A stretch of DNA of 64,000 nucleotides, taken from a virus (lineage: Duplodnaviria; Caudoviricetes). Below the pieces are notes generated by a model, which searched no databases, was not told where the DNA came from, and worked only from the letters and a program-made list of their open reading frames with translations. Below are positions 1 through 64,000 of this stretch, piece by piece. The position numbers and the translations under genes were made by a program. Numbering within the stretch: the stretch's first letter is position 1; every line of letters begins with the position of its first letter. The stretch spans positions 1 through 64,000 of IMG/VR virus record IMGVR_UViG_3300033073_001153; one strand, given 5' to 3'.

Positions 1-1046
1 TATACAGAAGACCAAAACTCAGACATCATATTTTGAGGAATAAACGCGAGTTCATCAATAAATAATAAATTTACAGAAGATCCACGAGCAGCAGTACCTG
101 TTGTGGTTGTTATATTTATACGAGATCCGTTCTGTAATTCTAATGATTCTAATCCATAATAAGTCACTGGTGCTTTTAGCCAGTTAGGTAATCCTTCATA
201 TGCTATACGAATCCTTCGAAATATTTCCGCTGCTGTATTTTCTTTGTTCGCTACAAGCAATATTTTCTGATCATCATTAAAAATAGCTACCCAAAGCATG
301 AAAATAGTAGCCAAAGTACTATTATGTGATAATATTCCATTAGAAAAAAATGTATGATTTTCCGAATCTATACTGAGATCATACATGTGCTCGGGTTCCA
401 CATCTAATTTCTCTACTCGTATTATACTTTCAATTCCATTTTCAGTAATTATCTCATCTCCTATTTTTAAATTCTTAACATATATTTCTTCTCTATTTTT
501 TCCAATTACTATATGTTCATCAGCACACTGTAATTCAAAATTTTCAGTTTCTACTATCCATACATCAAATTTTATTGTTTTATGTACTTCTTGAATATCC
601 ACCCATCCTTCGTCAGTCCATATTTGTAAATCTTCTACTTTATGGGATTTTATAAATTTTTTATCCCTCGGTTTTTCTGTTTCAATACGAGAAATATCAA
701 AAATCTTTTCTATCGTAAGTTCCTGTATTTCACCAGTTTTTTTATCACGAATCTTACATAAGTTGTTGGCGTCAAGGCATTTGCCAGTTTGTCTACTAAA
801 AAGCATAATAGAGAAACGATTATCTCTAATCATTCTTAATGCTCTTTTTTGATAAGGGTGTAATGTTATTTTTTGTTTACCTTCATCAGTATTAATAATA
901 TAAAAATGATTTTCTGCAAAGTGTAGAATATTTTCTTTACATTTTTTTAATTCCGCTACCATTTCTGGTGTCCATTCGAATTGAGCATCTACTGTTGGTA
1001 GAGCTGGATTGTTCATGTAAATTTCTTTTTTTTGTTTTCTAGGCAT
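1..1046 (-). CDS. gp17: Terminase large subunit (T4 gp17-like), 5' part, interrupted by a mini-intein; runs off the window edge
   Basis: Not in the ORF track; translated by hand from ATG at 1046: MPRKQKKEIYMNNPALP...LHPYQKRAL...FSRQTGK[intein]STLATIFMLW...VANKENTAAEIFRRI...GSRINITTTTGTAARGSSVNLLFIDELAFIP. Walker A RQTGKS and Walker B LFIDE match T4-type TerL. Confidence 0.95.
   Translation of the reverse strand, partial: MPRKQKKEIYMNNPALPTVDAQFEWTPEMVAELKKCKENILHFAENHFYIINTDEGKQKITLHPYQKRALRMIRDNRFSIMLFSRQTGKCLDANNLCKIRDKKTGEIQELTIEKIFDISRIETEKPRDKKFIKSHKVEDLQIWTDEGWVDIQEVHKTIKFDVWIVETENFELQCADEHIVIGKNREEIYVKNLKIGDEIITENGIESIIRVEKLDVEPEHMYDLSIDSENHTFFSNGILSHNSTLATIFMLWVAIFNDDQKILLVANKENTAAEIFRRIRIAYEGLPNWLKAPVTYYGLESLELQNGSRINITTTTGTAARGSSVNLLFIDELAFIPQNMMSEFWSSV
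321..779 (-). mobile_element. Mini-intein (153 aa, no endonuclease) in the terminase Walker A motif
   Basis: Begins CLDANNL directly after RQTGK, has block B-like QCADEH, ends MYDLSIDSENHTFFSNGILSHN, followed by Ser +1; 459 nt in frame. Confidence 0.93.
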
Positions 1047-1129
1047 AACGATATTTAAGAAATTTTCAAAAAAAGTAAAAAAATTCAAAAAAAGTATAAA
1101 AAATTTTATATTGTGGAGTAAATATGAAT

Positions 1130-1768
1130 ATGAGCAATAAATCTCTATTCGAAAAGTTGTTTGAAGAAGTAATGCAAGATGATGCAGAAGCACTAGGTCT
1201 ACCTTCAAGTGAAGGTGGTGAAGGCGGTGGCGAAATGGGTGGCGAAGATTTTGGTTCTGAAGAAGGTGGCGATGATGTCACACTTACTTTAGATCGTGCT
1301 ACCGCTCAAAAGCTTCATGATCTACTAGGTGATATTCTCGGTGGTGGCGAAGAAGAAGGAATGGGAGAAGATGAAATTGGTGGAGAAAGTGAAATGGAAG
1401 AAGGTGGTGAAGGTATGGAAGACGAAGCTGCTGAAGAATCTGAAGATGAAGACGAAGATGCAGAAGAATCCGAAGACGAAGATGAAGATTCTGAAGAAAT
1501 GTTCGAAGCTCCTCAGTCTAAGTATGAAAAGTTTGAAACAAAGAGCAAAGCAGACAAGCTACAAAGCAAGTCAAATTCTCGTGTACAAGGCGCACTAGCA
1601 AACAAGACCAGTGCTCATGGTAAGGCAGAAAAGACTGCACAAACTCCCGGCACTGCTCATTACATGCCATTTAATAAGAAGGTTGATCAAGCCAAACCCG
1701 GTGGTTCTATTAAGGTTAATAATCCTAAGTACAATCCAAACGGTCAGGGTGATTCTATTTTCGGTTAA
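1130..1768 (+). CDS. Highly acidic (E/D/G-rich) late protein, possible head-internal/core protein
   Basis: ORF track 1124..1768. TAAATA at 1119-1124 favours the ATG at 1130. N-terminus LFEKLFEE, long acidic tract, basic C-terminus. Confidence 0.7.
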   Translation: MSNKSLFEKLFEEVMQDDAEALGLPSSEGGEGGGEMGGEDFGSEEGGDDVTLTLDRATAQKLHDLLGDILGGGEEEGMGEDEIGGESEMEEGGEGMEDEAAEESEDEDEDAEESEDEDEDSEEMFEAPQSKYEKFETKSKADKLQSKSNSRVQGALANKTSAHGKAEKTAQTPGTAHYMPFNKKVDQAKPGGSIKVNNPKYNPNGQGDSIFG

Positions 1769-1790
1769 TAAACTAAAAAATTTAAAAAAT

Positions 1791-1825
1791 AAAAAGGACG
1801 GATTCTTCGGAGTCCGTCCTTTTTT
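1791..1825 (+). terminator. Intrinsic terminator with a cUUCGg tetraloop (A/T tracts on both sides)
   Basis: aaaaaggacggattc-ttcg-gagtccgtcctttttt. Confidence 0.9.
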
Positions 1826-1839
1826 GCTAAATAATTAAC

Positions 1840-2163
1840 ATGGTATCTTTTAAAGAATACTTTTATGAGAACGTAAATCCTCATCACATGAGAGATTCTC
1901 GTTTATATACTAGAACTGGTGCTCCAAGAAATGGAAAAGATACCGGAGTTAATATGGTAGCCGGAAGATACAGTAAAAATGATCCTAATTACGATCAAAA
2001 TAAGTCACAAAAAACTGGACCAATATCAAATAGAGAAGCTTTTGATTTAATTAGTAAACATGGATTAAATCCACAAGAATTACGTCAACCAAAACAACTA
2101 GGTAAACGTCCATATACTTTGCAAAAGCTTCCTACTGGTTTTGTAATTAATAAAATTTCTTAA
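1840..2163 (+). CDS. Hypothetical late protein with a capsid-targeting-like N-terminus
   Basis: ORF starts MVSFKEYFYE; TAAATA at 1828-1833. Confidence 0.7.
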   Translation: MVSFKEYFYENVNPHHMRDSRLYTRTGAPRNGKDTGVNMVAGRYSKNDPNYDQNKSQKTGPISNREAFDLISKHGLNPQELRQPKQLGKRPYTLQKLPTGFVINKIS

Positions 2164-2165
2164 TT

Positions 2166-3140
2166 ATGGCTTGCTACTACACTGGTGCTGGTAATAATAG
2201 TATGTGCTACGAGTTATATGATAAAACTCGACTAGCACCAGATATTTCAGTTTTTGCTAATGTAGCAGAAGAAATGGTTAATAGCATGGGGCAGAAGGTG
2301 AATTATTGGGTTAATACTACTACACCGTTATCAGCGGATGTAATATACGGAGAACAGCCCACGAGTGTGTATGTGGGACCGTTTACATTAAAAATGTATA
2401 TAAATTTAAATGAATCTTCATTATCACAGAGTAAATTTGGATTTAATGCGGGAGATGATGCCACTGGTTATATGGCATACAATAATTTTTTGCGTGTAAT
2501 GTCTAGTGCTGAAATTTATACCGAATTAAATCAGTCTGTGGAACCAAAAGCAGGGGATGTTTTTGAAATGTACGAATATGGAAGTGATCGAGTTAATGGA
2601 AGAACTGGTAGATATTTTCAAATAACACAAAAAAGAGATCAAAATGTTGGGGAACAAATGAACATTCTTGGTGGACATTATGGTTGGGAAGTAAAAGCCA
2701 TGAGAATGGAATACAGTTGGGAACCATGTTTACCACAAGAAGGTGTTAATGAGCAAATGACATTAGATACGTTCTACGGAAAACTTACAAGTACTATATC
2801 TTGTGAAGTTTCTTCTGCACCTAAGTCTTATGAAGGTTCTGTAGATGAAGAAAGTAAGAAATTTGTATTTAACATGAATGTGAATGATACAGACATGTAT
2901 GGTACATATGATCTAGCAACAGGAAATAACATTATTATTCCAGTAGCACCTTCTCATACATTTGATTTACCAGTTACTGAGATTGAATTAACTCCAGAAA
3001 CTTTAGGAAATATTATTAATGCAAATATTGCAGATGATATTCAAACTATTGAGAATGAAATTCAACAACTAGAAGACTTTATTGACAAAGAAAATTATAT
3101 TCGTTACGATATTGATGCAGTAGATGGTGGAGATTTCTAA
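2166..3140 (+). CDS. gp14: Neck/head-completion protein (T4 gp14-like)
   Basis: DVIYGEQP, SKFGFNAGDD and EPKAGDVFEM...YFQIT resemble gp14 motifs; structural gene context. Confidence 0.7.
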   Translation: MACYYTGAGNNSMCYELYDKTRLAPDISVFANVAEEMVNSMGQKVNYWVNTTTPLSADVIYGEQPTSVYVGPFTLKMYINLNESSLSQSKFGFNAGDDATGYMAYNNFLRVMSSAEIYTELNQSVEPKAGDVFEMYEYGSDRVNGRTGRYFQITQKRDQNVGEQMNILGGHYGWEVKAMRMEYSWEPCLPQEGVNEQMTLDTFYGKLTSTISCEVSSAPKSYEGSVDEESKKFVFNMNVNDTDMYGTYDLATGNNIIIPVAPSHTFDLPVTEIELTPETLGNIINANIADDIQTIENEIQQLEDFIDKENYIRYDIDAVDGGDF

Positions 3141-4225
3141 ACAACTGATAACGTAGCAAATGTACTTGTCAATGTGCCGTATAAATTAGAAGCAATACAC
3201 GCATATCTACCAGAATTTGAATTTTGTATATTAGATAAAATATAATTCTTATAAATTTCCCCATTTATATTTCCTTCATTTTCTTTTATCCATTGATATG
3301 AAATAGGATTTGTTCCTGTAGCATTAGAAGTAAATGTAAAAGATTCTCCAATAAATACAATTCCTGAAACTGGATTTAATATAAATTCTGGTGGTTTATT
3401 TATATAAAACAGCACTTTGTTGCTTGTTATAGATCCTACAACATTAGATAATATACAATTATAATTTCCTTCATCATTATTTTGTACATTATTAATTTCT
3501 AATTTAACATATCCATCATTTGTTACACTTAATGATCCGTAATTTGTATTATCTTTTCTCCATTGAGCACTGATTGGAGAAGTTCCCACGCAACTTAAAT
3601 TAAGTGTTATGTTATCTCCGATATTTGAAGAAGTATCAACTGGTTGAGTTTTTATAATTATAGAATCATTCACTTTCAAACTAGCAGAAACGCTTGTTAT
3701 AGATGTCAATAGATTAGAAACTACACAAAAATAAATACCTTCTTCATTTTTTGTTATAGAATTAATGTAAATTATGTCAGTATTAGCAGGATATAATAAA
3801 TAATTTTTGTACCATTTATATGTTACTGGAGAAGATGTAGATACGGACAATGAAAAGAATATATTAGAATTTGTATTAGCTTCTACTGAATAAGGTTGAA
3901 ATACAAAACTTAAACTGTCTACAACAGTTAATTTAACTATATTACTTTGTATAGAATATCCATTATTACTAACTTCGCAGTAATATTCCGCATCATCGGA
4001 TAATTGTAAATTTGTTAAATTTAATTCATTACTAGTTAATCCAGTCAAAGAAGAACTATTTTTATACCATTGATAATTTAAAGGCTTACTTCCTTTAACA
4101 GAAATAAAAAAATTATAATTATCTCCAACATTTTTTGTTGCACTTAATGGTTGTGTAATAATGGTAGGAGGCACATATGATATAATATGTGTATGTTTTT
4201 TAAAACTACCATTTTTAATGAACAT
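3137..4225 (-). CDS. Protein with four tandem immunoglobulin (I-set-like) domains, probable virion decoration/adhesin
   Basis: Four units of the form TQP...G..P.sYQW.K...L.i.n.q..d.G.Y.C.vSN..gs.tS. Confidence 0.85.
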   Translation of the reverse strand: MFIKNGSFKKHTHIISYVPPTIITQPLSATKNVGDNYNFFISVKGSKPLNYQWYKNSSSLTGLTSNELNLTNLQLSDDAEYYCEVSNNGYSIQSNIVKLTVVDSLSFVFQPYSVEANTNSNIFFSLSVSTSSPVTYKWYKNYLLYPANTDIIYINSITKNEEGIYFCVVSNLLTSITSVSASLKVNDSIIIKTQPVDTSSNIGDNITLNLSCVGTSPISAQWRKDNTNYGSLSVTNDGYVKLEINNVQNNDEGNYNCILSNVVGSITSNKVLFYINKPPEFILNPVSGIVFIGESFTFTSNATGTNPISYQWIKENEGNINGEIYKNYILSNIQNSNSGRYACIASNLYGTLTSTFATLSVV

Positions 4226-4228
4226 AAA

Positions 4229-6214
4229 TTAGAATGTAAATATAGTTTGCCAAGTATTTCCGTCCCAAACTACTTGTGTACAATGATTATCATTTCCATT
4301 TAATGTACTTCCGAAAGATATTGGTGTTCCGCCGGAATCATGAATTGCTATAATTTCTGTATTCAGTGGACTTGTGTTTTTGATGTGAAAAAACATACCT
4401 TTATTGTTTGATGTTATTGCAGGAAGATTGATGGCAAACGTTCCAGTTGCTGAAACCGAAGCAAAAATATAAGAAGGACAATTAGTATCTAATAATAAAG
4501 TAGTAGAAGGAGCCCCTGTTATAGAAGTTACAGAAACAAATAATGTATTTGATAAAAACAAATTATGTGCAGATAACTTCTCCACATGAATTGTACTAGC
4601 TACAAAAGATAATGTACTATTACCGCTTAACCATTGAGCAGAATTACTAGAAACAGTAGAATAAGTAGATTCCCAATTAGCACTATTAGAATTTACAGTT
4701 GTTTTAGTAGATTCCCAATTATCTGAATTACTAGAAACAGTAGAATAAGTAGATTCCCAATTAGCACTATTAGAATTTATAGTTGTTTTAGTAGATTCCC
4801 AGTTAGCAGAATTTGAACTTACAGTAGAATATGTAGATTCCCAGTTAGAACTATTAGAATTTACAGTAGTTTTTGTAGATTCCCAATTAGCTGAATTACT
4901 AGAAACCGTAGAATAAGTAGATTCCCAATTAGCTGAATTACTAGAAACAGTAGAATAAGTAGATTCCCAGTTAGCACTAATAGAACTTACACTAGAATAA
5001 GTAGACTCCCAGTTTGCAGAATTACTCGAAACCGTAGAATAAGTAGACTCCCAATTAGCTGAATTAGATGATACACTAGAATAAGTAGATTCCCAATTAG
5101 AACTAATAGAACTTACACTAGAATAAGTAGATTCCCAATTAGCAGAATTACTTGAAACAGTAGAATAAGTAGAATCCCAATTAGCTGAATTACTATAAAC
5201 ACTAGAATAAGTAGAATCCCAATTAGAACTAATAGAACTTACACTAGAATAAGTAGATTCCCAATTAGCTGAATTACTAGAAACTGTAGAAAATACAGAA
5301 TTAGATATATCTGTTATTGAACTTATATTTGGACTAGTTACACTAACATCAGAATGTATTCCAGATAATGCTGATATTTTTCCATTTATTGTTAATTTTT
5401 CTATATCTATTTTTAAAAAATTAGGAACAGAAGAATAGTTTAAAACTACTATATCACCTGTTCCTTCTTGATTTATTGTTAATGCTGGTAATGATATATC
5501 CGTATTTGTTACACTAAAAGAACTTGAAGAATGTAGTGTGGTTTCTATTTCAGTCAAATCACCAAGAGCAGATAAATTACCATATATTAAACAATTTCCA
5601 CTAACTGTTATATTATTGGTTACTACTACATCAGTAGCTGAAATTTCTAAAGATAAAATACTATCTGATAATATACTTTGACTATCTAAAGTAGTAGCTG
5701 TAATATTATTTGTTAAAATATCATTAGAAGTTAATGATATCGTAGAAAGTGTATTTGTAATTATATCTTTAGCAGATATAGAAGTAGAAGAAAGTTCGAA
5801 AAAATTAGCAAAATTTGTATAAATCGCACTAGCCGCTGAAATTGAATTTGTGAAATTAACTATTGGAGTTTTTGCATAAATAGCAGTACTAAAATCCATA
5901 GTCAAAGTATTTGGACCAAATCCAGTTAATGCACCATCACTGATAATAGTTTCAGTGCTTGTGCCAGAAATGAAATCAGTAAATGTAGTATCTCTTACAT
6001 GTATGTTTTCGCAATATACATCTCCTCCGTAATTTGCAGACAAAACATCTAGTCCTCTGCTAGAACTTAAAACACCATTAACTACGAAATCTCCTTGAAA
6101 TGGTTGAGATGGTGATGCAATAGGATCAGTTGCACTATCAGGAAATCCATCTGTAGATAGTGTATGATGATTTGTCCTATGATGTTTATCATGAAATCTT
6201 GCATTACCGGCCAT
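4229..6214 (-). CDS. Ser/Thr-rich fibre-like virion protein with a 14-aa tandem repeat stalk
   Basis: 661-aa ORF; 15 full SSNSANWESTYSTV-type units; fibre-like C-terminus (CTQVVWDGNTWQ); late promoter at 6220-6225. Confidence 0.75.
   Translation of the reverse strand: MAGNARFHDKHHRTNHHTLSTDGFPDSATDPIASPSQPFQGDFVVNGVLSSSRGLDVLSANYGGDVYCENIHVRDTTFTDFISGTSTETIISDGALTGFGPNTLTMDFSTAIYAKTPIVNFTNSISAASAIYTNFANFFELSSTSISAKDIITNTLSTISLTSNDILTNNITATTLDSQSILSDSILSLEISATDVVVTNNITVSGNCLIYGNLSALGDLTEIETTLHSSSSFSVTNTDISLPALTINQEGTGDIVVLNYSSVPNFLKIDIEKLTINGKISALSGIHSDVSVTSPNISSITDISNSVFSTVSSNSANWESTYSSVSSISSNWDSTYSSVYSNSANWDSTYSTVSSNSANWESTYSSVSSISSNWESTYSSVSSNSANWESTYSTVSSNSANWESTYSSVSSISANWESTYSTVSSNSANWESTYSTVSSNSANWESTKTTVNSNSSNWESTYSTVSSNSANWESTKTTINSNSANWESTYSTVSSNSDNWESTKTTVNSNSANWESTYSTVSSNSAQWLSGNSTLSFVASTIHVEKLSAHNLFLSNTLFVSVTSITGAPSTTLLLDTNCPSYIFASVSATGTFAINLPAITSNNKGMFFHIKNTSPLNTEIIAIHDSGGTPISFGSTLNGNDNHCTQVVWDGNTWQTIFTF
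4631..5281 (-). repeat. In-frame 42-nt tandem repeat, 15 full units plus one partial
   Basis: Recurring agtagattcccaattagc...ctagaa at 42-nt period (5281 to 4651 = 630 nt). Confidence 0.95.
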
Positions 6215-6219
6215 TCAAT

Positions 6220-6242
6220 TATTTAGCTATATAACCTAAATA
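6220..6242. promoter_or_regulatory. Back-to-back T4-type late promoters (TAAATA) driving divergent genes
   Basis: Minus-strand TAAATA at 6220-6225 is 5 nt from ATG 6214; plus-strand TAAATA at 6237-6242 is 6 nt from ATG 6249. Confidence 0.8.
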
Positions 6243-6248
6243 ATTAGG

Positions 6249-6959
6249 ATGTCAGAATCAACTTGTAATTTTTTTATCAATAGCGCATTCAATGCAAATT
6301 TTGACATAACATGGTCATTTGGATATAACTTATCAGGTAATAGTAATTCTACTGGTGGGTTTTCAACATTTTTGTTTAACAATTCTGAATTAATTGGTGG
6401 AGGAGCATATGAAGGTTTGGGATTTTCTCCTTTTCAAAGTAGAAGTGGTGTTGAAGGCGCAGTTTTAGGAGTAATGATAAACAGTGATAATATTATTACT
6501 ATAAAAGAAGGAACTACATTTTCAACAATTACCTCATTTCCTCTTTTTTCTATTTTGACTCCTTTAATAAAGAAAACTTTAAATTTTGAAACATTACGTT
6601 TTAATTTTACAAATTGTGCTCAAACTTTAAATATAGCATTAAAAAATAAAGAAACAAATAGATACGTAAAATTAGCTTCCGTAGATACAGGCATTTCTGT
6701 TTTTGATACCGATTTTTATAGAATAGGATTTGGATATTCTTCTCCACTTAATACAGGAGAAGAAAAGTGTGTTTTTAATATAAAAGATATACATATACAA
6801 GGAAACACGGCAATTCCAACAACAATTTATAGGCCAAGACCACAGGTAGAAGATAAAGTAGAAACTTTTTATATTATACAATCTCCATTAAGTGGACATA
6901 TTGATATAGGAAATCCAGATCCAACTAGTGTTGGATCACTGATGCACAAATCAAAATAA
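6249..6959 (+). CDS. Hypothetical virion protein, possibly L-type lectin/ConA-like beta-sandwich
   Basis: GGFSTFLF...GLGFS...VLGVMINS pattern is reminiscent of legume-lectin folds; late promoter; fibre cluster. Confidence 0.45.
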   Translation: MSESTCNFFINSAFNANFDITWSFGYNLSGNSNSTGGFSTFLFNNSELIGGGAYEGLGFSPFQSRSGVEGAVLGVMINSDNIITIKEGTTFSTITSFPLFSILTPLIKKTLNFETLRFNFTNCAQTLNIALKNKETNRYVKLASVDTGISVFDTDFYRIGFGYSSPLNTGEEKCVFNIKDIHIQGNTAIPTTIYRPRPQVEDKVETFYIIQSPLSGHIDIGNPDPTSVGSLMHKSK

Positions 6960-6971
6960 CTAAATAGATTT

Positions 6972-7916
6972 ATGGCTGATTCTTTTATTAATAAACTCAC
7001 TGAAAGTACAACAGTGAAAGGTACTGATTTTACTGCTTTCGATATAGCAGATCCAGAAACTGGAGGATATTTTACTAAAAAAGTTTCTTTTGATAATTTA
7101 ACTTCTAAAATAAAAACAGAAGTCAATAATAATGTACAAACTCAGATAGATAATTTACAAACTAATTTAAATATAGTTTCACAATCTATATCAAATAAAT
7201 TAGATAAAAACGGATTAAACTTCGCTCCAACAGAAAGAATGAACGGACCTTTAGCAGTTAATGCTACATTATCTGCATTAGGAGAAACTCATTTTAATGA
7301 AAAAGTAAACGCACATAACAATTTTATTATTAATGTTAAAGATCCTGTTGATGATTATGATGCAGTTAATTTACACACATTAAATGATAAAATTGCTACC
7401 GTTCCTATTCCTAATACAGCAAATTATGTATTAAAATCTGGAGATACCATGACAGGATCTTTAATATTAAATGCAGATCCTACACAAAATTTAGGAGCAG
7501 TAACAAAACAATATGCGGATAAATTCGATCCATCTGGAAAATATCTTCCACTTAGTGGAGGATCAATGACCGGATCTTTAATATTAAAAGGGTTTTCTGA
7601 AAAATCTTCAAATATTACGGGTACTGGTTCGGTATCACTTAATTTAGATAACGGAAATACATTTCCTATTAACTTAACTGGAAATATTACAGGATTTACA
7701 TTAGCTGGAACAGTTCCTTCAGATTCTTTCAGTATAACTATGTTTATAACTCAAACAGGAACATTTACTGTAAATTTCACAATAGGAGGAACTGCGGTGA
7801 AATGGGCAAATGGAATTCTTCCAACTATTACAAATACATCAGGAAAAACTGACGTTTTTGCTTTTACAAAAATAGGAGCAAATTGGTATGGATTTGTAGG
7901 AGGACAAAATTTTTAA
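6972..7916 (+). CDS. Tail fibre-like protein
   Basis: Repeated YVLKSGDTMTGSL / YLPLSGGSMTGSL; DPVDDYDAVNL and AVTKQYAD stalk motifs; common fibre C-terminus (WANG.LP...GKTDVFAF...WYG). Confidence 0.8.
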   Translation: MADSFINKLTESTTVKGTDFTAFDIADPETGGYFTKKVSFDNLTSKIKTEVNNNVQTQIDNLQTNLNIVSQSISNKLDKNGLNFAPTERMNGPLAVNATLSALGETHFNEKVNAHNNFIINVKDPVDDYDAVNLHTLNDKIATVPIPNTANYVLKSGDTMTGSLILNADPTQNLGAVTKQYADKFDPSGKYLPLSGGSMTGSLILKGFSEKSSNITGTGSVSLNLDNGNTFPINLTGNITGFTLAGTVPSDSFSITMFITQTGTFTVNFTIGGTAVKWANGILPTITNTSGKTDVFAFTKIGANWYGFVGGQNF

Positions 7917-7919
7917 TTT

Positions 7920-8822
7920 ATGCCTGTAGGAAACGCATTTGCAATTATAAAATCGGTAAAAATAAAAGTTCCAATGGTTGAAACTTTTATAAATATAAAT
8001 CAACCGTCTGCATTAGCTTTTGATTCTGGTGGTAATTTATTTGCGGTTTGTTCCGGTGGAAGTTACATAAACAAAATAGAACCAAATGGAACTATGACCA
8101 CATTCACCCAGATTATAACGAGCGGTGAACTTATAAATTCAAATTATATAACAATAGATACTTCAAATAATATATATACTACAGATTCTGATGTAGCAGC
8201 ACCGGGAGTAATAAAATATCATAACAATATTTATAAAATTAATCCTTTAGGAAATATTGAAACTTACATAATAGGATCAGGATTGACTGTTGGTATTTGT
8301 ATTGATAAAAATATGAATTTGTATGTTACTGAATTAGGAAATCGTTCAGTAAATAAATATGATTCGAATAAAATATTAACATTAAATTTCGGAAATTCTC
8401 GTTCTACGTCTTCTTTTTATAGAGCAATTACTTTAGATTCTAAAGATGATATATATTTTTGCGATTCTGCAAATAATGTTATACAAAAAATAACAAAAAC
8501 AGGAACACGAAGTGATTATGCAGGATCTAGAAGAAAAGGATTTTTAGATGGAACATCTACAACAGCTCAATTTGATGCTCCTTATGGAATATGCTCTGAT
8601 GAATTTGATAATTTATATATATCCGACAATAACAATAAAAGAATTAGAAAAATAACACCATCAGGAAATGTAAGTACTGTTGCAGGAAATGGAGTAGAAG
8701 GAGATAAAACAGGAGTTGGTCTACAAGCAAGTTTCAAAAATTTACATGGTTTAGCATATAAAGATGGAGTGCTTTACATTTGCGACAAAGGAAATAATAA
8801 AATTAAAAAATTAATACTTTAA
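7920..8822 (+). CDS. NHL-repeat beta-propeller protein
   Basis: Repeats such as FDAPYGICSDEFDNLYISDNNNKRIRKITPSGNVSTVAGNG. Confidence 0.9.
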   Translation: MPVGNAFAIIKSVKIKVPMVETFININQPSALAFDSGGNLFAVCSGGSYINKIEPNGTMTTFTQIITSGELINSNYITIDTSNNIYTTDSDVAAPGVIKYHNNIYKINPLGNIETYIIGSGLTVGICIDKNMNLYVTELGNRSVNKYDSNKILTLNFGNSRSTSSFYRAITLDSKDDIYFCDSANNVIQKITKTGTRSDYAGSRRKGFLDGTSTTAQFDAPYGICSDEFDNLYISDNNNKRIRKITPSGNVSTVAGNGVEGDKTGVGLQASFKNLHGLAYKDGVLYICDKGNNKIKKLIL

Positions 8823-9061
8823 TCTAAATATTCCTCTACTCTGAAATCGTGACACATACTTGGAAATCTTTGATTAATATATTTTTGTAAAGCTAGTGGT
8901 TTAATCCATTTATCAGTTTTATCTAAATCCATTTTACATTCTTTAGCTTTTAAATTAATAAATTCCAAAGATTCTACTAAACATAGCCATCTTGCGTATG
9001 TTTCTACAGACATTACATGTGTTTTATTTGATTTTGTGGTGATTGAAATATTTTCTATCAT
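8819..9061 (-). CDS. Hypothetical protein
   Basis: 80-aa ORF overlapping neighbours by 4 nt. Confidence 0.65.
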   Translation of the reverse strand: MIENISITTKSNKTHVMSVETYARWLCLVESLEFINLKAKECKMDLDKTDKWIKPLALQKYINQRFPSMCHDFRVEEYLD

Positions 9062-9459
9062 AAAGATTTTGAAACGTAACCTAAAATTAGTGCATTAATT
9101 TCTTCAGCAGAGCAATCAATATTATTGATCATCATAGATTCTAATGCTAGAAACATTATATCTATATTTTTACGTACTGTCAAATTTTTAATGTTGTCAT
9201 CTTTAAATTTAAGTACAAAAAGATCTCGTACTAAATGAAGTAGATTCTTCAAATTTTCATTTCCAGAAGATTTGTTTATACGTCCAAATGAAGCATTATC
9301 ATAAATCTGAAGTAATTTAGGATCTTTTAAAATTAAAAATTTTTTAATTTCATCTTTTAAAAACTGCGTATCTATTTTAGGAAGTTCGTAATAAGTTATA
9401 CTAGAAGGAACTGAAATTGCATTTTTTAATTCTTCTGAATTGAAGGTTTCGTTATTCAT
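9058..9459 (-). CDS. Hypothetical protein
   Basis: 133-aa ORF in a coupled run of minus-strand genes. Confidence 0.65.
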   Translation of the reverse strand: MNNETFNSEELKNAISVPSSITYYELPKIDTQFLKDEIKKFLILKDPKLLQIYDNASFGRINKSSGNENLKNLLHLVRDLFVLKFKDDNIKNLTVRKNIDIMFLALESMMINNIDCSAEEINALILGYVSKSL

Positions 9460-9874
9460 TTTCTTGAATTTTCTTATATACTTCTACAAAAGCTGCATCT
9501 GCTGAATCTAAATCAATAATTTCAGTTTCTAAAAAAGCTTTAGCAGTTATATCTAAAGATACATTTTTCTTACATTCACCACACTTAAAAGAATTTTTCT
9601 GATTTAAAGTCACCGGAACAAACATAGGAATATTCAAATGACAAGGACAATTAATATCTAATCCTTGTTTAGAATATTCTTTAATTCTTTCATTTTTGAT
9701 ATTTTCTATTTTAATTTCTAAAAATTTCTTATACAAATTATAACAAATAATCTGTGCTATTGTAAAACATACAAATAGTTTACCAAATGTTAAAAAATCA
9801 CTCGAAAATGGTAAAGAAAACAGAGTACTCACACTGAACAAGGTGAGTAATGGAAATAATAAATTTCTGATCAT
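9452..9874 (-). CDS. Membrane protein with two N-terminal hydrophobic helices and a CxC...CxxC putative zinc ribbon
   Basis: Hydrophobic N-terminus; INCPCH and FKCGEC; sigma70-type promoter at 9881-9909. Confidence 0.7.
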   Translation of the reverse strand: MIRNLLFPLLTLFSVSTLFSLPFSSDFLTFGKLFVCFTIAQIICYNLYKKFLEIKIENIKNERIKEYSKQGLDINCPCHLNIPMFVPVTLNQKNSFKCGECKKNVSLDITAKAFLETEIIDLDSADAAFVEVYKKIQENE

Positions 9875-9898
9875 CCTATGATGATACTACAAAATAAT

Positions 9899-10261
9899 TT
9901 AACTTTCAACTGAAAAAATATCTAAAAAATCAGGAATATCTATCAACTTTTCATTTATAAAATCTAATCTTTTGATAGATTTACGAATAGCTACTTTTTC
10001 AGAGTCTTTTACTGATGGATTTTTTAAACATTTGTCGAAATCTTTTCTCAAAGTTATGGTTTTTTCTAAAATTTCGAACAATCTATTTTTAAATTTATCT
10101 ATTTCAAAAGGAAGAACTAAATTGGATGGACTTTTAAATGCATCTGGATTTATAGGTACTGCCATTTGATAAAAAGGATGATCCGTTGCTCCGGGACCAA
10201 TTCCTGAAGTTTGGCGTTCTGCATTCGCCATGACATCTTCTCTTAAATTTTTACGTTTCAC
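9899..10261 (-). CDS. Hypothetical late protein (GTG start)
   Basis: Minus-strand TAAATA at 10268-10273, 6 nt from the start; begins MKRKNLRE. Confidence 0.65.
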   Translation of the reverse strand: MKRKNLREDVMANAERQTSGIGPGATDHPFYQMAVPINPDAFKSPSNLVLPFEIDKFKNRLFEILEKTITLRKDFDKCLKNPSVKDSEKVAIRKSIKRLDFINEKLIDIPDFLDIFSVES

Positions 10262-10295
10262 TAGAATTATTTACCAATTTCGACTAAATAATTTC

Positions 10296-10742
10296 ATGAG
10301 TAGTAATCTTTTTGAAAAAGCATTTGTACATGTTTTACGTGAAGCACCACAACCAGTAGAAACAGATCCCACAGCAAATGTTTCTGATTCTGATGCAATG
10401 GCTCAAACCTTAGATAAAGGAACAGATCCAGCAGATTTTGATAGTGATGCAGGTGCTGCTGCTGATCACATGGCAGCAGCTACAAAAATGCAAGCTGGTA
10501 TGGTTCAGTCATTACAAAATTGGATAAATGAACTTGAAAAATTTTCCAAATTCCTTAATGGAACCGATCCAAATTCTATGCAATCAAAATTAAAAAATTC
10601 TATTCCTGCAACACTTTTTGATAAAATTCGTATTGCAGAAACTAAAAAGATCGCACGTGTCGCAATGGAAGTTACTTCTCTAAATGAAATGCTTAAAGGA
10701 TATTTAGCAACTTCCGATGACAACAAATACAGAGGTGTATAA
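10296..10742 (+). CDS. Hypothetical late protein with a capsid-targeting-like N-terminus
   Basis: Start re-called from 10230 to ATG 10296 (TAAATA at 10285-10290); begins MSSNLFEKAFVHVLREA. Confidence 0.7.
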   Translation: MSSNLFEKAFVHVLREAPQPVETDPTANVSDSDAMAQTLDKGTDPADFDSDAGAAADHMAAATKMQAGMVQSLQNWINELEKFSKFLNGTDPNSMQSKLKNSIPATLFDKIRIAETKKIARVAMEVTSLNEMLKGYLATSDDNKYRGV

Positions 10743-10744
10743 TT

Positions 10745-11728
10745 TTAAATAAGATTTTTCATTACAAAATCTGTAGAGATTTCATTTTTGTCTAGCTTAA
10801 TTGTTACGTCATTGAAATCTTTACAGATTTTTCCTATATCTTTAGGCCACATAAACACACGTTCTTTTAATTCTATTAATTTCTTTGTTTTATTGAACGC
10901 TGCTCTATCTTTCCATTGAGAATCTAATATCCAAATTCTTTTATGAAAAGGATACTTATTCATTTGTTCTTCTTGATAACTAGTAAATAGTTGATAAGAA
11001 TTTTCTTGTATTCCTCCAACTGCTACTCCATTTTTCATAAAACAAGAATTAATCGGACCTTCAAATATAAAAATAAATTCAGAATCATTTTCTACTGAAT
11101 TTATATTAAATACTGATTTTTCTGCACCTATTTTAGAAATATATCTAGGTTTAAATATTTCTTCATTTTCTAAAATTGTTCTACTTTGATAATAGACAAT
11201 TTTATCGTTATCATCGAAAAAAGGTATAACCAATCTATTTTTATGAACATTATCTGTTAAAGAAATATACAGTGCTTTTGGTTTATTAACTGCAACATCT
11301 AATTTTCTTTTCTTTATAAATTCTACAGCTTTGTTTACTATTTTATTATTCTTATAATAAGCTACCTGATTTTCATCGAATAAATTTATACAATCTTTGG
11401 GAAGAGTGTCAGCAACTTTTTTTACTGGAATTTCTACTTCTTCTAGGGAAATATCCACCACTTCATTTCCCATTTCTTCAATAACTTCTTTCATACTAGC
11501 TCCAGTAATATCAGATACCCATTTAATTGGATTTGCTGAATAACCACAATTATGACAAAAGCAGAGATTCTTTTTAGGTATAAAGAAAAATCTTTGCTTT
11601 TTTAACCAACTAGAACCTTCCCTGCACATTGGGCAGGAACCTTGATATGTATCTGTATAGCGATTCTTTTTAGGACCACCAACAAATTGATAGAATTTAT
11701 TTACAATAAAATCTTCTGATATCTTCAC
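10745..11728 (-). CDS. gp61: DNA primase (T4 gp61-like)
   Basis: Zinc-binding CPMC...CHNCG, RLVIPFF...YYQSR, TOPRIM FIFEGPINS, KDFND. Confidence 0.93.
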   Translation of the reverse strand: MKISEDFIVNKFYQFVGGPKKNRYTDTYQGSCPMCREGSSWLKKQRFFFIPKKNLCFCHNCGYSANPIKWVSDITGASMKEVIEEMGNEVVDISLEEVEIPVKKVADTLPKDCINLFDENQVAYYKNNKIVNKAVEFIKKRKLDVAVNKPKALYISLTDNVHKNRLVIPFFDDNDKIVYYQSRTILENEEIFKPRYISKIGAEKSVFNINSVENDSEFIFIFEGPINSCFMKNGVAVGGIQENSYQLFTSYQEEQMNKYPFHKRIWILDSQWKDRAAFNKTKKLIELKERVFMWPKDIGKICKDFNDVTIKLDKNEISTDFVMKNLI

Positions 11729-11734
11729 TAGGCG

Positions 11735-11763
11735 AGTCTATCAGAAGATTATCACAAAATCAA
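11735..11763 (-). promoter_or_regulatory. Sigma70-type promoter of the primase gene
   Basis: TTGATT-17-TAGACT-6 nt-GTG. Confidence 0.65.
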
Positions 11764-11967
11764 CTACTTACATTTAGAAGTAATATCTTCTTTTGTTTCT
11801 GCATCGAGAATTTTAACAATTCCTTTTCTAATAAAAGCTCCTGAAGCATTATCATACCAAGCAGCTTCTACATAAATTTTATCACCATATTGGCGTTCGG
11901 TAATCTTTGGAATAGAAGGTTGTCCACTAATTGGCGATGTTATTTGAACTGGTCTTACTATTTCCAT
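11764..11967 (-). CDS. Hypothetical late protein
   Basis: Start re-called to ATG 11967 (MEIVRPVQITSP), 5 nt from minus-strand TAAATA at 11973-11978. Confidence 0.65.
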   Translation of the reverse strand: MEIVRPVQITSPISGQPSIPKITERQYGDKIYVEAAWYDNASGAFIRKGIVKILDAETKEDITSKCK

Positions 11968-11971
11968 AAAT

Positions 11972-12229
11972 CTATTTATCTTTTTTATTATTAAATTCAA
12001 ATTGTTTTTCTAAAATAGAAAAAATTTCATCTGGAATTTCTTCTACATGTTCAACAATTGATTCTTTTAATCCTAAATAAAATTTATTAATTGGAATTTC
12101 TCTATTAATATTTTTGGGAATAGATATAAAATTGAAAAATTCTTCAGATTTATCTACAAATACTAACATTTCTCCCACATAATAACCAGTGGTAACTGCA
12201 TAAGCATGTTTCTTTAAAGGATGATTCAT
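11972..12229 (-). CDS. Hypothetical protein
   Basis: 85-aa ORF. Confidence 0.6.
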   Translation of the reverse strand: MNHPLKKHAYAVTTGYYVGEMLVFVDKSEEFFNFISIPKNINREIPINKFYLGLKESIVEHVEEIPDEIFSILEKQFEFNNKKDK

Positions 12230-12233
12230 CTAC

Positions 12234-12584
12234 TTAAATAGGATTTCCACCTTGTCCGCCATGAATACTAAAAAACAATCTAGATAATGCAGTATTTAGG
12301 GCATCTGCATCTATCTGCGATCTAGCATTTGTAATGACTACTGGTTCACTATTTAAATTATATCCAATTAAAATAAATGATCTTAGAAATTCTTCCATAG
12401 TAGCAATCAATGCATCTATTTCCATTTCATTTTGCTTTGCAGCATCATCTAAATTTTTGATTAAAGCATCTCTTAATAATTTTTTAATTTGATCAGTAGA
12501 TACAACTGGTTTAATTTCTTTAGACTTCTTGATAGGAGCCTTTTTCTTCTTTGGAAGTTCTGGATTATCGCTATCTGTTTGCAT
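12234..12584 (-). CDS. Hypothetical protein
   Basis: ORF track 12234..12644; the ATG at 12584 (MQTDSDN) avoids a long overlap with the upstream gene. Confidence 0.6.
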   Translation of the reverse strand: MQTDSDNPELPKKKKAPIKKSKEIKPVVSTDQIKKLLRDALIKNLDDAAKQNEMEIDALIATMEEFLRSFILIGYNLNSEPVVITNARSQIDADALNTALSRLFFSIHGGQGGNPI

Positions 12585-12936
12585 TTTGTGATTTTTCTTT
12601 ATAAAATGAACTATTTTCTGAAATTGTAGGAATTCCACGATCAATAAGTGTTTGAACTATTACTTCGATAGATTCAGTACTTACTGAAAAATTCTTTGGA
12701 AAGTAATTTCCAAAATCATTAAATTCGAACATGATTTCGTCGTTAAAATCTTTATTTGTATAACAAGTTATAAAAACAGAAGTATTACCCGGATCTACCA
12801 ATACTGTCCACTTTCTACAATCCATTATACCGTAATTTTGGAAAACACGAAGAACTCCAAATTTACAATCTCTAAGACGTTTAATGAAATATCCCGGAGT
12901 TTTTATTTTATTCTGTTGTCTCTTGTTTAAACTCAT
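12571..12936 (-). CDS. Hypothetical protein
   Basis: 121-aa ORF coupled to the clamp gene. Confidence 0.65.
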   Translation of the reverse strand: MSLNKRQQNKIKTPGYFIKRLRDCKFGVLRVFQNYGIMDCRKWTVLVDPGNTSVFITCYTNKDFNDEIMFEFNDFGNYFPKNFSVSTESIEVIVQTLIDRGIPTISENSSFYKEKSQNANR

Positions 12937-13673
12937 ATAGAATATGCCGTTGCTGTGTATTTTAGTTTATACTTATCGTCTTCTACGTCAAAGGCGATAA
13001 ATCCCATATTAGTATTTAACCTAACAAGCGACTCAGTAGTCTTTAAATAAGAAATATTGCGGAACAAATCAAAATTAAAAGATAAAGGCTTAGTAATAGA
13101 ATCTCCTCCATAAAAATCTGAAATCTTAATAGAATAACTATCAATGTTATTCTTAGATTTATCTGTCAATTCTCCCATTACATATCCATTTTCAGTAGAA
13201 ATATAAATTTTATTACTATCAGTAATGAAAGTACTACTTTTTATCAAATGACTATGTGTAGTGGAATTTAATTTAAATTCTGTATTAAATTGAAGATTGT
13301 TTATTTTATCAATATTATAATTAGGAGATTTTACAATATTATCATTAATAAGATGAAATCTAAATTTAGTTCCCTTATCATTATACTCGATATTATTTTT
13401 ATTAAGATTTAATTCTAAAGTATTTTCAGATAAACAATCTAAAACTTTAATAAGTTTTTTAATATCAGCAAAACTTAAATTTATCTTTTCTTCGATTCCT
13501 TCTGTTTGAATTTCAGAACAGACAGAATACAAACTAAAATTTGTATCTGCTGTTCTATTTAAATTGTAAATATTATCTTTCTGTACAGTTAATGTACAAA
13601 GTTCATTGATCCTAGAAATAGGATTAAGAAACTTCTGAGTGAAATTATTCTTGTTTAAGATTCGTAAGATCAT
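12933..13673 (-). CDS. gp45: DNA polymerase sliding clamp (T4 gp45-like)
   Basis: About 246 aa from MILRILNK; FLNPISRIN, DIKKLIKVL, KFRFHL, KYTAT resemble a clamp fold; located in the replication block. Confidence 0.65.
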   Translation of the reverse strand: MILRILNKNNFTQKFLNPISRINELCTLTVQKDNIYNLNRTADTNFSLYSVCSEIQTEGIEEKINLSFADIKKLIKVLDCLSENTLELNLNKNNIEYNDKGTKFRFHLINDNIVKSPNYNIDKINNLQFNTEFKLNSTTHSHLIKSSTFITDSNKIYISTENGYVMGELTDKSKNNIDSYSIKISDFYGGDSITKPLSFNFDLFRNISYLKTTESLVRLNTNMGFIAFDVEDDKYKLKYTATAYSI

Positions 13674-14139
13674 CGATTTCCAATAAGGATAACATTTTTG
13701 ATAGCTTAATGTCGAGCTTTTTGATACTACTTTCAATAGCAGTTAATTTTTTATCAATTGATAATGCAGTCACACTATTATCAAAATTAAATTCCAACTG
13801 ATTTGGATCAAATATTTGATCTTGTGGTTGACCTTGTGGTTGACCTTGTGGTTGAAGAGTTTGATTTGGAATATTCGTGGGATGAATTTGTTTATGTTGT
13901 GGTTGAACATGCTGAACATGCTGAACATTTCCAATTGGAATTTTACCAGCATTTGGTGTTACAACTTCTTGGAAGACCTTGTTTGCTATATTTTGAAATT
14001 CTTGCTTTTTAGGCATTAATGTATTGTTAGGAGACACTAGTCTGCTATCAAATTGTGAAACTTCTTTATAGGTATGTCCCAAAAAACCAATTAAAGTTTT
14101 TTGTAATTCTTCTGGTGTTAGATCTGATTCGTCGTTCAT
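13645..14139 (-). CDS. Hypothetical protein with a Gln-rich low-complexity linker
   Basis: VQH x3 and QPQG x3; QLEFNFD is a possible clamp/partner-binding motif; coiled-coil C-terminus. Confidence 0.65.
   Translation of the reverse strand: MNDESDLTPEELQKTLIGFLGHTYKEVSQFDSRLVSPNNTLMPKKQEFQNIANKVFQEVVTPNAGKIPIGNVQHVQHVQPQHKQIHPTNIPNQTLQPQGQPQGQPQDQIFDPNQLEFNFDNSVTALSIDKKLTAIESSIKKLDIKLSKMLSLLEIDDLTNLKQE
13821..13855. repeat. 12-nt tandem repeat x3 (encodes QPQG on the minus strand)
   Basis: cttgtggttgac cttgtggttgac cttgtggttga. Confidence 0.85.
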
Positions 14140-14158
14140 AATTTATGAATATAGTTAC

Positions 14159-14191
14159 AAAAAACCCCCAAGTTTTCTATACTTGGGGGTT
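14159..14191 (-). terminator. Intrinsic terminator downstream of gene 32
   Basis: aacccccaagt-tttctat-acttgggggtt stem, with a T-tract on the minus strand. Confidence 0.85.
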
Positions 14192-14209
14192 CTTCTATTT
14201 CTTTCTATT

Positions 14210-15037
14210 TTAGTTAAGACCCTTCAGAAGTTCTTCTACCATCTCATCTGAAATTTCTTCTTTTGTTTCAGCAGCGGCAGCTTCTGCTGGTTTAGAAGCT
14301 GCAACAGTTGGAAGTGATGGCTTTTCATTCGAAATTCCTAAGAAATGAGTATTCCACATTTCAACAATTTCACTCTCAGACTTAATCTGATTGACACTAG
14401 TCAAATCATGAACACTTCCATAAATTTCTTCCATCTTTTCTTCAGATAGACCTAGATCTACTGGAGAAGTAAAACGACTTGCATTATAAGAAGTCCATTC
14501 TCCTTGCTTTTCAGCCTTCAGCTTGAAGTTAACTCCATTAGAAGAAAGATCAAATACACGAGGACCAAATTCATCAGCATCATCTCCTTCAATAGCTGAC
14601 TTAATCATCTTATCTAGCATCTTTCCATAACGGAAGATCTTAACTGTTCCATTATTTTCTGGATTTACTGGATCATCCACAACGTAAACATTAACGTACC
14701 ACTGTTCTTGCCACTTTACAGTTTCTGCCTTTGCCTTTTCTTCTGGAGAACCATTCTTAATTAGACGATAACGTTCCTTTGAAATTGGATCAGGTTGTCC
14801 AATAGTTTGAAGACTTAGTGTTGAAACATATTGACCAGTGGTAAAACTATTCCAACCATGTGTGTAGAAATGATAGAATGTATTTTCAGGACTCTTGATA
14901 TTAGGAAGTAAACGTAGAACGTATGTATTGCCTACTTTGAACTTTAGGATTTCCTTATAAAGAGGATTTCCTGTTGAAGTTTCACTCTTTGCTAGAGCAT
15001 CACGGATTGATTGAAACATGGATGGATTATATGTCAT
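14210..15037 (-). CDS. gp32: Single-stranded DNA-binding protein (T4 gp32-like)
   Basis: VLRLLP, YTHGW, NVYVVDDPVNPENNGTVKIFRYGK, FDL...NFKLK, YNASRF, acidic C-terminal tail. Confidence 0.92.
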   Translation of the reverse strand: MTYNPSMFQSIRDALAKSETSTGNPLYKEILKFKVGNTYVLRLLPNIKSPENTFYHFYTHGWNSFTTGQYVSTLSLQTIGQPDPISKERYRLIKNGSPEEKAKAETVKWQEQWYVNVYVVDDPVNPENNGTVKIFRYGKMLDKMIKSAIEGDDADEFGPRVFDLSSNGVNFKLKAEKQGEWTSYNASRFTSPVDLGLSEEKMEEIYGSVHDLTSVNQIKSESEIVEMWNTHFLGISNEKPSLPTVAASKPAEAAAAETKEEISDEMVEELLKGLN

Positions 15038-15139
15038 ATTAATTAGTTTTTAGTTTTTTTAGTTTTAGTTTTTAATTTACCAACGAGAGCGAATCTCTTG
15101 TTGATGTGCCTATAGTAGCAAAAAAACTCCTAGTGTCAA
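15038..15139 (-). promoter_or_regulatory. Gene 32 promoter and structured/A-rich leader (candidate autogenous translational operator)
   Basis: TTGACA (15139-15134)-16-TACTAT (15117-15112) with extended TG. Hairpin CAACAAGAG-AUUCG-CUCUCGUUG (15103-15081), then AAAACU repeats up to the ATG. Confidence 0.7.
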
Positions 15140-15432
15140 ACGGTTTTTTTCGAATCAGTGTAAATTTTATAAACCGTGATAGCTTTCTGTGTGGTATAAA
15201 ATTTTAAATCGAAATTTTGTCCTTCTGGATAAACAAAATAAGGAGCTTTAAAGAAATCTTCAACTTTGATTTCTTTATGTTTTGTAAAGAACCCAGACAA
15301 CTTTTTAAGACACAAAGCTACTGTGCTATTTATTTTTGAGAAGTCTTTTCTTAACTTGTACGGCTGATTTTTTGCGCTTCTTGACTCTCTTAGATGCGCG
15401 TTGTATATCGCTTTTTCGAAATCCGTAAACAT
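15136..15432 (-). CDS. Hypothetical protein (position upstream of gene 32 as for T4 gp59; homology not established)
   Basis: 98-aa basic ORF. Confidence 0.55.
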   Translation of the reverse strand: MFTDFEKAIYNAHLRESRSAKNQPYKLRKDFSKINSTVALCLKKLSGFFTKHKEIKVEDFFKAPYFVYPEGQNFDLKFYTTQKAITVYKIYTDSKKTV

Positions 15433-15724
15433 CTTTTTTAACTTTTACTCCTTGTTTGGAATTTAAATATTTTGAAATATACTTACTTTTTGAAATAGAT
15501 GCTTCATAATCTATGAAATATTTGAATAAATCAAAATCATTATCTATTGTTAGCATATGCTTTAATAAAGCTTTATATGCTTCATTATTTAAAAGTAATA
15601 AAAATATATTAGGAAGATTTAATTTCTTTCCATTAATCAAACACATTAAACTACAAAAACAAAGAAAATTATGATTGCTTTCTATTCTAAATGAACTTTC
15701 AGGTTCTTCTGTATTATTATACAT
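15326..15724 (-). CDS. Hypothetical protein
   Basis: 132-aa ORF whose 3' end overlaps the next gene. Confidence 0.55.
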   Translation of the reverse strand: MYNNTEEPESSFRIESNHNFLCFCSLMCLINGKKLNLPNIFLLLLNNEAYKALLKHMLTIDNDFDLFKYFIDYEASISKSKYISKYLNSKQGVKVKKDVYGFRKSDIQRASKRVKKRKKSAVQVKKRLLKNK

Positions 15725-15764
15725 GTATGGATTTATCTATATTTCAAAATAAATCCATTTTTGT

Positions 15765-16460
15765 TTATTTGTACTCTTCTAAAAATTTCTTATTACTTTC
15801 AGACCATAATTTATCATGTATAGATAATAATCCCGGAGAGCTATGTATTACATGAATTGGGTATACGCCGATTTTTAAATTCATACGATTAGCATCAATA
15901 CAACTAGATATATCATAATGATGGAACATATAATTTTCATTAAACTTCCACTTTGTTTTATTAATAGAAGGTAAATGTACTGCTAAAAATAATCCATCTG
16001 CAATAGCTACTCTAGAAGGAGTAGGACCAAATGCTGTTGTCATGGTTTGGCCTTGATTACCCGCTGGGTGTGATACTTCTCCACGTTGTTGGTTCTTTTC
16101 AGTCATTATATGCCACAATGCCAATTCAGTTAAACGAGGATTCAATCCACCAGCTAATCCAACTATATCATAATTTAATTTATTTTTAGCTAATTTAAGC
16201 TTTTCATATAATTTTAAATCATCAATATAAACATCGTCATGTACAAATACCAAAAAATCAGCATCACTGTTTCTGTATTCTTCTATTTTTCTATTATATA
16301 CAGTTGGCATACCATCTGAATTATTCCAAGTCATATCTAACTTTATTAAAGAAGAATGTAGTCCATCAATATAAGAACGATATAACGGTAAAGATTGTGC
16401 TTCTTCTTTAGATTTTCTAGTGCAAGAAATTAATATAACTTTAAATGGATTTGGAATCAT
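15765..16460 (-). CDS. Glycosyltransferase (GT-A / GT2-like)
   Basis: YN...FLVFVHDDV (DxD-like), IVGLAG, DGLFLA, FHHYDIS. Confidence 0.8.
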   Translation of the reverse strand: MIPNPFKVILISCTRKSKEEAQSLPLYRSYIDGLHSSLIKLDMTWNNSDGMPTVYNRKIEEYRNSDADFLVFVHDDVYIDDLKLYEKLKLAKNKLNYDIVGLAGGLNPRLTELALWHIMTEKNQQRGEVSHPAGNQGQTMTTAFGPTPSRVAIADGLFLAVHLPSINKTKWKFNENYMFHHYDISSCIDANRMNLKIGVYPIHVIHSSPGLLSIHDKLWSESNKKFLEEYK

Positions 16461-16505
16461 AAGAATAAAATAACATAAATTTTCAAAAAATCAATAAATA
16501 GTATT

Positions 16506-17246
16506 ATGAGTATTTTAAATCGCATTGGATGGGCAAATCGAGAAATTATAAATGAAGGATTACTTCATAGTGATGGATTAAAACAAAGAATAGCCAATCT
16601 ATTTAAAAGAACTTCTTTAGGAAATTCTCCAACTTATGTAGTTGGTAAAATTGCTGATACTCTCAAAGAAGAATTAGGAGAAGACTATGATATCAATGAA
16701 GTAACTGACGAAGATATCATCAGAATTGCTAATTCCGAATCTATTACAAAAAATAAATTTATTCCCGAATTACGTGATGGAATTGCAAATGCTCGTCAAG
16801 AAGACGAAGGAGAAATGTCTGATGTAATTGATAGCGGTCTTCCTTCTGATTCTTCAGATGATGACGATTTTGAAGATTTTTATGATGATGAAATTGATTT
16901 AGATGATCAACCTTCCGCAGTAATAATTCAAACCACACCAATCAAAACAGAAGACGATGACTTAGAAATGGAATTTTCTGGAGAATCTCAAGAAGACGAA
17001 GAACACGAAGAAGATTCTTCTGAAGAAGATGCAGAAGAAGTTAAAACATGCGGATGCGAAACTCATCAATCCCCTTTTTATGCTGGATATGCAAAAAATA
17101 ACATTAAAAAAGTACATAATCCAAAACAAATAACTAAAGAAAACGTAAAACTATCAAAAGAACAAGTCAATAAATTATTACACGAAAATTATATTAAAAC
17201 ACGCCAGCATAAATTTAAACAAGAAGAAAAATATAGAAATTATTAA
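16506..17246 (+). CDS. Acidic late protein, possible head-internal protein
   Basis: TAAATA at 16495-16500; IINE|G, ITKE and LLHE gp21-like sites; D/E-rich middle. Confidence 0.65.
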   Translation: MSILNRIGWANREIINEGLLHSDGLKQRIANLFKRTSLGNSPTYVVGKIADTLKEELGEDYDINEVTDEDIIRIANSESITKNKFIPELRDGIANARQEDEGEMSDVIDSGLPSDSSDDDDFEDFYDDEIDLDDQPSAVIIQTTPIKTEDDDLEMEFSGESQEDEEHEEDSSEEDAEEVKTCGCETHQSPFYAGYAKNNIKKVHNPKQITKENVKLSKEQVNKLLHENYIKTRQHKFKQEEKYRNY

Positions 17247-17268
17247 TAAAACCATTTAATTAAAAAAG

Positions 17269-17298
17269 AAAAAGCCACCAAATTACTGGTGGCTTTTT
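17269..17298. terminator. Bidirectional intrinsic terminator between convergent genes
   Basis: aaaaagccacca-aattac-tggtggcttttt. Confidence 0.9.
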
Positions 17299-17319
17299 CA
17301 ATTACTATATTCCTACTAT

Positions 17320-17544
17320 TTAGCCGTGAAGTAATACATTACCCTTGTAATTTTCTCGAATAACTAAACTTTTAGCAACTTCTAAAATAGATTCGGGAGT
17401 CATAGATTCCCAATTCATAATCCTAGTATCAGCAGTTCCTACTTTAATTACCAAGTAATTTCCTTCTGTGTGTACTGCTACCGTCTTTCCTGTTTTAGAA
17501 AACTCGGTAAACAATAATGATGTGATGTTATTAATATTATTCAT
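17320..17544 (-). CDS. Hypothetical protein
   Basis: 74-aa ORF immediately downstream of uvsX. Confidence 0.6.
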   Translation of the reverse strand: MNNINNITSLLFTEFSKTGKTVAVHTEGNYLVIKVGTADTRIMNWESMTPESILEVAKSLVIRENYKGNVLLHG

Positions 17545-17547
17545 AAA

Positions 17548-18654
17548 TTATTCTTCGCTTTCTGCTTCTAATTCCATTTTTTTAATTTCTGCATGTTGTG
17601 CAGCAGAATATACCCATTCTTCTTTAATTCTAGTTTCAAGAAGTGGAATGATTTTCTCTTCCCAAAATTCCGAATTATTAATGAATGTCTTTGCATAACC
17701 AATCTTTTCTCCATTAAAAACATAAGTAGATCCAGTCTGTTGAAGAACATTTAATCCCACTGCTAGTTCTAATAATCCATAATACTTATCTACTCCTGTA
17801 TTAAACGATAAATAAATTTCTCCTTGCAGATATTGCTTGATAAATCGGTTTTTTGAAATCAAAGCCCTCAATAAAATACCTACATAATTCTTTTGTAAAG
17901 CTGCTATAGAACCTGTTTCTGATTTAATTTCATCTTCTTTAACTGGCTTTCTAGATAGTTGAACAGAAAGACTAGGCATGTATACTACACTCTTTCCTCC
18001 ACTCATTGTTTTGATTAATGAAGGATGCATATCTCCGGGATTATCATAAATATGATTCGTAATAACAATGCCAGTTTTAGTAATTGCTGCTAATTGAGTA
18101 CAAGTTTGCATCAAAGACTTAATTGCACGTGCTCTGGTTCCCATGTCTACAGAAGTAGAATCTTTTTCAATTCGTGCATTTTCCATTGAACTTTGTAAAT
18201 TTCCCAGTGAATCAATAGCAATAATAAACTTACCTTCTAAATTATTTTCTTTAACTGCTGTTAAAAACTTATGAATACTATTACGACATTGTTCTACATT
18301 GAACACAGGAACGTACTTTACTTTGGTAGTATCTAATCCAAGACGTTCAGCACTTTCAGCATCAATTGCATTTTCAGTATCAAAAATAACAGCAATCAAT
18401 CCTTTCTTTTGAGCATTTGCAAGAATTTTCTGAATGAAAAGACTTTTTCCAGTTTGGGATTCTCCGTATAGCATGGTCACCCTTCCCATAGGGACTCCAC
18501 CTTCTCTTAACTTTCCACTCATGATTCCATTGAGTACATAAGAACCTGTATCAATCCAAGTATCAACTCTACTCATGCTAGATTCATTCAAAAATGAAGC
18601 AAAGGGATTTCCTTCTTCTAAAGTTTCTAATGTCTTTAAGATATCTTTATCCAT
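17548..18654 (-). CDS. uvsX: RecA-like recombinase UvsX
   Basis: IDTGSYVLN, Walker A GESQTGKS, FDTENA, IDSLGNL, ITNHIY, SGG. Confidence 0.95.
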   Translation of the reverse strand: MDKDILKTLETLEEGNPFASFLNESSMSRVDTWIDTGSYVLNGIMSGKLREGGVPMGRVTMLYGESQTGKSLFIQKILANAQKKGLIAVIFDTENAIDAESAERLGLDTTKVKYVPVFNVEQCRNSIHKFLTAVKENNLEGKFIIAIDSLGNLQSSMENARIEKDSTSVDMGTRARAIKSLMQTCTQLAAITKTGIVITNHIYDNPGDMHPSLIKTMSGGKSVVYMPSLSVQLSRKPVKEDEIKSETGSIAALQKNYVGILLRALISKNRFIKQYLQGEIYLSFNTGVDKYYGLLELAVGLNVLQQTGSTYVFNGEKIGYAKTFINNSEFWEEKIIPLLETRIKEEWVYSAAQHAEIKKMELEAESEE

Positions 18655-18692
18655 AGATCTATATCATAGCAGTTTATGTAAAAAAATCAAAC

Positions 18693-18727
18693 AAAAAACC
18701 CCATCAATTTTTAGTTGATGGGGTTTT
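18693..18727 (-). terminator. Intrinsic terminator
   Basis: aaaaaaccccatcaa...ttgatggggtttt. Confidence 0.85.
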
Positions 18728-18744
18728 AAAAAACTTAATTAATT

Positions 18745-19086
18745 TTAATCTTCAAAAAGCTTAATTACTGGTGCTTCTTGAGCAGGTGCTGGTGGTGCTG
18801 GATTAAACACACGGGTATATTGATCTACCAGCTTTGCATCAATAGTTACATTTCCCTTTACAATAGTTTGTACATTATAATCCCAAACTGTTCCGTCTCC
18901 ACGGACGGAAGTATCTACAAATTCAGTAAAAAATAATGGAATTAATTGAACTTGTAATTGTCCGTTCTGTGCTTGAACGACATTAATCATGGCTGGGTTC
19001 TTAACAGAAAGAATTCCATTTTCTGTTTTAACTTCTTCAGCAAGGATAGTTCGTCCGATAGAATCGATAAATGTAGTGATTTTCAT
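18745..19086 (-). CDS. Hypothetical protein (small beta-barrel-like, adjacent to gp43)
   Basis: 113-aa ORF; VKNPAMI...QLIPL...Y.RVF pattern. Confidence 0.65.
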   Translation of the reverse strand: MKITTFIDSIGRTILAEEVKTENGILSVKNPAMINVVQAQNGQLQVQLIPLFFTEFVDTSVRGDGTVWDYNVQTIVKGNVTIDAKLVDQYTRVFNPAPPAPAQEAPVIKLFED

Positions 19087-19120
19087 ATCAGTTAGTATTC
19101 TAACAAAAAAATAATATTAA

Positions 19121-21682
19121 TCAACAGAAAAGTTCATCTAATGTCATAACTAATTGTTCCGTTGGTTTTCTAGGAACCCATTTCATAACATTATAAAACC
19201 TTTCCACACATTTATACATATCCTTTTCAAACATAACATACATATCTGGTTTCAGTAATTCATTAAATTCCTGTGGATACTTAGTTTTAAAAGCAATTGC
19301 ATCTATTGAATAGACATTTGGCTTTTCTGTATAAAAATATTTTATCTTATCTCCACTTGTTATTTTTTCGTACTTCTTATCCAAACCAAGTTCATCTAAC
19401 AATAAATTGTAATAGTAAGCAGCTTTTACGTGACAAGGCATTCCTTTAACAGTTTTAAATCCTTCTGATTTAGCTTCGTACTTTTCCATGTTTTTAATTC
19501 CAGACAACAAAGATATTTCTGATATATCCATTTTAATAAATTCTTCGTATGCTTCTCTGAAAATATCATTTACTAACTTTTCGGATTTCGTCATAACCAT
19601 ACTTTGAATAATTTTTTCAACATACGGTTTAATGGCTTTTGGCATTGTGGTTCTTACCAATTCAATTCCAGTATACTTCCAATCATCACAAGGAATTCCT
19701 TCTTTGTCTAGAACATGGAAAACATAACGCTTTTTTTCTAGGAAAATAGCAGCATCACACATCAATTCACGTTTAAATTCAAATCTACAGTCATTTGTGT
19801 TTAATGTTTTAACTGCCCATTTGTTGATTCCTTCATTAATATAAGTCTGAAGTTTCTCAGCCGCTTCGTAAGCTTCTTCGGTTATCTTTCCATTCTTGGA
19901 AAATTCTTTTACTAATGGAGTAATTAACACTCCCAAACTGTCTGTATCACCAAAGATCAATCCACTTTCTAATGTTGCTTCGTCTTTTATATCGGTATTT
20001 TCTCTGATATAATTTTTATAAATTTCACGTGCTTGCTTGATTACTGCTTGTCCAGTTAATGTGATAGACTCTGCAATATCCATGTCTCCAATAGGACAAT
20101 ACTTATTAGCTGTGGCACCATACACAGAATTTAAAAAAATTTTTATAGCTTGTTGCTTTGTATCTAATTGATTAATTAAAACTTTTAATTTTTTCTTGTT
20201 TTCTCTGTCTGCTGTTTTAACATCTATTTTTAGTTTCTTTAAATTGTCTCTGATGCTAACACGTTTTTTATAAAACTGATCCATTAAATCCGGCAAAATA
20301 CCTCTTTTTTTCTGCGAGAATAATACTTTAGAACGAGATATCGTAATTCTTTCTTTTCTAATAAAATCATTAAATTCTCTGGGTTTCAGATCTACAATAA
20401 TTCCATCAACATTTCTAATTGTGATTTTATTTTTTTCAATTTCTAGTATCTTTCCTACTTTTGTCTCAGGAGAAGTGTTTAACGTAATCATTGTATTAGG
20501 ATACAACGAATTCGCATCAAATGTTACAATTCCACTATGATGTCCAGCGATAGGATCGGCTACGAACCCTCCTTCGAAATTACGAACTTCTTGATCATCT
20601 ACTACATTTGTAAACAGTTTTTGATTTCTTTTCTTCGCTTCTACTCCTGCTGCTCCAGTTACTACTCCAACTGTTCCAAGAGCAGATTCGAATGTATTAC
20701 ATCCAATATAAGCTAACATTCTGAGCAATTCTATATATTGTAACCGTTCTTCTAGTTTGACCAAAAGACGAACGTCTTGAATGTTATAATCTACGAATGT
20801 TTTCCAATCAGATGTCATGAATTCATATAAACTCATGTCACCATAATCTACTTTTGTTTCATCTAGCTCAACTTGTCCAATGTAATCTAATTTATAACTT
20901 TCTCGATTTTTAGGACAAAACTTTTTGTAAATGTCCATGTAATCTACAGAAGATATTCCTTCTAAATGATGAATGGTATTCATCTTTCCAAATTTTCCCA
21001 ATACTTGTTTGGTATATCTTTTTCTGTATGGTGAAAGTTCATCTGCTCTATCTTTTCCTAAAACACGTTCAACTCTATTGACAATATAAGGAATATCATA
21101 TGCACTCGAATTCCATCCTGATAAAATATCAGGTGAATCTTTCTTCAAAAAATCTACAAATTTATCTAAAAGAACATGTTCAGCACCACAATAAAAATAC
21201 TTAACATCACTTTGTTCTGGTGTGTACGGTTCTGTTCCCCATACATAAAATTTCTTCTTTAATGAATCGTAAATTGTAATTACATTGATTTCATCATTTG
21301 GATCATCTGGAGATGAAAATCCATTTTCTCCTACTGCTTCAATGTCTACAAAGTGAATTTTAAGAGGAAATTTAGTAAAATCTTCCGAATCATTATATTT
21401 CCAGAATGTATCAATCAATACTTGTTGTACTGGACTAAAGTTATCAAACAATCTCTTCAGTCCTCTTTCTTTGATAAATTTATGTTTATCAAAAACAGTT
21501 TCAAATGATCTTTTGGATACTGAAGAATCAAAAATACTGGTTTCGTTTCCGTAATTATCTTCGTAATAAAAATAAGGACGGCACTCGATAGAAGTTACTA
21601 TTCGAGTGCCGTCCTCTGCCCAAGTGTATATGTCTACAGCTTTATTCTTATAATCGTATACTGCGTTTCTGTACCCAAACAT
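19121..21682 (-). CDS. gp43: Family B DNA polymerase (T4 gp43-like)
   Basis: Exo I DIE, Exo II GWNSSAYDIPY, Exo III YNIQD; Pol A DANSLYP, Pol B KIFLNSVYG, Pol C GDTDS; KKRY; C-terminal TLDELF clamp-binding motif. Confidence 0.97.
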   Translation of the reverse strand: MFGYRNAVYDYKNKAVDIYTWAEDGTRIVTSIECRPYFYYEDNYGNETSIFDSSVSKRSFETVFDKHKFIKERGLKRLFDNFSPVQQVLIDTFWKYNDSEDFTKFPLKIHFVDIEAVGENGFSSPDDPNDEINVITIYDSLKKKFYVWGTEPYTPEQSDVKYFYCGAEHVLLDKFVDFLKKDSPDILSGWNSSAYDIPYIVNRVERVLGKDRADELSPYRKRYTKQVLGKFGKMNTIHHLEGISSVDYMDIYKKFCPKNRESYKLDYIGQVELDETKVDYGDMSLYEFMTSDWKTFVDYNIQDVRLLVKLEERLQYIELLRMLAYIGCNTFESALGTVGVVTGAAGVEAKKRNQKLFTNVVDDQEVRNFEGGFVADPIAGHHSGIVTFDANSLYPNTMITLNTSPETKVGKILEIEKNKITIRNVDGIIVDLKPREFNDFIRKERITISRSKVLFSQKKRGILPDLMDQFYKKRVSIRDNLKKLKIDVKTADRENKKKLKVLINQLDTKQQAIKIFLNSVYGATANKYCPIGDMDIAESITLTGQAVIKQAREIYKNYIRENTDIKDEATLESGLIFGDTDSLGVLITPLVKEFSKNGKITEEAYEAAEKLQTYINEGINKWAVKTLNTNDCRFEFKRELMCDAAIFLEKKRYVFHVLDKEGIPCDDWKYTGIELVRTTMPKAIKPYVEKIIQSMVMTKSEKLVNDIFREAYEEFIKMDISEISLLSGIKNMEKYEAKSEGFKTVKGMPCHVKAAYYYNLLLDELGLDKKYEKITSGDKIKYFYTEKPNVYSIDAIAFKTKYPQEFNELLKPDMYVMFEKDMYKCVERFYNVMKWVPRKPTEQLVMTLDELFC

Positions 21683-21688
21683 CTACTC

Positions 21689-21717
21689 AAACTACCAAAA
21701 ACATACACACTAATCAA
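21689..21717 (-). promoter_or_regulatory. Sigma70-type promoter of the polymerase gene
   Basis: TTGATT-17-TAGTTT-6 nt-ATG. Confidence 0.6.
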
Positions 21718-21719
21718 GT

Positions 21720-22931
21720 CTAAATCTTATTGTATCTACCAAGATTTACACGCTTCGGATCACCATAAGGAGTTAAGAACAATTCTTCATAACATCCCAA
21801 ATTTTTGTCTAGTTCCATAAATCTATCTTCTGCTACCGCACGACGTTTTGGTGCATTTTTCTTATAATCCCATCCACTCTTTAATTCTTTTGCGATACAA
21901 TCCATCATTTCATCTCCATTATTGAACTTAATTTCCGCGTGTTCATATGTACGAATATTTTGACATGCAGCAGGAAGACCATAAGCACATGCTTCAATAT
22001 ACTTCAAATCGCTCTTCGCCTTATTGAAGGCATTATCTTGAAGAGGAGCTACCATCATTTGTACTCCAAGATCATGAATTTTTTGTGGATAGTTGTAAAG
22101 TTTTTGCCAAGGATGAAATTCAATTTCTCCACGTTCAATGTAAGGACGAAGTGCTAATGGAAACGCACCCATAAATACCCATTGATATTTTGTTCTACTA
22201 TCAATGATATTTTTAATTACGTGTTCGAAATCATCTTTTTGACCTGTTCTATTTTCCACATCAAAATGAGCACCGCTACCAGCATAAAGAATACGTGGCT
22301 TCTTCTTGTTCTTTTCATACAGAGATGTGATTCTGTCTTGATTATAGAAATTACCAATCCAAAACTTAGCTGGGAAATTAGGAATCACTGTGATTTCTTT
22401 CTTACCTGTACGCATTTGATACAATTCTCTCATGAAATCACAAGTAACACTGACTTCATCACACAAATTAATAATTTCTACAATATTATTTCGAATTTCA
22501 TCAGACACGAAAGCAGTTTTAAATTTGTTGTAATCTGGAATATCTTCACGGAAGACTACATCATCTACTTCATAGATCAACTTAAATCCGCAATCCTTTT
22601 GAATACCTTTTAAGAATTTTACGAATTCTTTCTGTGCATTTAATGCTTGTCTTTGTAATCGAATACTTTTGACATTATGATAAAAACGTGGATCAGTTAC
22701 CATAACAGTACTGTCACAAACCATAGCTTTTCCTTGATAATTAAGAAGATGATTTACCCATCCTAATCGATATAACCCACAACCACTAGTATCTGCACCA
22801 TATTGAATAATTCTTGGTAAATGTGCCTCAGTTGGCTTTTCAATTTGAGCAGGTTGTTCTGGTGGCTTTGAAATCGGAACAATAGGATTGAAACTTTGAA
22901 AAGGTTTCGGTGGAGTAAATGTCGGAATCAT
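21720..22931 (-). CDS. Glycosyltransferase (GT-B fold-like)
   Basis: DTSGCGLYR, IYEVDD, VIPN, ILYAGS, APLQDNAFNKAKSDLKYIEACAYGLP. Confidence 0.8.
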   Translation of the reverse strand: MIPTFTPPKPFQSFNPIVPISKPPEQPAQIEKPTEAHLPRIIQYGADTSGCGLYRLGWVNHLLNYQGKAMVCDSTVMVTDPRFYHNVKSIRLQRQALNAQKEFVKFLKGIQKDCGFKLIYEVDDVVFREDIPDYNKFKTAFVSDEIRNNIVEIINLCDEVSVTCDFMRELYQMRTGKKEITVIPNFPAKFWIGNFYNQDRITSLYEKNKKKPRILYAGSGAHFDVENRTGQKDDFEHVIKNIIDSRTKYQWVFMGAFPLALRPYIERGEIEFHPWQKLYNYPQKIHDLGVQMMVAPLQDNAFNKAKSDLKYIEACAYGLPAACQNIRTYEHAEIKFNNGDEMMDCIAKELKSGWDYKKNAPKRRAVAEDRFMELDKNLGCYEELFLTPYGDPKRVNLGRYNKI

Positions 22932-23003
22932 TTACCACTTAGTTATGAAAACAAAATAAATATTCAAGTACTGAAAAATTATAAAAAACATATAAATAGT
23001 TTT

Positions 23004-24791
23004 ATGCCAAACAAGAAAATTTCTGAATTTCCAGTAACAACGACACTCGCCGGGAGTGATATATTTTTAATTAATCATTTAAATACTACTAGTACAATTT
23101 CTTTCAGTTCATTAAGTGCTGAGATTACTACAGATATTTATACCAACCTTAATAAGCTTTCTTCTGGTATTATTTCTATTAATAATAGCATCAGTGCTTT
23201 AACAGGAACAACTAACGAAGATGAAACTAAACCTACTAACGAAGTAGGTTTTATAAAAAAACTAGCTAAAATGCAACCAAGTAGATATAATTGTGCAGGA
23301 ATTACAACTACAAACAGAGTAATAGTATGGGGATTCGCAAATGGAACCGAATCTGATAACGGTGGAAAACTTGCTAAAGGATTTGCGGCAAATAACAGAG
23401 TATCACCAAATCAATATATCCGTGTTCCTTTTCAAGTAGATTGGGGAATTAATACAGGTGGCAGCGGAATTGATTATTTAGATGAAAATCCAACAATTAA
23501 AATAGAAGATTTATATTGGAATGCCTATGGTGCTTTAGCATTATTAAGTGATGGTACATGTTGGGTTGCTGGTTTTAATGATGGTTATCTAGGAGTTGGA
23601 AATGCTGGATCAACTGCGGCTTTTAAACCAACATGTGGTTTTGTAAAATTAAATTTTGGAGGAGTTAGTATTAAAAAAATAAAATCCGCATCAGATTATA
23701 ATACACAAACTACAATTTTTGCTGCTTTAGATACAAATGACAGTTTATGGCTTTGGGGAAGTACTGCTGATGGAGTTTTTGGTAATTCGGATACACTATT
23801 TAATGATAAAGTTTCAATTCCTACTAAATTAACTACAAAAAATATAGTAGATTGGTCTCCTACTAAGACTACTTCAACGACAGTAAATTTCGAAAATAAC
23901 ATTTTAGATTTCTCAATTAATGGAATAGATTCCGGTGCTACTTCTTTTTGTATTATTACGAAAGATAATAGACTTTATATAGGAGGCGATAATACAAATG
24001 GACAAAGAGGAACAGGAAATAAACTTGCAAGTGGACTTTTTAATCAAGCTAAAAAAAATTCAACCACTTATGTAACCGATGCAGTATCTCTTGTAGAAGG
24101 AATGTATAGTGGTCGTCTTTTTCATTTATATATAAATACAGCAGGAAGTATTTTTGGTGCAGGAAATAATCAAAGTTATAGTTTAGGAAATAATACTACT
24201 ACAGAATCTCTTTATTTTATATCTTGTGCTAATTTACCAGCAGGTACTGTAGCAGAAAAATTATACACAAATAGTTATTACCATCCTTATTGTTTTGCTC
24301 TTTGTAGAGACACAACAACAAATATAAAAACGGCATATAGCTGGGGAAGAAATGGGGCTACTTATGGCTATTGTGGTGTAGATAGTAACGATGAATATAT
24401 TAAAGTTCCTCGACAAATACAATTTAGAAGCGCAGGAAGAATTACAAGACCATTAACTAACATATCGGAAATTTTCATCAGTGATCAAGGTGGATCTGAA
24501 AACGATGGATCTAGAGGATGTGTTGCTATTGTAGATAATAATGGTTATGTATATTTAAATGGTTATAAAACTTATAACGATCCTCCCGAATTTTCTAGCA
24601 GAAATGCTCAAATATTTATTAAACTTCCATTAAAAAATATAAAGCAAGTTATTTTAGGAGGAAATGGTGCTAGTCATGAATGGTCTATTTTTTTATTAAA
24701 AAATGGAACGGTTTGGGGTATAGGTGATGCCGCTGCATATTTATTTGGAGTAGGTACTGATGTAATAAAACATCCATGTAGATTACTATAA
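23004..24791 (+). CDS. RCC1/BLIP-II-like beta-propeller protein with a fibre-type N-terminus (putative receptor-binding protein)
   Basis: Start re-called to ATG 23004 (TATAAATA at 22991-22998); MPNKKISEFP; repeats LWLWGST.DG.FG, LYIGGDNTNGQRGTG, IFGAGNNQSYSLG, AYSWGRN. Confidence 0.8.
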   Translation: MPNKKISEFPVTTTLAGSDIFLINHLNTTSTISFSSLSAEITTDIYTNLNKLSSGIISINNSISALTGTTNEDETKPTNEVGFIKKLAKMQPSRYNCAGITTTNRVIVWGFANGTESDNGGKLAKGFAANNRVSPNQYIRVPFQVDWGINTGGSGIDYLDENPTIKIEDLYWNAYGALALLSDGTCWVAGFNDGYLGVGNAGSTAAFKPTCGFVKLNFGGVSIKKIKSASDYNTQTTIFAALDTNDSLWLWGSTADGVFGNSDTLFNDKVSIPTKLTTKNIVDWSPTKTTSTTVNFENNILDFSINGIDSGATSFCIITKDNRLYIGGDNTNGQRGTGNKLASGLFNQAKKNSTTYVTDAVSLVEGMYSGRLFHLYINTAGSIFGAGNNQSYSLGNNTTTESLYFISCANLPAGTVAEKLYTNSYYHPYCFALCRDTTTNIKTAYSWGRNGATYGYCGVDSNDEYIKVPRQIQFRSAGRITRPLTNISEIFISDQGGSENDGSRGCVAIVDNNGYVYLNGYKTYNDPPEFSSRNAQIFIKLPLKNIKQVILGGNGASHEWSIFLLKNGTVWGIGDAAAYLFGVGTDVIKHPCRLL

Positions 24792-24794
24792 TTC

Positions 24795-26603
24795 TTAGAC
24801 AAATGGATTATAATCTAATTTAGAAGTTATTCCATCACGTTTTTCCAAGAAAATAACATCACCTGTTGCGGCATTTACACTTTCTTTACGATGTGAAATA
24901 ACCAAAACACATTCGTCGTATTTCTCTACACGTTCGTTAATGATTTTAGTAATGTGATCAATTCCCTTTTCGTCTAAACACGAATCGAACAATTCATCAT
25001 ATATACTGATATTATATGTTACGTCTCCCTGTAATCTACGCATATCCATGAAAGTAAACAAACATGCGAAATCAATTGACTTTCTCTCTGCACCACTAAA
25101 ATTAAAATAACTACAGATTTTATTCTTACTGTTTACGATTTGTTCTTCGAAATATTCGTCAAAATTACAGACACAATTTGCATCTAATTTAGTCAAATAG
25201 TAACGAATTCTTTCATTAAAAAGTAAAAGAATCTTCTTAACAATATATGATTTAACTCCTTCTTCAGATACAATAAACTTAACAGTATCTAGAAGATTCA
25301 TTTCATACCGAAACTTATTTACAGATTCTTTTAATGTTTCTAAAACATCTATAGCTTGAAGAATGAATGGATCTACTTCGGTTTTATCTGAATTTAATTC
25401 AGCAATATCTTCATCTAACTGAACCAACCATAAATCTAATTGCTTAATTCGATCTTTGATTCCTTTTTTCTTTTGTTCATTCAATGCATATTGATTTAAT
25501 TTCTTTGTACACTTTTCGTATGCACTTTCTAATTTAATTTTGTTAGATTTTACCTTTTCAATCTTTTCGTCTAGATCAGTAATTTTCTTTTGATCTTCTT
25601 TTATAAATTCAGAAATCTTGCGTTTTTCTTCAGTGATATATTCTTTGTCATGTTCGGTCACAGAACGTAAACAAACTGGACAAGAAGATCCACCTACTCC
25701 AATCTTAGGAAGAAGAGATTGATTGTGATTTAATGAAGCTCTTATCTTGGAACGTTCATCTGTGAAAGATTCTATCTTTTCTTCTAAAGAAATTTTTGCT
25801 TCTTTTAAAGTTTTTATATTATTTTTAATCTCTTCTAAATTTAAAGACTCTTGCTTATCAATTTCTTCATTAAGTTTTTGTTTTTCTTCTGTATTATCTA
25901 ATTTTCTCTGTTCGTATGTAGAAATCTTAGACTTTCTATTAGAAATGATTCTTTCTTTTTGAGAATTTAATGAAACTAAATTTTTGTCAGCATTCTCCAT
26001 GTTATTCAGCTCAATCTCATATTCACGCTTTTTGTCGTTATAAGAATCTCTAGCATTTGTGAGCATTCTACTGAAAACATCTAGATTAAAAATTCCTTCG
26101 ATAAACTTACGCTTATCTACTTTAGACTTAGCCATGAATGGAGTAGTGTTATTAAGTGTCATAATAACACAATTCTCAAAAATACTTGGAGTAGCATTAA
26201 TAATAGAGTGAATCATAGATTCAGTATTTTTAATACTGTCTCTGGTTACATCTTCTCCATTCTTATAAAAATGTAATTTAGAAGGATTCAGTGTTCTGTG
26301 AATTTTATAAGAATCTTGTGAATTTTCCGAAATTACATCGAAATCTAAAATCACTTGACAAACACCATTAGTGAATGAATTTGGAATTAAATCTTTCTTC
26401 AATTCACGAATGGTCATTCCAAATATAGCAAAATACAATGATTCAATCATTGCTGATTTGCCAATACCATTTTGTCTGTCAGACTTGTCGCGATTAACTC
26501 CAGTTACAATATGTAGTCCTTTTTTAAATTCTAAAACAACTGGTTCTTCTCCAAATGAAAGAAAGTTGCTAATACTAATTTTCTTAAAATTTACTCGTTT
26601 CAT
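24795..26603 (-). CDS. gp46: Recombination exonuclease ATPase subunit (gp46, Rad50/SbcC-like)
   Basis: NFLSFG, NGIGKS, coiled coil with CPVC hook, FSGAE, YDELFDSCLD, VISH. Confidence 0.95.
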   Translation of the reverse strand: MKRVNFKKISISNFLSFGEEPVVLEFKKGLHIVTGVNRDKSDRQNGIGKSAMIESLYFAIFGMTIRELKKDLIPNSFTNGVCQVILDFDVISENSQDSYKIHRTLNPSKLHFYKNGEDVTRDSIKNTESMIHSIINATPSIFENCVIMTLNNTTPFMAKSKVDKRKFIEGIFNLDVFSRMLTNARDSYNDKKREYEIELNNMENADKNLVSLNSQKERIISNRKSKISTYEQRKLDNTEEKQKLNEEIDKQESLNLEEIKNNIKTLKEAKISLEEKIESFTDERSKIRASLNHNQSLLPKIGVGGSSCPVCLRSVTEHDKEYITEEKRKISEFIKEDQKKITDLDEKIEKVKSNKIKLESAYEKCTKKLNQYALNEQKKKGIKDRIKQLDLWLVQLDEDIAELNSDKTEVDPFILQAIDVLETLKESVNKFRYEMNLLDTVKFIVSEEGVKSYIVKKILLLFNERIRYYLTKLDANCVCNFDEYFEEQIVNSKNKICSYFNFSGAERKSIDFACLFTFMDMRRLQGDVTYNISIYDELFDSCLDEKGIDHITKIINERVEKYDECVLVISHRKESVNAATGDVIFLEKRDGITSKLDYNPFV

Positions 26604-27649
26604 TAAATTGATTTTTGATAAAGTTCGATTGTATATTGAATAAGATCTTTTTTGTTATTTGTATCTAACATGTCAATAAACTCAATAATAGCTTGTTGAA
26701 CATCAATCCCAGAAAAGTCTCTTTTTTCTTCTTCTAGATCATACTCTGATACATTAGACTCGTATTCTACATTAAGTTGCGAAGGATTTAAAGACTTATA
26801 AACTGTCAATAAAAATTCGGTATCTTCTGGTGTGATGCGCCTATCAATTTTTAATTTTACAAAGTTGTTCAAAAACTTTTCTTTAATAGAATTTGTGATA
26901 GTTTTTTCAGAAATCAAATCAGATAATTTAAAATTAAAATGTTTAGGAGATATATTATTTTTTGTAAAAGTAGTTTCTCCTGTTTCTATATCAAACGTAT
27001 AGTATCCTTTTTCTGTACCAGCATCATTAAAATCCATCTGAAATGGATTTCCGACATATATGATCTTTCCGTCCCCGTATTCTTTTTCGTCTTTTAAGTG
27101 AAAATGTCCAGAAAATATCAAAGAACTCTTTTGTAAGATTTCTTCTGCCAAGAAACCATCTTCACACAAAGAGAAGGTATTCATCCGAAATAGTTGAATC
27201 TCGAAATGACCAAAAGTTACATCTGCTTTTGGAATATCTTCTAACTTAATTCCCCAAGGAATAAAATTTAAAGTCTTTCCGTACTGTTCAACAGAAAGAG
27301 TAGAATCTACAATTTTTACATTTGGCCAATTTTTATACTGAGCAATTGAATTTACTTCAGAACTATCTTTCAAATAGCAATCGTGATTACCAACTAGCAT
27401 CACAAGATTAAAATCCGAAAACAACTCCAATAATTTCGTACCAAAATGTAAAGTATCAACATTTACTTCGTCTCTGGTGTGAAAGTAGTCTCCACAGAAT
27501 ACTATATCTGTTATTCCTTTAGATTTTAAATCTTGAATATACCAATTTGCCCAATTCCAAGAAATATCATGCCAATATTTCGAATCTTGATGAACTCCAA
27601 TATGAAGATCAGAAAAAATTGCGATCTTCGAACTTCTGAATAATCCCAT
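26603..27649 (-). CDS. gp47: Recombination nuclease subunit (gp47, Mre11/SbcD-like)
   Basis: SDLHIG, GDYFH, VGNHD, GHFE, SGHFH, YVGNP. Confidence 0.95.
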   Translation of the reverse strand: MGLFRSSKIAIFSDLHIGVHQDSKYWHDISWNWANWYIQDLKSKGITDIVFCGDYFHTRDEVNVDTLHFGTKLLELFSDFNLVMLVGNHDCYLKDSSEVNSIAQYKNWPNVKIVDSTLSVEQYGKTLNFIPWGIKLEDIPKADVTFGHFEIQLFRMNTFSLCEDGFLAEEILQKSSLIFSGHFHLKDEKEYGDGKIIYVGNPFQMDFNDAGTEKGYYTFDIETGETTFTKNNISPKHFNFKLSDLISEKTITNSIKEKFLNNFVKLKIDRRITPEDTEFLLTVYKSLNPSQLNVEYESNVSEYDLEEEKRDFSGIDVQQAIIEFIDMLDTNNKKDLIQYTIELYQKSI

Positions 27650-27675
27650 CTATTAATAATAGCCGAAATTTTATA

Positions 27676-28128
27676 CTAGTCAAACAAAATTTCTTCTTCT
27701 GTAGAATCTAAAATCGGCTTGACATATATGTGTCCTTCAGAAGAAGAAAGTTCTTCTTCGTATTTTCTCTGACGATATTCCAAAAGTGTATCGTGGTGTT
27801 TCTTTTCTTTCTTTATTCTGTTAATAAAAGCATGATATGCTATTGTTGTAAAATAGCCAAATGGAGAAGATTCTGTTTTAACATCAAATTTCTTTCTTTT
27901 AAGAGCACTAAACATTTTAATAAGTGCATCTCCAACCATTTCTTCTTTATAGCTGTAGTTAATAAACTTGCTATTATATCCTAATCCTTCTGCAATTTTA
28001 TTTAAACAACTTCCCAAATAATCAGTACATTTTCCATTTACATAAAAATCTGTAATTGCTTCTTTAAACTTTTCAGGATCTACATAATATTGTTCTTTTA
28101 TTTTTTTAGGTGAAATGATATCGTCCAT
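27676..28128 (-). CDS. gp55: Late-transcription sigma factor (T4 gp55-like)
   Basis: YYVD...F, KIAEGL...FINYSYKEEMVGDA, PFGYFTTIAYHAFINRIKKEKK. Confidence 0.93.
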   Translation of the reverse strand: MDDIISPKKIKEQYYVDPEKFKEAITDFYVNGKCTDYLGSCLNKIAEGLGYNSKFINYSYKEEMVGDALIKMFSALKRKKFDVKTESSPFGYFTTIAYHAFINRIKKEKKHHDTLLEYRQRKYEEELSSSEGHIYVKPILDSTEEEILFD

Positions 28129-28164
28129 TATGCTTAATTATAATATAAATTAATATTATTTCAA

Positions 28165-29601
28165 CTACTTTTCTTTAATTAAATGTTCTGTAAAAGATAT
28201 TTTTTCATTATTATAAATTTCTTTTCTTTTTTCTGAATGTTCTCTTCCGTATTGAAGGTTATCAGATATATCTATAATTTTTAATTCTTCTTTATTATCA
28301 TTTAAACGAAGTCCACGACCAATACTTTGTACAGTTCTTACAAAGCTCTTTCCTCCAGCAGCAAAAATAATCATATGAATATTTTTAATATTAACGCCAG
28401 TAGAAAATATAGCACTAACTGCTATACAAACTACATTATTAGTAGATTCCATGATAGCTTTAACTTTATCTCTTTCATCTACTGCTACTTCTCCTCTGAT
28501 AAAGAAAACTCTTTTATTTTTTAAATTTTGAGAAAATAGATCATATAAATGTTGTCCATGATCTATATTATTAATTAATATCAAAATGTTATTATTAAAA
28601 TTATTACAAGTAGTTTGTATAACTTTATTTCTAAATGGATTATTTGATATGAATATAAGTTCATTATAATAATCATCTGTAGGATTTCCAGTATTAACAA
28701 CTCTGTCTGGTACACTGTTATAATTCAACTTTATCATATTCACATGAACTGTTGTGAGAAATTTCTCTTCTCTCAATTCGTGTGAATTTTTTTCAATTAA
28801 AACTTGTCCGATTTTTCCTATTATGTTCCATTTATCTAAATTGTCGTCTGGTAAAGTTCCTGTAAAACCAAACTTATTTGGAGTTTTAATCTTTTCGATT
28901 AATTTTGAAGATTTGTTTCCTTTTCCGAATTTATGTGCTTCGTCTAATATTAAAAGATCTACGTCTTGTATCCAACTATTTTGTTCAAATTTGCTACGTA
29001 TAATATCAATATTTGCAATTATTACATTGCAAGAAAAATCAGGCTTAATACTACCCGTCCAACGGGAACACGAAAAGCTTGATTTATAAGACACAAAATC
29101 AGTATACGTCTGATTTACCAGACCAAGATCTGGTACAATAACCAAACATTTAAATTTTTTTAAATCATCTGAATAAAGATAAAAATTTTCAATTAACGTT
29201 GCAATTGTTAATGTTTTACCTGCTCCAGTACCCATTATAACGAGTCCTCGTCCATTTTCTAAACATTTATTAACTGCATTTACTTGATAATCCCGTAAAC
29301 TCAGTGCTAATCTCTGAATTAATGGCTTTTCTAATTTAGGAAATAACTCACGTTTGGCTTCTTCTGTAAATTCTATTCTGTCGGAATACCCTCTTTTTTC
29401 CAAAAGATTGTTTATTTCATGAGAAAGCCCAATATCAAATATTCCATTTGGAGCTATTGCATATAGTCTTTTTTGAACAAAAAAAGAACGATTATATTTT
29501 GCTGCGGGATTTTCGACAGAAAAATATTCTCTTATTTCTGGAACTCGGTCTCCAAAAATAATTCCTTTTTTCTTTTTAGAATCGAAATCTACCTTTAGCA
29601 T
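28165..29601 (-). CDS. uvsW: UvsW SF2 DNA helicase
   Basis: LRDYQ, GTGAGKT, DEAH, GFTGT, STGVNI, QSIGRGLR. Confidence 0.93.
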   Translation of the reverse strand: MLKVDFDSKKKKGIIFGDRVPEIREYFSVENPAAKYNRSFFVQKRLYAIAPNGIFDIGLSHEINNLLEKRGYSDRIEFTEEAKRELFPKLEKPLIQRLALSLRDYQVNAVNKCLENGRGLVIMGTGAGKTLTIATLIENFYLYSDDLKKFKCLVIVPDLGLVNQTYTDFVSYKSSFSCSRWTGSIKPDFSCNVIIANIDIIRSKFEQNSWIQDVDLLILDEAHKFGKGNKSSKLIEKIKTPNKFGFTGTLPDDNLDKWNIIGKIGQVLIEKNSHELREEKFLTTVHVNMIKLNYNSVPDRVVNTGNPTDDYYNELIFISNNPFRNKVIQTTCNNFNNNILILINNIDHGQHLYDLFSQNLKNKRVFFIRGEVAVDERDKVKAIMESTNNVVCIAVSAIFSTGVNIKNIHMIIFAAGGKSFVRTVQSIGRGLRLNDNKEELKIIDISDNLQYGREHSEKRKEIYNNEKISFTEHLIKEK

Positions 29602-29602
29602 T

Positions 29603-29998
29603 TTATAATTGTTCTAATTTCATTACTTCGATCACATTTTTAATATCTTCAGTCAGTTTAGAAAATGTCCAACGTTCATCTTCTAAATATGTGATCAGAT
29701 TTTCTTGTTCTTTAATTTTTTGGTCTAGTTCTTGAATTTCTGGCATGTCTTCAACCATCTTTTCAAGGTTTACCTTTGATAGCTTTACTGGAGAATTTTG
29801 ATCAGCTTTTTCTACCAAAGCTCTGATAATTTTCGCCTTTTTGGATTTCAAATCTTGAATCTCAATTCTATGATCATTTAATCTTGCAGCCCAAAAATGT
29901 TTCTTAGAAGGAGCTAACATTGCTACATCTTTTATGTTAAAAGCATCAATTTTAACCTCTTCTGCAATTTCTTTTTTATATCTATCATAGATACTCAT
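29603..29998 (-). CDS. uvsY: Recombination mediator UvsY
   Basis: 131-aa helical protein upstream of uvsW; APSKKHFW...YLE...IKNVIE pattern. Confidence 0.75.
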   Translation of the reverse strand: MSIYDRYKKEIAEEVKIDAFNIKDVAMLAPSKKHFWAARLNDHRIEIQDLKSKKAKIIRALVEKADQNSPVKLSKVNLEKMVEDMPEIQELDQKIKEQENLITYLEDERWTFSKLTEDIKNVIEVMKLEQL

Positions 29999-30034
29999 AA
30001 TTCTATAATTATAACATTAACATTAAATATTTCA

Positions 30035-30211
30035 ATGGATCGATTTGATAAATTATTTCATAAATTAATGGAAACCATGACGGCTGGAGGAGCTGGAAGT
30101 ATTTTAAATCCAGATCAAAATAAAGAATATGCTGCTGGAGATAATAGGATTCCATTTATTCTAGGTAAAAAGAAAAAACCACAAAAAAGAAATCTAAAAA
30201 ATACATTATAA
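30035..30211 (+). CDS. Small late protein (58 aa), below the ORF-track length cutoff
   Basis: MDRFDKLFHKLMETMTAGGAGSILNPDQNKEYAAGDNRIPFILGKKKKPQKRNLKNTL*; TAAATA at 30024-30029, 5 nt before the ATG. Confidence 0.7.
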   Translation: MDRFDKLFHKLMETMTAGGAGSILNPDQNKEYAAGDNRIPFILGKKKKPQKRNLKNTL

Positions 30212-30631
30212 AATATTATAATGTTCATGTAAACTCTTGGGACAGAAAGTGATACGGACATTCAGAATGCCGTTGTAGCTATCTTTTCTTATTAAGACAT
30301 TATTTTCTAATTGAGTTTTAAGTTCTTCGTACTTTAATTGCCATTTGCAAGTACATAATTTTAAAATTGTACGTTTAAAGTTTTCTTTTCCGTGCGTTGC
30401 TACGTCTTTTTTTAGTTCTTCGCTACTTCCGTAATAATTTCTCCAATCAGATTCTTTAACTACTTTTCTTTTGCGAGTTTTTCCCTTTAAAGGAGGTAAT
30501 TTAGAATTACGTATAAATTGTTTACATCCCCAGTAATAACGTTTTTCTCCTTCTTTTGCATTTAATCTTTCAATGCAATACACAAATCCGAACCAATTAT
30601 TTACATCTTCTGGTATATTTTCCCACTCCAT
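30206..30631 (-). CDS. GIY-YIG (Seg-like) endonuclease-family protein
   Basis: GFVY...YYWG, ESDWRNYYGSS, FKRTIL, YEE, YN. Confidence 0.8.
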   Translation of the reverse strand: MEWENIPEDVNNWFGFVYCIERLNAKEGEKRYYWGCKQFIRNSKLPPLKGKTRKRKVVKESDWRNYYGSSEELKKDVATHGKENFKRTILKLCTCKWQLKYEELKTQLENNVLIRKDSYNGILNVRITFCPKSLHEHYNIL

Positions 30632-30709
30632 TAAATTTTATTTACCAATTATTAATTTTTTTCAACTTTTTTACTTGACAAATAATTTTTATAAGTTAAA
30701 ATAAATAAA

Positions 30710-31222
30710 ATGTTCTTAAACTTAATAATTAAAGAATATAATATTAATATAATAAATTTAAATTATCTCTTGCAAGAGAATATAGAAACAGTAATAGGTA
30801 ATTACTTATTTGATAATAATTTAAAATTAAAAATTAACAGCAGAGATTTAAATAAATTAATATTTCATTTTCTCAACGAAGAAATAATTAAACAGTTAAA
30901 AGAAGATTACAATAATATATTAATTTTCAACTCAGAAATTAAGTTAAAAACTTTAGATAAATTATATACAGAAGAAGATTGTATATTATTATTGCAAAAA
31001 ATAATTAAAAAATCAAGTAAAATTTTTAATTATTCTTTATTTGAAATTTCTACTACTTTTGAAATTGACAACAATTTTATTTATTCTTTGAAAAAATTTT
31101 TGCAACAGAAAAAAAGTATAAATTATAAAAAATTAAAAAATTTTTGTGAAACTTCAAATCTTAGATTTCTTGGTGAAAAAGTTGTGAAAGATTTGAGTTT
31201 AAAAAATTTATTGCATAAATAA
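30710..31222 (+). CDS. Hypothetical protein (very AT-rich)
   Basis: 170-aa ORF; TTGACA (30675)-16-TAAAAT-7 nt-ATG. Confidence 0.6.
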   Translation: MFLNLIIKEYNINIINLNYLLQENIETVIGNYLFDNNLKLKINSRDLNKLIFHFLNEEIIKQLKEDYNNILIFNSEIKLKTLDKLYTEEDCILLLQKIIKKSSKIFNYSLFEISTTFEIDNNFIYSLKKFLQQKKSINYKKLKNFCETSNLRFLGEKVVKDLSLKNLLHK

Positions 31223-31226
31223 TTTT

Positions 31227-31667
31227 ATGAATTTCAAAAATTTATTAGAAAAGCATTATACTTTGCTAGAACAGGAAAATCTCCCAAAGGGTCTGGATGT
31301 ACCAGAAAAGCCACAAGCCCCCGTAGAATCTGGAATGGGGGAAGAAGGATTACCCGAACAAGATGATCAGGCAAAGCAAATGCAAGAAATGATTGATAAG
31401 TCACAAAGAAGAGTTTATGATATGATTAATAATATCGTTTCTTTTATTCGTGAAGCTTCGACAGACAAAGAAAAAACACGTTTATCACCAGAATTAGAAA
31501 ATTTTCTTAAAAATTTAGAAGAAGCTTCACTAAATGGATCAGATTATACTTCAAAACTAGCAGAAATGGAAAAAGTGGTGAATTCTAATTTAGGTAAGGG
31601 ATTATATGAACCTGCTTCTGAAATAACAGGTGAAAGTTTCTTTCAAAGTTGGAAAAACGCTAAATAA
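31227..31667 (+). CDS. Hypothetical late protein with a capsid-targeting-like N-terminus
   Basis: TAAATA at 31216-31221; MNFKNLLEKHYTLLE. Confidence 0.7.
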   Translation: MNFKNLLEKHYTLLEQENLPKGLDVPEKPQAPVESGMGEEGLPEQDDQAKQMQEMIDKSQRRVYDMINNIVSFIREASTDKEKTRLSPELENFLKNLEEASLNGSDYTSKLAEMEKVVNSNLGKGLYEPASEITGESFFQSWKNAK

Positions 31668-31671
31668 GAAT

Positions 31672-32100
31672 ATGCCACTCAAAAAAGGAAAATCCAAAAA
31701 AACTATTGCAAAGAACATTAAAACTGAAATCAAAGCAGGAAAGCCACAGAAACAAGCAGTGGCTATAGCTTATAGTGTTGCAGGATTAAGCAAAAAGAAA
31801 AAGAAGACTAAAAAGAAGACTAAAAAGAAGACTGTTAAAAAAGAATCTTTCGATTCTGTAGTAAACGATTATTTAAAACTTTTCATATTTGATGAAGCTA
31901 TTGTGCCTCAACAACCAGCTCCTTTATCTCCAGAAGAACAAAAAGCAGCAAATGAGCTAGAAAAGAAGAAACAACTAGAAATTCTAAATTTGAAGAAAGC
32001 AAAGACAGATCCTAAAATGAGAGAAACATTAAAGGCTGGAATGCAACTTGGTAGAATGACCAAACCAACTACTGGATCAACTCCTACTAGTACATTTTAA
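31672..32100 (+). CDS. Basic late protein (MPLKKGKS...QAVAIA family)
   Basis: Start re-called to ATG 31672 (TAAATA at 31661-31666); N-terminal motif common in small phage proteins; KKTK repeats. Confidence 0.7.
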   Translation: MPLKKGKSKKTIAKNIKTEIKAGKPQKQAVAIAYSVAGLSKKKKKTKKKTKKKTVKKESFDSVVNDYLKLFIFDEAIVPQQPAPLSPEEQKAANELEKKKQLEILNLKKAKTDPKMRETLKAGMQLGRMTKPTTGSTPTSTF

Positions 32101-32502
32101 ATGATATCGTTTAGTAGATATTTTTACGAAAGCACTGAAGAATTTTCACAAAGAGAAAAAGTGAAAATTCTTGGTGTTGGTAATTATATTGCTAAAGTAG
32201 ATAGTGGTAATGATGGATATTGTGTTTTACACGGAGATAATATCTCTATAAATGGCGAAGAAGTATCATTTGATACATTTGAAGGTAAAACTATAAAAAA
32301 GCCTTTAATCGATACAATTAAAGTAAACGTAGGGGCTGGAACACACGAAGAACGTCCAGTAGTAGAATTTGATATAGAAATTAAAAAAGAACTTCACAAA
32401 AAAGTAAAATTCTCTATTGGAAATCGAAAAAATAACGATGAGAAAGTTTTAATAGGTTTAAAGTTTTTAAAACCAATTAAAGCAGTGATTGAAATTAAAT
32501 AG
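32101..32502 (+). CDS. Retropepsin-like aspartic peptidase (RimK-associated / putative ATP-dependent zinc protease family)
   Basis: AKVDSGN (D-[TS]-G catalytic motif), LH, ERPVVEFDI, FSIGNR, VLIGLKFL. Confidence 0.8.
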   Translation: MISFSRYFYESTEEFSQREKVKILGVGNYIAKVDSGNDGYCVLHGDNISINGEEVSFDTFEGKTIKKPLIDTIKVNVGAGTHEERPVVEFDIEIKKELHKKVKFSIGNRKNNDEKVLIGLKFLKPIKAVIEIK

Positions 32503-32506
32503 TTAT

Positions 32507-33640
32507 ATGAGTAAATTTTCGGATCTTATACAAAAAAAGCACGAAATGCTAAAAGTTACCATGAAGGTAGATCCTGCCGCATGTAAGAATGGAGAAATTA
32601 CTCATTTTCAAGAATACGTAGGATTTGTATTGGCAGAAAAAGAATTCGAAAAAACCTACGAAAAGTTATTAAAAAAATATACATTACAAAATGAAGGGTT
32701 TTTTGATACGGTAAAAGGAGCGGTGAAGACAATGGCAAAAGTTGTAACTCCTATAATAAACAATCCAATAACAAGAAGATTGGCTAAAGATATAACAGAA
32801 CCTTTTACAGATCCAAAATATAATCCATTCGTTGGACACGGAGCTAAACCTGTAGATAAAACAGAAGCAGGTCAAATAATTTCAGAAATAGAATCGGAAT
32901 GGTTAGATATAAATAAAATAATAATATTTGATGCTTCGAAATATGGATATGGTATACATAAAAAATCTTTTAAAGATTTAGCGGCTAAAGATCCAGAATT
33001 GAATAAATGGCTTAATTTTATAAGAAAATCTGTAAAGGAAAAATATTCATATAAAGATTTGACTAATACATTATTAGAAAAAATTAATATAACACCAAAT
33101 CCTAGATTTCAAAGAAATATTCCACAAAGAGTTCCACAAATAGTTCCACAAAAAAATACTCAACAAGTTCCTCAATTAAATTCTAGTAAGCCTCAATCTA
33201 AGTCGCCACAAAAAAAGAAAAAAATATCTAGAATTTCTAGATACGCTCCAAAAATAAAAAAATATATAAATAAAAAAACAAATCAACAGGCAAAAAAACC
33301 AATACAAAAACCAATTATAGATTATGTATCTGTTATAAAAGGAGGTATAAATCAAACTGATTTAAATAGTCAGCTTCCTATAAGGAATATGCAAAACGTA
33401 TATCTCCCTATGATAGAAAAAAAGATAAAAGAAGAAAATGCTAAGAGAAAAGAAATGAGAGAAGATAACTTGAAAATAAACTCTCAAGATGTTTGGAAAA
33501 CTCTAGTACAAAAAGTTGAAACTTTATTTAAAGCGTCCAAAACTTATACAAGTGATGAAAAAATAACATGGACTTTTATGTTAGCGCAACCAAGTAAACC
33601 AATTGTACTTACTTATGATCCAATGAATCAGCCTAGTTAA
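32507..33640 (+). CDS. Hypothetical late protein, probable head-internal protein
   Basis: Start re-called to ATG 32507 (TAAATA at 32496-32501); internal LQNE|G and LLE|K sites. Confidence 0.65.
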   Translation: MSKFSDLIQKKHEMLKVTMKVDPAACKNGEITHFQEYVGFVLAEKEFEKTYEKLLKKYTLQNEGFFDTVKGAVKTMAKVVTPIINNPITRRLAKDITEPFTDPKYNPFVGHGAKPVDKTEAGQIISEIESEWLDINKIIIFDASKYGYGIHKKSFKDLAAKDPELNKWLNFIRKSVKEKYSYKDLTNTLLEKINITPNPRFQRNIPQRVPQIVPQKNTQQVPQLNSSKPQSKSPQKKKKISRISRYAPKIKKYINKKTNQQAKKPIQKPIIDYVSVIKGGINQTDLNSQLPIRNMQNVYLPMIEKKIKEENAKRKEMREDNLKINSQDVWKTLVQKVETLFKASKTYTSDEKITWTFMLAQPSKPIVLTYDPMNQPS

Positions 33641-33927
33641 TGGAACCTAATTTAGAAAGAGTTTATACTTCTCAAGTACAACCTAAAGGATCTGTAAGAG
33701 GAGGATCAAGTGGTGGTGCTTTTGGAGCAGTATATGAACGTGATCCTCATTTTAAAAAATTAGAAAACAGCGTTTTTTCTAAAATAAATGAATTGACTAA
33801 AGAATTTGAAGAACCAAAGGCAACTAGAGAAGAATATAAGAAAATTGAAGTAAAATCAGTTTCTCTAGAAGATGCTATGAAAGAGTTATTGGAATTAGAA
33901 AAACATAGTAGTTTCGAACATTTTTGA
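33640..33927 (+). CDS. Hypothetical protein
   Basis: 95-aa ORF, coupled by a TAATG overlap. Confidence 0.6.
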   Translation: MEPNLERVYTSQVQPKGSVRGGSSGGAFGAVYERDPHFKKLENSVFSKINELTKEFEEPKATREEYKKIEVKSVSLEDAMKELLELEKHSSFEHF

Positions 33928-33939
33928 TAAATATTATAG

Positions 33940-34683
33940 ATGGCAAAAGAACCTAAACCTGAAAAGGTAAAGAAGGAATCGCCTTATGTCTTTCAAAGAG
34001 ATAAAGTGAATTACGAATTAAATGTAAAAGAATTGCCTTGGACTCCTAAGCAAAAAGAAATAATAGATTTAATTTTAGATAAAAAAACTAAAATTGTATT
34101 TTTAAGTGGTCCCGCAGGTACTTCTAAAACTATTTTGTCGGCTTATTGTGCATTAAAAATGCTAGATGATAAAAAAATTAGTGATGTCGTTTATATACGT
34201 TCTGTTATTGAGAGTGCTTCTAAATCATTGGGTTATTTACCCGGTTTAGCTGAACAAAAAATGGAGCCTTATGCGGCTCCTCTTATGGACAAAATGGAGG
34301 AATTAACATCAAAAGGAATTTGTAATAAATTAATGAGTGAAGAAAGAATACATGCTACACCTATTAATTTTCTAAGAGGAGCTTCCTATAATGTTAAATG
34401 TATCATTGCTGATGAAATGCAAAATGCAGAATTTAGCGAAATTACTACTATTATAACTCGTATTGGAAATTTTAGTAAATTTATTTTCTGTGGTGATCCT
34501 ATGCAAACAGATTTAAAAGAAAAACATAAATCTGGCTTCAAACCTATGTATGATTTATTCAATAATGAAGAATCAAGAGAAAATGGTATATTTTGCGTAG
34601 AATTAGGAAAAGAAGATATTGTCAGATCTGAAATTCTTAAATTTATTGTGGACAAACTAGAAATTTATAAGAAAAAAGATTAA
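33940..34683 (+). CDS. phoH: PhoH-family ATPase
   Basis: GPAGTSKT, LGYLPG, FLRGAS, DEMQN, TRIG, GDPMQTD, DIVRS. Confidence 0.95.
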   Translation: MAKEPKPEKVKKESPYVFQRDKVNYELNVKELPWTPKQKEIIDLILDKKTKIVFLSGPAGTSKTILSAYCALKMLDDKKISDVVYIRSVIESASKSLGYLPGLAEQKMEPYAAPLMDKMEELTSKGICNKLMSEERIHATPINFLRGASYNVKCIIADEMQNAEFSEITTIITRIGNFSKFIFCGDPMQTDLKEKHKSGFKPMYDLFNNEESRENGIFCVELGKEDIVRSEILKFIVDKLEIYKKKD

Positions 34684-34687
34684 TCAG

Positions 34688-34716
34688 TTGATTTAATACT
34701 TTTCTGTTGTTATAAT
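34688..34716 (+). promoter_or_regulatory. Near-consensus sigma70 promoter abutting the NUDIX start codon
   Basis: TTGATT-17-TATAAT-6 nt-ATG (34723). Confidence 0.8.
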
Positions 34717-34722
34717 CCCATC

Positions 34723-35133
34723 ATGGATGATAATGATACGAATAAAATTGCCAAGATCTTGATCTTGAACAAAGATAAGGTTCTTCTTTTAATGTCTAAA
34801 CATCTGAAGAAGTTTCATCTTCCCGGAGGTCACATTAAAAATAACGAAACTTTCACACAAGGATTGAATCGCGAAGTTAAAGAAGAGACTGGATTAACTA
34901 TTTCTTGGTCTAAAATTATTTTTTGTAAGCCTAATTTTTGCCTTTATAAAGGAGGAGTGTATGCTTCTCCAGTAAAACTTAGCGAAGAACATGATGGATA
35001 TGTTTGGGCTAAAATCGAAGATGCTCACAAATATCCTCTTTGTAATTATACTAAAAGAGATATTTGGGGATTACAGAAGAGTTGGGAAAAGATGAAAGCA
35101 AGAAAGAAACCGCTTGAAAATGGTGGTTATTGA
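34723..35133 (+). CDS. NUDIX hydrolase
   Basis: Nudix box LPGGHIKNNETFTQGLNREVKEETGL. Confidence 0.93.
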   Translation: MDDNDTNKIAKILILNKDKVLLLMSKHLKKFHLPGGHIKNNETFTQGLNREVKEETGLTISWSKIIFCKPNFCLYKGGVYASPVKLSEEHDGYVWAKIEDAHKYPLCNYTKRDIWGLQKSWEKMKARKKPLENGGY

Positions 35134-35150
35134 TAGTAATATAATAACTT

Positions 35151-35912
35151 ATGCGAATTGGAATTTCTGGTAGTATTAATGTAGGCAAAACAACACTAGT
35201 AAACGACTTTTTAAGAGCTTGGCCAAATTATAAAACTCCAGAATCCTCATACAGAGATCTTCTAAAGTCTGGTAATTATCCACATAGTAAGAAGTGTAAC
35301 AAAGAGGGACAGTGGGCAATTCTCAATCATATGATTGATGAAATGCAAAAGTATTCAAAGAATGATAATATCATTTTTGATCGTAATCCATTAGATTGTT
35401 TAGTTTTTACTTTGTGGGCGGCAGAAATGGAAACTTCCGATATCGATAAGTCTTTTATCGATAAAATGATTCCTATTGTTAAAGAATCTTTGAAATATCT
35501 CGATTTGATTCTTTTTATTCCTATTACTCAACATTCTCCAGTAGAGATTGTAGATAATGGAAAACGTGAAACAGATCCACAATATATTGGAGAAATTGAT
35601 AACATTTTTAAAGCATTGGTATACGAATACCAACATTCTTTAGGAAAAACTCCTTTCTTTTCTGCTGATGATACTCCTGCTATCATCGAAATTTTCGGAA
35701 AGCCTGAAGAAAGAATTCTTTTAATTCGTCAATATCTTGATGAAAATGGTAATGTATACGGAGAAGAAGACGATACTATTTTAAATCCAGAAAATATCGA
35801 AGATCTAGAAAGATTAATCGCTCAACAAGTACAAGAAGACGAAAAAGAAAAGAAGATTAAAGAGCAAGAAAGAATGATTCGTGAATTTGCTAAGAAAACT
35901 AAAATTTCTTAA
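35151..35912 (+). CDS. P-loop nucleotide kinase-like ATPase (AAA_28 / dNMP kinase-like)
   Basis: IGISGSINVGKTT, IFDRNPLD. Confidence 0.8.
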   Translation: MRIGISGSINVGKTTLVNDFLRAWPNYKTPESSYRDLLKSGNYPHSKKCNKEGQWAILNHMIDEMQKYSKNDNIIFDRNPLDCLVFTLWAAEMETSDIDKSFIDKMIPIVKESLKYLDLILFIPITQHSPVEIVDNGKRETDPQYIGEIDNIFKALVYEYQHSLGKTPFFSADDTPAIIEIFGKPEERILLIRQYLDENGNVYGEEDDTILNPENIEDLERLIAQQVQEDEKEKKIKEQERMIREFAKKTKIS

Positions 35913-36519
35913 TAGCAATTACATTATAAATTGCTTCTTCTTCTGCGAAGCCTTCTTCAAATGTTATGGCAGTTTTTGCACTTAATGCTAGTATATTAGT
36001 ATAATATTTATAGAATCCTCCTTTTATTGTAATTACTCCGTTATCTATTGTAGTTACATATGCACTTTGTTTAGTAGCATATAAATTTGCTGGAGTGATT
36101 ATAATATCACTTGGTAATAAATTTATAGAAGTAGAAAGCGGAGATAAAATATTAGATCCTTGTGCTGCATTAAGTGGTATTTTTATTTGTGTTTTTGCAA
36201 CATAAGTATCTTGTAATGTATTTACTTTCGCAGATAAGTCAAAAACCGAAGTAGATAATGCTTCTATTTTTAAACTGTTTTCATCAATATTAGCAGAAAG
36301 CGAATTATCTGCTGCTATATATCCTGCTGATAGATTTAAAATTGCTGTAGAGTTTTGTTCTACAGTAGTAGTAATAACTGTATTTGCAGTAGGTATAATG
36401 AAATTAGCAAAGTCTATAATATGAGTACCAGTAGAGGTTTCTATTAATAGATATTCTCCATTATTAGGTTCAGTAATCTCTGGTAAATCTTTGATATTTA
36501 TAAATATTTCATTAGCCAT
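35899..36519 (-). CDS. Small fibre-like late protein
   Basis: N-terminus INIKDLPEI resembles the other fibre N-termini; coiled-coil LSA repeats; minus-strand TAAATA at 36526-36531. Confidence 0.6.
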   Translation of the reverse strand: MANEIFINIKDLPEITEPNNGEYLLIETSTGTHIIDFANFIIPTANTVITTTVEQNSTAILNLSAGYIAADNSLSANIDENSLKIEALSTSVFDLSAKVNTLQDTYVAKTQIKIPLNAAQGSNILSPLSTSINLLPSDIIITPANLYATKQSAYVTTIDNGVITIKGGFYKYYTNILALSAKTAITFEEGFAEEEAIYNVIAIKKF

Positions 36520-36549
36520 TTGAATTATTTACACTAACTGATAAATTTT

Positions 36550-37500
36550 GTGGTGAAAATTTTAGTAACTGGAGGATACGGATTTATCGGAAGTAATTTT
36601 ATCAATAAAATTATAGAAAAAGACGAAGTAGAATTTATTTTTAATATAGATTCGTGTACTTATGCTGGAAATAAAGATAATATTAATGTAGACTCATCGT
36701 TAAAATATAAATTAGAAAATATAGATTCTGATATAAATGACACACATTTAATAGAAAATTTACTATATGTTAATAAAATTACACATTTAGTACATTTTGC
36801 TGCGGAAAGTCATGTTGATAATTCTATATCAAATCCTGATAAGTTTATAAAAACAAATATTAATGGTACTTTTTCTCTATTAGAAGCTAGTAGAAAATAC
36901 GGTAAATTAGAAAGATTTCATCATATTTCTACCGATGAAGTTTTTGGATCTTTAACAGATATAGGATATTTCACAGAAACTACACCATATGATCCACGTT
37001 CTCCATATTCTGCATCAAAAGCAGCTAGTGATCATTTAGTTAATAGTTACTTTCATACATATAAACTTCCTATTACTATATCAAATTGTTCTAATAATTA
37101 TGGACCTAGACAACACGAAGAAAAGTTAATTCCTAAAATTATTAAAAACATACAACAAGGAAAAAAAGTTCCTATTTATGGTAATGGAAAGAATATCAGA
37201 GATTGGTTATATGTAGATGATCATTGTGATGGAATTTGGGAAATTATAAAGAACGGTAAAACTGGGCAATCTTATAATATCGGAGGAGATTGCGAAAGAA
37301 ATAACATCCAAATTTTACAAACTATATGTTGTTTGATGAATGTACCTTTCGAAGATACTATAGAATATGTAGAAGATCGTAAAGGTCATGACTATAGATA
37401 TGCAATAGATTTTTCTAAAATTAGAAATGAATTAAACTGGACTCCTAAAACTAATTTTATAGAAGGATTAATGAAGACTATTGAATTTTATTCATTTTAG
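36550..37500 (+). CDS. rfbB: dTDP-glucose 4,6-dehydratase
   Basis: TGGYGFIGSN, HFAAESHVD, HISTDEVFG, YSASKA, NCSNNYGP, RDWLYV. Confidence 0.95.
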   Translation: MVKILVTGGYGFIGSNFINKIIEKDEVEFIFNIDSCTYAGNKDNINVDSSLKYKLENIDSDINDTHLIENLLYVNKITHLVHFAAESHVDNSISNPDKFIKTNINGTFSLLEASRKYGKLERFHHISTDEVFGSLTDIGYFTETTPYDPRSPYSASKAASDHLVNSYFHTYKLPITISNCSNNYGPRQHEEKLIPKIIKNIQQGKKVPIYGNGKNIRDWLYVDDHCDGIWEIIKNGKTGQSYNIGGDCERNNIQILQTICCLMNVPFEDTIEYVEDRKGHDYRYAIDFSKIRNELNWTPKTNFIEGLMKTIEFYSF

Positions 37501-37514
37501 TTTATAATTATATT

Positions 37515-38300
37515 ATGTCTAATAAAATTGGTTTAGGAATCATGACATATAAACGTCCTGATTACTTTAAAAAGATTTTTTCTTCTGTTCCTAAAAATAA
37601 ACTTGATGAACTTGTCGTTGTTAACGACGGAACCCCATATGATTTTGAAATTGAAGCGAATTTAATTCAACACGAAACAAATAAGGGAATCGGCATCAGT
37701 AAGAATGATGCCATGAAATATCTTTTAAATAAAGGATGTGATTCCATCTTTTTAATGGAAGATGATATCCTTATAAAGGATTCTTCTGTATTTGAAAGAT
37801 ATATAAACGCTTCTAAAGAAACTGGAATTCAACACTTCAATTACAGTCAGCATGGTTTGATGAATAAATTTCCAAATTCAGAAACCCCAAATCCAAGAGT
37901 TAAAATTGATTATAGAAATAATATTTCAATAGAACTTTTCCCCCATTGTGTTGGGGCATTTTGTTTTTATACTAAAAAATGCTTGGATAAAGTAGGATTG
38001 ATGGATGAAAATTTCTTTAATGCTACAGAACATTTAGAACATACTTATAATATTATTAAAAACGACATGCATCCTCCTTTTTGGTGGTTTGCTGATATAA
38101 AAGATTCAAACAAATATTTGGGTGATATTCCTTGGTCAGTTAGTACAAGTACTATTTCTTCTTCACCTAAACATATAGAAACAGTGATGAAAGGGCATCA
38201 GTATTTTCATAAAAAACATGGTGAAGAATTATTAAAGATACCTTCTGTATCTGTAGAGGTTGTACAAAACAAATTAAAAGAAATTTACAAAAATAAATAA
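37515..38300 (+). CDS. Glycosyltransferase family 2
   Basis: VVVNDG, NKGIGISKN, FLMEDD, GLMDENF. Confidence 0.88.
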   Translation: MSNKIGLGIMTYKRPDYFKKIFSSVPKNKLDELVVVNDGTPYDFEIEANLIQHETNKGIGISKNDAMKYLLNKGCDSIFLMEDDILIKDSSVFERYINASKETGIQHFNYSQHGLMNKFPNSETPNPRVKIDYRNNISIELFPHCVGAFCFYTKKCLDKVGLMDENFFNATEHLEHTYNIIKNDMHPPFWWFADIKDSNKYLGDIPWSVSTSTISSSPKHIETVMKGHQYFHKKHGEELLKIPSVSVEVVQNKLKEIYKNK

Positions 38301-38301
38301 A

Positions 38302-39033
38302 ATGGATAATATAACTTTAGCAACGTGTTCATATAATACACCAGACGTAACAATAACTATGTTACGTTCTTTTTTCAAACATCACGAAAGTACAAATGTA
38401 TTAGTTTGTGAAAATTCTTCAAATGAAGATACTGTAAAGATTTTAACAGAAAATAAAGTTTCTTTCATAAGAAACAAAGGAGGTTTACATGCGCCTTCTG
38501 TAGATTTATTAATAGAAAATTGCAAAACTGATTACATGTTATTAGTTGATACAGATGTAATTTTTTTAAAAAATCATGAAGACATTTTTGAACAATTCAA
38601 ATCAGCTAATTTAACTTTATTGGGAGAAATTTGTGGAGATAGAGGAGGCAAACGTCTTCATAAGAGAGTGCATCCTTGGCATTGTTTTATTAATGTAAAA
38701 AATGTAAAAGAAAATAAAATTAAGTTTTATGACTACGAACGTCAAATTAAAAGAGACGGTTCGCCTATATATGACGTAGGAGCCAGCTTTTTTGAAGATA
38801 TTAAGAACGCTAATTTAAAAATTGCACATGTTAAATTAGAAAATATCTATTATACACATTACGAAGGTATGTCTTGGAGAACATTAAAATATGGATCTAA
38901 AGATGGAAATATTGATGTTGATCCAGAAGCAACCCATAATAATGAAGGATTGTATAATTACGGAAAAATGGTAGAAAAACTTTATATGGAAGAAATTTCA
39001 AAGCATAAAAACTCAGAAATAAAAGCAAAATAA
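38302..39033 (+). CDS. Glycosyltransferase family 2-like
   Basis: TCSYN, VCENS, LLVDTDV. Confidence 0.8.
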   Translation: MDNITLATCSYNTPDVTITMLRSFFKHHESTNVLVCENSSNEDTVKILTENKVSFIRNKGGLHAPSVDLLIENCKTDYMLLVDTDVIFLKNHEDIFEQFKSANLTLLGEICGDRGGKRLHKRVHPWHCFINVKNVKENKIKFYDYERQIKRDGSPIYDVGASFFEDIKNANLKIAHVKLENIYYTHYEGMSWRTLKYGSKDGNIDVDPEATHNNEGLYNYGKMVEKLYMEEISKHKNSEIKAK

Positions 39034-39035
39034 TT

Positions 39036-39782
39036 ATGAAAATATCTTTTTTAATATCCCTTTTTATTGATAGCGATGACAGATTATCTAATTTAGATGC
39101 TTCTGTTGGAAATTTGCAATATCATTTTCCAGATCATGAAATCATATTATCCGAAATGGATAAAACTTCTAAATTAAAAAATCGGTATAAAAACGTAAAA
39201 CATATTTTTACAGAATCTGATAAATTTTTCAATAAACAGAAATGTTATAACATAGGTTATAATAATTCAGAAAATGAAATTATCTGTTTATACGATGCTG
39301 ATGTAATTTTAAAAGATAGAACAATCAAAAGAACCATAGAAATTTTTGAAAAAGACGAGTCGGATTTAGTGTATCCTTATAATGGATATTTTTATGATGT
39401 TCCTAAAAATTTACATAGTAAAATAAATGAAAGTAAAGGATTAGATGATGTATCTGTAAACGAATGTAAATTATTAAGTGATAGGAGTGTAGGAGGAGTT
39501 GTTTTCTTTAAAAGAGATGTTTTTGAAAAAGGAGGAAAAGGAAACCAAAATTTTATTGGAGCTGGTTATGAAGATAATGAAATATTTGAAAGATTTAAAA
39601 TGTTAGGATATCGTATATCTAGAATAAATGTTCCATTGTTTCATTTGACCCATGAAAGAAAAGAAACTTCTTTTGATCATAATCCATATGATGGGCATAA
39701 TAAAAAAGAATTTTTCAGAGTATGTAGAATGAATAAAGAGCAATTATTAGAGGAAATTAAAACATGGAATTATGAAGTGTAA
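39036..39782 (+). CDS. Glycosyltransferase (GT2 / GT7 galactosyltransferase-C-like)
   Basis: FNKQKCYNIG, YDADV, NFIGAGYEDNE, LFHLTH. Confidence 0.85.
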   Translation: MKISFLISLFIDSDDRLSNLDASVGNLQYHFPDHEIILSEMDKTSKLKNRYKNVKHIFTESDKFFNKQKCYNIGYNNSENEIICLYDADVILKDRTIKRTIEIFEKDESDLVYPYNGYFYDVPKNLHSKINESKGLDDVSVNECKLLSDRSVGGVVFFKRDVFEKGGKGNQNFIGAGYEDNEIFERFKMLGYRISRINVPLFHLTHERKETSFDHNPYDGHNKKEFFRVCRMNKEQLLEEIKTWNYEV

Positions 39783-40605
39783 ATTATACGCAAAAGATAC
39801 TATTTTTAAACATGGGTTATATACCATGAATCCATCTCCTATTGCTAGGCATTCTAAATATATGCAATGGGATTTCAATCCACCTGAAAACAATGATGAT
39901 ATTCAGATTGTATACACAGAAACTAGTTTTAATCTTGTTCGTCCAAAAAGCAAAAATAATATCGGATGGATTATAGAATCTCCAGAATATCATAAAAAAC
40001 ATTACGATAAGATAAAAAAAGATAATAGTTTATTTAAACATGTAATAACTCATGATAAAGAACTATTAGATAGTAGTAATATTTTTAAATTTTCACCAAT
40101 GGGAGGTTCTTGGTTATACCAAGAAGATATTGGAATACACGAAAAAACCAAGAATTACAGTATTATTTCTTCTTGGAAAAACGAATTATCAGGACATAAA
40201 TTACGTCATCAAATAATAGCAGGATCTGGAAAAAACATTGATGTATATGGAAATGGATACAATCCAGTACAGAAAAAGATAACTGCATTAAAGGATTATA
40301 GATACAGTTTTTGTATAGAAAATTGTAAGAAAGATTATTATTTCACCGAAAAATTAATTGATTGTTTTTTATCTGGAACAATTCCGATTTACTGGGGATG
40401 TCCTTCTATTGGTGATTTTTTTAATCTCAAAGGAATGATTATATTTGACGATCTTTTAGAACTGAAAGATAAGTTGAAATTATGTACGAAAGAATATTAC
40501 GGAAATAATAAAGAGTACATAATTGAAAACTTCAATAAAGCTCATAAGTATTTGCTCGCAGAAGATTACATCTTCGAAAATAGTAAAGAATTGCTTTATC
40601 TTTAA
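39772..40605 (+). CDS. GT10 (alpha-1,3/4-fucosyltransferase-like) glycosyltransferase
   Basis: YRYSFCIEN...YFTEKLIDCFLSGTIPIYWG. Confidence 0.85.
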   Translation: MKCKLYAKDTIFKHGLYTMNPSPIARHSKYMQWDFNPPENNDDIQIVYTETSFNLVRPKSKNNIGWIIESPEYHKKHYDKIKKDNSLFKHVITHDKELLDSSNIFKFSPMGGSWLYQEDIGIHEKTKNYSIISSWKNELSGHKLRHQIIAGSGKNIDVYGNGYNPVQKKITALKDYRYSFCIENCKKDYYFTEKLIDCFLSGTIPIYWGCPSIGDFFNLKGMIIFDDLLELKDKLKLCTKEYYGNNKEYIIENFNKAHKYLLAEDYIFENSKELLYL

Positions 40606-40651
40606 TTTTTAAACTATTGAAAATATCGATTAATGTGGTATATTATTAATA

Positions 40652-41818
40652 ATGACTGATCCGTTAAACATTCCTCTTGTAAGAGATACTATTAGTAAAT
40701 CAAATATTGATAATTTGATTAATTGGTTGCATACAAATCCTATTTTAACTAAAAATAAATTAACTGTTCAGTTTGAAAAAGAATGGTCCGAATATTTAGG
40801 ATGTAAATATTCTGTTTATGTGAATTCTGGTTCTAGTGCTAATTTAGCAATGATTTATTCTTTGATTCAATCAAAAAGATTAAAAAATGATAAAGTGATT
40901 GTACCTGCCGTATCTTGGACTACTACAGTAACTCCAATAATACAATTTGGATTAACACCAATTCTTTGCGAATGTGATAAAGAAACCCTTGGGCTAGATA
41001 TAGAACATTTAGAAAAATTAATATTAGAACATAATCCATCCGTTTTGATGTTGGTTCATGTTTTAGCATTTCCCTGCAAAATGGATGAGATTTTAAATTT
41101 ATGCGAAAAGCATAATATAATCTTATTAGAAGATTCGTGCGAATCTATTGATTCTACTTATAAAGGAATTAAAACTGGTAATTTTGGATTAATGAGTACA
41201 TTTTCTTTCTATTATGGACATCACATGTCTACTATTGAAGGAGGAATGATTTGCACAAATGATGAAGAAATATATAGATTATTGATATCTTTAAGATCCC
41301 ACGGATGGGACAGAGATCTTGATGTAGATTATCAGAAAAAGATAAGAAAAGAACACAATGTAACAGATTTTCGTGCTCTTTATACTTTCTATTATCCCGG
41401 ATTTAATTTACGTTCTACTGACTTACAAGCATTTCTAGGATTAGAACAGTTGAAAACAATGGAAGAATTTTCCAAAATTAGAAACAGAAACTTTAAAATA
41501 TATCATTCGGTTATTAAAAATGATTTTTGGAAGATTAAGGATTATGATTATTGTTTTTATTCTAACTTTTCTTATCCTATCATAACTCCTAAAATAAATG
41601 AACTGGTAAAAGAATTAAAAGAACATAATGTAGAATCTCGTCCATTAATTTGCGGATCTATCGGAAAACAACCATACTGGATTAATTTATACGGAGAAAC
41701 AAATTTAGAATTTGCTAATCTGGTACATGATAATGGACTATATCTTCCGAACAATCATCAAATGACAGAAGAAGAAGTTACCAAATTATCAGAAATTGTT
41801 AATAATGTTTTGAATTAA
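40652..41818 (+). CDS. colD: DegT/DnrJ-family PLP enzyme of the His type; ColD-like GDP-4-keto-6-deoxymannose 3-dehydratase
   Basis: VNSGSSANL, PAVSW, EDSCES, FSFYYGHHMSTIEGG (His where aminotransferases have Lys), LRSHGW, PGFNLR; 388 aa. Confidence 0.75.
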   Translation: MTDPLNIPLVRDTISKSNIDNLINWLHTNPILTKNKLTVQFEKEWSEYLGCKYSVYVNSGSSANLAMIYSLIQSKRLKNDKVIVPAVSWTTTVTPIIQFGLTPILCECDKETLGLDIEHLEKLILEHNPSVLMLVHVLAFPCKMDEILNLCEKHNIILLEDSCESIDSTYKGIKTGNFGLMSTFSFYYGHHMSTIEGGMICTNDEEIYRLLISLRSHGWDRDLDVDYQKKIRKEHNVTDFRALYTFYYPGFNLRSTDLQAFLGLEQLKTMEEFSKIRNRNFKIYHSVIKNDFWKIKDYDYCFYSNFSYPIITPKINELVKELKEHNVESRPLICGSIGKQPYWINLYGETNLEFANLVHDNGLYLPNNHQMTEEEVTKLSEIVNNVLN

Positions 41819-41826
41819 AAGAATTT

Positions 41827-42609
41827 ATGAAAAGAAATGCCACTATTTTTATTAGAAGAAATGCTGGATTCTTTTCAGATTTTCTAACTTGTTTAGCAGG
41901 AATAAAATATTGTCATGATAATGACATAAATTTTTATATAGATTGGAATAATTTATGTTATCCTACTATAAACGGAAATAATTTATTTGATGAATTTTTC
42001 TTCCAAGAAAAGAAGAATGAAAATTATGATATATTTTTTTATAATTTAACTCCATACGGGTATATGTTTACTGATGTTGAAAATGAAAGTTCAACACATA
42101 ACCTATATGATTTTTATAAACCTTTTTCTGATTTATTACATAATTTAAAAATTTTAGATACTCCGTTTTTTAATAAAATACCAAATTATTTTCAAAATAA
42201 AAAAGTTTTAGGATTTCATAAAAGAGGAACTGATCATTATCAGCATGGTAGTATTTTATCGGATGAATATTTTTCTTCAAAAATAGACGAAGAACTTAAA
42301 AAAGATAATTATGATAATATTTTCATGATTACTGATGATTTAAATTCTTTGAATTTTTTTAGAAATAAATACGGAAATTTTTTAATATCTACAGATGCTA
42401 TTAAAACTGACGGAAATATAGGACTTCATATGCTACCATTAAATGATAATAGACATTTATTGGCTCCGCAAGCAATATTAGATTCTTATCTTCTTTCTTT
42501 AACTACCAAAAAAATAGTTACTAAAAGTAATTTGTCTACTTTTAGTATTTTATGTAATTTAAAATTTGACAATTTTATCTATATAGATAAAAATATAGCA
42601 TATAGCTGA
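41827..42609 (+). CDS. NodZ / GT23-like fucosyltransferase-type glycosyltransferase
   Basis: NAGFFS, LGFHKRGTDH, IFMITDD, ILDSYLLS...SNLS. Confidence 0.75.
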   Translation: MKRNATIFIRRNAGFFSDFLTCLAGIKYCHDNDINFYIDWNNLCYPTINGNNLFDEFFFQEKKNENYDIFFYNLTPYGYMFTDVENESSTHNLYDFYKPFSDLLHNLKILDTPFFNKIPNYFQNKKVLGFHKRGTDHYQHGSILSDEYFSSKIDEELKKDNYDNIFMITDDLNSLNFFRNKYGNFLISTDAIKTDGNIGLHMLPLNDNRHLLAPQAILDSYLLSLTTKKIVTKSNLSTFSILCNLKFDNFIYIDKNIAYS

Positions 42610-42648
42610 TAAAATGGCAATTCTAGAATAACTAGAAATTCAAAAATT

Positions 42649-42996
42649 ATGAAACATCATGTCGTAGAAAAATCTTGGGGTAGTGAAGAATGGATAGTGA
42701 ATAGTCCAAAATACTGTGGAAAATTATTAAGAATTTTTAAAGACAAAAGTACATCTTGGCATTATCATAAATTAAAAGATGAAGTAATGTATGTACATAC
42801 TGGAAAAGTTTTGATTAAACATGGATATAATGAAGATATAAATCATTTTAGTATTAAAGATGTAATACTTTTTTCTGGAGAAAGTTTTCATATTCCTACA
42901 GGGTTGATACATAAAATTATTGCCTTAGAAGAAACTGAATTGTTTGAATTTTCTACAGAACATTTTGATTCTGATAGTTATAGACTATTTTCTTAA
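42649..42996 (+). CDS. Cupin (sugar isomerase-like)
   Basis: KSWGSEEWI, SWHYH..KDE, HIPTGLIH, EFSTEH..SDSYR. Confidence 0.85.
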   Translation: MKHHVVEKSWGSEEWIVNSPKYCGKLLRIFKDKSTSWHYHKLKDEVMYVHTGKVLIKHGYNEDINHFSIKDVILFSGESFHIPTGLIHKIIALEETELFEFSTEHFDSDSYRLFS

Positions 42997-43001
42997 TTAA
43001 A

Positions 43002-43847
43002 ATGAAAGATTTAATATTATATAATGAATATCATAATGGAGATTTATTTTATTCTAGAATTTTATTAAACATGTTGCCTAAAGAGACGAATATAAAATAT
43101 TTTCATAATTGTAAGTCTTCTCTTTTTTGTGATTTAATTAATGTAGAAGAGATTAATATTTCTCATATAAACAATTTTAAAAATATAAATAATTTTCCTG
43201 TTATAAACACTTGGATAGGTCAAAATAATATGATCTATATAAATTCTATAAATACGGGGTGTAGTTATGAAAATCATTTTTTTCTAGCTAAAAAGTTAAC
43301 AAATAGTTTAGGAATCCAAGTAGATGATGACATGGATAAATATATTCCTGATATAAATTATCATCTTCTTCCTAATATTGATAATATTAAAACTAAATTA
43401 AATGATTTAAAAACAAAATTTAAAAAATTTGTTTTAATTTCAAACGGAGATGTACATTCTGGACAAGCTACCAATTTTGATTTTTCGCCTATTGTAAATA
43501 TCTTGGCAAATTTATATCCTGATGTATTGTTCTTTGTTACTAAAGATATATTAACATATAATATCAATATTTTGAATACTTCTAAAATTACCGAAGTAAT
43601 TCCAGATTTATTGCAAATTAGCTATATATCTAATTTTTGTGATGTTATAATTGGTAGAGCATCTGGTCCTTTTTGTTTTTGCCATACAAAAGAAAATCTT
43701 TTAAATAAAAATAAAGTATTTGTTTCTTTTTCTAAAAATAAATATGAAGGGATTTTTTATCAAAATCAAAAATCCAAATATATATGGCATAATAATTATG
43801 ACAAAGACAATATTTTAAATTTAATTAAAGATTCAAAAATTTTATGA
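43002..43847 (+). CDS. Hypothetical protein, possibly a GT-B glycosyltransferase
   Basis: HNGDL...R and CDVIIGRASGP (GT9-like tail); located in the glycan island. Confidence 0.55.
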   Translation: MKDLILYNEYHNGDLFYSRILLNMLPKETNIKYFHNCKSSLFCDLINVEEINISHINNFKNINNFPVINTWIGQNNMIYINSINTGCSYENHFFLAKKLTNSLGIQVDDDMDKYIPDINYHLLPNIDNIKTKLNDLKTKFKKFVLISNGDVHSGQATNFDFSPIVNILANLYPDVLFFVTKDILTYNINILNTSKITEVIPDLLQISYISNFCDVIIGRASGPFCFCHTKENLLNKNKVFVSFSKNKYEGIFYQNQKSKYIWHNNYDKDNILNLIKDSKIL

Positions 43848-44191
43848 ACATTGGAGAAACAATCGAAAACATTATTTTAAATAAAACTAAAGAAATTTTA
43901 TCTCAAAGCAAGAAGGTGGAATTGCCAGAAGATTTAATCGAAACTGATAATCTAGGAGAAGTTATTGAAAAACTCTCTATATTACATTGTAGAATGTGGT
44001 ATCTTGAAGATGCTATTAGTGATGCAAAAAGTGATTCAGAAATTGCTGATCTTAAAAGAAAAATAGACATTTGTTTCAAAACTAAAAGACCAAAATATGT
44101 ACAAGCTATAAATCGAATGGTTGAAAACTGTATCGTTAGCAGCAAATCTCTGGTAGAAGATTCGGTAAAACACTATAAAGGATTTAATTAA
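43844..44191 (+). CDS. DUF4254-like helical protein
   Basis: IEKLSILHCRMWYLED...KRKID...R...IN. Confidence 0.6.
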   Translation: MNIGETIENIILNKTKEILSQSKKVELPEDLIETDNLGEVIEKLSILHCRMWYLEDAISDAKSDSEIADLKRKIDICFKTKRPKYVQAINRMVENCIVSSKSLVEDSVKHYKGFN

Positions 44192-44979
44192 TGGATAACC
44201 TCATTATAGGAGATACTGCACAATTAAATTATTATTTTCCTAAAGATTATCTCAGAATTTCTTCTAGAAATATAGATTTTGATAATTTTAAAAATAATAA
44301 ATTTGATACTGTATATATTCTATTCGCAGAACAAAGAACCTTTTTAAAAGAAAATGAAGATTTTTTTATAGAAACAAATGTAACTTATACATTAAAAGTA
44401 GTAGATTTCTTTAAGAAAATTTGTAATAAAGTAGTATTGTATTCTACTTCTGAATTGTGGAATGATTACGAAGGAGAGATTGATATTAGTTTAAATTTTA
44501 AATACAATTATTCTCCTTATATTAAATCTAAAGAGGTTTTATCACAAAAAATAAACGAAAATAAGGACATTTATAAAAATGTTCACATTATTTATCCTTT
44601 TAATTTCAATTCTCCTTTTAGAAAAGAAGGATTTTTATTTTACAAAATATTTGATTCGGTTATTAATAAGAAAAAAGAAACAATAGGAGATGTAAACATG
44701 TTCAGAGATTTAGTGCATCCTTCTATAATCGTAAATGAATCTATATCCGCAAAAGAGGATAAATTGATAGGAACGGGAGAACTAATAAATGTTAAAAATT
44801 ATATAGAAGATATTTTTACGAAGAATAATCTAAATTTTTCAGATTACATAACTTCTAATAGTAATAAAAATTTATCTAATATTAGAAAAGAATATTACTC
44901 AAAAATAAAATATTCTTCATATTCCGAATTGTTAGATTTAACTATTAAGGATATTAGAAAAATCATTGAAAATGCATAG
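44191..44979 (+). CDS. Divergent NAD-dependent epimerase/reductase (extended SDR)
   Basis: YSTSE, YIKSK (YxxxK), PFNFNSP, RDLVH; glycine-rich N-terminal motif is degenerate. Confidence 0.7.
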   Translation: MDNLIIGDTAQLNYYFPKDYLRISSRNIDFDNFKNNKFDTVYILFAEQRTFLKENEDFFIETNVTYTLKVVDFFKKICNKVVLYSTSELWNDYEGEIDISLNFKYNYSPYIKSKEVLSQKINENKDIYKNVHIIYPFNFNSPFRKEGFLFYKIFDSVINKKKETIGDVNMFRDLVHPSIIVNESISAKEDKLIGTGELINVKNYIEDIFTKNNLNFSDYITSNSNKNLSNIRKEYYSKIKYSSYSELLDLTIKDIRKIIENA

Positions 44980-45001
44980 AATACTGTTATAATGGGTTTT
45001 T

Positions 45002-46042
45002 ATGAAAAAAGCACTCATTACTGGAATTACCGGACAAGATGGATCTTATCTTACTGAGCAACTTTTAGAAAAAGGTTATGAAGTTCATGGTATTATTCGC
45101 AGATCATCTTCATTTAATACTTCTAGAATTGATCACATATACAATAATACTTTGTATAGAAATGTTTTCAAACTTCATTATGGTGATGTTACAGATTCCA
45201 GTAACATTAATAGACTATTAGAAAAAATAGAACCAGATGAAATTTATAATTTAGCAGCACAAAGTCATGTTAAAGTATCTTTTGATATTCCAGAATATAC
45301 TGCACAAGTAGATGCTATTGGTACTTTAAGATTTTTAGATGCAATTAAAGAAGTGGGATTAAAAGATAAAACAAGATTTTATCAAGCATCTACATCTGAA
45401 TTATATGGAAAAGTTTTAGAAACTCCACAAAGTGAAACTACTCCTTTTTATCCTAGATCTCCATATGCAGTTGCTAAAATTTATGGATATTGGTGTGTAG
45501 TAAATTATAGAGAGGCATATGGAATTCATGCTTCTAATGGAATTTTATTTAATCACGAATCTCCAAGAAGAGGAGAAACATTTGTTACAAGAAAGATTAC
45601 TAGAGCAGTTGGTAGAATTAAAGAAGGATTGCAAGATTGTTTATATCTTGGTAATTTAGATTCAAAACGTGATTGGGGATATGCTCCTGAATATACTGAT
45701 ATGATGTGGAGAATATTACAGCATGATACTCCAGATGATTATGTATGTGCAACCGGAGAAACACACACGATTCGTGAATTTTGTATTAAGTCATTCAAAG
45801 AAGTCGGAATTGATTTAATTTTTGAAGGAAATGATGTCAATGAAATTGGAATAGATAATAAGACAGGAAAAACAATTTTACAAATTGATCCCAAATATTT
45901 TAGACCTACAGAAGTAGATCTTTTGTTGGGAAATCCAGCAAAGGCAAAACAAATTCTTGAATGGGAACCAAAGGTAAAGTTCGATGAATTGGTTAAAATT
46001 ATGACAAAAGCAGATTGGGAATTAGCTAGAAAAGAAAAATAA
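45002..46042 (+). CDS. gmd: GDP-mannose 4,6-dehydratase
   Basis: [60 protein letters not shown]. Confidence 0.98.
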
Positions 46043-46044
46043 TT

Positions 46045-46668
46045 ATGAAAACTCTAACAGAAATAGGAAAATATTTTAATACAGACAAGGCTACTCATCA
46101 TAATTTTACTGATTTTTATGATACATATTTCAACAAATTAAGAAATGAAAAATTTAATATTTTAGAAATAGGAATTTGGAAAGGAGAGTCATTAAAAATG
46201 TGGAAAGAATATTTTCAAAATTCCCAAATTTATGGATTAGATATCAATAATCTAAAACATTTAGAAGAAGATAGAATTTTTATAGAACAAGCAGATCAAA
46301 CTGATATTCAAAGAATGAACACGGTTTTTCCTAATATTAAATTTGATATTATTATTGATGATGGTGGACATTCCATGTATCAACAACAATTGACATTAAT
46401 TGCTATGTTGCATAGATTAAAACGTGGAGGTTATTTTATTTTGGAAGATTTACACACTAGTTTAGAACCACATCCTTTTTATAATAATGATCCTTCTAAA
46501 AGAACTGCTTTGGAATTAATTGAAAACTTTAAAAATAAAAAAGAGGATTTTAATAATTTTTATATAAATTCGGAATATATAAAAACTATATATGATCAAA
46601 TAGAGTTTTGTGAAATTTATAAATATAATGAAGGTACAAGTATTAGCAGTATTCTTAAAAAAAAATAA
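46045..46668 (+). CDS. Class I SAM-dependent (sugar O-) methyltransferase
   Basis: TDK..HH, ILEIGI..GES, GLDI, DIIIDDGGH, GGYFILEDLHTS. Confidence 0.85.
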   Translation: MKTLTEIGKYFNTDKATHHNFTDFYDTYFNKLRNEKFNILEIGIWKGESLKMWKEYFQNSQIYGLDINNLKHLEEDRIFIEQADQTDIQRMNTVFPNIKFDIIIDDGGHSMYQQQLTLIAMLHRLKRGGYFILEDLHTSLEPHPFYNNDPSKRTALELIENFKNKKEDFNNFYINSEYIKTIYDQIEFCEIYKYNEGTSISSILKKK

Positions 46669-46688
46669 ATTTACAAACACAAAAATAA

Positions 46689-47066
46689 ATGGACGATACT
46701 ATTTTTAATTATATTGATTCTGTTCTTTTTAATAAGAAGAAACTAAATACCATCAATGAAGGCGAAACTCAATTCAATCTTTATATGCTTAATCGCTGGT
46801 GTTCTATGTATTCTTCCGATGTTGCTCAAATCATCAATGAGACATCGAACAAATACGGTAAATTATTTCAGACGAAGCAAGAGCAATACGAATTTTTATT
46901 AAACATGCTTCCTAGAGTTAAAAAGAAAAGAATTAATTACATTAAAAAAAATAAAGAAGAAGCAAAAAAAGAAGATAATGAATTAGGTTTAATAGCAAAA
47001 GCTATGGAAATTTCAAAAAGAGAAATAGAAGAAAATATTAAATTATTGGAAAAATTATGTTACTAA
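46689..47066 (+). CDS. gp62: Clamp loader small subunit (T4 gp62-like)
   Basis: F..YMLNRWCSM...INE..N...QYEFL.N...KKRI.YIKK. Confidence 0.75.
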   Translation: MDDTIFNYIDSVLFNKKKLNTINEGETQFNLYMLNRWCSMYSSDVAQIINETSNKYGKLFQTKQEQYEFLLNMLPRVKKKRINYIKKNKEEAKKEDNELGLIAKAMEISKREIEENIKLLEKLCY

Positions 47067-47104
47067 CTTTATTGATTTTTAAATAATTCATCTTAACTAT
47101 TTTT

Positions 47105-47524
47105 ATGGCTATAGAAGTACCTTCTCACATGGATAATGTTAAGCACAAAAAAGGAATGATCGATCTAGATGCAAATTCCGAAGGGTTTTTCGGACTAGAT
47201 GATTATAAACTTTCTTTTGTATTTGATGATATTGTTTTAGTTGAATTTGTTGATGAAATTGAAGATTCTAAGGGATCTGCGGTTATGCGTAATGGGTTGT
47301 ATGTTCCTACTAATGTTAATACCAAGGCATGGAGAAAGGCTAAAGTGGTATTGACTGGACCTAATGTAGCTTTTTGTAAGAAAGATGATATTGTAATTTT
47401 CCCTAATGATAAGGGCGTATCAGTTGCTAATTTAGATGTGGATGGCTACGGAAAGGTTAAGAAGGGTATGTTTTTAAACGAACAACGTATGTTCGGTATT
47501 GCCAAGAAGCAAAAGGGTAAATAA
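47105..47524 (+). CDS. GroES-like co-chaperonin (functional analogue of T4 gp31)
   Basis: DDIVLVE...GLYVP...AKVVLTGP...KKDDIVIF...FLNEQRMFG. Confidence 0.8.
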   Translation: MAIEVPSHMDNVKHKKGMIDLDANSEGFFGLDDYKLSFVFDDIVLVEFVDEIEDSKGSAVMRNGLYVPTNVNTKAWRKAKVVLTGPNVAFCKKDDIVIFPNDKGVSVANLDVDGYGKVKKGMFLNEQRMFGIAKKQKGK

Positions 47525-47528
47525 TTAT

Positions 47529-48017
47529 GTGCAAAAAACTTCTCTTTTTTCTTTAGAAAACGATTTACGTAATAATTTGTGCGAAGTTTTCATAAAACGC
47601 CGCCGAATTTTACTTCGTGATCGTCCTGTCTTTAGAAGAATGTTGTGTACGAATTCAAACGAGTTGCTCCGTTCATTTCATGGAGCAACTCGTTTGCTTT
47701 TTAGAATACCTACAAATCCACCACCATTTGATGCTCGTAAATATAATTTAGTAACTACTTGGGACGTATTAATGCACGATCATCGAAATATAAATTTAGA
47801 CGATACTTATTTAATTCATAAATATGCTATAAATGAAAAAGATATTCGTGTATGGATGCGAGGTGGATATTTTACACATCCAATAAGTAATATGCGTATA
47901 AAAGTAGACACCAAAGACAATTTTATGGGAGGTCTTAATTTTATAAGAAAATATATATTAAACAATGTATATCTTACGATGTCAAACGAAGAAAGATATA
48001 GTTGGATGGATAATTAA
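47529..48017 (+). CDS. Hypothetical late protein (SH3/WYL-like fold possible)
   Basis: GTG at 47529, 5 nt after TAAATA at 47518-47523; RRMLCT...VTTWDV...RNI. Confidence 0.55.
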   Translation: MQKTSLFSLENDLRNNLCEVFIKRRRILLRDRPVFRRMLCTNSNELLRSFHGATRLLFRIPTNPPPFDARKYNLVTTWDVLMHDHRNINLDDTYLIHKYAINEKDIRVWMRGGYFTHPISNMRIKVDTKDNFMGGLNFIRKYILNNVYLTMSNEERYSWMDN

Positions 48018-48060
48018 ATTATTCTCTTGATCATTATTATTATCTTCATAAATATACCAA

Positions 48061-48417
48061 ATGGATAATATTGATAGTAATTTTAATTATTTTTTACAAA
48101 GAGATGTAGTATTTTCGATGGACAATAAAATAATTAAAGAAGGCAAATTAATTCTATTTTCTCAAAAAGATTATTATCTAATTTTTCATCTGAAAAATAG
48201 TAACGGAGAACACAAAAAGTACGAATTGCCTTATCCATTTAATATAGAAAGAAAAGACAATTATTTGAAATTTGATTATAAGATAGAATCTATTTCTAAA
48301 AATGATTCTGAGCTTTATTATAGATTATTATCTTTAAACAAGAAACAAGTTTCTAGATTTTTCAACAACAAAATTTTGATGTTCGAGAAAAATTGTCTTG
48401 ATCTTTCGGTTGTGTAA
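48061..48417 (+). CDS. Hypothetical late protein
   Basis: TAAATA at 48049-48054. Confidence 0.65.
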   Translation: MDNIDSNFNYFLQRDVVFSMDNKIIKEGKLILFSQKDYYLIFHLKNSNGEHKKYELPYPFNIERKDNYLKFDYKIESISKNDSELYYRLLSLNKKQVSRFFNNKILMFEKNCLDLSVV

Positions 48418-48432
48418 AAGTAGTATGGTGTG

Positions 48433-50067
48433 ATGCCATTGTTAGATTATTTTCCGTATGAAGGTGGAAAATTTGAACCTTCAAAAGAACAGACTCATTT
48501 AATTAAAAGTATAGACGATGCTTTTAAAAGTGGTTATAAGTTTGTTATTTGCTGTGCTCCTACAGGAAGTGGAAAATCTTTTTTATCTAAAACTCTTGCA
48601 AACTTTTCTAAAGAAGTCACTGATAAATTCAGAAATTTAATAGAATCATATAATGCTTTCAGAGCTGACCAATATGGTGATTATTTCAAAGCAGATGAAT
48701 GTAGAGACGAACCTGCATTTGGATCTTTCGCTTTAACTATCACAAAAGGTTTACAAGATCAATACACAAATAGTTTCGAAGATGCATTTTCTTTAAAAGG
48801 AAAAAGTAGTTATATTTGTAGAGTTGATCCTAGTTGTGATGTAGAAGTCGCTCCCTGTCTTTTTAATTCTAAATTGAAAGAAGGTTGTATTCTAAATTCT
48901 CGTTGTGATTATTATAATGATAGAAAGAATACGTTAATCAATAAATTTGGTATTCTTAATTATAGTATGTTTCTTTCTCTTCCTGATCATGTAAAAAGAA
49001 GAGAATATATTATATGTGACGAAGCTTCTGAATTAGAAGATGAATTAGTAAAACGTTTTAGCAGAAATTTGAATTATAAAATTCTAAAAAGATTAGGATT
49101 CAAACCGCAAGATGTACCTGTAGAAAATTATAAAAAATTTAGAATCTGGCTAGAAAGTCTTAAAATTAATCTTGGAAATGAAGTAGAAGAATTAAAAAAA
49201 TTACTAAACAAAAAGAAAAAAAGTACATTTATAGATTCTGATGTTCAGAGATATAAACTTTTTAGTAATTTACATTCTCAAATTAAAGTAACTTTAGACA
49301 CTTGGGAAGAATGTGAATATGTTATTGAACATAATTTAGAAGGAGTAACATTAAAACCATTACGAGTCGAAAAACTATCAGATAGTATTTTTAGATTTGG
49401 TGATAAAGTATTGTTAATGTCTGCCACTATTATTGATCATGCTAATTTTGCTAAAACATTGGGGATCAAAAAATACAAATACATCGAAGTAGATTCTGCA
49501 TTCGAACCTAAGAATGCACCAATTTATGTAAAAGTAGGTGACAAGATTAATTTCAAAAATTTAAAAGAAAAACTTCCTAAATTGTGTGAAAATACTTTAA
49601 AAATATGCGAATTGCATAAACACCAAAAGGGAATCATCCATACTCATACTATGGAAATCACTCAATATTTAAAAGATCGCACAAATGACCCTAGATTTCT
49701 TTTTAGAATAGATGGACAAAATAACGAATCTATTATTAAACAACACATAGAATCAAAAGAACCTACGGTATTGGTTAGTCCTTCTATGGCATTTGGGGTG
49801 GATTTAAAAGAAGATCTGGCTAGATTTCAAATTTTAATGAAAGCTGCATATATGCCATTAAATGACGAAAGAATTAAAAGACTCTTTAAAGAAGATCCTG
49901 AATGGTACGTTAATAAAATGCTTAACAACTTAATTCAGGCTTGTGGTAGAGGAGTGAGAACAAAGAATGACAAATGTATTACGTACATATTAGATGGTAC
50001 GATCACAGATGCAGTGATACGATCAGCAAGGAAACTTCCACAGTATTTCCTTTCTCGTTTTGTTTAA
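48433..50067 (+). CDS. DinG/Rad3(XPD)-family helicase with putative Fe-S cysteines
   Basis: APTGSGKS, LKGKSSYIC...C...C...C...C, CDEA, LMSAT, GVD, QACGRGVR; promoter TTGATC-17-TAGTAT-6 nt-ATG. Confidence 0.88.
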   Translation: MPLLDYFPYEGGKFEPSKEQTHLIKSIDDAFKSGYKFVICCAPTGSGKSFLSKTLANFSKEVTDKFRNLIESYNAFRADQYGDYFKADECRDEPAFGSFALTITKGLQDQYTNSFEDAFSLKGKSSYICRVDPSCDVEVAPCLFNSKLKEGCILNSRCDYYNDRKNTLINKFGILNYSMFLSLPDHVKRREYIICDEASELEDELVKRFSRNLNYKILKRLGFKPQDVPVENYKKFRIWLESLKINLGNEVEELKKLLNKKKKSTFIDSDVQRYKLFSNLHSQIKVTLDTWEECEYVIEHNLEGVTLKPLRVEKLSDSIFRFGDKVLLMSATIIDHANFAKTLGIKKYKYIEVDSAFEPKNAPIYVKVGDKINFKNLKEKLPKLCENTLKICELHKHQKGIIHTHTMEITQYLKDRTNDPRFLFRIDGQNNESIIKQHIESKEPTVLVSPSMAFGVDLKEDLARFQILMKAAYMPLNDERIKRLFKEDPEWYVNKMLNNLIQACGRGVRTKNDKCITYILDGTITDAVIRSARKLPQYFLSRFV

Positions 50068-50099
50068 CTTGTTACACTTTCTCTAAATAATAGAGAAAG

Positions 50100-51224
50100 A
50101 TGTTTAATAAAGGATTTTATTTCGAAATACATGATCTATTGGTGCAATTTGTCGCAGCAATGGACGATGTTATTATTTCTAGATATGATAAAAATCGTGA
50201 AGAAAAAGAACAAATAAAAGTTCGATATGTACATGCTCCTGTACAACGTGTTCTTTTAGATATAATAAATAAATCTCAGAATATAACTGTTCCTGTAATA
50301 GCAGTAAATATTACTTCTATTGATAGAGACGAAAGCCGGGTTTTTAATAAAATAGAAGGATTTTATAACTCAGCAACACGGGGAGTAAATAGAACTACTC
50401 CAAGAGTACCAATGCCAATTCCAGTTAATCTTGGTGTTGCTGTGACTATATTAACGAATTATCAGAGTGACATGGATCAGATTCTTTCGAATTTTGTTCC
50501 ATATTCTAATCCTTATTTGATAATTTCTTGGAAAATTCCTTTTGAGTTTGGTTTACCGGAATTATCAGAAATACGTTCAGAAGTATTATGGAGTGGTTCT
50601 ATTTCAGTAGAACAACCAGTTGAATTACAATCCACCGATAAACCTAGATTTCAATCTTCAACAAATTTTACTATAAAAGGTTGGTTATTTCCTGCCGCTG
50701 CTAAAGATACCACTAAAACCATTTATTTCATAGATTCGAATTTTCACTTAACAAATAGAATTAAATTAGATTATGATTTAGTTCCTACATTAAGTTCAGA
50801 TTTAAAAGAAATGGATACTATATCTATTTCAGCAGCACCATTGTTGACAAATATATATTTATTAAACAATAATGGATCGTATCCTGTAGAATTAGTAGGA
50901 AATTCTCAAATAATAAAAACAAAAAATCAAGAACTATCATTCAACATATTAGGAGAAATGCTTCAATATACCACTTCTATATTGATAAGCACTAATGAAT
51001 CTAATATGTATCAAAATTTGACTTCTTTTAATTTTGAATATTATCCTTCATTAAGTGGATTTGTTGTTCCTAGTTCTTATTATACTATAATGGGAGAAAA
51101 TGTAATTCATTTAACACTTCCGCCTTTATCCGCACAAGGAAATTTGAGTATTGCAGTTGTTAATCCAATCGGCTGGAAAGACACAAATTCTATAAATACA
51201 TTCTTAAACTATATTTCTGCATAG
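50100..51224 (+). CDS. gp15: Tail sheath stabiliser/terminator (T4 gp15-like) with a C-terminal extension
   Basis: FYFEI...F...I.RYD...IKV.Y..AP; P.PVNL; DMDQILSNFVPY..P; FTIKGWLF. Confidence 0.8.
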   Translation: MFNKGFYFEIHDLLVQFVAAMDDVIISRYDKNREEKEQIKVRYVHAPVQRVLLDIINKSQNITVPVIAVNITSIDRDESRVFNKIEGFYNSATRGVNRTTPRVPMPIPVNLGVAVTILTNYQSDMDQILSNFVPYSNPYLIISWKIPFEFGLPELSEIRSEVLWSGSISVEQPVELQSTDKPRFQSSTNFTIKGWLFPAAAKDTTKTIYFIDSNFHLTNRIKLDYDLVPTLSSDLKEMDTISISAAPLLTNIYLLNNNGSYPVELVGNSQIIKTKNQELSFNILGEMLQYTTSILISTNESNMYQNLTSFNFEYYPSLSGFVVPSSYYTIMGENVIHLTLPPLSAQGNLSIAVVNPIGWKDTNSINTFLNYISA

Positions 51225-51242
51225 TACAGAGTAAATAGATTC

Positions 51243-54200
51243 ATGGCAGAAATTAATGGATCTACATCCTTTAGACAAGAATTGATGAATTATATTTCAT
51301 CTAAACTTCCGTATTCAGGAATTGATACCACTCAAATGGTTCAAAATTTAAATCCAAAGTATCGTTACTTCGAAGATACTGGAATGAAACGAGCAGAAGT
51401 TCTGTCACGTCATTCGGTTTCGCAAAATTTTGATTTTAATAACGAAACAGTAGGAACTGTATCATCAGATAAAAGATACAGTGAAGTGATGTATGCCAAC
51501 ATCCAAAAGGATAAATTGGCTCGTGTTAAAGATTATCGAATTATGGCAGCTTTCTCAGAAGTTGCAAACGCACTAGATGAAATTTGTGATGAAGTTATTA
51601 ATACAGATTCTCATACAAGTAGTTGTTTAAAATTAAAATACAGAAATATAAATCTTTCGGATTTCCAAAAAGAAACCATCGAAAAAGAGTTTTATAAATA
51701 TACAAATTACTTTGATTTTGAACACAAAGGCTGGAGTTATTTTCGTCAGTTATTAGTAGAAGGAGAGATTTATTGGGAACATATTATTCATAAAGATTAT
51801 GTAGAAGAAGGAGTTTTAGGTGTTGTTCAAGTTCCTACTGAATTAATTGATCCAGTATTTTCTAATGTTCAAAATGTAATGGTTAAAGGATATTTGTATC
51901 GTAAGCCTAAATTTGATCCGAATAATCCATTAAAACAAGTTGGTATTGATTATATCCCAATGGATAAGAATCAAATTACTTATGTACATTCAGATGTATG
52001 GAATGAAAGTAAAACGATGCGTCTTCCATTTTTGGAAAATGCTCGTAGAGCTTATCGTCAGTTGTCGATGATTGAAGATTCGATCATCATTTATCGCTTG
52101 GCTCGTGCTCCAGAACGTTTAGTGTTTAATGTTGACGTTGGTAATATGCCAGCACCAAAAGCAGAAGCATACCTTCGAAAATTAATTACAAATTATTGGT
52201 CTTCTAAAACATATGATCCAGATCAAGCTGGTATTGTACAAAAATTTAAGCCACAATCAATTCTAGATAACTTTTGGTTTGCAAAACGTGCAGGATCAGA
52301 AGGAACAAGTGTAACACAATTGGCTGGGGCATGTTTAGCTATGGATACTAAAGTTCCATTATTGGACGGGAGAACTTTAACTATAAGCGAAATTGAGCAA
52401 GAAATTAAAGAAAATAAGAAGATTTGGGTATACAGCACAAATCCAAAAACGGGTCACGTAGCTCCCGGTTTAGTTACTTGGGCTGGCGTTACTCAAGAAG
52501 AAGCTGAAGTGTATAAACTTACTTTTGATAATGGAAAAGAATTAATTTGTACTCCTGATCACAAATTCCCAATTTTAGGAAAAGGATTTGTAGAAGCAAA
52601 AGATCTAGAAATAGGCGAGAGTATGATACCTTTTTACACTAAGAACGAAAAAATTAGTAAAAAAGCGAATGAATATGAAATGGTATATCAAAATGATACC
52701 AAAACTTGGGAATATACCCACAGAATGGTAGCTAATTTCTTCAAAAATGTTAATGAACATGAGGAAATGACATATTCCGAAAAATATGAGAATCATAAAA
52801 AAACTGTGATTCATCATAAAGATTTCAATCGTTTTAATAATAATCCCGAAAATCTTGCCTATATGAACTTCAAAGATCATATGGCCTATCATATTGGGAA
52901 TGGAGAACATACTAAAATAGTATGGGCGAAGAGAACTGAAGAAGAACGAAGAATTATAGGAGAGAAGCAATCCAATGGAATTAAGGAATATTTCTCTTCA
53001 TTATCTGATCAAGAAAGAGAACACAGAGCAAATATTTCCAGAGAAAATGGAAAATTGGGTCCAATTGCTTTAGGAGAAAAGCTAAAAGATTCTGAATTTA
53101 GAAAAGAATATGGATCAAAGATAAGCAAATCTAATAAAAAAAGATTTGCGGATATGAATCAAGAAGAAAAAAATTCTTATTTTTATAATAGTTATGTAAA
53201 AAACTTACAAAGTGAAAAATATGTAAATAATTTAAAAAAGTTGACAGAAACACAATCTTTGATTTTTGATGATAAAATTTTAAAATTTGTTATTGATCAA
53301 GTTAGTGGAAAAACTACTCACGAAGTAACTAAAGAAGATTTGTGTGATATTATCAACAATAATCCAGAAATTCTTGGTCATTTCTTGAAGTTGAATGAAG
53401 GGAGACATATTAGAAATTGGTGCGGCACTAAGATTTCAGTTACCCATTTTTCACCAATGGTCAAGAGCTTCGGATACAAAACATGGAAACAATTCCGTAA
53501 AGAATGTGAACTATTCAACCATCGTTTAGTTAGTGTTGAAAAACTTCCAAATAAGATTCAAGTAGGTACATTGACGATTGATAACGAAGAAAAATATCAT
53601 GATTATCATACGTTTGCCCTTGATTGTGGGGTATTTACGAAAAATTCGAACCTTGGAGAGCTTAGTGATTTAATGTACTTCGTTAAGAAACTTTATCAAT
53701 CTTTGAAAGTTCCTACTACTCGTTTAGATCCACAAGATGCTTTTCGTGATGGAGCTGACATGCTTCGTGAAGAATTAAAATTTGCACGTTTTATTATTCG
53801 TTTACAAAATATTTTTGCGAGTGGATTAAAGAATGGATTTATTACACATTTACAATTAAAAGGAATGTGGAAAGAATATGAATTAAAAGAAGAGACAATT
53901 CATATTGAATTTAATGTTCCTACAAACTTTTACGAATTGAGAGAAAGTCAAAAGCTAGAACTTAAAGTACAAAACTTTGGTTCGTTAGCATCTAATGAAT
54001 CTATTTCTCCGTCTTTTGCACAAAAGAGATATCTAGGATGGACTGATATTGATATTAAAGCTAATCGTGAATTCTTACGAAAAGATAAAGAATTGCGTTG
54101 GGAGTTGACTCAGATTGAAAATATGGGTCCAAACTGGAAACAAGCCGTAGCTGCTCAAGCAGAAGCAGGAGGTGCCCCCGGTGGTGGAGGAGCACCTCCA

Positions 54201-54365
54201 AGTGGTGGTATGGGAGGAGGAATGGGAGGTGGAGGAGGAATGGGTGGAATGGGAGGAGCACCACCTACACCAGAAGGAGGAGAAGAAGGAGCACCCCCAC
54301 CAGAAGGTGGTACAGAATCTCCACCACCAGCAGAAGGAGCACCGAAAGCAGAACCAGCAGTATAA
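51243..54365 (+). CDS. gp20: Portal protein (T4 gp20-like) interrupted by an intein; Gly/Pro-rich C-terminal tail
   Basis: YRIMA..SEV..ALDEI, MIEDSIIIYRLARAPER.VF.VDVGNMP..KAE.YL, FWF, YFVKKLYQSLKVPTTR, REELKF. Confidence 0.96.
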   Translation: MAEINGSTSFRQELMNYISSKLPYSGIDTTQMVQNLNPKYRYFEDTGMKRAEVLSRHSVSQNFDFNNETVGTVSSDKRYSEVMYANIQKDKLARVKDYRIMAAFSEVANALDEICDEVINTDSHTSSCLKLKYRNINLSDFQKETIEKEFYKYTNYFDFEHKGWSYFRQLLVEGEIYWEHIIHKDYVEEGVLGVVQVPTELIDPVFSNVQNVMVKGYLYRKPKFDPNNPLKQVGIDYIPMDKNQITYVHSDVWNESKTMRLPFLENARRAYRQLSMIEDSIIIYRLARAPERLVFNVDVGNMPAPKAEAYLRKLITNYWSSKTYDPDQAGIVQKFKPQSILDNFWFAKRAGSEGTSVTQLAGACLAMDTKVPLLDGRTLTISEIEQEIKENKKIWVYSTNPKTGHVAPGLVTWAGVTQEEAEVYKLTFDNGKELICTPDHKFPILGKGFVEAKDLEIGESMIPFYTKNEKISKKANEYEMVYQNDTKTWEYTHRMVANFFKNVNEHEEMTYSEKYENHKKTVIHHKDFNRFNNNPENLAYMNFKDHMAYHIGNGEHTKIVWAKRTEEERRIIGEKQSNGIKEYFSSLSDQEREHRANISRENGKLGPIALGEKLKDSEFRKEYGSKISKSNKKRFADMNQEEKNSYFYNSYVKNLQSEKYVNNLKKLTETQSLIFDDKILKFVIDQVSGKTTHEVTKEDLCDIINNNPEILGHFLKLNEGRHIRNWCGTKISVTHFSPMVKSFGYKTWKQFRKECELFNHRLVSVEKLPNKIQVGTLTIDNEEKYHDYHTFALDCGVFTKNSNLGELSDLMYFVKKLYQSLKVPTTRLDPQDAFRDGADMLREELKFARFIIRLQNIFASGLKNGFITHLQLKGMWKEYELKEETIHIEFNVPTNFYELRESQKLELKVQNFGSLASNESISPSFAQKRYLGWTDIDIKANREFLRKDKELRWELTQIENMGPNWKQAVAAQAEAGGAPGGGGAPPSGGMGGGMGGGGGMGGMGGAPPTPEGGEEGAPPPEGGTESPPPAEGAPKAEPAV
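52332..53645 (+). mobile_element. Intein (438 aa) containing an HNH homing endonuclease, in the portal
   Basis: Starts CLAMDTKVPLLDG, block B ICTPDHKF, HNH YTHRMVA...VIHHKDFNRFNNNPENL, ends YHTFALDCGVFTKN, Ser +1; exteins rejoin as TQLAGA-SNLGELSD. Confidence 0.93.
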
Positions 54366-54373
54366 ATAACTAA

Positions 54374-55156
54374 ATGAATGTATCATTTGGTGACTTTTAT
54401 AACAACCCATCATCTGTTGATGCTTTGTATTTTAAAGCATTAAAAGATGATAATATGGATATGGCTGATATGTTGGTAAAACAAGAAGCCAAGAAAAAGG
54501 GTTATTATATTGGTCCAGTATATCATGGAACACAGAAAGCGTTTCACGGACATAAGTTCGATTTAAATATAACTGCAATGGGTAGATATGACCCATCAGC
54601 AGCTAGAGGTGTGATTTCATTTGCATTTGATGAAGAACTTGCACAATCATATGCGGGTATGCTTAGAGAAAAGCCAAGCTTTGGTTTAATATATAAATGC
54701 TATTTAAAATCAGAAAAGATAGCAGATTTTACAGATCCAGCATTTGTAAATTATTATGTACAACAATCGGTCAAATGGCATTTAGAATGGTTGTTGACAA
54801 AAGCAAATAAAAAAGCTTGGAAACTATTAGATAGTGAAGGTAATTTAGATGAAAATGCAGTTAAAGAACGTCTAAGAAAACATGCAATTGAGAGAAGAGA
54901 GTATATAAGTCATGGAGATTGGGGCTTTATGGAAAGTCCCAGTTTGTTGAAAGAAAAGGGTTATGATGCGTCTTTCATGAGAGAAAGCAAAGGACATTCC
55001 CGTGCAGATACAACTAATATATGTGTGTTTAACCCTAATCAAGCAAAACTAGCAGATACCATAACTTACGACAGAAATCCTGAAAATTTAAGAGAAAAGG
55101 TTCCAATACCACTATCTAAACGATTTGATTCTTCTACAGATGATTTCAGATATTAA
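54374..55156 (+). CDS. ADP-ribosyltransferase-like protein of the polyvalent-protein type
   Basis: VYHGT, ISFAFDEELAQSYA, YKCYL, KGYDA, VFNPNQAK, C-terminal IPLSKRFD...DFRY; TAAATA at 54363-54368. Confidence 0.7.
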   Translation: MNVSFGDFYNNPSSVDALYFKALKDDNMDMADMLVKQEAKKKGYYIGPVYHGTQKAFHGHKFDLNITAMGRYDPSAARGVISFAFDEELAQSYAGMLREKPSFGLIYKCYLKSEKIADFTDPAFVNYYVQQSVKWHLEWLLTKANKKAWKLLDSEGNLDENAVKERLRKHAIERREYISHGDWGFMESPSLLKEKGYDASFMRESKGHSRADTTNICVFNPNQAKLADTITYDRNPENLREKVPIPLSKRFDSSTDDFRY

Positions 55157-55180
55157 AATGTAATTTGATTAAATAATTAT

Positions 55181-56356
55181 ATGTCTTGTGCTAATTTAAC
55201 TCCATTATCCGCATTTCAGAATACTAATCTGAATAATAAAATGGATTCTTTTGATAAGTTGGCGCAAAGAATCGTAAGGACTCTAGGAGCACCACTAGTT
55301 TCAGTAGAAATTAGTCAAGATCAGTTATTTGATAATATATCACAAGCTTGTGAATTCTTTACAAAGTATGCTGGATATACTAAAGAATATCTAGTTATTG
55401 ATTCTACTTTGTATGAAAAAGGAAGAGGACTACCCGTTGACAAGTTATATACACTTGCTAACAAAAATATTTCAGAACCAAATAAAGTAGCTCATCGTAC
55501 ACAATCTAGAGATACTGCTCCTTACATACATAGCGAAGACACTTTTTATATTTCTGCTTCTGCTCTTAATAAAGCTTTCTTTTCTATTAATTCTGAATTA
55601 TCTGGATTGTTTGTGGATGGATTAGAAAGAAATGTTATTTTAGATTATTCTACTTACAACAAATTAGTCACTGCATTTGCTGCTGATCCTACATTAAATG
55701 TAATACCAATTTCAACTTATTTTATACCATCTTATAGTCAAAACATTAGTATGCAAGGAGTGGTAGATCAAAACCAACCTACTGTAATCTATAATAATAT
55801 GTTTGATTATGATGCTATGGATTACAGAAAAGTAATAGCAGTCACAGATTTTCAAGAAGGCGCATCTACCGGCATTAACACTTTGTTTACAATTGAACAA
55901 ACTCTTGCACAACAAACTTACTTTAGTTATGCAATGGGCAACTACGGATTTGATTTGATTAGTTGGTACACTGTAAAACAGTGGTTAGATACTCGTGAAA
56001 AGGTATTAGCTACTAAGAGATCATTTGAATTTGATGATAGAACTCAAATTCTAAGAATATATCCAGAACCCACAGATTCAGTAAGATTTTATGGAGTTAT
56101 TTATTGTTACGTAGAACGTCCAATACGTGACATTATTAAAGAAATGTGGGTATATCAGTATGCACTAGCTTTAACAAAAATAACAGTAGGAATGGTGAGA
56201 GGCAAATTTAGTGGTGTGAATTTATTTGGTGGTCAAGTATTCAACAGTGATTTAATGCAACAAGGATTAACTGAAAAAGAAAAATTAGAAACACAATTAT
56301 TTACTACTGCGGCAGCTCTAGGCGATTCCGACCCCTGTATTTTTATGGTTTCGTAG
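55181..56356 (+). CDS. gp13: Neck protein (T4 gp13-like)
   Basis: RTLGAPLVSVEISQDQ, WVYQYALALTK...G.VRGKF.GV.L.GG. Confidence 0.88.
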   Translation: MSCANLTPLSAFQNTNLNNKMDSFDKLAQRIVRTLGAPLVSVEISQDQLFDNISQACEFFTKYAGYTKEYLVIDSTLYEKGRGLPVDKLYTLANKNISEPNKVAHRTQSRDTAPYIHSEDTFYISASALNKAFFSINSELSGLFVDGLERNVILDYSTYNKLVTAFAADPTLNVIPISTYFIPSYSQNISMQGVVDQNQPTVIYNNMFDYDAMDYRKVIAVTDFQEGASTGINTLFTIEQTLAQQTYFSYAMGNYGFDLISWYTVKQWLDTREKVLATKRSFEFDDRTQILRIYPEPTDSVRFYGVIYCYVERPIRDIIKEMWVYQYALALTKITVGMVRGKFSGVNLFGGQVFNSDLMQQGLTEKEKLETQLFTTAAALGDSDPCIFMVS

Positions 56357-56383
56357 ACGTAATATATTTATTTTCAAATACTT

Positions 56384-56950
56384 ATGAAAACATTATACAA
56401 ATTATTTTTAATACTTTGCTTAATGATTTCTGGTTGTGCATCACCTACGGCAAATTATACGAAATATCAAAAACAAATTGATATGAAACAACAAAAGCTT
56501 CAAGAAGATGCCAAAGATTTCATAGCAACTGCTAAAAGTATTTTAAATAAAACAGATTTAAAAAGATCCGAAATAAAAAGAGCTATATCTATAATTGAAA
56601 AAAGCCAAACACTACTAGGTGCAAAAGTAGACGACGGATCAGAATTCAAAGATTTAACAATAGAAGCACAAGACAAAGCAATAGAAGAAAAATTCGAGGA
56701 AAGTAAAAAAGACTTAGAAAAAATAGAAACACTAGAAGAAAAAGAAGAAGAACTAGTATCTGAAATAGTAAATGATAATGTCAAAAACGAAATTATAAAG
56801 AATTACGAAAGAAAAAAATCATTTAAGTTTTATACAATCCTTTTAACTATTTTAGGAGGAATTGGAACATTAGCTTATTTCTTTCCTACACAAACTATTA
56901 GTATAGGATTAAGAATATTCGGTTTTGTTAAAAACTTAATATTTAAATAA
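56384..56950 (+). CDS. Lipoprotein with a coiled-coil body and C-terminal TM helix (u-spanin-like topology)
   Basis: Signal peptide with lipobox MISG-C18; TM segment FYTILLTILGGIGTLAYFF. Confidence 0.6.
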   Translation: MKTLYKLFLILCLMISGCASPTANYTKYQKQIDMKQQKLQEDAKDFIATAKSILNKTDLKRSEIKRAISIIEKSQTLLGAKVDDGSEFKDLTIEAQDKAIEEKFEESKKDLEKIETLEEKEEELVSEIVNDNVKNEIIKNYERKKSFKFYTILLTILGGIGTLAYFFPTQTISIGLRIFGFVKNLIFK

Positions 56951-58465
56951 TTATTTTATGTAAAAGAAATTTTTAAAGGATTCTAATTTAGTTTCATTTC
57001 TTTTTCTGGAGTTTTCCATAGCTTCTTCTTTATCTTGTTTAGTAAATTTTACTGGATTTTCGTAAGTAAGAAAATTGGCAACAATTCTATATGGTGCTCC
57101 TTCTAATGTAGTTAATTGATTATATGAACAATTAAATTCATATGCAGATTTAGGAGATCCTTCTAGTGTAGTTAATTTATTATAACTACAATCAAAATAG
57201 AATGTTTGCTCCGGCGATCCTTTCAAATTAGTTAAATTATTATAAGAACAAATAAAATTTTCAACCTTTTGTGGTGCTCCTTCTAAAGAAATTAATTGAT
57301 TGCCTCCACAATAAAACCCTCCATCAACTTCTTTTGGGGCTCCTTCTAATGAAGTTAAATTATTATTACTGCAAGTAAAATCTCCTATAATTTTAACATT
57401 TGATAAATTGGGTAATTTATTTAAAAATATATCGTTTAAATATACATCTCCTTTTATAGTGTTGTTTTCTATTCTTTTGATAGTTTCTTCTATATATTTT
57501 TTTTGTTTTGGTAATATTTGCGTATAATATATATTTTTGAATTCTTCGCTATCTTCAAAATAATACTTATCTATTGGATACAAAGAATTCATATTTTTCC
57601 ATTTTACCATTCCTATATTTTCACCGTCATGCTTAACAATATAATCTTTATCTTCTATAAATTCTCTACACGCTTTACGATATCTTTCGCTGACTACTCT
57701 GTTAGCTGGACCTTTTATTTGAACTATTACAAATTCTCCATCTTCAGGATCTTCTTGTAATTCAAATGTTGCTACCGGATGATTGTATTCTTTTGGATCT
57801 CTTAAAGAATATATTTCAAGTTTATGTTTTTTATATTCTTTGAAGTACCTACTTTCCCCTCCTTCTACACTAGTTACTTGGCTTTCTCCTTCTGCTTGTC
57901 CCACACAGTGTCCCATATACATACTCTCCTCACGAAATGACTTATTAGATGTCAATTCCCAAACTGGATATCCATCATAAATTCCAACTACTTTGTAATC
58001 TATTCCTTCTACACTTTGTAGTTTGGCTTTCTTAGCCTTCTCTGCTGATCTAGCCATTTCTTCATCCCATTTTTGAACTTCTTCAAACATTTGTGGAACG
58101 GTAACTTTATACAAAGATTTTAAATAATTATCATCTTTGGTATTCAAAAAATCTATTAAATGACTTAGACGATCTTTATATTCAGAAGTAAAATTATTAA
58201 ATTGAAATATACCTTCTTTCTTAGACCATTCAGGATCAGTTTCTTTTGCTGTATACTTTGAAATAAATGGTGTTTTTATATTATCATCAGCCGGTGACTG
58301 AAACCATTTAATATAAGTTTTCAAAAACCAATTAACTATTTCGGGCTTCTGTACGTTCTTTTCTTTTAATAGTTTTTCTAATTCTAAATGTAAGGGATCT
58401 TTGGAAATCAAATTAGCTTCGTGTAAGCTAGAGTACTTTTCCCAAATTAATACAGAATCATTCAT
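56951..58465 (-). CDS. PcfJ-like domain fused to C-terminal leucine-rich repeats
   Basis: EES.YMGHCVG, IYSLRD, PVATFE, QIKGPAN; five CSYNxLTxLEGxP repeats; late promoter at 58472-58477. Confidence 0.75.
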   Translation of the reverse strand: MNDSVLIWEKYSSLHEANLISKDPLHLELEKLLKEKNVQKPEIVNWFLKTYIKWFQSPADDNIKTPFISKYTAKETDPEWSKKEGIFQFNNFTSEYKDRLSHLIDFLNTKDDNYLKSLYKVTVPQMFEEVQKWDEEMARSAEKAKKAKLQSVEGIDYKVVGIYDGYPVWELTSNKSFREESMYMGHCVGQAEGESQVTSVEGGESRYFKEYKKHKLEIYSLRDPKEYNHPVATFELQEDPEDGEFVIVQIKGPANRVVSERYRKACREFIEDKDYIVKHDGENIGMVKWKNMNSLYPIDKYYFEDSEEFKNIYYTQILPKQKKYIEETIKRIENNTIKGDVYLNDIFLNKLPNLSNVKIIGDFTCSNNNLTSLEGAPKEVDGGFYCGGNQLISLEGAPQKVENFICSYNNLTNLKGSPEQTFYFDCSYNKLTTLEGSPKSAYEFNCSYNQLTTLEGAPYRIVANFLTYENPVKFTKQDKEEAMENSRKRNETKLESFKNFFYIK

Positions 58466-58471
58466 ACAGAT

Positions 58472-58483
58472 TATTTATAAATA
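58472..58483. promoter_or_regulatory. Palindromic double late promoter TATTTA-TAAATA
   Basis: Serves ATG 58465 (minus strand, 6 nt) and GTG 58489 (plus strand, 5 nt). Confidence 0.8.
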
Positions 58484-58488
58484 TCTAT

Positions 58489-58944
58489 GTGCTTTCTTTA
58501 AAAAAAGACGAAAGATTTAAACAGGGATATTTCAAACCTAAAAATCCCGAAAAGTTCATGGGAAAAATTGCCGTGTTTCGTTCGTCTTATGAACGTAAAT
58601 TTCTTCTATGGGCTGATAACAACCCAAACGTAATCGAGTGGGGGTCGGAAAATATCCAAATTCCCTACAAAAGTCCTGTGGATAATAGAATACACAGATA
58701 TTTTGTAGACAATTACATAGTCTTGAAAGAAGGAGATAAAATTAAAAAATATCTCATAGAGATAAAACCGTATAAACAAACCATAGCTCCTGTCTCTTCT
58801 AAAAAGAAAAAGAAAACTACAGTATTATACGAAAATGTTCAATGGGCTGTTAATCAAGCCAAATGGGAAGCTGCTAAAAAATATGCAAACGACAGAGGAG
58901 CCGAATTTATCATATTAACAGAAAAAGAACTGTTTCCAAGTTAA
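58489..58944 (+). CDS. gp4: Head completion nuclease (T4 gp4-like, TnsA-type fold)
   Basis: QGYFKPKNPEKF, FRSSYE, WGSE...IPY.SPVD...HRYFVD, LIEIKP.KQT, VNQAKW.AA. Confidence 0.92.
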   Translation: MLSLKKDERFKQGYFKPKNPEKFMGKIAVFRSSYERKFLLWADNNPNVIEWGSENIQIPYKSPVDNRIHRYFVDNYIVLKEGDKIKKYLIEIKPYKQTIAPVSSKKKKKTTVLYENVQWAVNQAKWEAAKKYANDRGAEFIILTEKELFPS

Positions 58945-58952
58945 ATAAATAT

Positions 58953-59423
58953 GTGAGTTTAATCGATGAATTGTACGATGAAAAATCGGCAAAATTAATC
59001 AAAGTACTTTATTCCGAAGATCCAGAACAATTGTATGTTACCTTTGGTACTAAGATTTTAGAAAAAAGTGATGTTTTTCTAGCTTCTAAACCACTAGATA
59101 TTATTACACTTCTCTGTATGACTGCTAGTTTTGCAGAAAACAAAGAAGAATGTCATGATGTAGCAATTATTGTGTTTAATGGATTAAAACGTAAAGATCC
59201 ACTTCCGTATGTATTAGATGATCGTGGATTTCTTCTAGCAGAAAAAACTCTGGTAGCACTATCATTCTTTAAATCCGCAATGGATAAAAGAGCTAAAAAA
59301 GGGGCACCTCCTTCTGAGTTTTATAGACAGCTATCTAAGCAATTATTTATAAAAAATAATCAAGAAAACATCGCAGAACATCACGAAATGTGGGAAAGCT
59401 TTCTTTCTGAAATTTTTATTTAA
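58953..59423 (+). CDS. Hypothetical late protein
   Basis: GTG start 5 nt after TAAATA at 58942-58947. Confidence 0.65.
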   Translation: MSLIDELYDEKSAKLIKVLYSEDPEQLYVTFGTKILEKSDVFLASKPLDIITLLCMTASFAENKEECHDVAIIVFNGLKRKDPLPYVLDDRGFLLAEKTLVALSFFKSAMDKRAKKGAPPSEFYRQLSKQLFIKNNQENIAEHHEMWESFLSEIFI

Positions 59424-60448
59424 AAAGGAATATCTCTAATAAAGACTGATTCACGAATTGGCTTCTTTCTTATTTTTTTGGCTTTTGGTGCTCCTAATGA
59501 TCTTGCAGGAGATGGAGTAGACATTTCTTGTTCTTTATCCTTAATATGAATTTTTCTTAATTCTGGTTCTGTTATATTTTCGGAACTACTGACTCCATAA
59601 GTTGGATCTGTTCCTTCATAATCATGTCTAGGTTCCAGATCAGTTTTTCCAAAAATAGTATGTTCTCCCTCACCGGGAGCATGAAGAAACACAGCATCTT
59701 CGTAAACATCAGATCCGAATTTTACTTGTTGTCTTGGTTTAGTATGATTATGAAAAAGAAATGGTTTTAATACTAATGCCATTGCTGGATTTGATTTTAA
59801 TGTTTTAATTCTTCCATTTATTTTATCAGAAAATTCTTCATAAGTATCTCTCAATTCTTCTACTTCTCTTTTTCCACCTTCGCTTTTTATTCTTAATACA
59901 GGTTTGGAATTTCTATATACTTGTTGGTATGTATTTTTATCGCTCATAGCTTCATACATAACTATGAGTGCATCTATATATGCTTGTCGAACATTTGAAA
60001 TTTTTTCTGACTTTGCATTCATAGTAAAATATTGAATACAATCTGGAAGTATCCAATAAGGAATTACCAAATCTCCATCTACTTCATTTTGAAAATATTT
60101 GTTATTCGAATATTCTCTCATTAAATTCATTAAATTTTTTTGAGAATTTCTAGGAACTTTAGATCCTTCTCCAGTTAATTGAAGATAATATCCTTCTTCC
60201 ATATCTTCTTGTTTGTATGATTCAAAATTTCTATCTCTAATTTTATCAGATTGTGATGGAGTTAATGCAGTGTTTCTTCCAATAGTTGCTCCATGTGCTT
60301 CTTGAGCATCTGGATTATCTGCTATTGTAGTTTTTTGTCTATAACTTTTACTTCCAATAACATCAGGACGTGGAGTTCCTTTAGGCATCTTTGCTTCATT
60401 TAATGAACGTATGTAGCTTTCAAAAATTTCTACGGAATCTGTAGTCAT
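59420..60448 (-). CDS. Hypothetical late protein with a capsid-targeting-like N-terminus
   Basis: MTTDSVEIFESYIRSLNE|A; minus-strand TAAATA at 60454-60459. Confidence 0.7.
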   Translation of the reverse strand: MTTDSVEIFESYIRSLNEAKMPKGTPRPDVIGSKSYRQKTTIADNPDAQEAHGATIGRNTALTPSQSDKIRDRNFESYKQEDMEEGYYLQLTGEGSKVPRNSQKNLMNLMREYSNNKYFQNEVDGDLVIPYWILPDCIQYFTMNAKSEKISNVRQAYIDALIVMYEAMSDKNTYQQVYRNSKPVLRIKSEGGKREVEELRDTYEEFSDKINGRIKTLKSNPAMALVLKPFLFHNHTKPRQQVKFGSDVYEDAVFLHAPGEGEHTIFGKTDLEPRHDYEGTDPTYGVSSSENITEPELRKIHIKDKEQEMSTPSPARSLGAPKAKKIRKKPIRESVFIRDIPF

Positions 60449-60511
60449 GATATTATTTACATTTTCGAATAAAATATCTGAAAAAATAGAGTAAATAATC
60501 TAAATAGTTTT

Positions 60512-61183
60512 ATGTCACTACGATTAATTGTAGAAAAACCAGCACCAGACGAACAGTTTGAATATATCTTTGAAGAAAAAGATAGAAAAAGTCCTTCAAC
60601 TTTATTCATCAAAGGACCATACATGATGGCGGAAAATTACAATCGTAATAACAGATTGTACAAACTAGAAGAAATGGTTAAAGAAGTTAATCGTTATAAA
60701 GAAGAAATGATTAAAACTAACCGTTCAATGGGTACGCTAAATCATGAAAGCAGTGCAGAAGTTAGTTTAGATAAAGCTTGTCATATCGTAACTGAACTTT
60801 ATCAAGACGGAAATATTTTCCACGGTAAAAGTAAAGTATTAACCACTCCATGTGGACACATCGTTCGTGCTCTAGTAAATGATGGTGTTCGTGTAGGGAT
60901 GAGTTCCAGAGCACTCGGACAATTAGAAGAAGCCGCTGGTGGTAAAAATATCGTAAAAGATTTACGTCTTATTTCTATTGATTGTGTAGCCGATCCTTCT
61001 TTTCCTAAAGCATTCGTAAACGGAATTCTAGAATCTAAAGCATGGGTTTTAGGAGAATCAGGTACATTCGAAGAAATATATGACGATTTCGAAAGGTCTA
61101 TTTCTAATCTACCTAAAAAGAAAGTAGAAGAATATTTGAAAGAATCTATTATTAATTTTTTAAATAAAATTAAATTAAGCTAA
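60512..61183 (+). CDS. gp21: Prohead protease (T4 gp21-like)
   Basis: IKGPYM.AE..NRNNRLY, GTLNH, GKSKVLTTPCG, GMSSRALG, DCVADPS...AFVNGILE. Confidence 0.95.
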   Translation: MSLRLIVEKPAPDEQFEYIFEEKDRKSPSTLFIKGPYMMAENYNRNNRLYKLEEMVKEVNRYKEEMIKTNRSMGTLNHESSAEVSLDKACHIVTELYQDGNIFHGKSKVLTTPCGHIVRALVNDGVRVGMSSRALGQLEEAAGGKNIVKDLRLISIDCVADPSFPKAFVNGILESKAWVLGESGTFEEIYDDFERSISNLPKKKVEEYLKESIINFLNKIKLS

Positions 61184-61191
61184 ATAAAAAT

Positions 61192-61833
61192 ATGAATATC
61201 GTAGAACAGAATATCACGAAATTTGTCGATTCATTGATTGTTGATGATTTTAGTACCGCACATACATTTCTCGAAAATGTAATTAATGAAAAAATTAAAA
61301 TTACAATAGCAGAAGAAGCAAAAAAGAATCCCTTCAAAAAGGATAAGAAAGACAAAACTTCTAATCTAAAACCTTTCAAAAAGAAAAAACGCAACGAGAA
61401 CGCTGAAAAAGCTGCGGCAAAAAATAGTGCGTTTGGTGGTGGTAAATTTCCACAAGCAAAATCTAAAAAGAAAAAATTAGTTGAAGAAGGATTAACTGAA
61501 TCTTCTTTAATTAATCTTCATGATTATATTGCAGATGGATCTGATGCCGCATCAGCTCTATTTGATTTAGAACATTATCACGGTGGACAAACTTCCCATA
61601 TGTATGGAGTAAGATCAAGCGGAAAAATCAGAATCGAAGATATCGGTGGTCTAAAATCCGAAATCGGAAAAGCAATTAAAATTGCAAACCAACAAGGAGA
61701 AATAGAACACGCTGAAAATTTTAAAGCTTTATATAGAGAATTAGGAAAACTTGAACAACGTTTTGAAGATCAAATTCAACACGATACAATGGAACATTTA
61801 GACGTACCTTCAAATATTCCTGAAGATTTTTAA
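61192..61833 (+). CDS. Prohead core protein (gp67-like N-terminus) with a C-terminal extension
   Basis: I.KFVDSL..DDF..A...LE..INEKIK; located between gp21 and gp22. Confidence 0.55.
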   Translation: MNIVEQNITKFVDSLIVDDFSTAHTFLENVINEKIKITIAEEAKKNPFKKDKKDKTSNLKPFKKKKRNENAEKAAAKNSAFGGGKFPQAKSKKKKLVEEGLTESSLINLHDYIADGSDAASALFDLEHYHGGQTSHMYGVRSSGKIRIEDIGGLKSEIGKAIKIANQQGEIEHAENFKALYRELGKLEQRFEDQIQHDTMEHLDVPSNIPEDF

Positions 61834-61874
61834 TTTTTCTCAATAAAAAAATATAAAAAAGACTAACTAATATT

Positions 61875-62762
61875 ATGGCAACTGAAATTACAAAACTTTT
61901 AAAAGAAGCTACCCAAGGAATTTTAACTGATGAAACTCTTGGACAAATTCAAGAAGCATTCGATAGTGCAGTTAATGAAAGAGTTAAGATTCATGTGGAA
62001 AAAGCTCTAACTGAACAAGATGCTGAATATACTGAAAAAGCACAACAACTACTCGAAGCTATCGATACTGATCATAGTAAAAAATTACAAAAAGTTGTCG
62101 AAGCACTAGATGCTAATAATTATCAAAAGCTTCAAGCAGTTGTTAATAAGTATCAAACTATTATCAGTGAACAAGCAACTCAATTTAAATCACAATTAAT
62201 TGGAAAAATTTCTGATTACATCGACGTATTCATCGAAAGCAAAATTCCAAAGAAAGCAATTGCAGAAGCTGTTCAAAATAAGAAAGCTCGTATCATTCTA
62301 AACAATCTTCGTGAAAATCTCGCAATTGATTCAGCTCTAATGAACGAATCTCTAAAAGAAGCTCTTCTAGACGGAAAAACACAAATCACCGAAACTCGTA
62401 AAGCCGTAGAAGCCGCTAAACTAGAAGCTTCTAACCTCCGCGAAACTCTAGATAAAGCAAAAGCTGCTCTCATTCTCGAACAAAAAACTTCAAAGCTAAG
62501 TCAGAAAAAGAAAGAATACGCACAACGTGTTTTCGAAGGTAAATCTCCAAAGTTTATCATGGAAAATATCGACTATACTCTTTCTCTTTTCGATAAGAAA
62601 GAAGAAGAACGTCTTCAAACTCTAAAAGAAGAAGCCTTCACACATCGTCAAATTAAGCAAGATCGCGTTGTCGTTGAAGAAGATACAAACGAAGAAGTTC
62701 AAACAATCGAAGAAAATTTTTCAACCGTTTCAAATTATTTGAACGAATTGAGTAAATATTAA
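61875..62762 (+). CDS. gp22: Prohead scaffolding protein (T4 gp22-like)
   Basis: Coiled coil, IQEAFDSAVNE, ISDYID; directly upstream of the capsid gene. Confidence 0.85.
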   Translation: MATEITKLLKEATQGILTDETLGQIQEAFDSAVNERVKIHVEKALTEQDAEYTEKAQQLLEAIDTDHSKKLQKVVEALDANNYQKLQAVVNKYQTIISEQATQFKSQLIGKISDYIDVFIESKIPKKAIAEAVQNKKARIILNNLRENLAIDSALMNESLKEALLDGKTQITETRKAVEAAKLEASNLRETLDKAKAALILEQKTSKLSQKKKEYAQRVFEGKSPKFIMENIDYTLSLFDKKEEERLQTLKEEAFTHRQIKQDRVVVEEDTNEEVQTIEENFSTVSNYLNELSKY

Positions 62763-62793
62763 TATATTTGCTCTTATAAAAATTTGGTAGAAG

Positions 62794-62866
62794 TAAATAT
62801 TACTTGAGATCCTGATATTAATATATCTTGAGGTCGAAAATCAAAAAAGAAAGAAAACAAACACAT
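62794..62866 (+). promoter_or_regulatory. Late promoter and roughly 60-nt leader of the major capsid gene
   Basis: TAAATA at 62794-62799; hairpin core gatat-taat-atatc; then A-rich aaaatcaaaaaagaaagaaaacaaacacat with no SD motif. Confidence 0.6.
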
Positions 62867-64000
62867 ATGAAACAAATCAAACCCGCACAATCATACATCG
62901 ATCAAGATCGCGCTAAGGTTCTTTTGGAAAAGTGGGCACCAGTGCTCGACTACACCAGCAAGAGCGTAGCCGCAATTGAAGATGATCACACTCGTCTAAA
63001 CACTGCAATGCTTCTCGAAAACCAAGAAGCTTATTGCTTACGTGAAGCAAACGTAGCTGGTGGAACAGGAACTATGTTCGGTTCTATCGATAACGGTCGC
63101 ACTGGTGGAGCATTCCCCGGTGGTGCCGATACTTATGCTCCCGGCGATAATCGTCTTCCAAAGATTCTTATTCCGATGATTCGTCGTACCTTCCCAGAAC
63201 TTATCTCCAACGAAATCGTTGGTGTTCAGCCAATGTCTGGTCCAGTCGGACTAGCATTCGCTCTCCGTTATAAGTACTCCAAGGATACACTCGGTGGCAA
63301 TTATCAAGACGCATCACAAAATGGTGCCGATTGGCAAGCAGCACCCGGAAATCCTTCAAGTGGATCTGGTCAACCATATCGCAATACCACAACTGTAAAC
63401 TACAAAGCTTCAGGTTTTAATTGCGATCCCGGTATTCCCGGTGGAGCAGGTGGTAAATCACCACAAGGAGATAACGAACTAGGATGGCAATATCTCGATT
63501 CACGTTTCACTGGTGCTTCTGCTGCTGCGCTATCAGGTCTCGGTACTCATGCTGAATCTGGCGTAACATGGAACTTCGCTGCTGCTGATGGTGGTGTTGC
63601 TGAAATTCTCAAGAATTTCGAAATCAACGCAAACATCCCAACTGTTGAAGTATCCTTCGAGAAGACTGCCGTTGAAGCTGGTACTCGTAGATTAGGTGCA
63701 AAATGGTCTGTCGAGCTAGAACAAGACTTAAAGAACATGAACGGAATCGATATCGATGCTGAAATCACTAATGCAATGGCATATGAGATTCAAGCAGAAA
63801 TCGACCGTGAAATGATTATCCGTATGATCCAAACCTCCTTAAATGGTGGTTTCCGTAAAGGATTCTCTGTATGGTCCCCATCTACTGCCGATGGTCGTTG
63901 GCTTGTTGAACGTAACCGTGACTTCTACCAGAGAGTAATTATCGAAGCAAACCGTATCGCTATCCGCAATCGTCGTGGAGCAGCAAACTTCATCGTAGCA
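62867..64000 (+). CDS. gp23: Major capsid protein (T4 gp23-like), 5' part; runs off the window edge
   Basis: Not in the ORF track; translated by hand: MKQIKP...LLEKWAPVLD...AMLLENQ...LIPMIRRTFPELISNEIVGVQPMSGPVGLAFALRYKY...EKTAVEAGTRRLGAKWSVELEQDLKNMNGIDIDAEI...EIDREMI. Confidence 0.97.
   Translation, partial: MKQIKPAQSYIDQDRAKVLLEKWAPVLDYTSKSVAAIEDDHTRLNTAMLLENQEAYCLREANVAGGTGTMFGSIDNGRTGGAFPGGADTYAPGDNRLPKILIPMIRRTFPELISNEIVGVQPMSGPVGLAFALRYKYSKDTLGGNYQDASQNGADWQAAPGNPSSGSGQPYRNTTTVNYKASGFNCDPGIPGGAGGKSPQGDNELGWQYLDSRFTGASAAALSGLGTHAESGVTWNFAAADGGVAEILKNFEINANIPTVEVSFEKTAVEAGTRRLGAKWSVELEQDLKNMNGIDIDAEITNAMAYEIQAEIDREMIIRMIQTSLNGGFRKGFSVWSPSTADGRWLVERNRDFYQRVIIEANRIAIRNRRGAANFIVA

Follow-up and report, generated by a model that had tools for sequence, protein, structure and literature searches.

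The window analysed here comprises 64,000 nt and represents the first 64 kb of the 242,607-bp genome of an uncultured T4-like phage. Its closest cultured relatives show ~33% gp23 identity, and by gp21 the nearest cultured phages are at ~41% identity. A head module is found at the 3′ end of the window (Table 1; open reading frames are referred to by the position of the start codon). The protease sequence aligns with PDB 5JBL (E = 6e-15), where His78 and Ser131 match the two positions occupied by Ala in the PDB chain. The protease N-terminus, conserved in 77 relatives, holds L-I-V-E8 and I-F-E21. The small head-core protein keeps its position and N-terminus in 28 loci. The scaffold-like protein displays 21 [LIVM]-x-E sites where 8.9 are expected (z = 5.4), with Ala as the next residue in many. 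The predicted end of the gp23 propeptide reads C-L-R-E60↓A61, as the first-pass annotation had it, with the Glu codon at 63044-63046; it is close to the T4 site, but the two do not align exactly. Across 76 relatives, conservation of the propeptide runs as far as W/Y-C-[LIVM]-x-E↓[ASG], and a hypervariable stretch follows.

Table 1. Tagged open reading frames and head genes in the window (↓, predicted cut).
Feature	Position	Strand	Remarks
B-tagged ORF	1130..1768	+	212 aa; M-S-N-K-S-L-F-E-K-L-F-E↓E; TAAATA-N5-ATG promoter
C-tagged ORF	1840..2163	+	107 aa; M-V-S-F-K-E-Y-F-Y-E↓N
Marginal B-like tag	10296..10742	+	acidic 148-aa protein; M-S-S-N-L-F-E-K-A-F-V-H-V-L-R-E↓A
B-tagged ORF	30035..30211	+	58 aa; M-D-R-F-D-K-L-F-H-K-L-M-E↓T
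B-variant tag	31227..31667	+	M-N-F-K-N-L-L-E-K-H-Y-T-L-L-E↓Q; acidic payload
C-tagged ORF	32101..32502	+	133 aa; M-I-S-F-S-R-Y-F-Y-E↓S; retropepsin-like PF05618, Pfam E = 2.3e-6
Marginal B-like start	32507..33640	+	basic 377-aa protein; M-S-K-F-S-D-L-I-Q-K-K-H-E-M-L-K
C tag without Glu	54374..55156	+	M-N-V-S-F-G-D-F-Y-N-N; ART-PolyVal ADP-ribosyltransferase; directly past portal gene
A-tagged ORF	56951..58465	-	504 aa; M-N-D-S-V-L-I-W-E↓K-Y-S-S-L-H-E↓A; PcfJ-like domain
C-terminal C-tag remnant	56954..56989	-	K-L-E-S-F-K-N-F-F-Y-I-K at end of 58465 protein
A-variant tag	59420..60448	-	342 aa; M-T-T-D-S-V-E-I-F-E↓S-Y-I-R-S-L-N-E↓A; divergent from protease gene
Prohead protease, T4 gp21 type	60512..61183	+	Peptidase_S77, Pfam E = 6.7e-29
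Small head-core protein, T4 gp67 or gp68 position	61192..61833	+	conserved N-terminal helix
Scaffold-like protein, T4 gp22 role	61875..62762	+	crowded with protease-type sites
Major capsid protein gp23	62867..64000	+	continues beyond window end; Pfam Gp23, E = 2.7e-55

Mutually unrelated late proteins with short N-terminal tags number ~35 genome-wide, 11 of them inside the window. The first-pass annotation had listed ten open reading frames sharing one N-terminal motif. All ten starts are present as written and nine carry tags, but these form three families and not one motif. The late open reading frame 16506..17246 (+) was rejected as a tagged protein; its N-terminus belongs to a conserved domain that runs without a break for ~60 residues, shows no tag boundary and is not similar to A, B or C. 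The tags, 9-16 residues long across the three classes, are as follows. Family A is M-N-D-x-x-L-I-W-E-x-Y, with the looser core D-x-x-[LIM]-I-[WF]-E-x-Y, and includes 58465(-) and the W-to-F variant 60448(-). Family B is M-K-F-D-E-L-V-x-K-L-L-E, with the pattern F-[DEN]-[DEK]-L-[VIL]-x-x-L-L-E and looser forms, and includes 30035, 1130 and 31227, with 10296 and 32507 as marginal members. Family C is M-x-S-F-x-x-Y-F-x-E, with the pattern M-x-[ST]-F-x-x-[YF]-[FY]-x-E, and includes 1840, 32101 and 54374.

The tags are specific in position. In a six-frame translation (208,798 residues) the A core occurs 11 times, each at ORF residue 2, and nowhere else. A B-tag matrix (PSSM) built solely from sequences beyond the window gives 30035 a score of 16.7 bits, exceeding all 61,721 background positions, and 1130 a score of 13.9 bits (p about 2e-4); 10296 and 32507 score 4.1 and 3.9 bits (p about 0.006), and 31227 is missed by this canonical matrix. 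The loose regular expression of the first-pass annotation matches 15/87 late N-termini, compared with 12/253 other N-termini (p = 7.5e-4) and 55/2781 internal windows (p = 9e-10). The sequence [LIVMFY]-x-E is present inside residues 6-20 of 32/34 tagged and 18/59 untagged late proteins (p = 9e-10), a test that is partly circular for family A, and 20 of these 32 tagged proteins have A, S, T or G right after the site. The amphipathic helix attributed to these N-termini does not discriminate (hydrophobic moment 0.52 in tagged vs 0.45 in untagged late proteins, p = 0.07). Motifs had also been reported to recur internally or at C-termini; the C-terminal motif in 56951..58465 is real, but those at 31846 and 32642 fall below 7 bits.

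Tagged genes are nearly always preceded by a TAAATA-N5-ATG late promoter. The spacing of late promoters to the ATG is 5 nt in 69 cases and 6 nt in 25, with 4-14 at other spacings, and thus the late mRNAs are probably leaderless. An own terminator is rare (2/34), and therefore the stand-alone cassette of promoter, tag and payload suggested earlier is limited to promoter plus tag. Selection acts on the peptide, as the third-codon positions of the tags are free to vary and conservation does not extend to the DNA upstream of the promoter. In all-against-all BLASTP the sole matching pair of payloads is 58465 and 136054, the latter a paralog (63% identical) elsewhere in the genome.

The payloads in the window are diverse. 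The 1130 payload is very acidic (pI 4.1), of low complexity and rich in Glu, Asp and Gly, which makes the protein a candidate for the core or internal set; the first 13 residues are identical in orthologs with 54% overall identity, and a hairpin terminator lies 3′ of the open reading frame. The 1840 payload is basic (pI 10.2), is without an internal [LIVM]-x-E site and resembles a T4 internal protein; its C tag is retained in orthologs at 34-46% identity. The 30035 payload is also small and basic (pI 10.2) and likewise lacks internal [LIVM]-x-E sites, and the open reading frame is conserved in relatives L081 and L082. The 10296 start is favoured over 10230 by its late promoter; this protein has five [LIVM]-x-E sites where 1.9 are expected, and only close orthologs were found. 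The 31227 tag shows a 14-residue M-N-F-x-x-L-L-E form, common to the gene at genome position 66837, and the protein has ten [LIVM]-x-E sites vs 4.6 expected (z = 3.1). The 32101 gene is without its own promoter and adjoins the stop codon of the upstream gene; its orthologs in L115 and L146 begin M-K-S-F-K-E-Y-F-L-E↓N. In 32507 the tag end shows no clear [LIVM]-x-E.

The 54374 protein matches Pfam PF18760 at 32.1 bits (cut-off 31.2). ART-PolyVal is the Pfam name of an ART family of polyvalent proteins. Orthologs of 54374 begin M-K-V-S-F-R-N-F-F-F-E and M-I-S-F-L-E-Y-F-E-E, and the window copy has Asn in place of their Glu; because this Glu is lost, the ADP-ribosyltransferase may be loaded but not cut at its tag. 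Opposite the C-terminal remnant in 58465, the 136054 paralog reads S-F-K-Q-F-F-L-E↓A, followed by a small basic Cys module which in L157 is a free-standing C-tagged gene of 39 aa. Orthologs of 60448, down to 26% identity, retain D-x-x-x-I-F-E-x-Y...[LIV]-x-E↓A, and pairwise identity averages 0.58 in the tag and 0.37 over the next 15 residues. Domains found among tagged proteins are ART-PolyVal, PcfJ, PF05618, an AAA_33 P-loop domain and weak metallopeptidase (SprT-like) matches.

Orthologous payloads in relatives sit behind other tag classes, and homology restarts at the Glu or within ~5 residues past it. The gene at 129127 begins M-R-F-D-E-I-V-K-N-I-L-E↓S-T-D-Y-R-G here and M-K-T-F-K-Q-Y-F-L-E↓S-E-D-Y-R-G in L018 and L019. 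The A tags of 102196 and 137164 are replaced by C tags in L021 and L116, respectively, and the B tag of 66837 by a C tag in L051 and L052. When IMG/VR was scanned for the C tag plus late promoter, 70 matches on 66 contigs were obtained, in 23 payload clusters; the control, a pattern with reversed codon order and equal information content, matched once. Tandem forms resembling polyproteins joined at tag/cut-site junctions are seen in the 136054 C-terminus, compared with L157, and in L128, where an ART is joined to a small module. Close relatives differ in payload content. The tag appears to be a module complete in itself, with the cut site as its boundary, and payloads therefore change tag class and fuse in tandem during evolution.

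It is fairly probable that tags A, B and C are capsid-targeting sequences (CTS) of the T4 kind, since they are restricted to the N-termini of unrelated payloads, are swapped at the Glu and end in a protease site; since an S77 protease is present and the [LIVM]-x-E rule is seen in the gp23 propeptide and scaffold; and since the ART-PolyVal, PcfJ and weak SprT-like domains fit delivered proteins. All predictions of a T4-type CTS that could be checked at the sequence level agree with what is found. In the T4 CTS, MKTYQEFIAE, positions 4 and 7 are important for targeting and 8 and 10 for processing (PMC8442874, PMC9026906). As in T4, a tag of ~10 residues is found on otherwise unrelated late proteins; in the 10-residue C tag, aromatics occupy 4 and 7, position 8 is hydrophobic and position 10 is Glu; the S77 protease is homologous, and the [L/I]-x-E rule extends to gp23 and the scaffold; and one payload is an ADP-ribosyltransferase, as is Alt. 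Unlike T4, there are three tag classes instead of one, ~35 tagged genes dispersed over the genome instead of a handful, tag classes swapped on the same payload among relatives, and tandem tag-payload fusions; P3 is often Phe or Tyr, and the system here is known from sequence.

Several observations count against the CTS reading. No tag copies were found in the scaffold and core proteins, and strict A, B and C forms were not found in relatives at 64-67% gp21 identity. The chance frequency of [LIVM]-x-E is high (33% of random 22-residue windows), and P3 of C tags is Phe or Tyr, where gp23 and the T4 rule have Leu, Ile, Val or Met. There is no clear avoidance of internal L-x-E in payloads (observed/expected 1.01), with a shortfall of only about z = -1.6 relative to L-x-D. 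At 66837 and 86843 the payload is better conserved than the tag, and the Glu missing from 54374 also weighs on this side.

Two other groups of phage proteins bear comparison. The phages phiKZ, 201phi2-1 and SPN3US have propeptide-bearing ejection and inner-body proteins, which gp21-like proteases cleave at S/A-x-E (PMC5694885, PMC9026906). They too are large, with many head-internal proteins and their processing after Glu by a gp21 homolog (both putative here), and diverged paralogs with conserved N-termini. However, their propeptides are mostly >100 residues with an S/A-x-E motif, whereas the tags here match those of T4 in length and have a hydrophobic P3, and the head module is of the classical T4 type. 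Proteins predicted or known to accompany invading DNA, for which T4 Alt is the model, include ARTs and metallopeptidases among their domain classes (Iyer et al. 2017, PMC5512222). Both classes occur among the payloads here, some of which are fused in tandem like the polyvalent proteins of phages and conjugative elements; in contrast to one giant multidomain polypeptide, most domains here are separate genes with their own short tag and promoter.

The acidic payloads suggest another outcome, in which the tags do direct proteins to the prohead core, yet the majority of these serve assembly, as accessory scaffold or core proteins like T4 gp22, gp67 and gp68, and are degraded and expelled, not kept and injected. 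If so, there would be no large effector arsenal. The acidic (pI 4.1-4.8), low-complexity sequences of 1130, 10296 and 31227 fit this, as does [LIVM]-x-E at two to three times expectation in 10296 and 31227, like scaffold 61875, and T4 core proteins all associate via N-terminal segments (PMC5694885). For most of the set it is nonetheless unlikely, because the payloads include many enzymes and small basic proteins (the domains listed above), 1840 and 30035 lack internal sites, payload content differs among close relatives, and ~35 different, rapidly exchanged accessory scaffolds are hard to account for.

The tags could instead be recognized outside the capsid, by a modifying enzyme (RiPP-like, a single maturase serving many tagged substrates), a chaperone or the sliding clamp. 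The C tag S-F-x-x-Y-F is reminiscent of the h-x-x-aromatic-aromatic core of the clamp-binding PIP box. But PF04055 (radical-SAM) has 0 matches in this genome while 14/14 control genomes match, the three tags, different as they are, all end in the motif of the phage's own head protease and are exchanged at that site, the C tag matches experimentally defined T4 CTS positions, and tagged genes have late promoters as structural genes do; such a partner is therefore quite improbable. It is very improbable that the conserved starts are nucleic-acid or initiation features with a functionless peptide, serving leaderless late mRNA translation or as recombination handles behind late promoters. Promoters 5-6 nt from the ATG, where the first codons might matter, and the coincidence of tags with recombination junctions would suit such features. 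However, 59 untagged late genes have the same promoter arrangement with unrelated N-termini, some tags are without such a promoter (32101, 86664, 112955, 80503) or lie inside a protein (136054), synonymous codon use at conserved residues is free, and the amino-acid pattern is kept in orthologs at 26-34% identity.

Under the CTS reading, we infer the following course. Each tagged protein would be expressed late from its own TAAATA promoter, 5-6 nt upstream of the ATG, and the tag would dock it on the assembling prohead core, around which the shell then closes. The gp21-type S77 protease would cut past the tag's Glu ([LIVMFY]-x-E, then a small residue), freeing the payload inside the head. The small basic payloads (1840, 30035), the enzymes (ADP-ribosyltransferase 54374, PcfJ-like 58465, retropepsin-like 32101) and 60448 would remain with the DNA and probably be ejected into the next host. 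The injected cargo set proposed in the first-pass annotation finds partial support, but the acidic, cut-site-rich 10296 and 31227, and perhaps 1130, resemble degradable head-core proteins; these are more likely accessory core parts, to be degraded, than injected cargo. Judged from its sequence, this phage probably loads many proteins into its capsid in the fashion of T4, which loads a few.

Late open reading frame starts sort into three recurrent families of N-terminal tags in a scan of the whole genome for TAAATA-ATG. Tag A reads M-N-D-x-x-[LIM]-I-W-E-x-Y, tag B reads M-[KR]-F-D-[ED]-L-[VI]-x-x-[LI]-L-E and also has looser forms, and tag C reads M-x-[ST]-F-x-x-[YF]-[FY]-x-E. The A core occurs 11 times in the 208,798 residues of the six-frame translation, always directly after the initiator Met and never elsewhere; the 5 occurrences of the strict B core in the same residues likewise all follow the initiator Met. 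This three-family pattern is real, significant and genome-wide. The first-pass annotation had described a single motif shared by ten late N-termini. All ten are present in the sequence, and the enrichment at late genes is borne out (late N-termini match its loose regex at a rate of 17%, other N-termini at 4.7% and internal windows at 2.0%), but the one motif resolves into the three families.

Open reading frames are named here by genome start coordinate. With a B-tag matrix trained without any sequence from the window, on sequences extracted by regex, none of 61,721 background positions scores as high as 30035, and p is about 2e-4 for 1130, while 10296 and 32507 are only marginal. The 31227 start fits the 14-residue form M-N-F-x-x-L-L-E-[KR]-x-x-x-L-L-E of gene 66837. 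The 60448 start is an A variant with Phe replacing Trp, and its orthologs, down to 26% identity, retain D-x-x-x-I-F-E-x-Y...[LIV]-x-E/A, where the slash marks the presumed cut point. The C tag of the putative ADP-ribosyltransferase (ART) 54374 has Asn in this genome where the orthologs P0003, P0004 and L128 in related contigs have Glu. Of 34 tagged proteins, 32 have the motif [LIVMFY]-x-E within residues 6–20; of 59 untagged late proteins, 18 do. Among the 32, the tag Glu is followed by A, S, T or G in 20. Helical amphipathicity, noted earlier for the tagged starts, does not differ significantly between tagged and untagged late proteins. The tag is conserved better than the payload, i.e. the protein that follows it, in 1130, 1840 and 60448; the reverse holds in 66837 and 86843.

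Several sequences once listed with the tagged set, or lying near it, deserve separate mention. The late protein 16506 is ruled out as a tagged protein by a continuous conserved N-terminal domain of ~60 residues shared by 61 homologs (M-S-I-L-N-R-x-G-W-x-N-R...G-N-S-P-T-Y); one homolog is labelled 'RNA polymerase subunit delta' in one source. Among the motifs proposed away from N-termini, those at 31846 and 32642 are rejected, and only the C-terminal motif of the 58465 protein stands. The late ORF 31672 has an untagged N-terminus and a promoter inside the end of the preceding gene; its very basic start, K-K-G-K-S-K-K-T-I-A-K-N-I-K-T-E-I-K-A-G-K-P-Q-K-Q-A-V-A-I-A, is separated by a poly-Lys/Thr run from an unrelated C-terminal part. 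The short ORF 13803 starts with the repeat D-L-V-V-D-L-V-V-D-L-V-V and is oriented against its neighbours; it probably does not represent a gene.

The spacing between TAAATA and ATG in the whole-genome scan is 5 nt in 69 cases and 6 nt in 25, with other spacings at 4–14 cases each. The peak places the late promoter almost on the start codon; late mRNAs are thus probably leaderless and would lack room for a Shine-Dalgarno sequence. Examples in the window are the starts at 1840, 6214, 6972, 51243 and 60512. TAAATA-N5/6-ATG precedes most tagged genes, and the same element is found before the portal, protease and sheath genes. The proposal that each tagged gene is a stand-alone cassette therefore holds for the promoter and the tag but not for the terminator, as terminator-like hairpins are found behind only 2 of 34 tagged genes, a rate equal to that of other genes. 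One of the two, a perfect 12-bp hairpin with a T run between 1130 and 1840, abuts the next late promoter.

The tags behave as exchangeable peptide modules. Past residue 20 the payloads are unrelated by BLASTP, except for one paralog pair. Among phages, orthologs of a payload may differ in the class of their tag. For 129127 the sequence leading into the payload is ...N-I-L-E/S here and M-K-T-F-K-Q-Y-F-L-E/S in loci L018 and L019 of related contigs; for 102196 the tag is A here and C in L021; for 66837 it is B or C; and for 137164 it is C in L116. In such swaps homology restarts at the Glu or at most about five residues beyond it, and the junctions of swaps and of tandem fusions alike are located at the Glu or just past it. 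Together with the motif at the end of 32 of 34 tags, these junctions give indirect support to removal of the tag by a cut after the Glu. A scan of IMG/VR for the 10-residue C tag behind a late promoter gives 70 matches on 66 contigs with 23 payload clusters; a control pattern of identical information content with reversed codon order gives 1 match. In their strict forms, tags A, B and C are restricted to nearer relatives, and complete genomes at 64–67% gp21 identity lack them and display looser B-like starts. The commonest C-tagged payload has no homolog among phage isolates.

Tags are also found at fusion points. In 136054, the paralog of 58465 (locus L099), the C-terminus contains S-F-K-Q-F-F-L-E/A and after it a small, basic Cys module that stands on its own in L157, as a C-tagged gene of 39 aa. 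The 58465 protein retains only a stump, K-L-E-S-F-K-N-F-F-Y-I-K, of this type of extension. The 136054 C-terminus looks like a tandem cassette fusion, and its product is perhaps a protease-cut polyprotein. In L128 the ART is fused through ...L-I-T-E/Y-R-H to a small protein that elsewhere is free-standing behind ...L-L-E/Y-R-H. All ART homologs (the window copy, P0001–P0004 and L128:3491-4312 being compared), a distant one with a different middle part among them, terminate in I-P-L-S-K-R-F-D-S-S-T-D-D-[FI]-R-Y, and in L128 I-P-L-S-K-R-F precedes the cut-site-like sequence and the second small protein. This common end could be either the scar of a fusion or a second element with a function.

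The window covers the opening 64 kb of a single-contig viral record of 242,607 bp with 31% G+C, and contains a T4-type head module of portal, prohead protease, two core/scaffold genes and gp23. The portal gene is 1040 aa long owing to an intein that includes an HNH endonuclease domain (residues about 372–779). The nearest cultured phages are cyanophages, with ~33% gp23 identity and ~41% gp21 identity, and no closer cultured relatives were found. The protease has 339 uncultured relatives in IMG/VR, and a 236-kb IMG/VR contig, the source of locus L004, is a 98%-identical relative of this phage from freshwater. Coordinates are collected in the table.

Features of the head module, payload matches and neighbouring elements, by genome coordinate
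Feature	Coordinates	Strand	Remarks
Portal with intein	51243-54365	+	Portal_T4, E = 1.3e-90
Prohead protease	60512-61183	+	Peptidase_S77, E = 6.7e-29
Protease, first 22 residues	60512-60580	+	outside S77 domain
gp23 (major capsid protein)	from 62867	+	T4-type head module
Putative ART-PolyVal payload (PF18760)	54374		32.1 bits, just above curated cut-off of 31.2
ART C-terminal element	55100-55156	+	
PcfJ-like payload	58465		domain match
PcfJ-like payload 136054	134351-136054	-	domain match
Retropepsin-like payload (PF05618)	32101		domain match
AAA_33 P-loop payload	112955		domain match
SprT-like metallopeptidase payloads	126615, 233333		weak matches
Late ORF 31672, very basic start	31672-32100	+	
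Late protein 16506	16506-17246	+	acidic, 246 aa; in replication and recombination module
Short ORF 13803	13803-14012	+	
Hairpin with T run	1775-1815	+	

The protease aligns to the T4 gp21 crystal chain 5JBL with E = 6e-15. Its His78 and Ser131 fall on two positions that read Ala in 5JBL, which we take to be the catalytic His and Ser of T4 gp21, replaced by mutation in the crystallised protein. Among 76 relatives the gp23 propeptide hardly varies as far as [WY]-C-[LIVM]-x-E/[ASG] and is hypervariable past that point, the pattern expected if cleavage occurs there. In the window the predicted site is C-L-R-E60/A61, as the first-pass annotation had pointed out; in a pairwise alignment it lies near the T4 site and is not exactly coincident with it. 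The scaffold-like 61875 contains 21 [LIVM]-x-E sites where 8.9 are expected (z = 5.4). The gp23 propeptide end and the scaffold sites suggest a protease specificity of hydrophobic-x-Glu. Internal L-x-E sites in payloads show no clear avoidance. The first 22 residues of the protease itself, conserved in 77 relatives, read M-S-L-R-L-I-V-E/K-P-A-P-x-E-Q-F-E-Y-I-F-E/E. They include a pair of cut-site motifs and, in Q-F-E-Y-I-F-E, a weak likeness to the C tag, and may be the protease's own targeting propeptide.

In T4 the capsid-targeting sequence (CTS) is MKTYQEFIAE (PMC8442874), in which residues 4 and 7 serve targeting and residues 8 and 10 serve processing; Asp at position 10 blocks processing and leaves targeting unaffected (PMC9026906). 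In C tags of 10 residues, e.g. M-V-S-F-K-E-Y-F-Y-E and M-K-T-F-K-Q-Y-F-L-E, these positions are F4, Y or F at 7, F8 and E10. Tags A and B differ in layout yet also end in [LI]-x-E. As in T4, a short (about 10–20 aa) N-terminal sequence is carried by unrelated proteins in a phage that encodes a gp21-type protease (Peptidase_S77). The best available reading, and a fairly probable one, is that the tags are T4-type CTSs, whose cargo would be packaged, cleaved and ejected. The principle is known from T4; new here are the exchange among three tags, the number of putative cargo genes (about 35) and the fusions in tandem.

Since most tagged genes have the late promoter close to the start codon, the tagged starts could instead be a feature of translation or of leaderless mRNAs. 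This reading fails on four points: 59 untagged late genes with the same promoter arrangement have unrelated N-termini, tags are also found on genes without a late promoter, one tag is located inside a protein, and conservation is at the amino acid level, with conserved tag residues encoded by freely varying synonymous codons and the DNA upstream of the promoter not conserved. A second alternative would make the tags leader peptides for a radical-SAM (RiPP-like) partner enzyme; no match to radical-SAM PF04055 is found in the 242-kb genome, whereas 14 of 14 control genomes match. Recognition of the tags by another, non-capsid partner is a less probable alternative. No significant tag copy is found in gp21, 61192, 61875, the portal or gp23, so that the core proteins point to no docking partner. 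The CTS reading still accounts best for the tags. A more elaborate form of it, which we regard as rather unlikely, is that the tag classes form an addressing code, each docking on a different prohead-core partner and so setting cargo copy number, position or ejection order. The protease site would be a universal joint, and the phage clade would shuffle more than 35 effectors through tag swaps and through tag-payload polyproteins cut in the head. If true, such a combinatorial delivery system would greatly exceed T4's in size.

Most payloads have no family match, and a PHROGs search with the ten originally cited proteins gave almost none. The AlphaFold2 model of ART 54374, from a 6-sequence alignment, has pLDDT 58, too poor for a fold search, and matches to 60448 in the ESM Atlas score below 0.8 and are noise. 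ARTs and metallopeptidases are domain classes of proteins predicted to be delivered with the DNA, T4 Alt being the known case (PMC5512222). Payloads 1840, 30035, 66837, 83122 and 86843 are small and very basic, like the T4 internal proteins, and 1840 and 30035 have no internal cut-site motifs. Payloads 1130, 10296 and 31227 are acidic, and 10296 and 31227 show an excess of cut-site motifs. By this excess and their acidity, these two would suit a role as degradable core components better than one as injected cargo.

Proteins that enter with phage DNA decide the first minutes of infection, including restriction escape and host takeover. If the tags are loading signals, new short tags would become available for the packaging of foreign proteins in capsids of the T4 type. 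One could then list, from sequence alone, the proteome injected by an entire clade of freshwater jumbo phages, about 35 proteins per genome and mostly without assigned function, and such arsenals would evolve by modular tags with the protease site as the joint.
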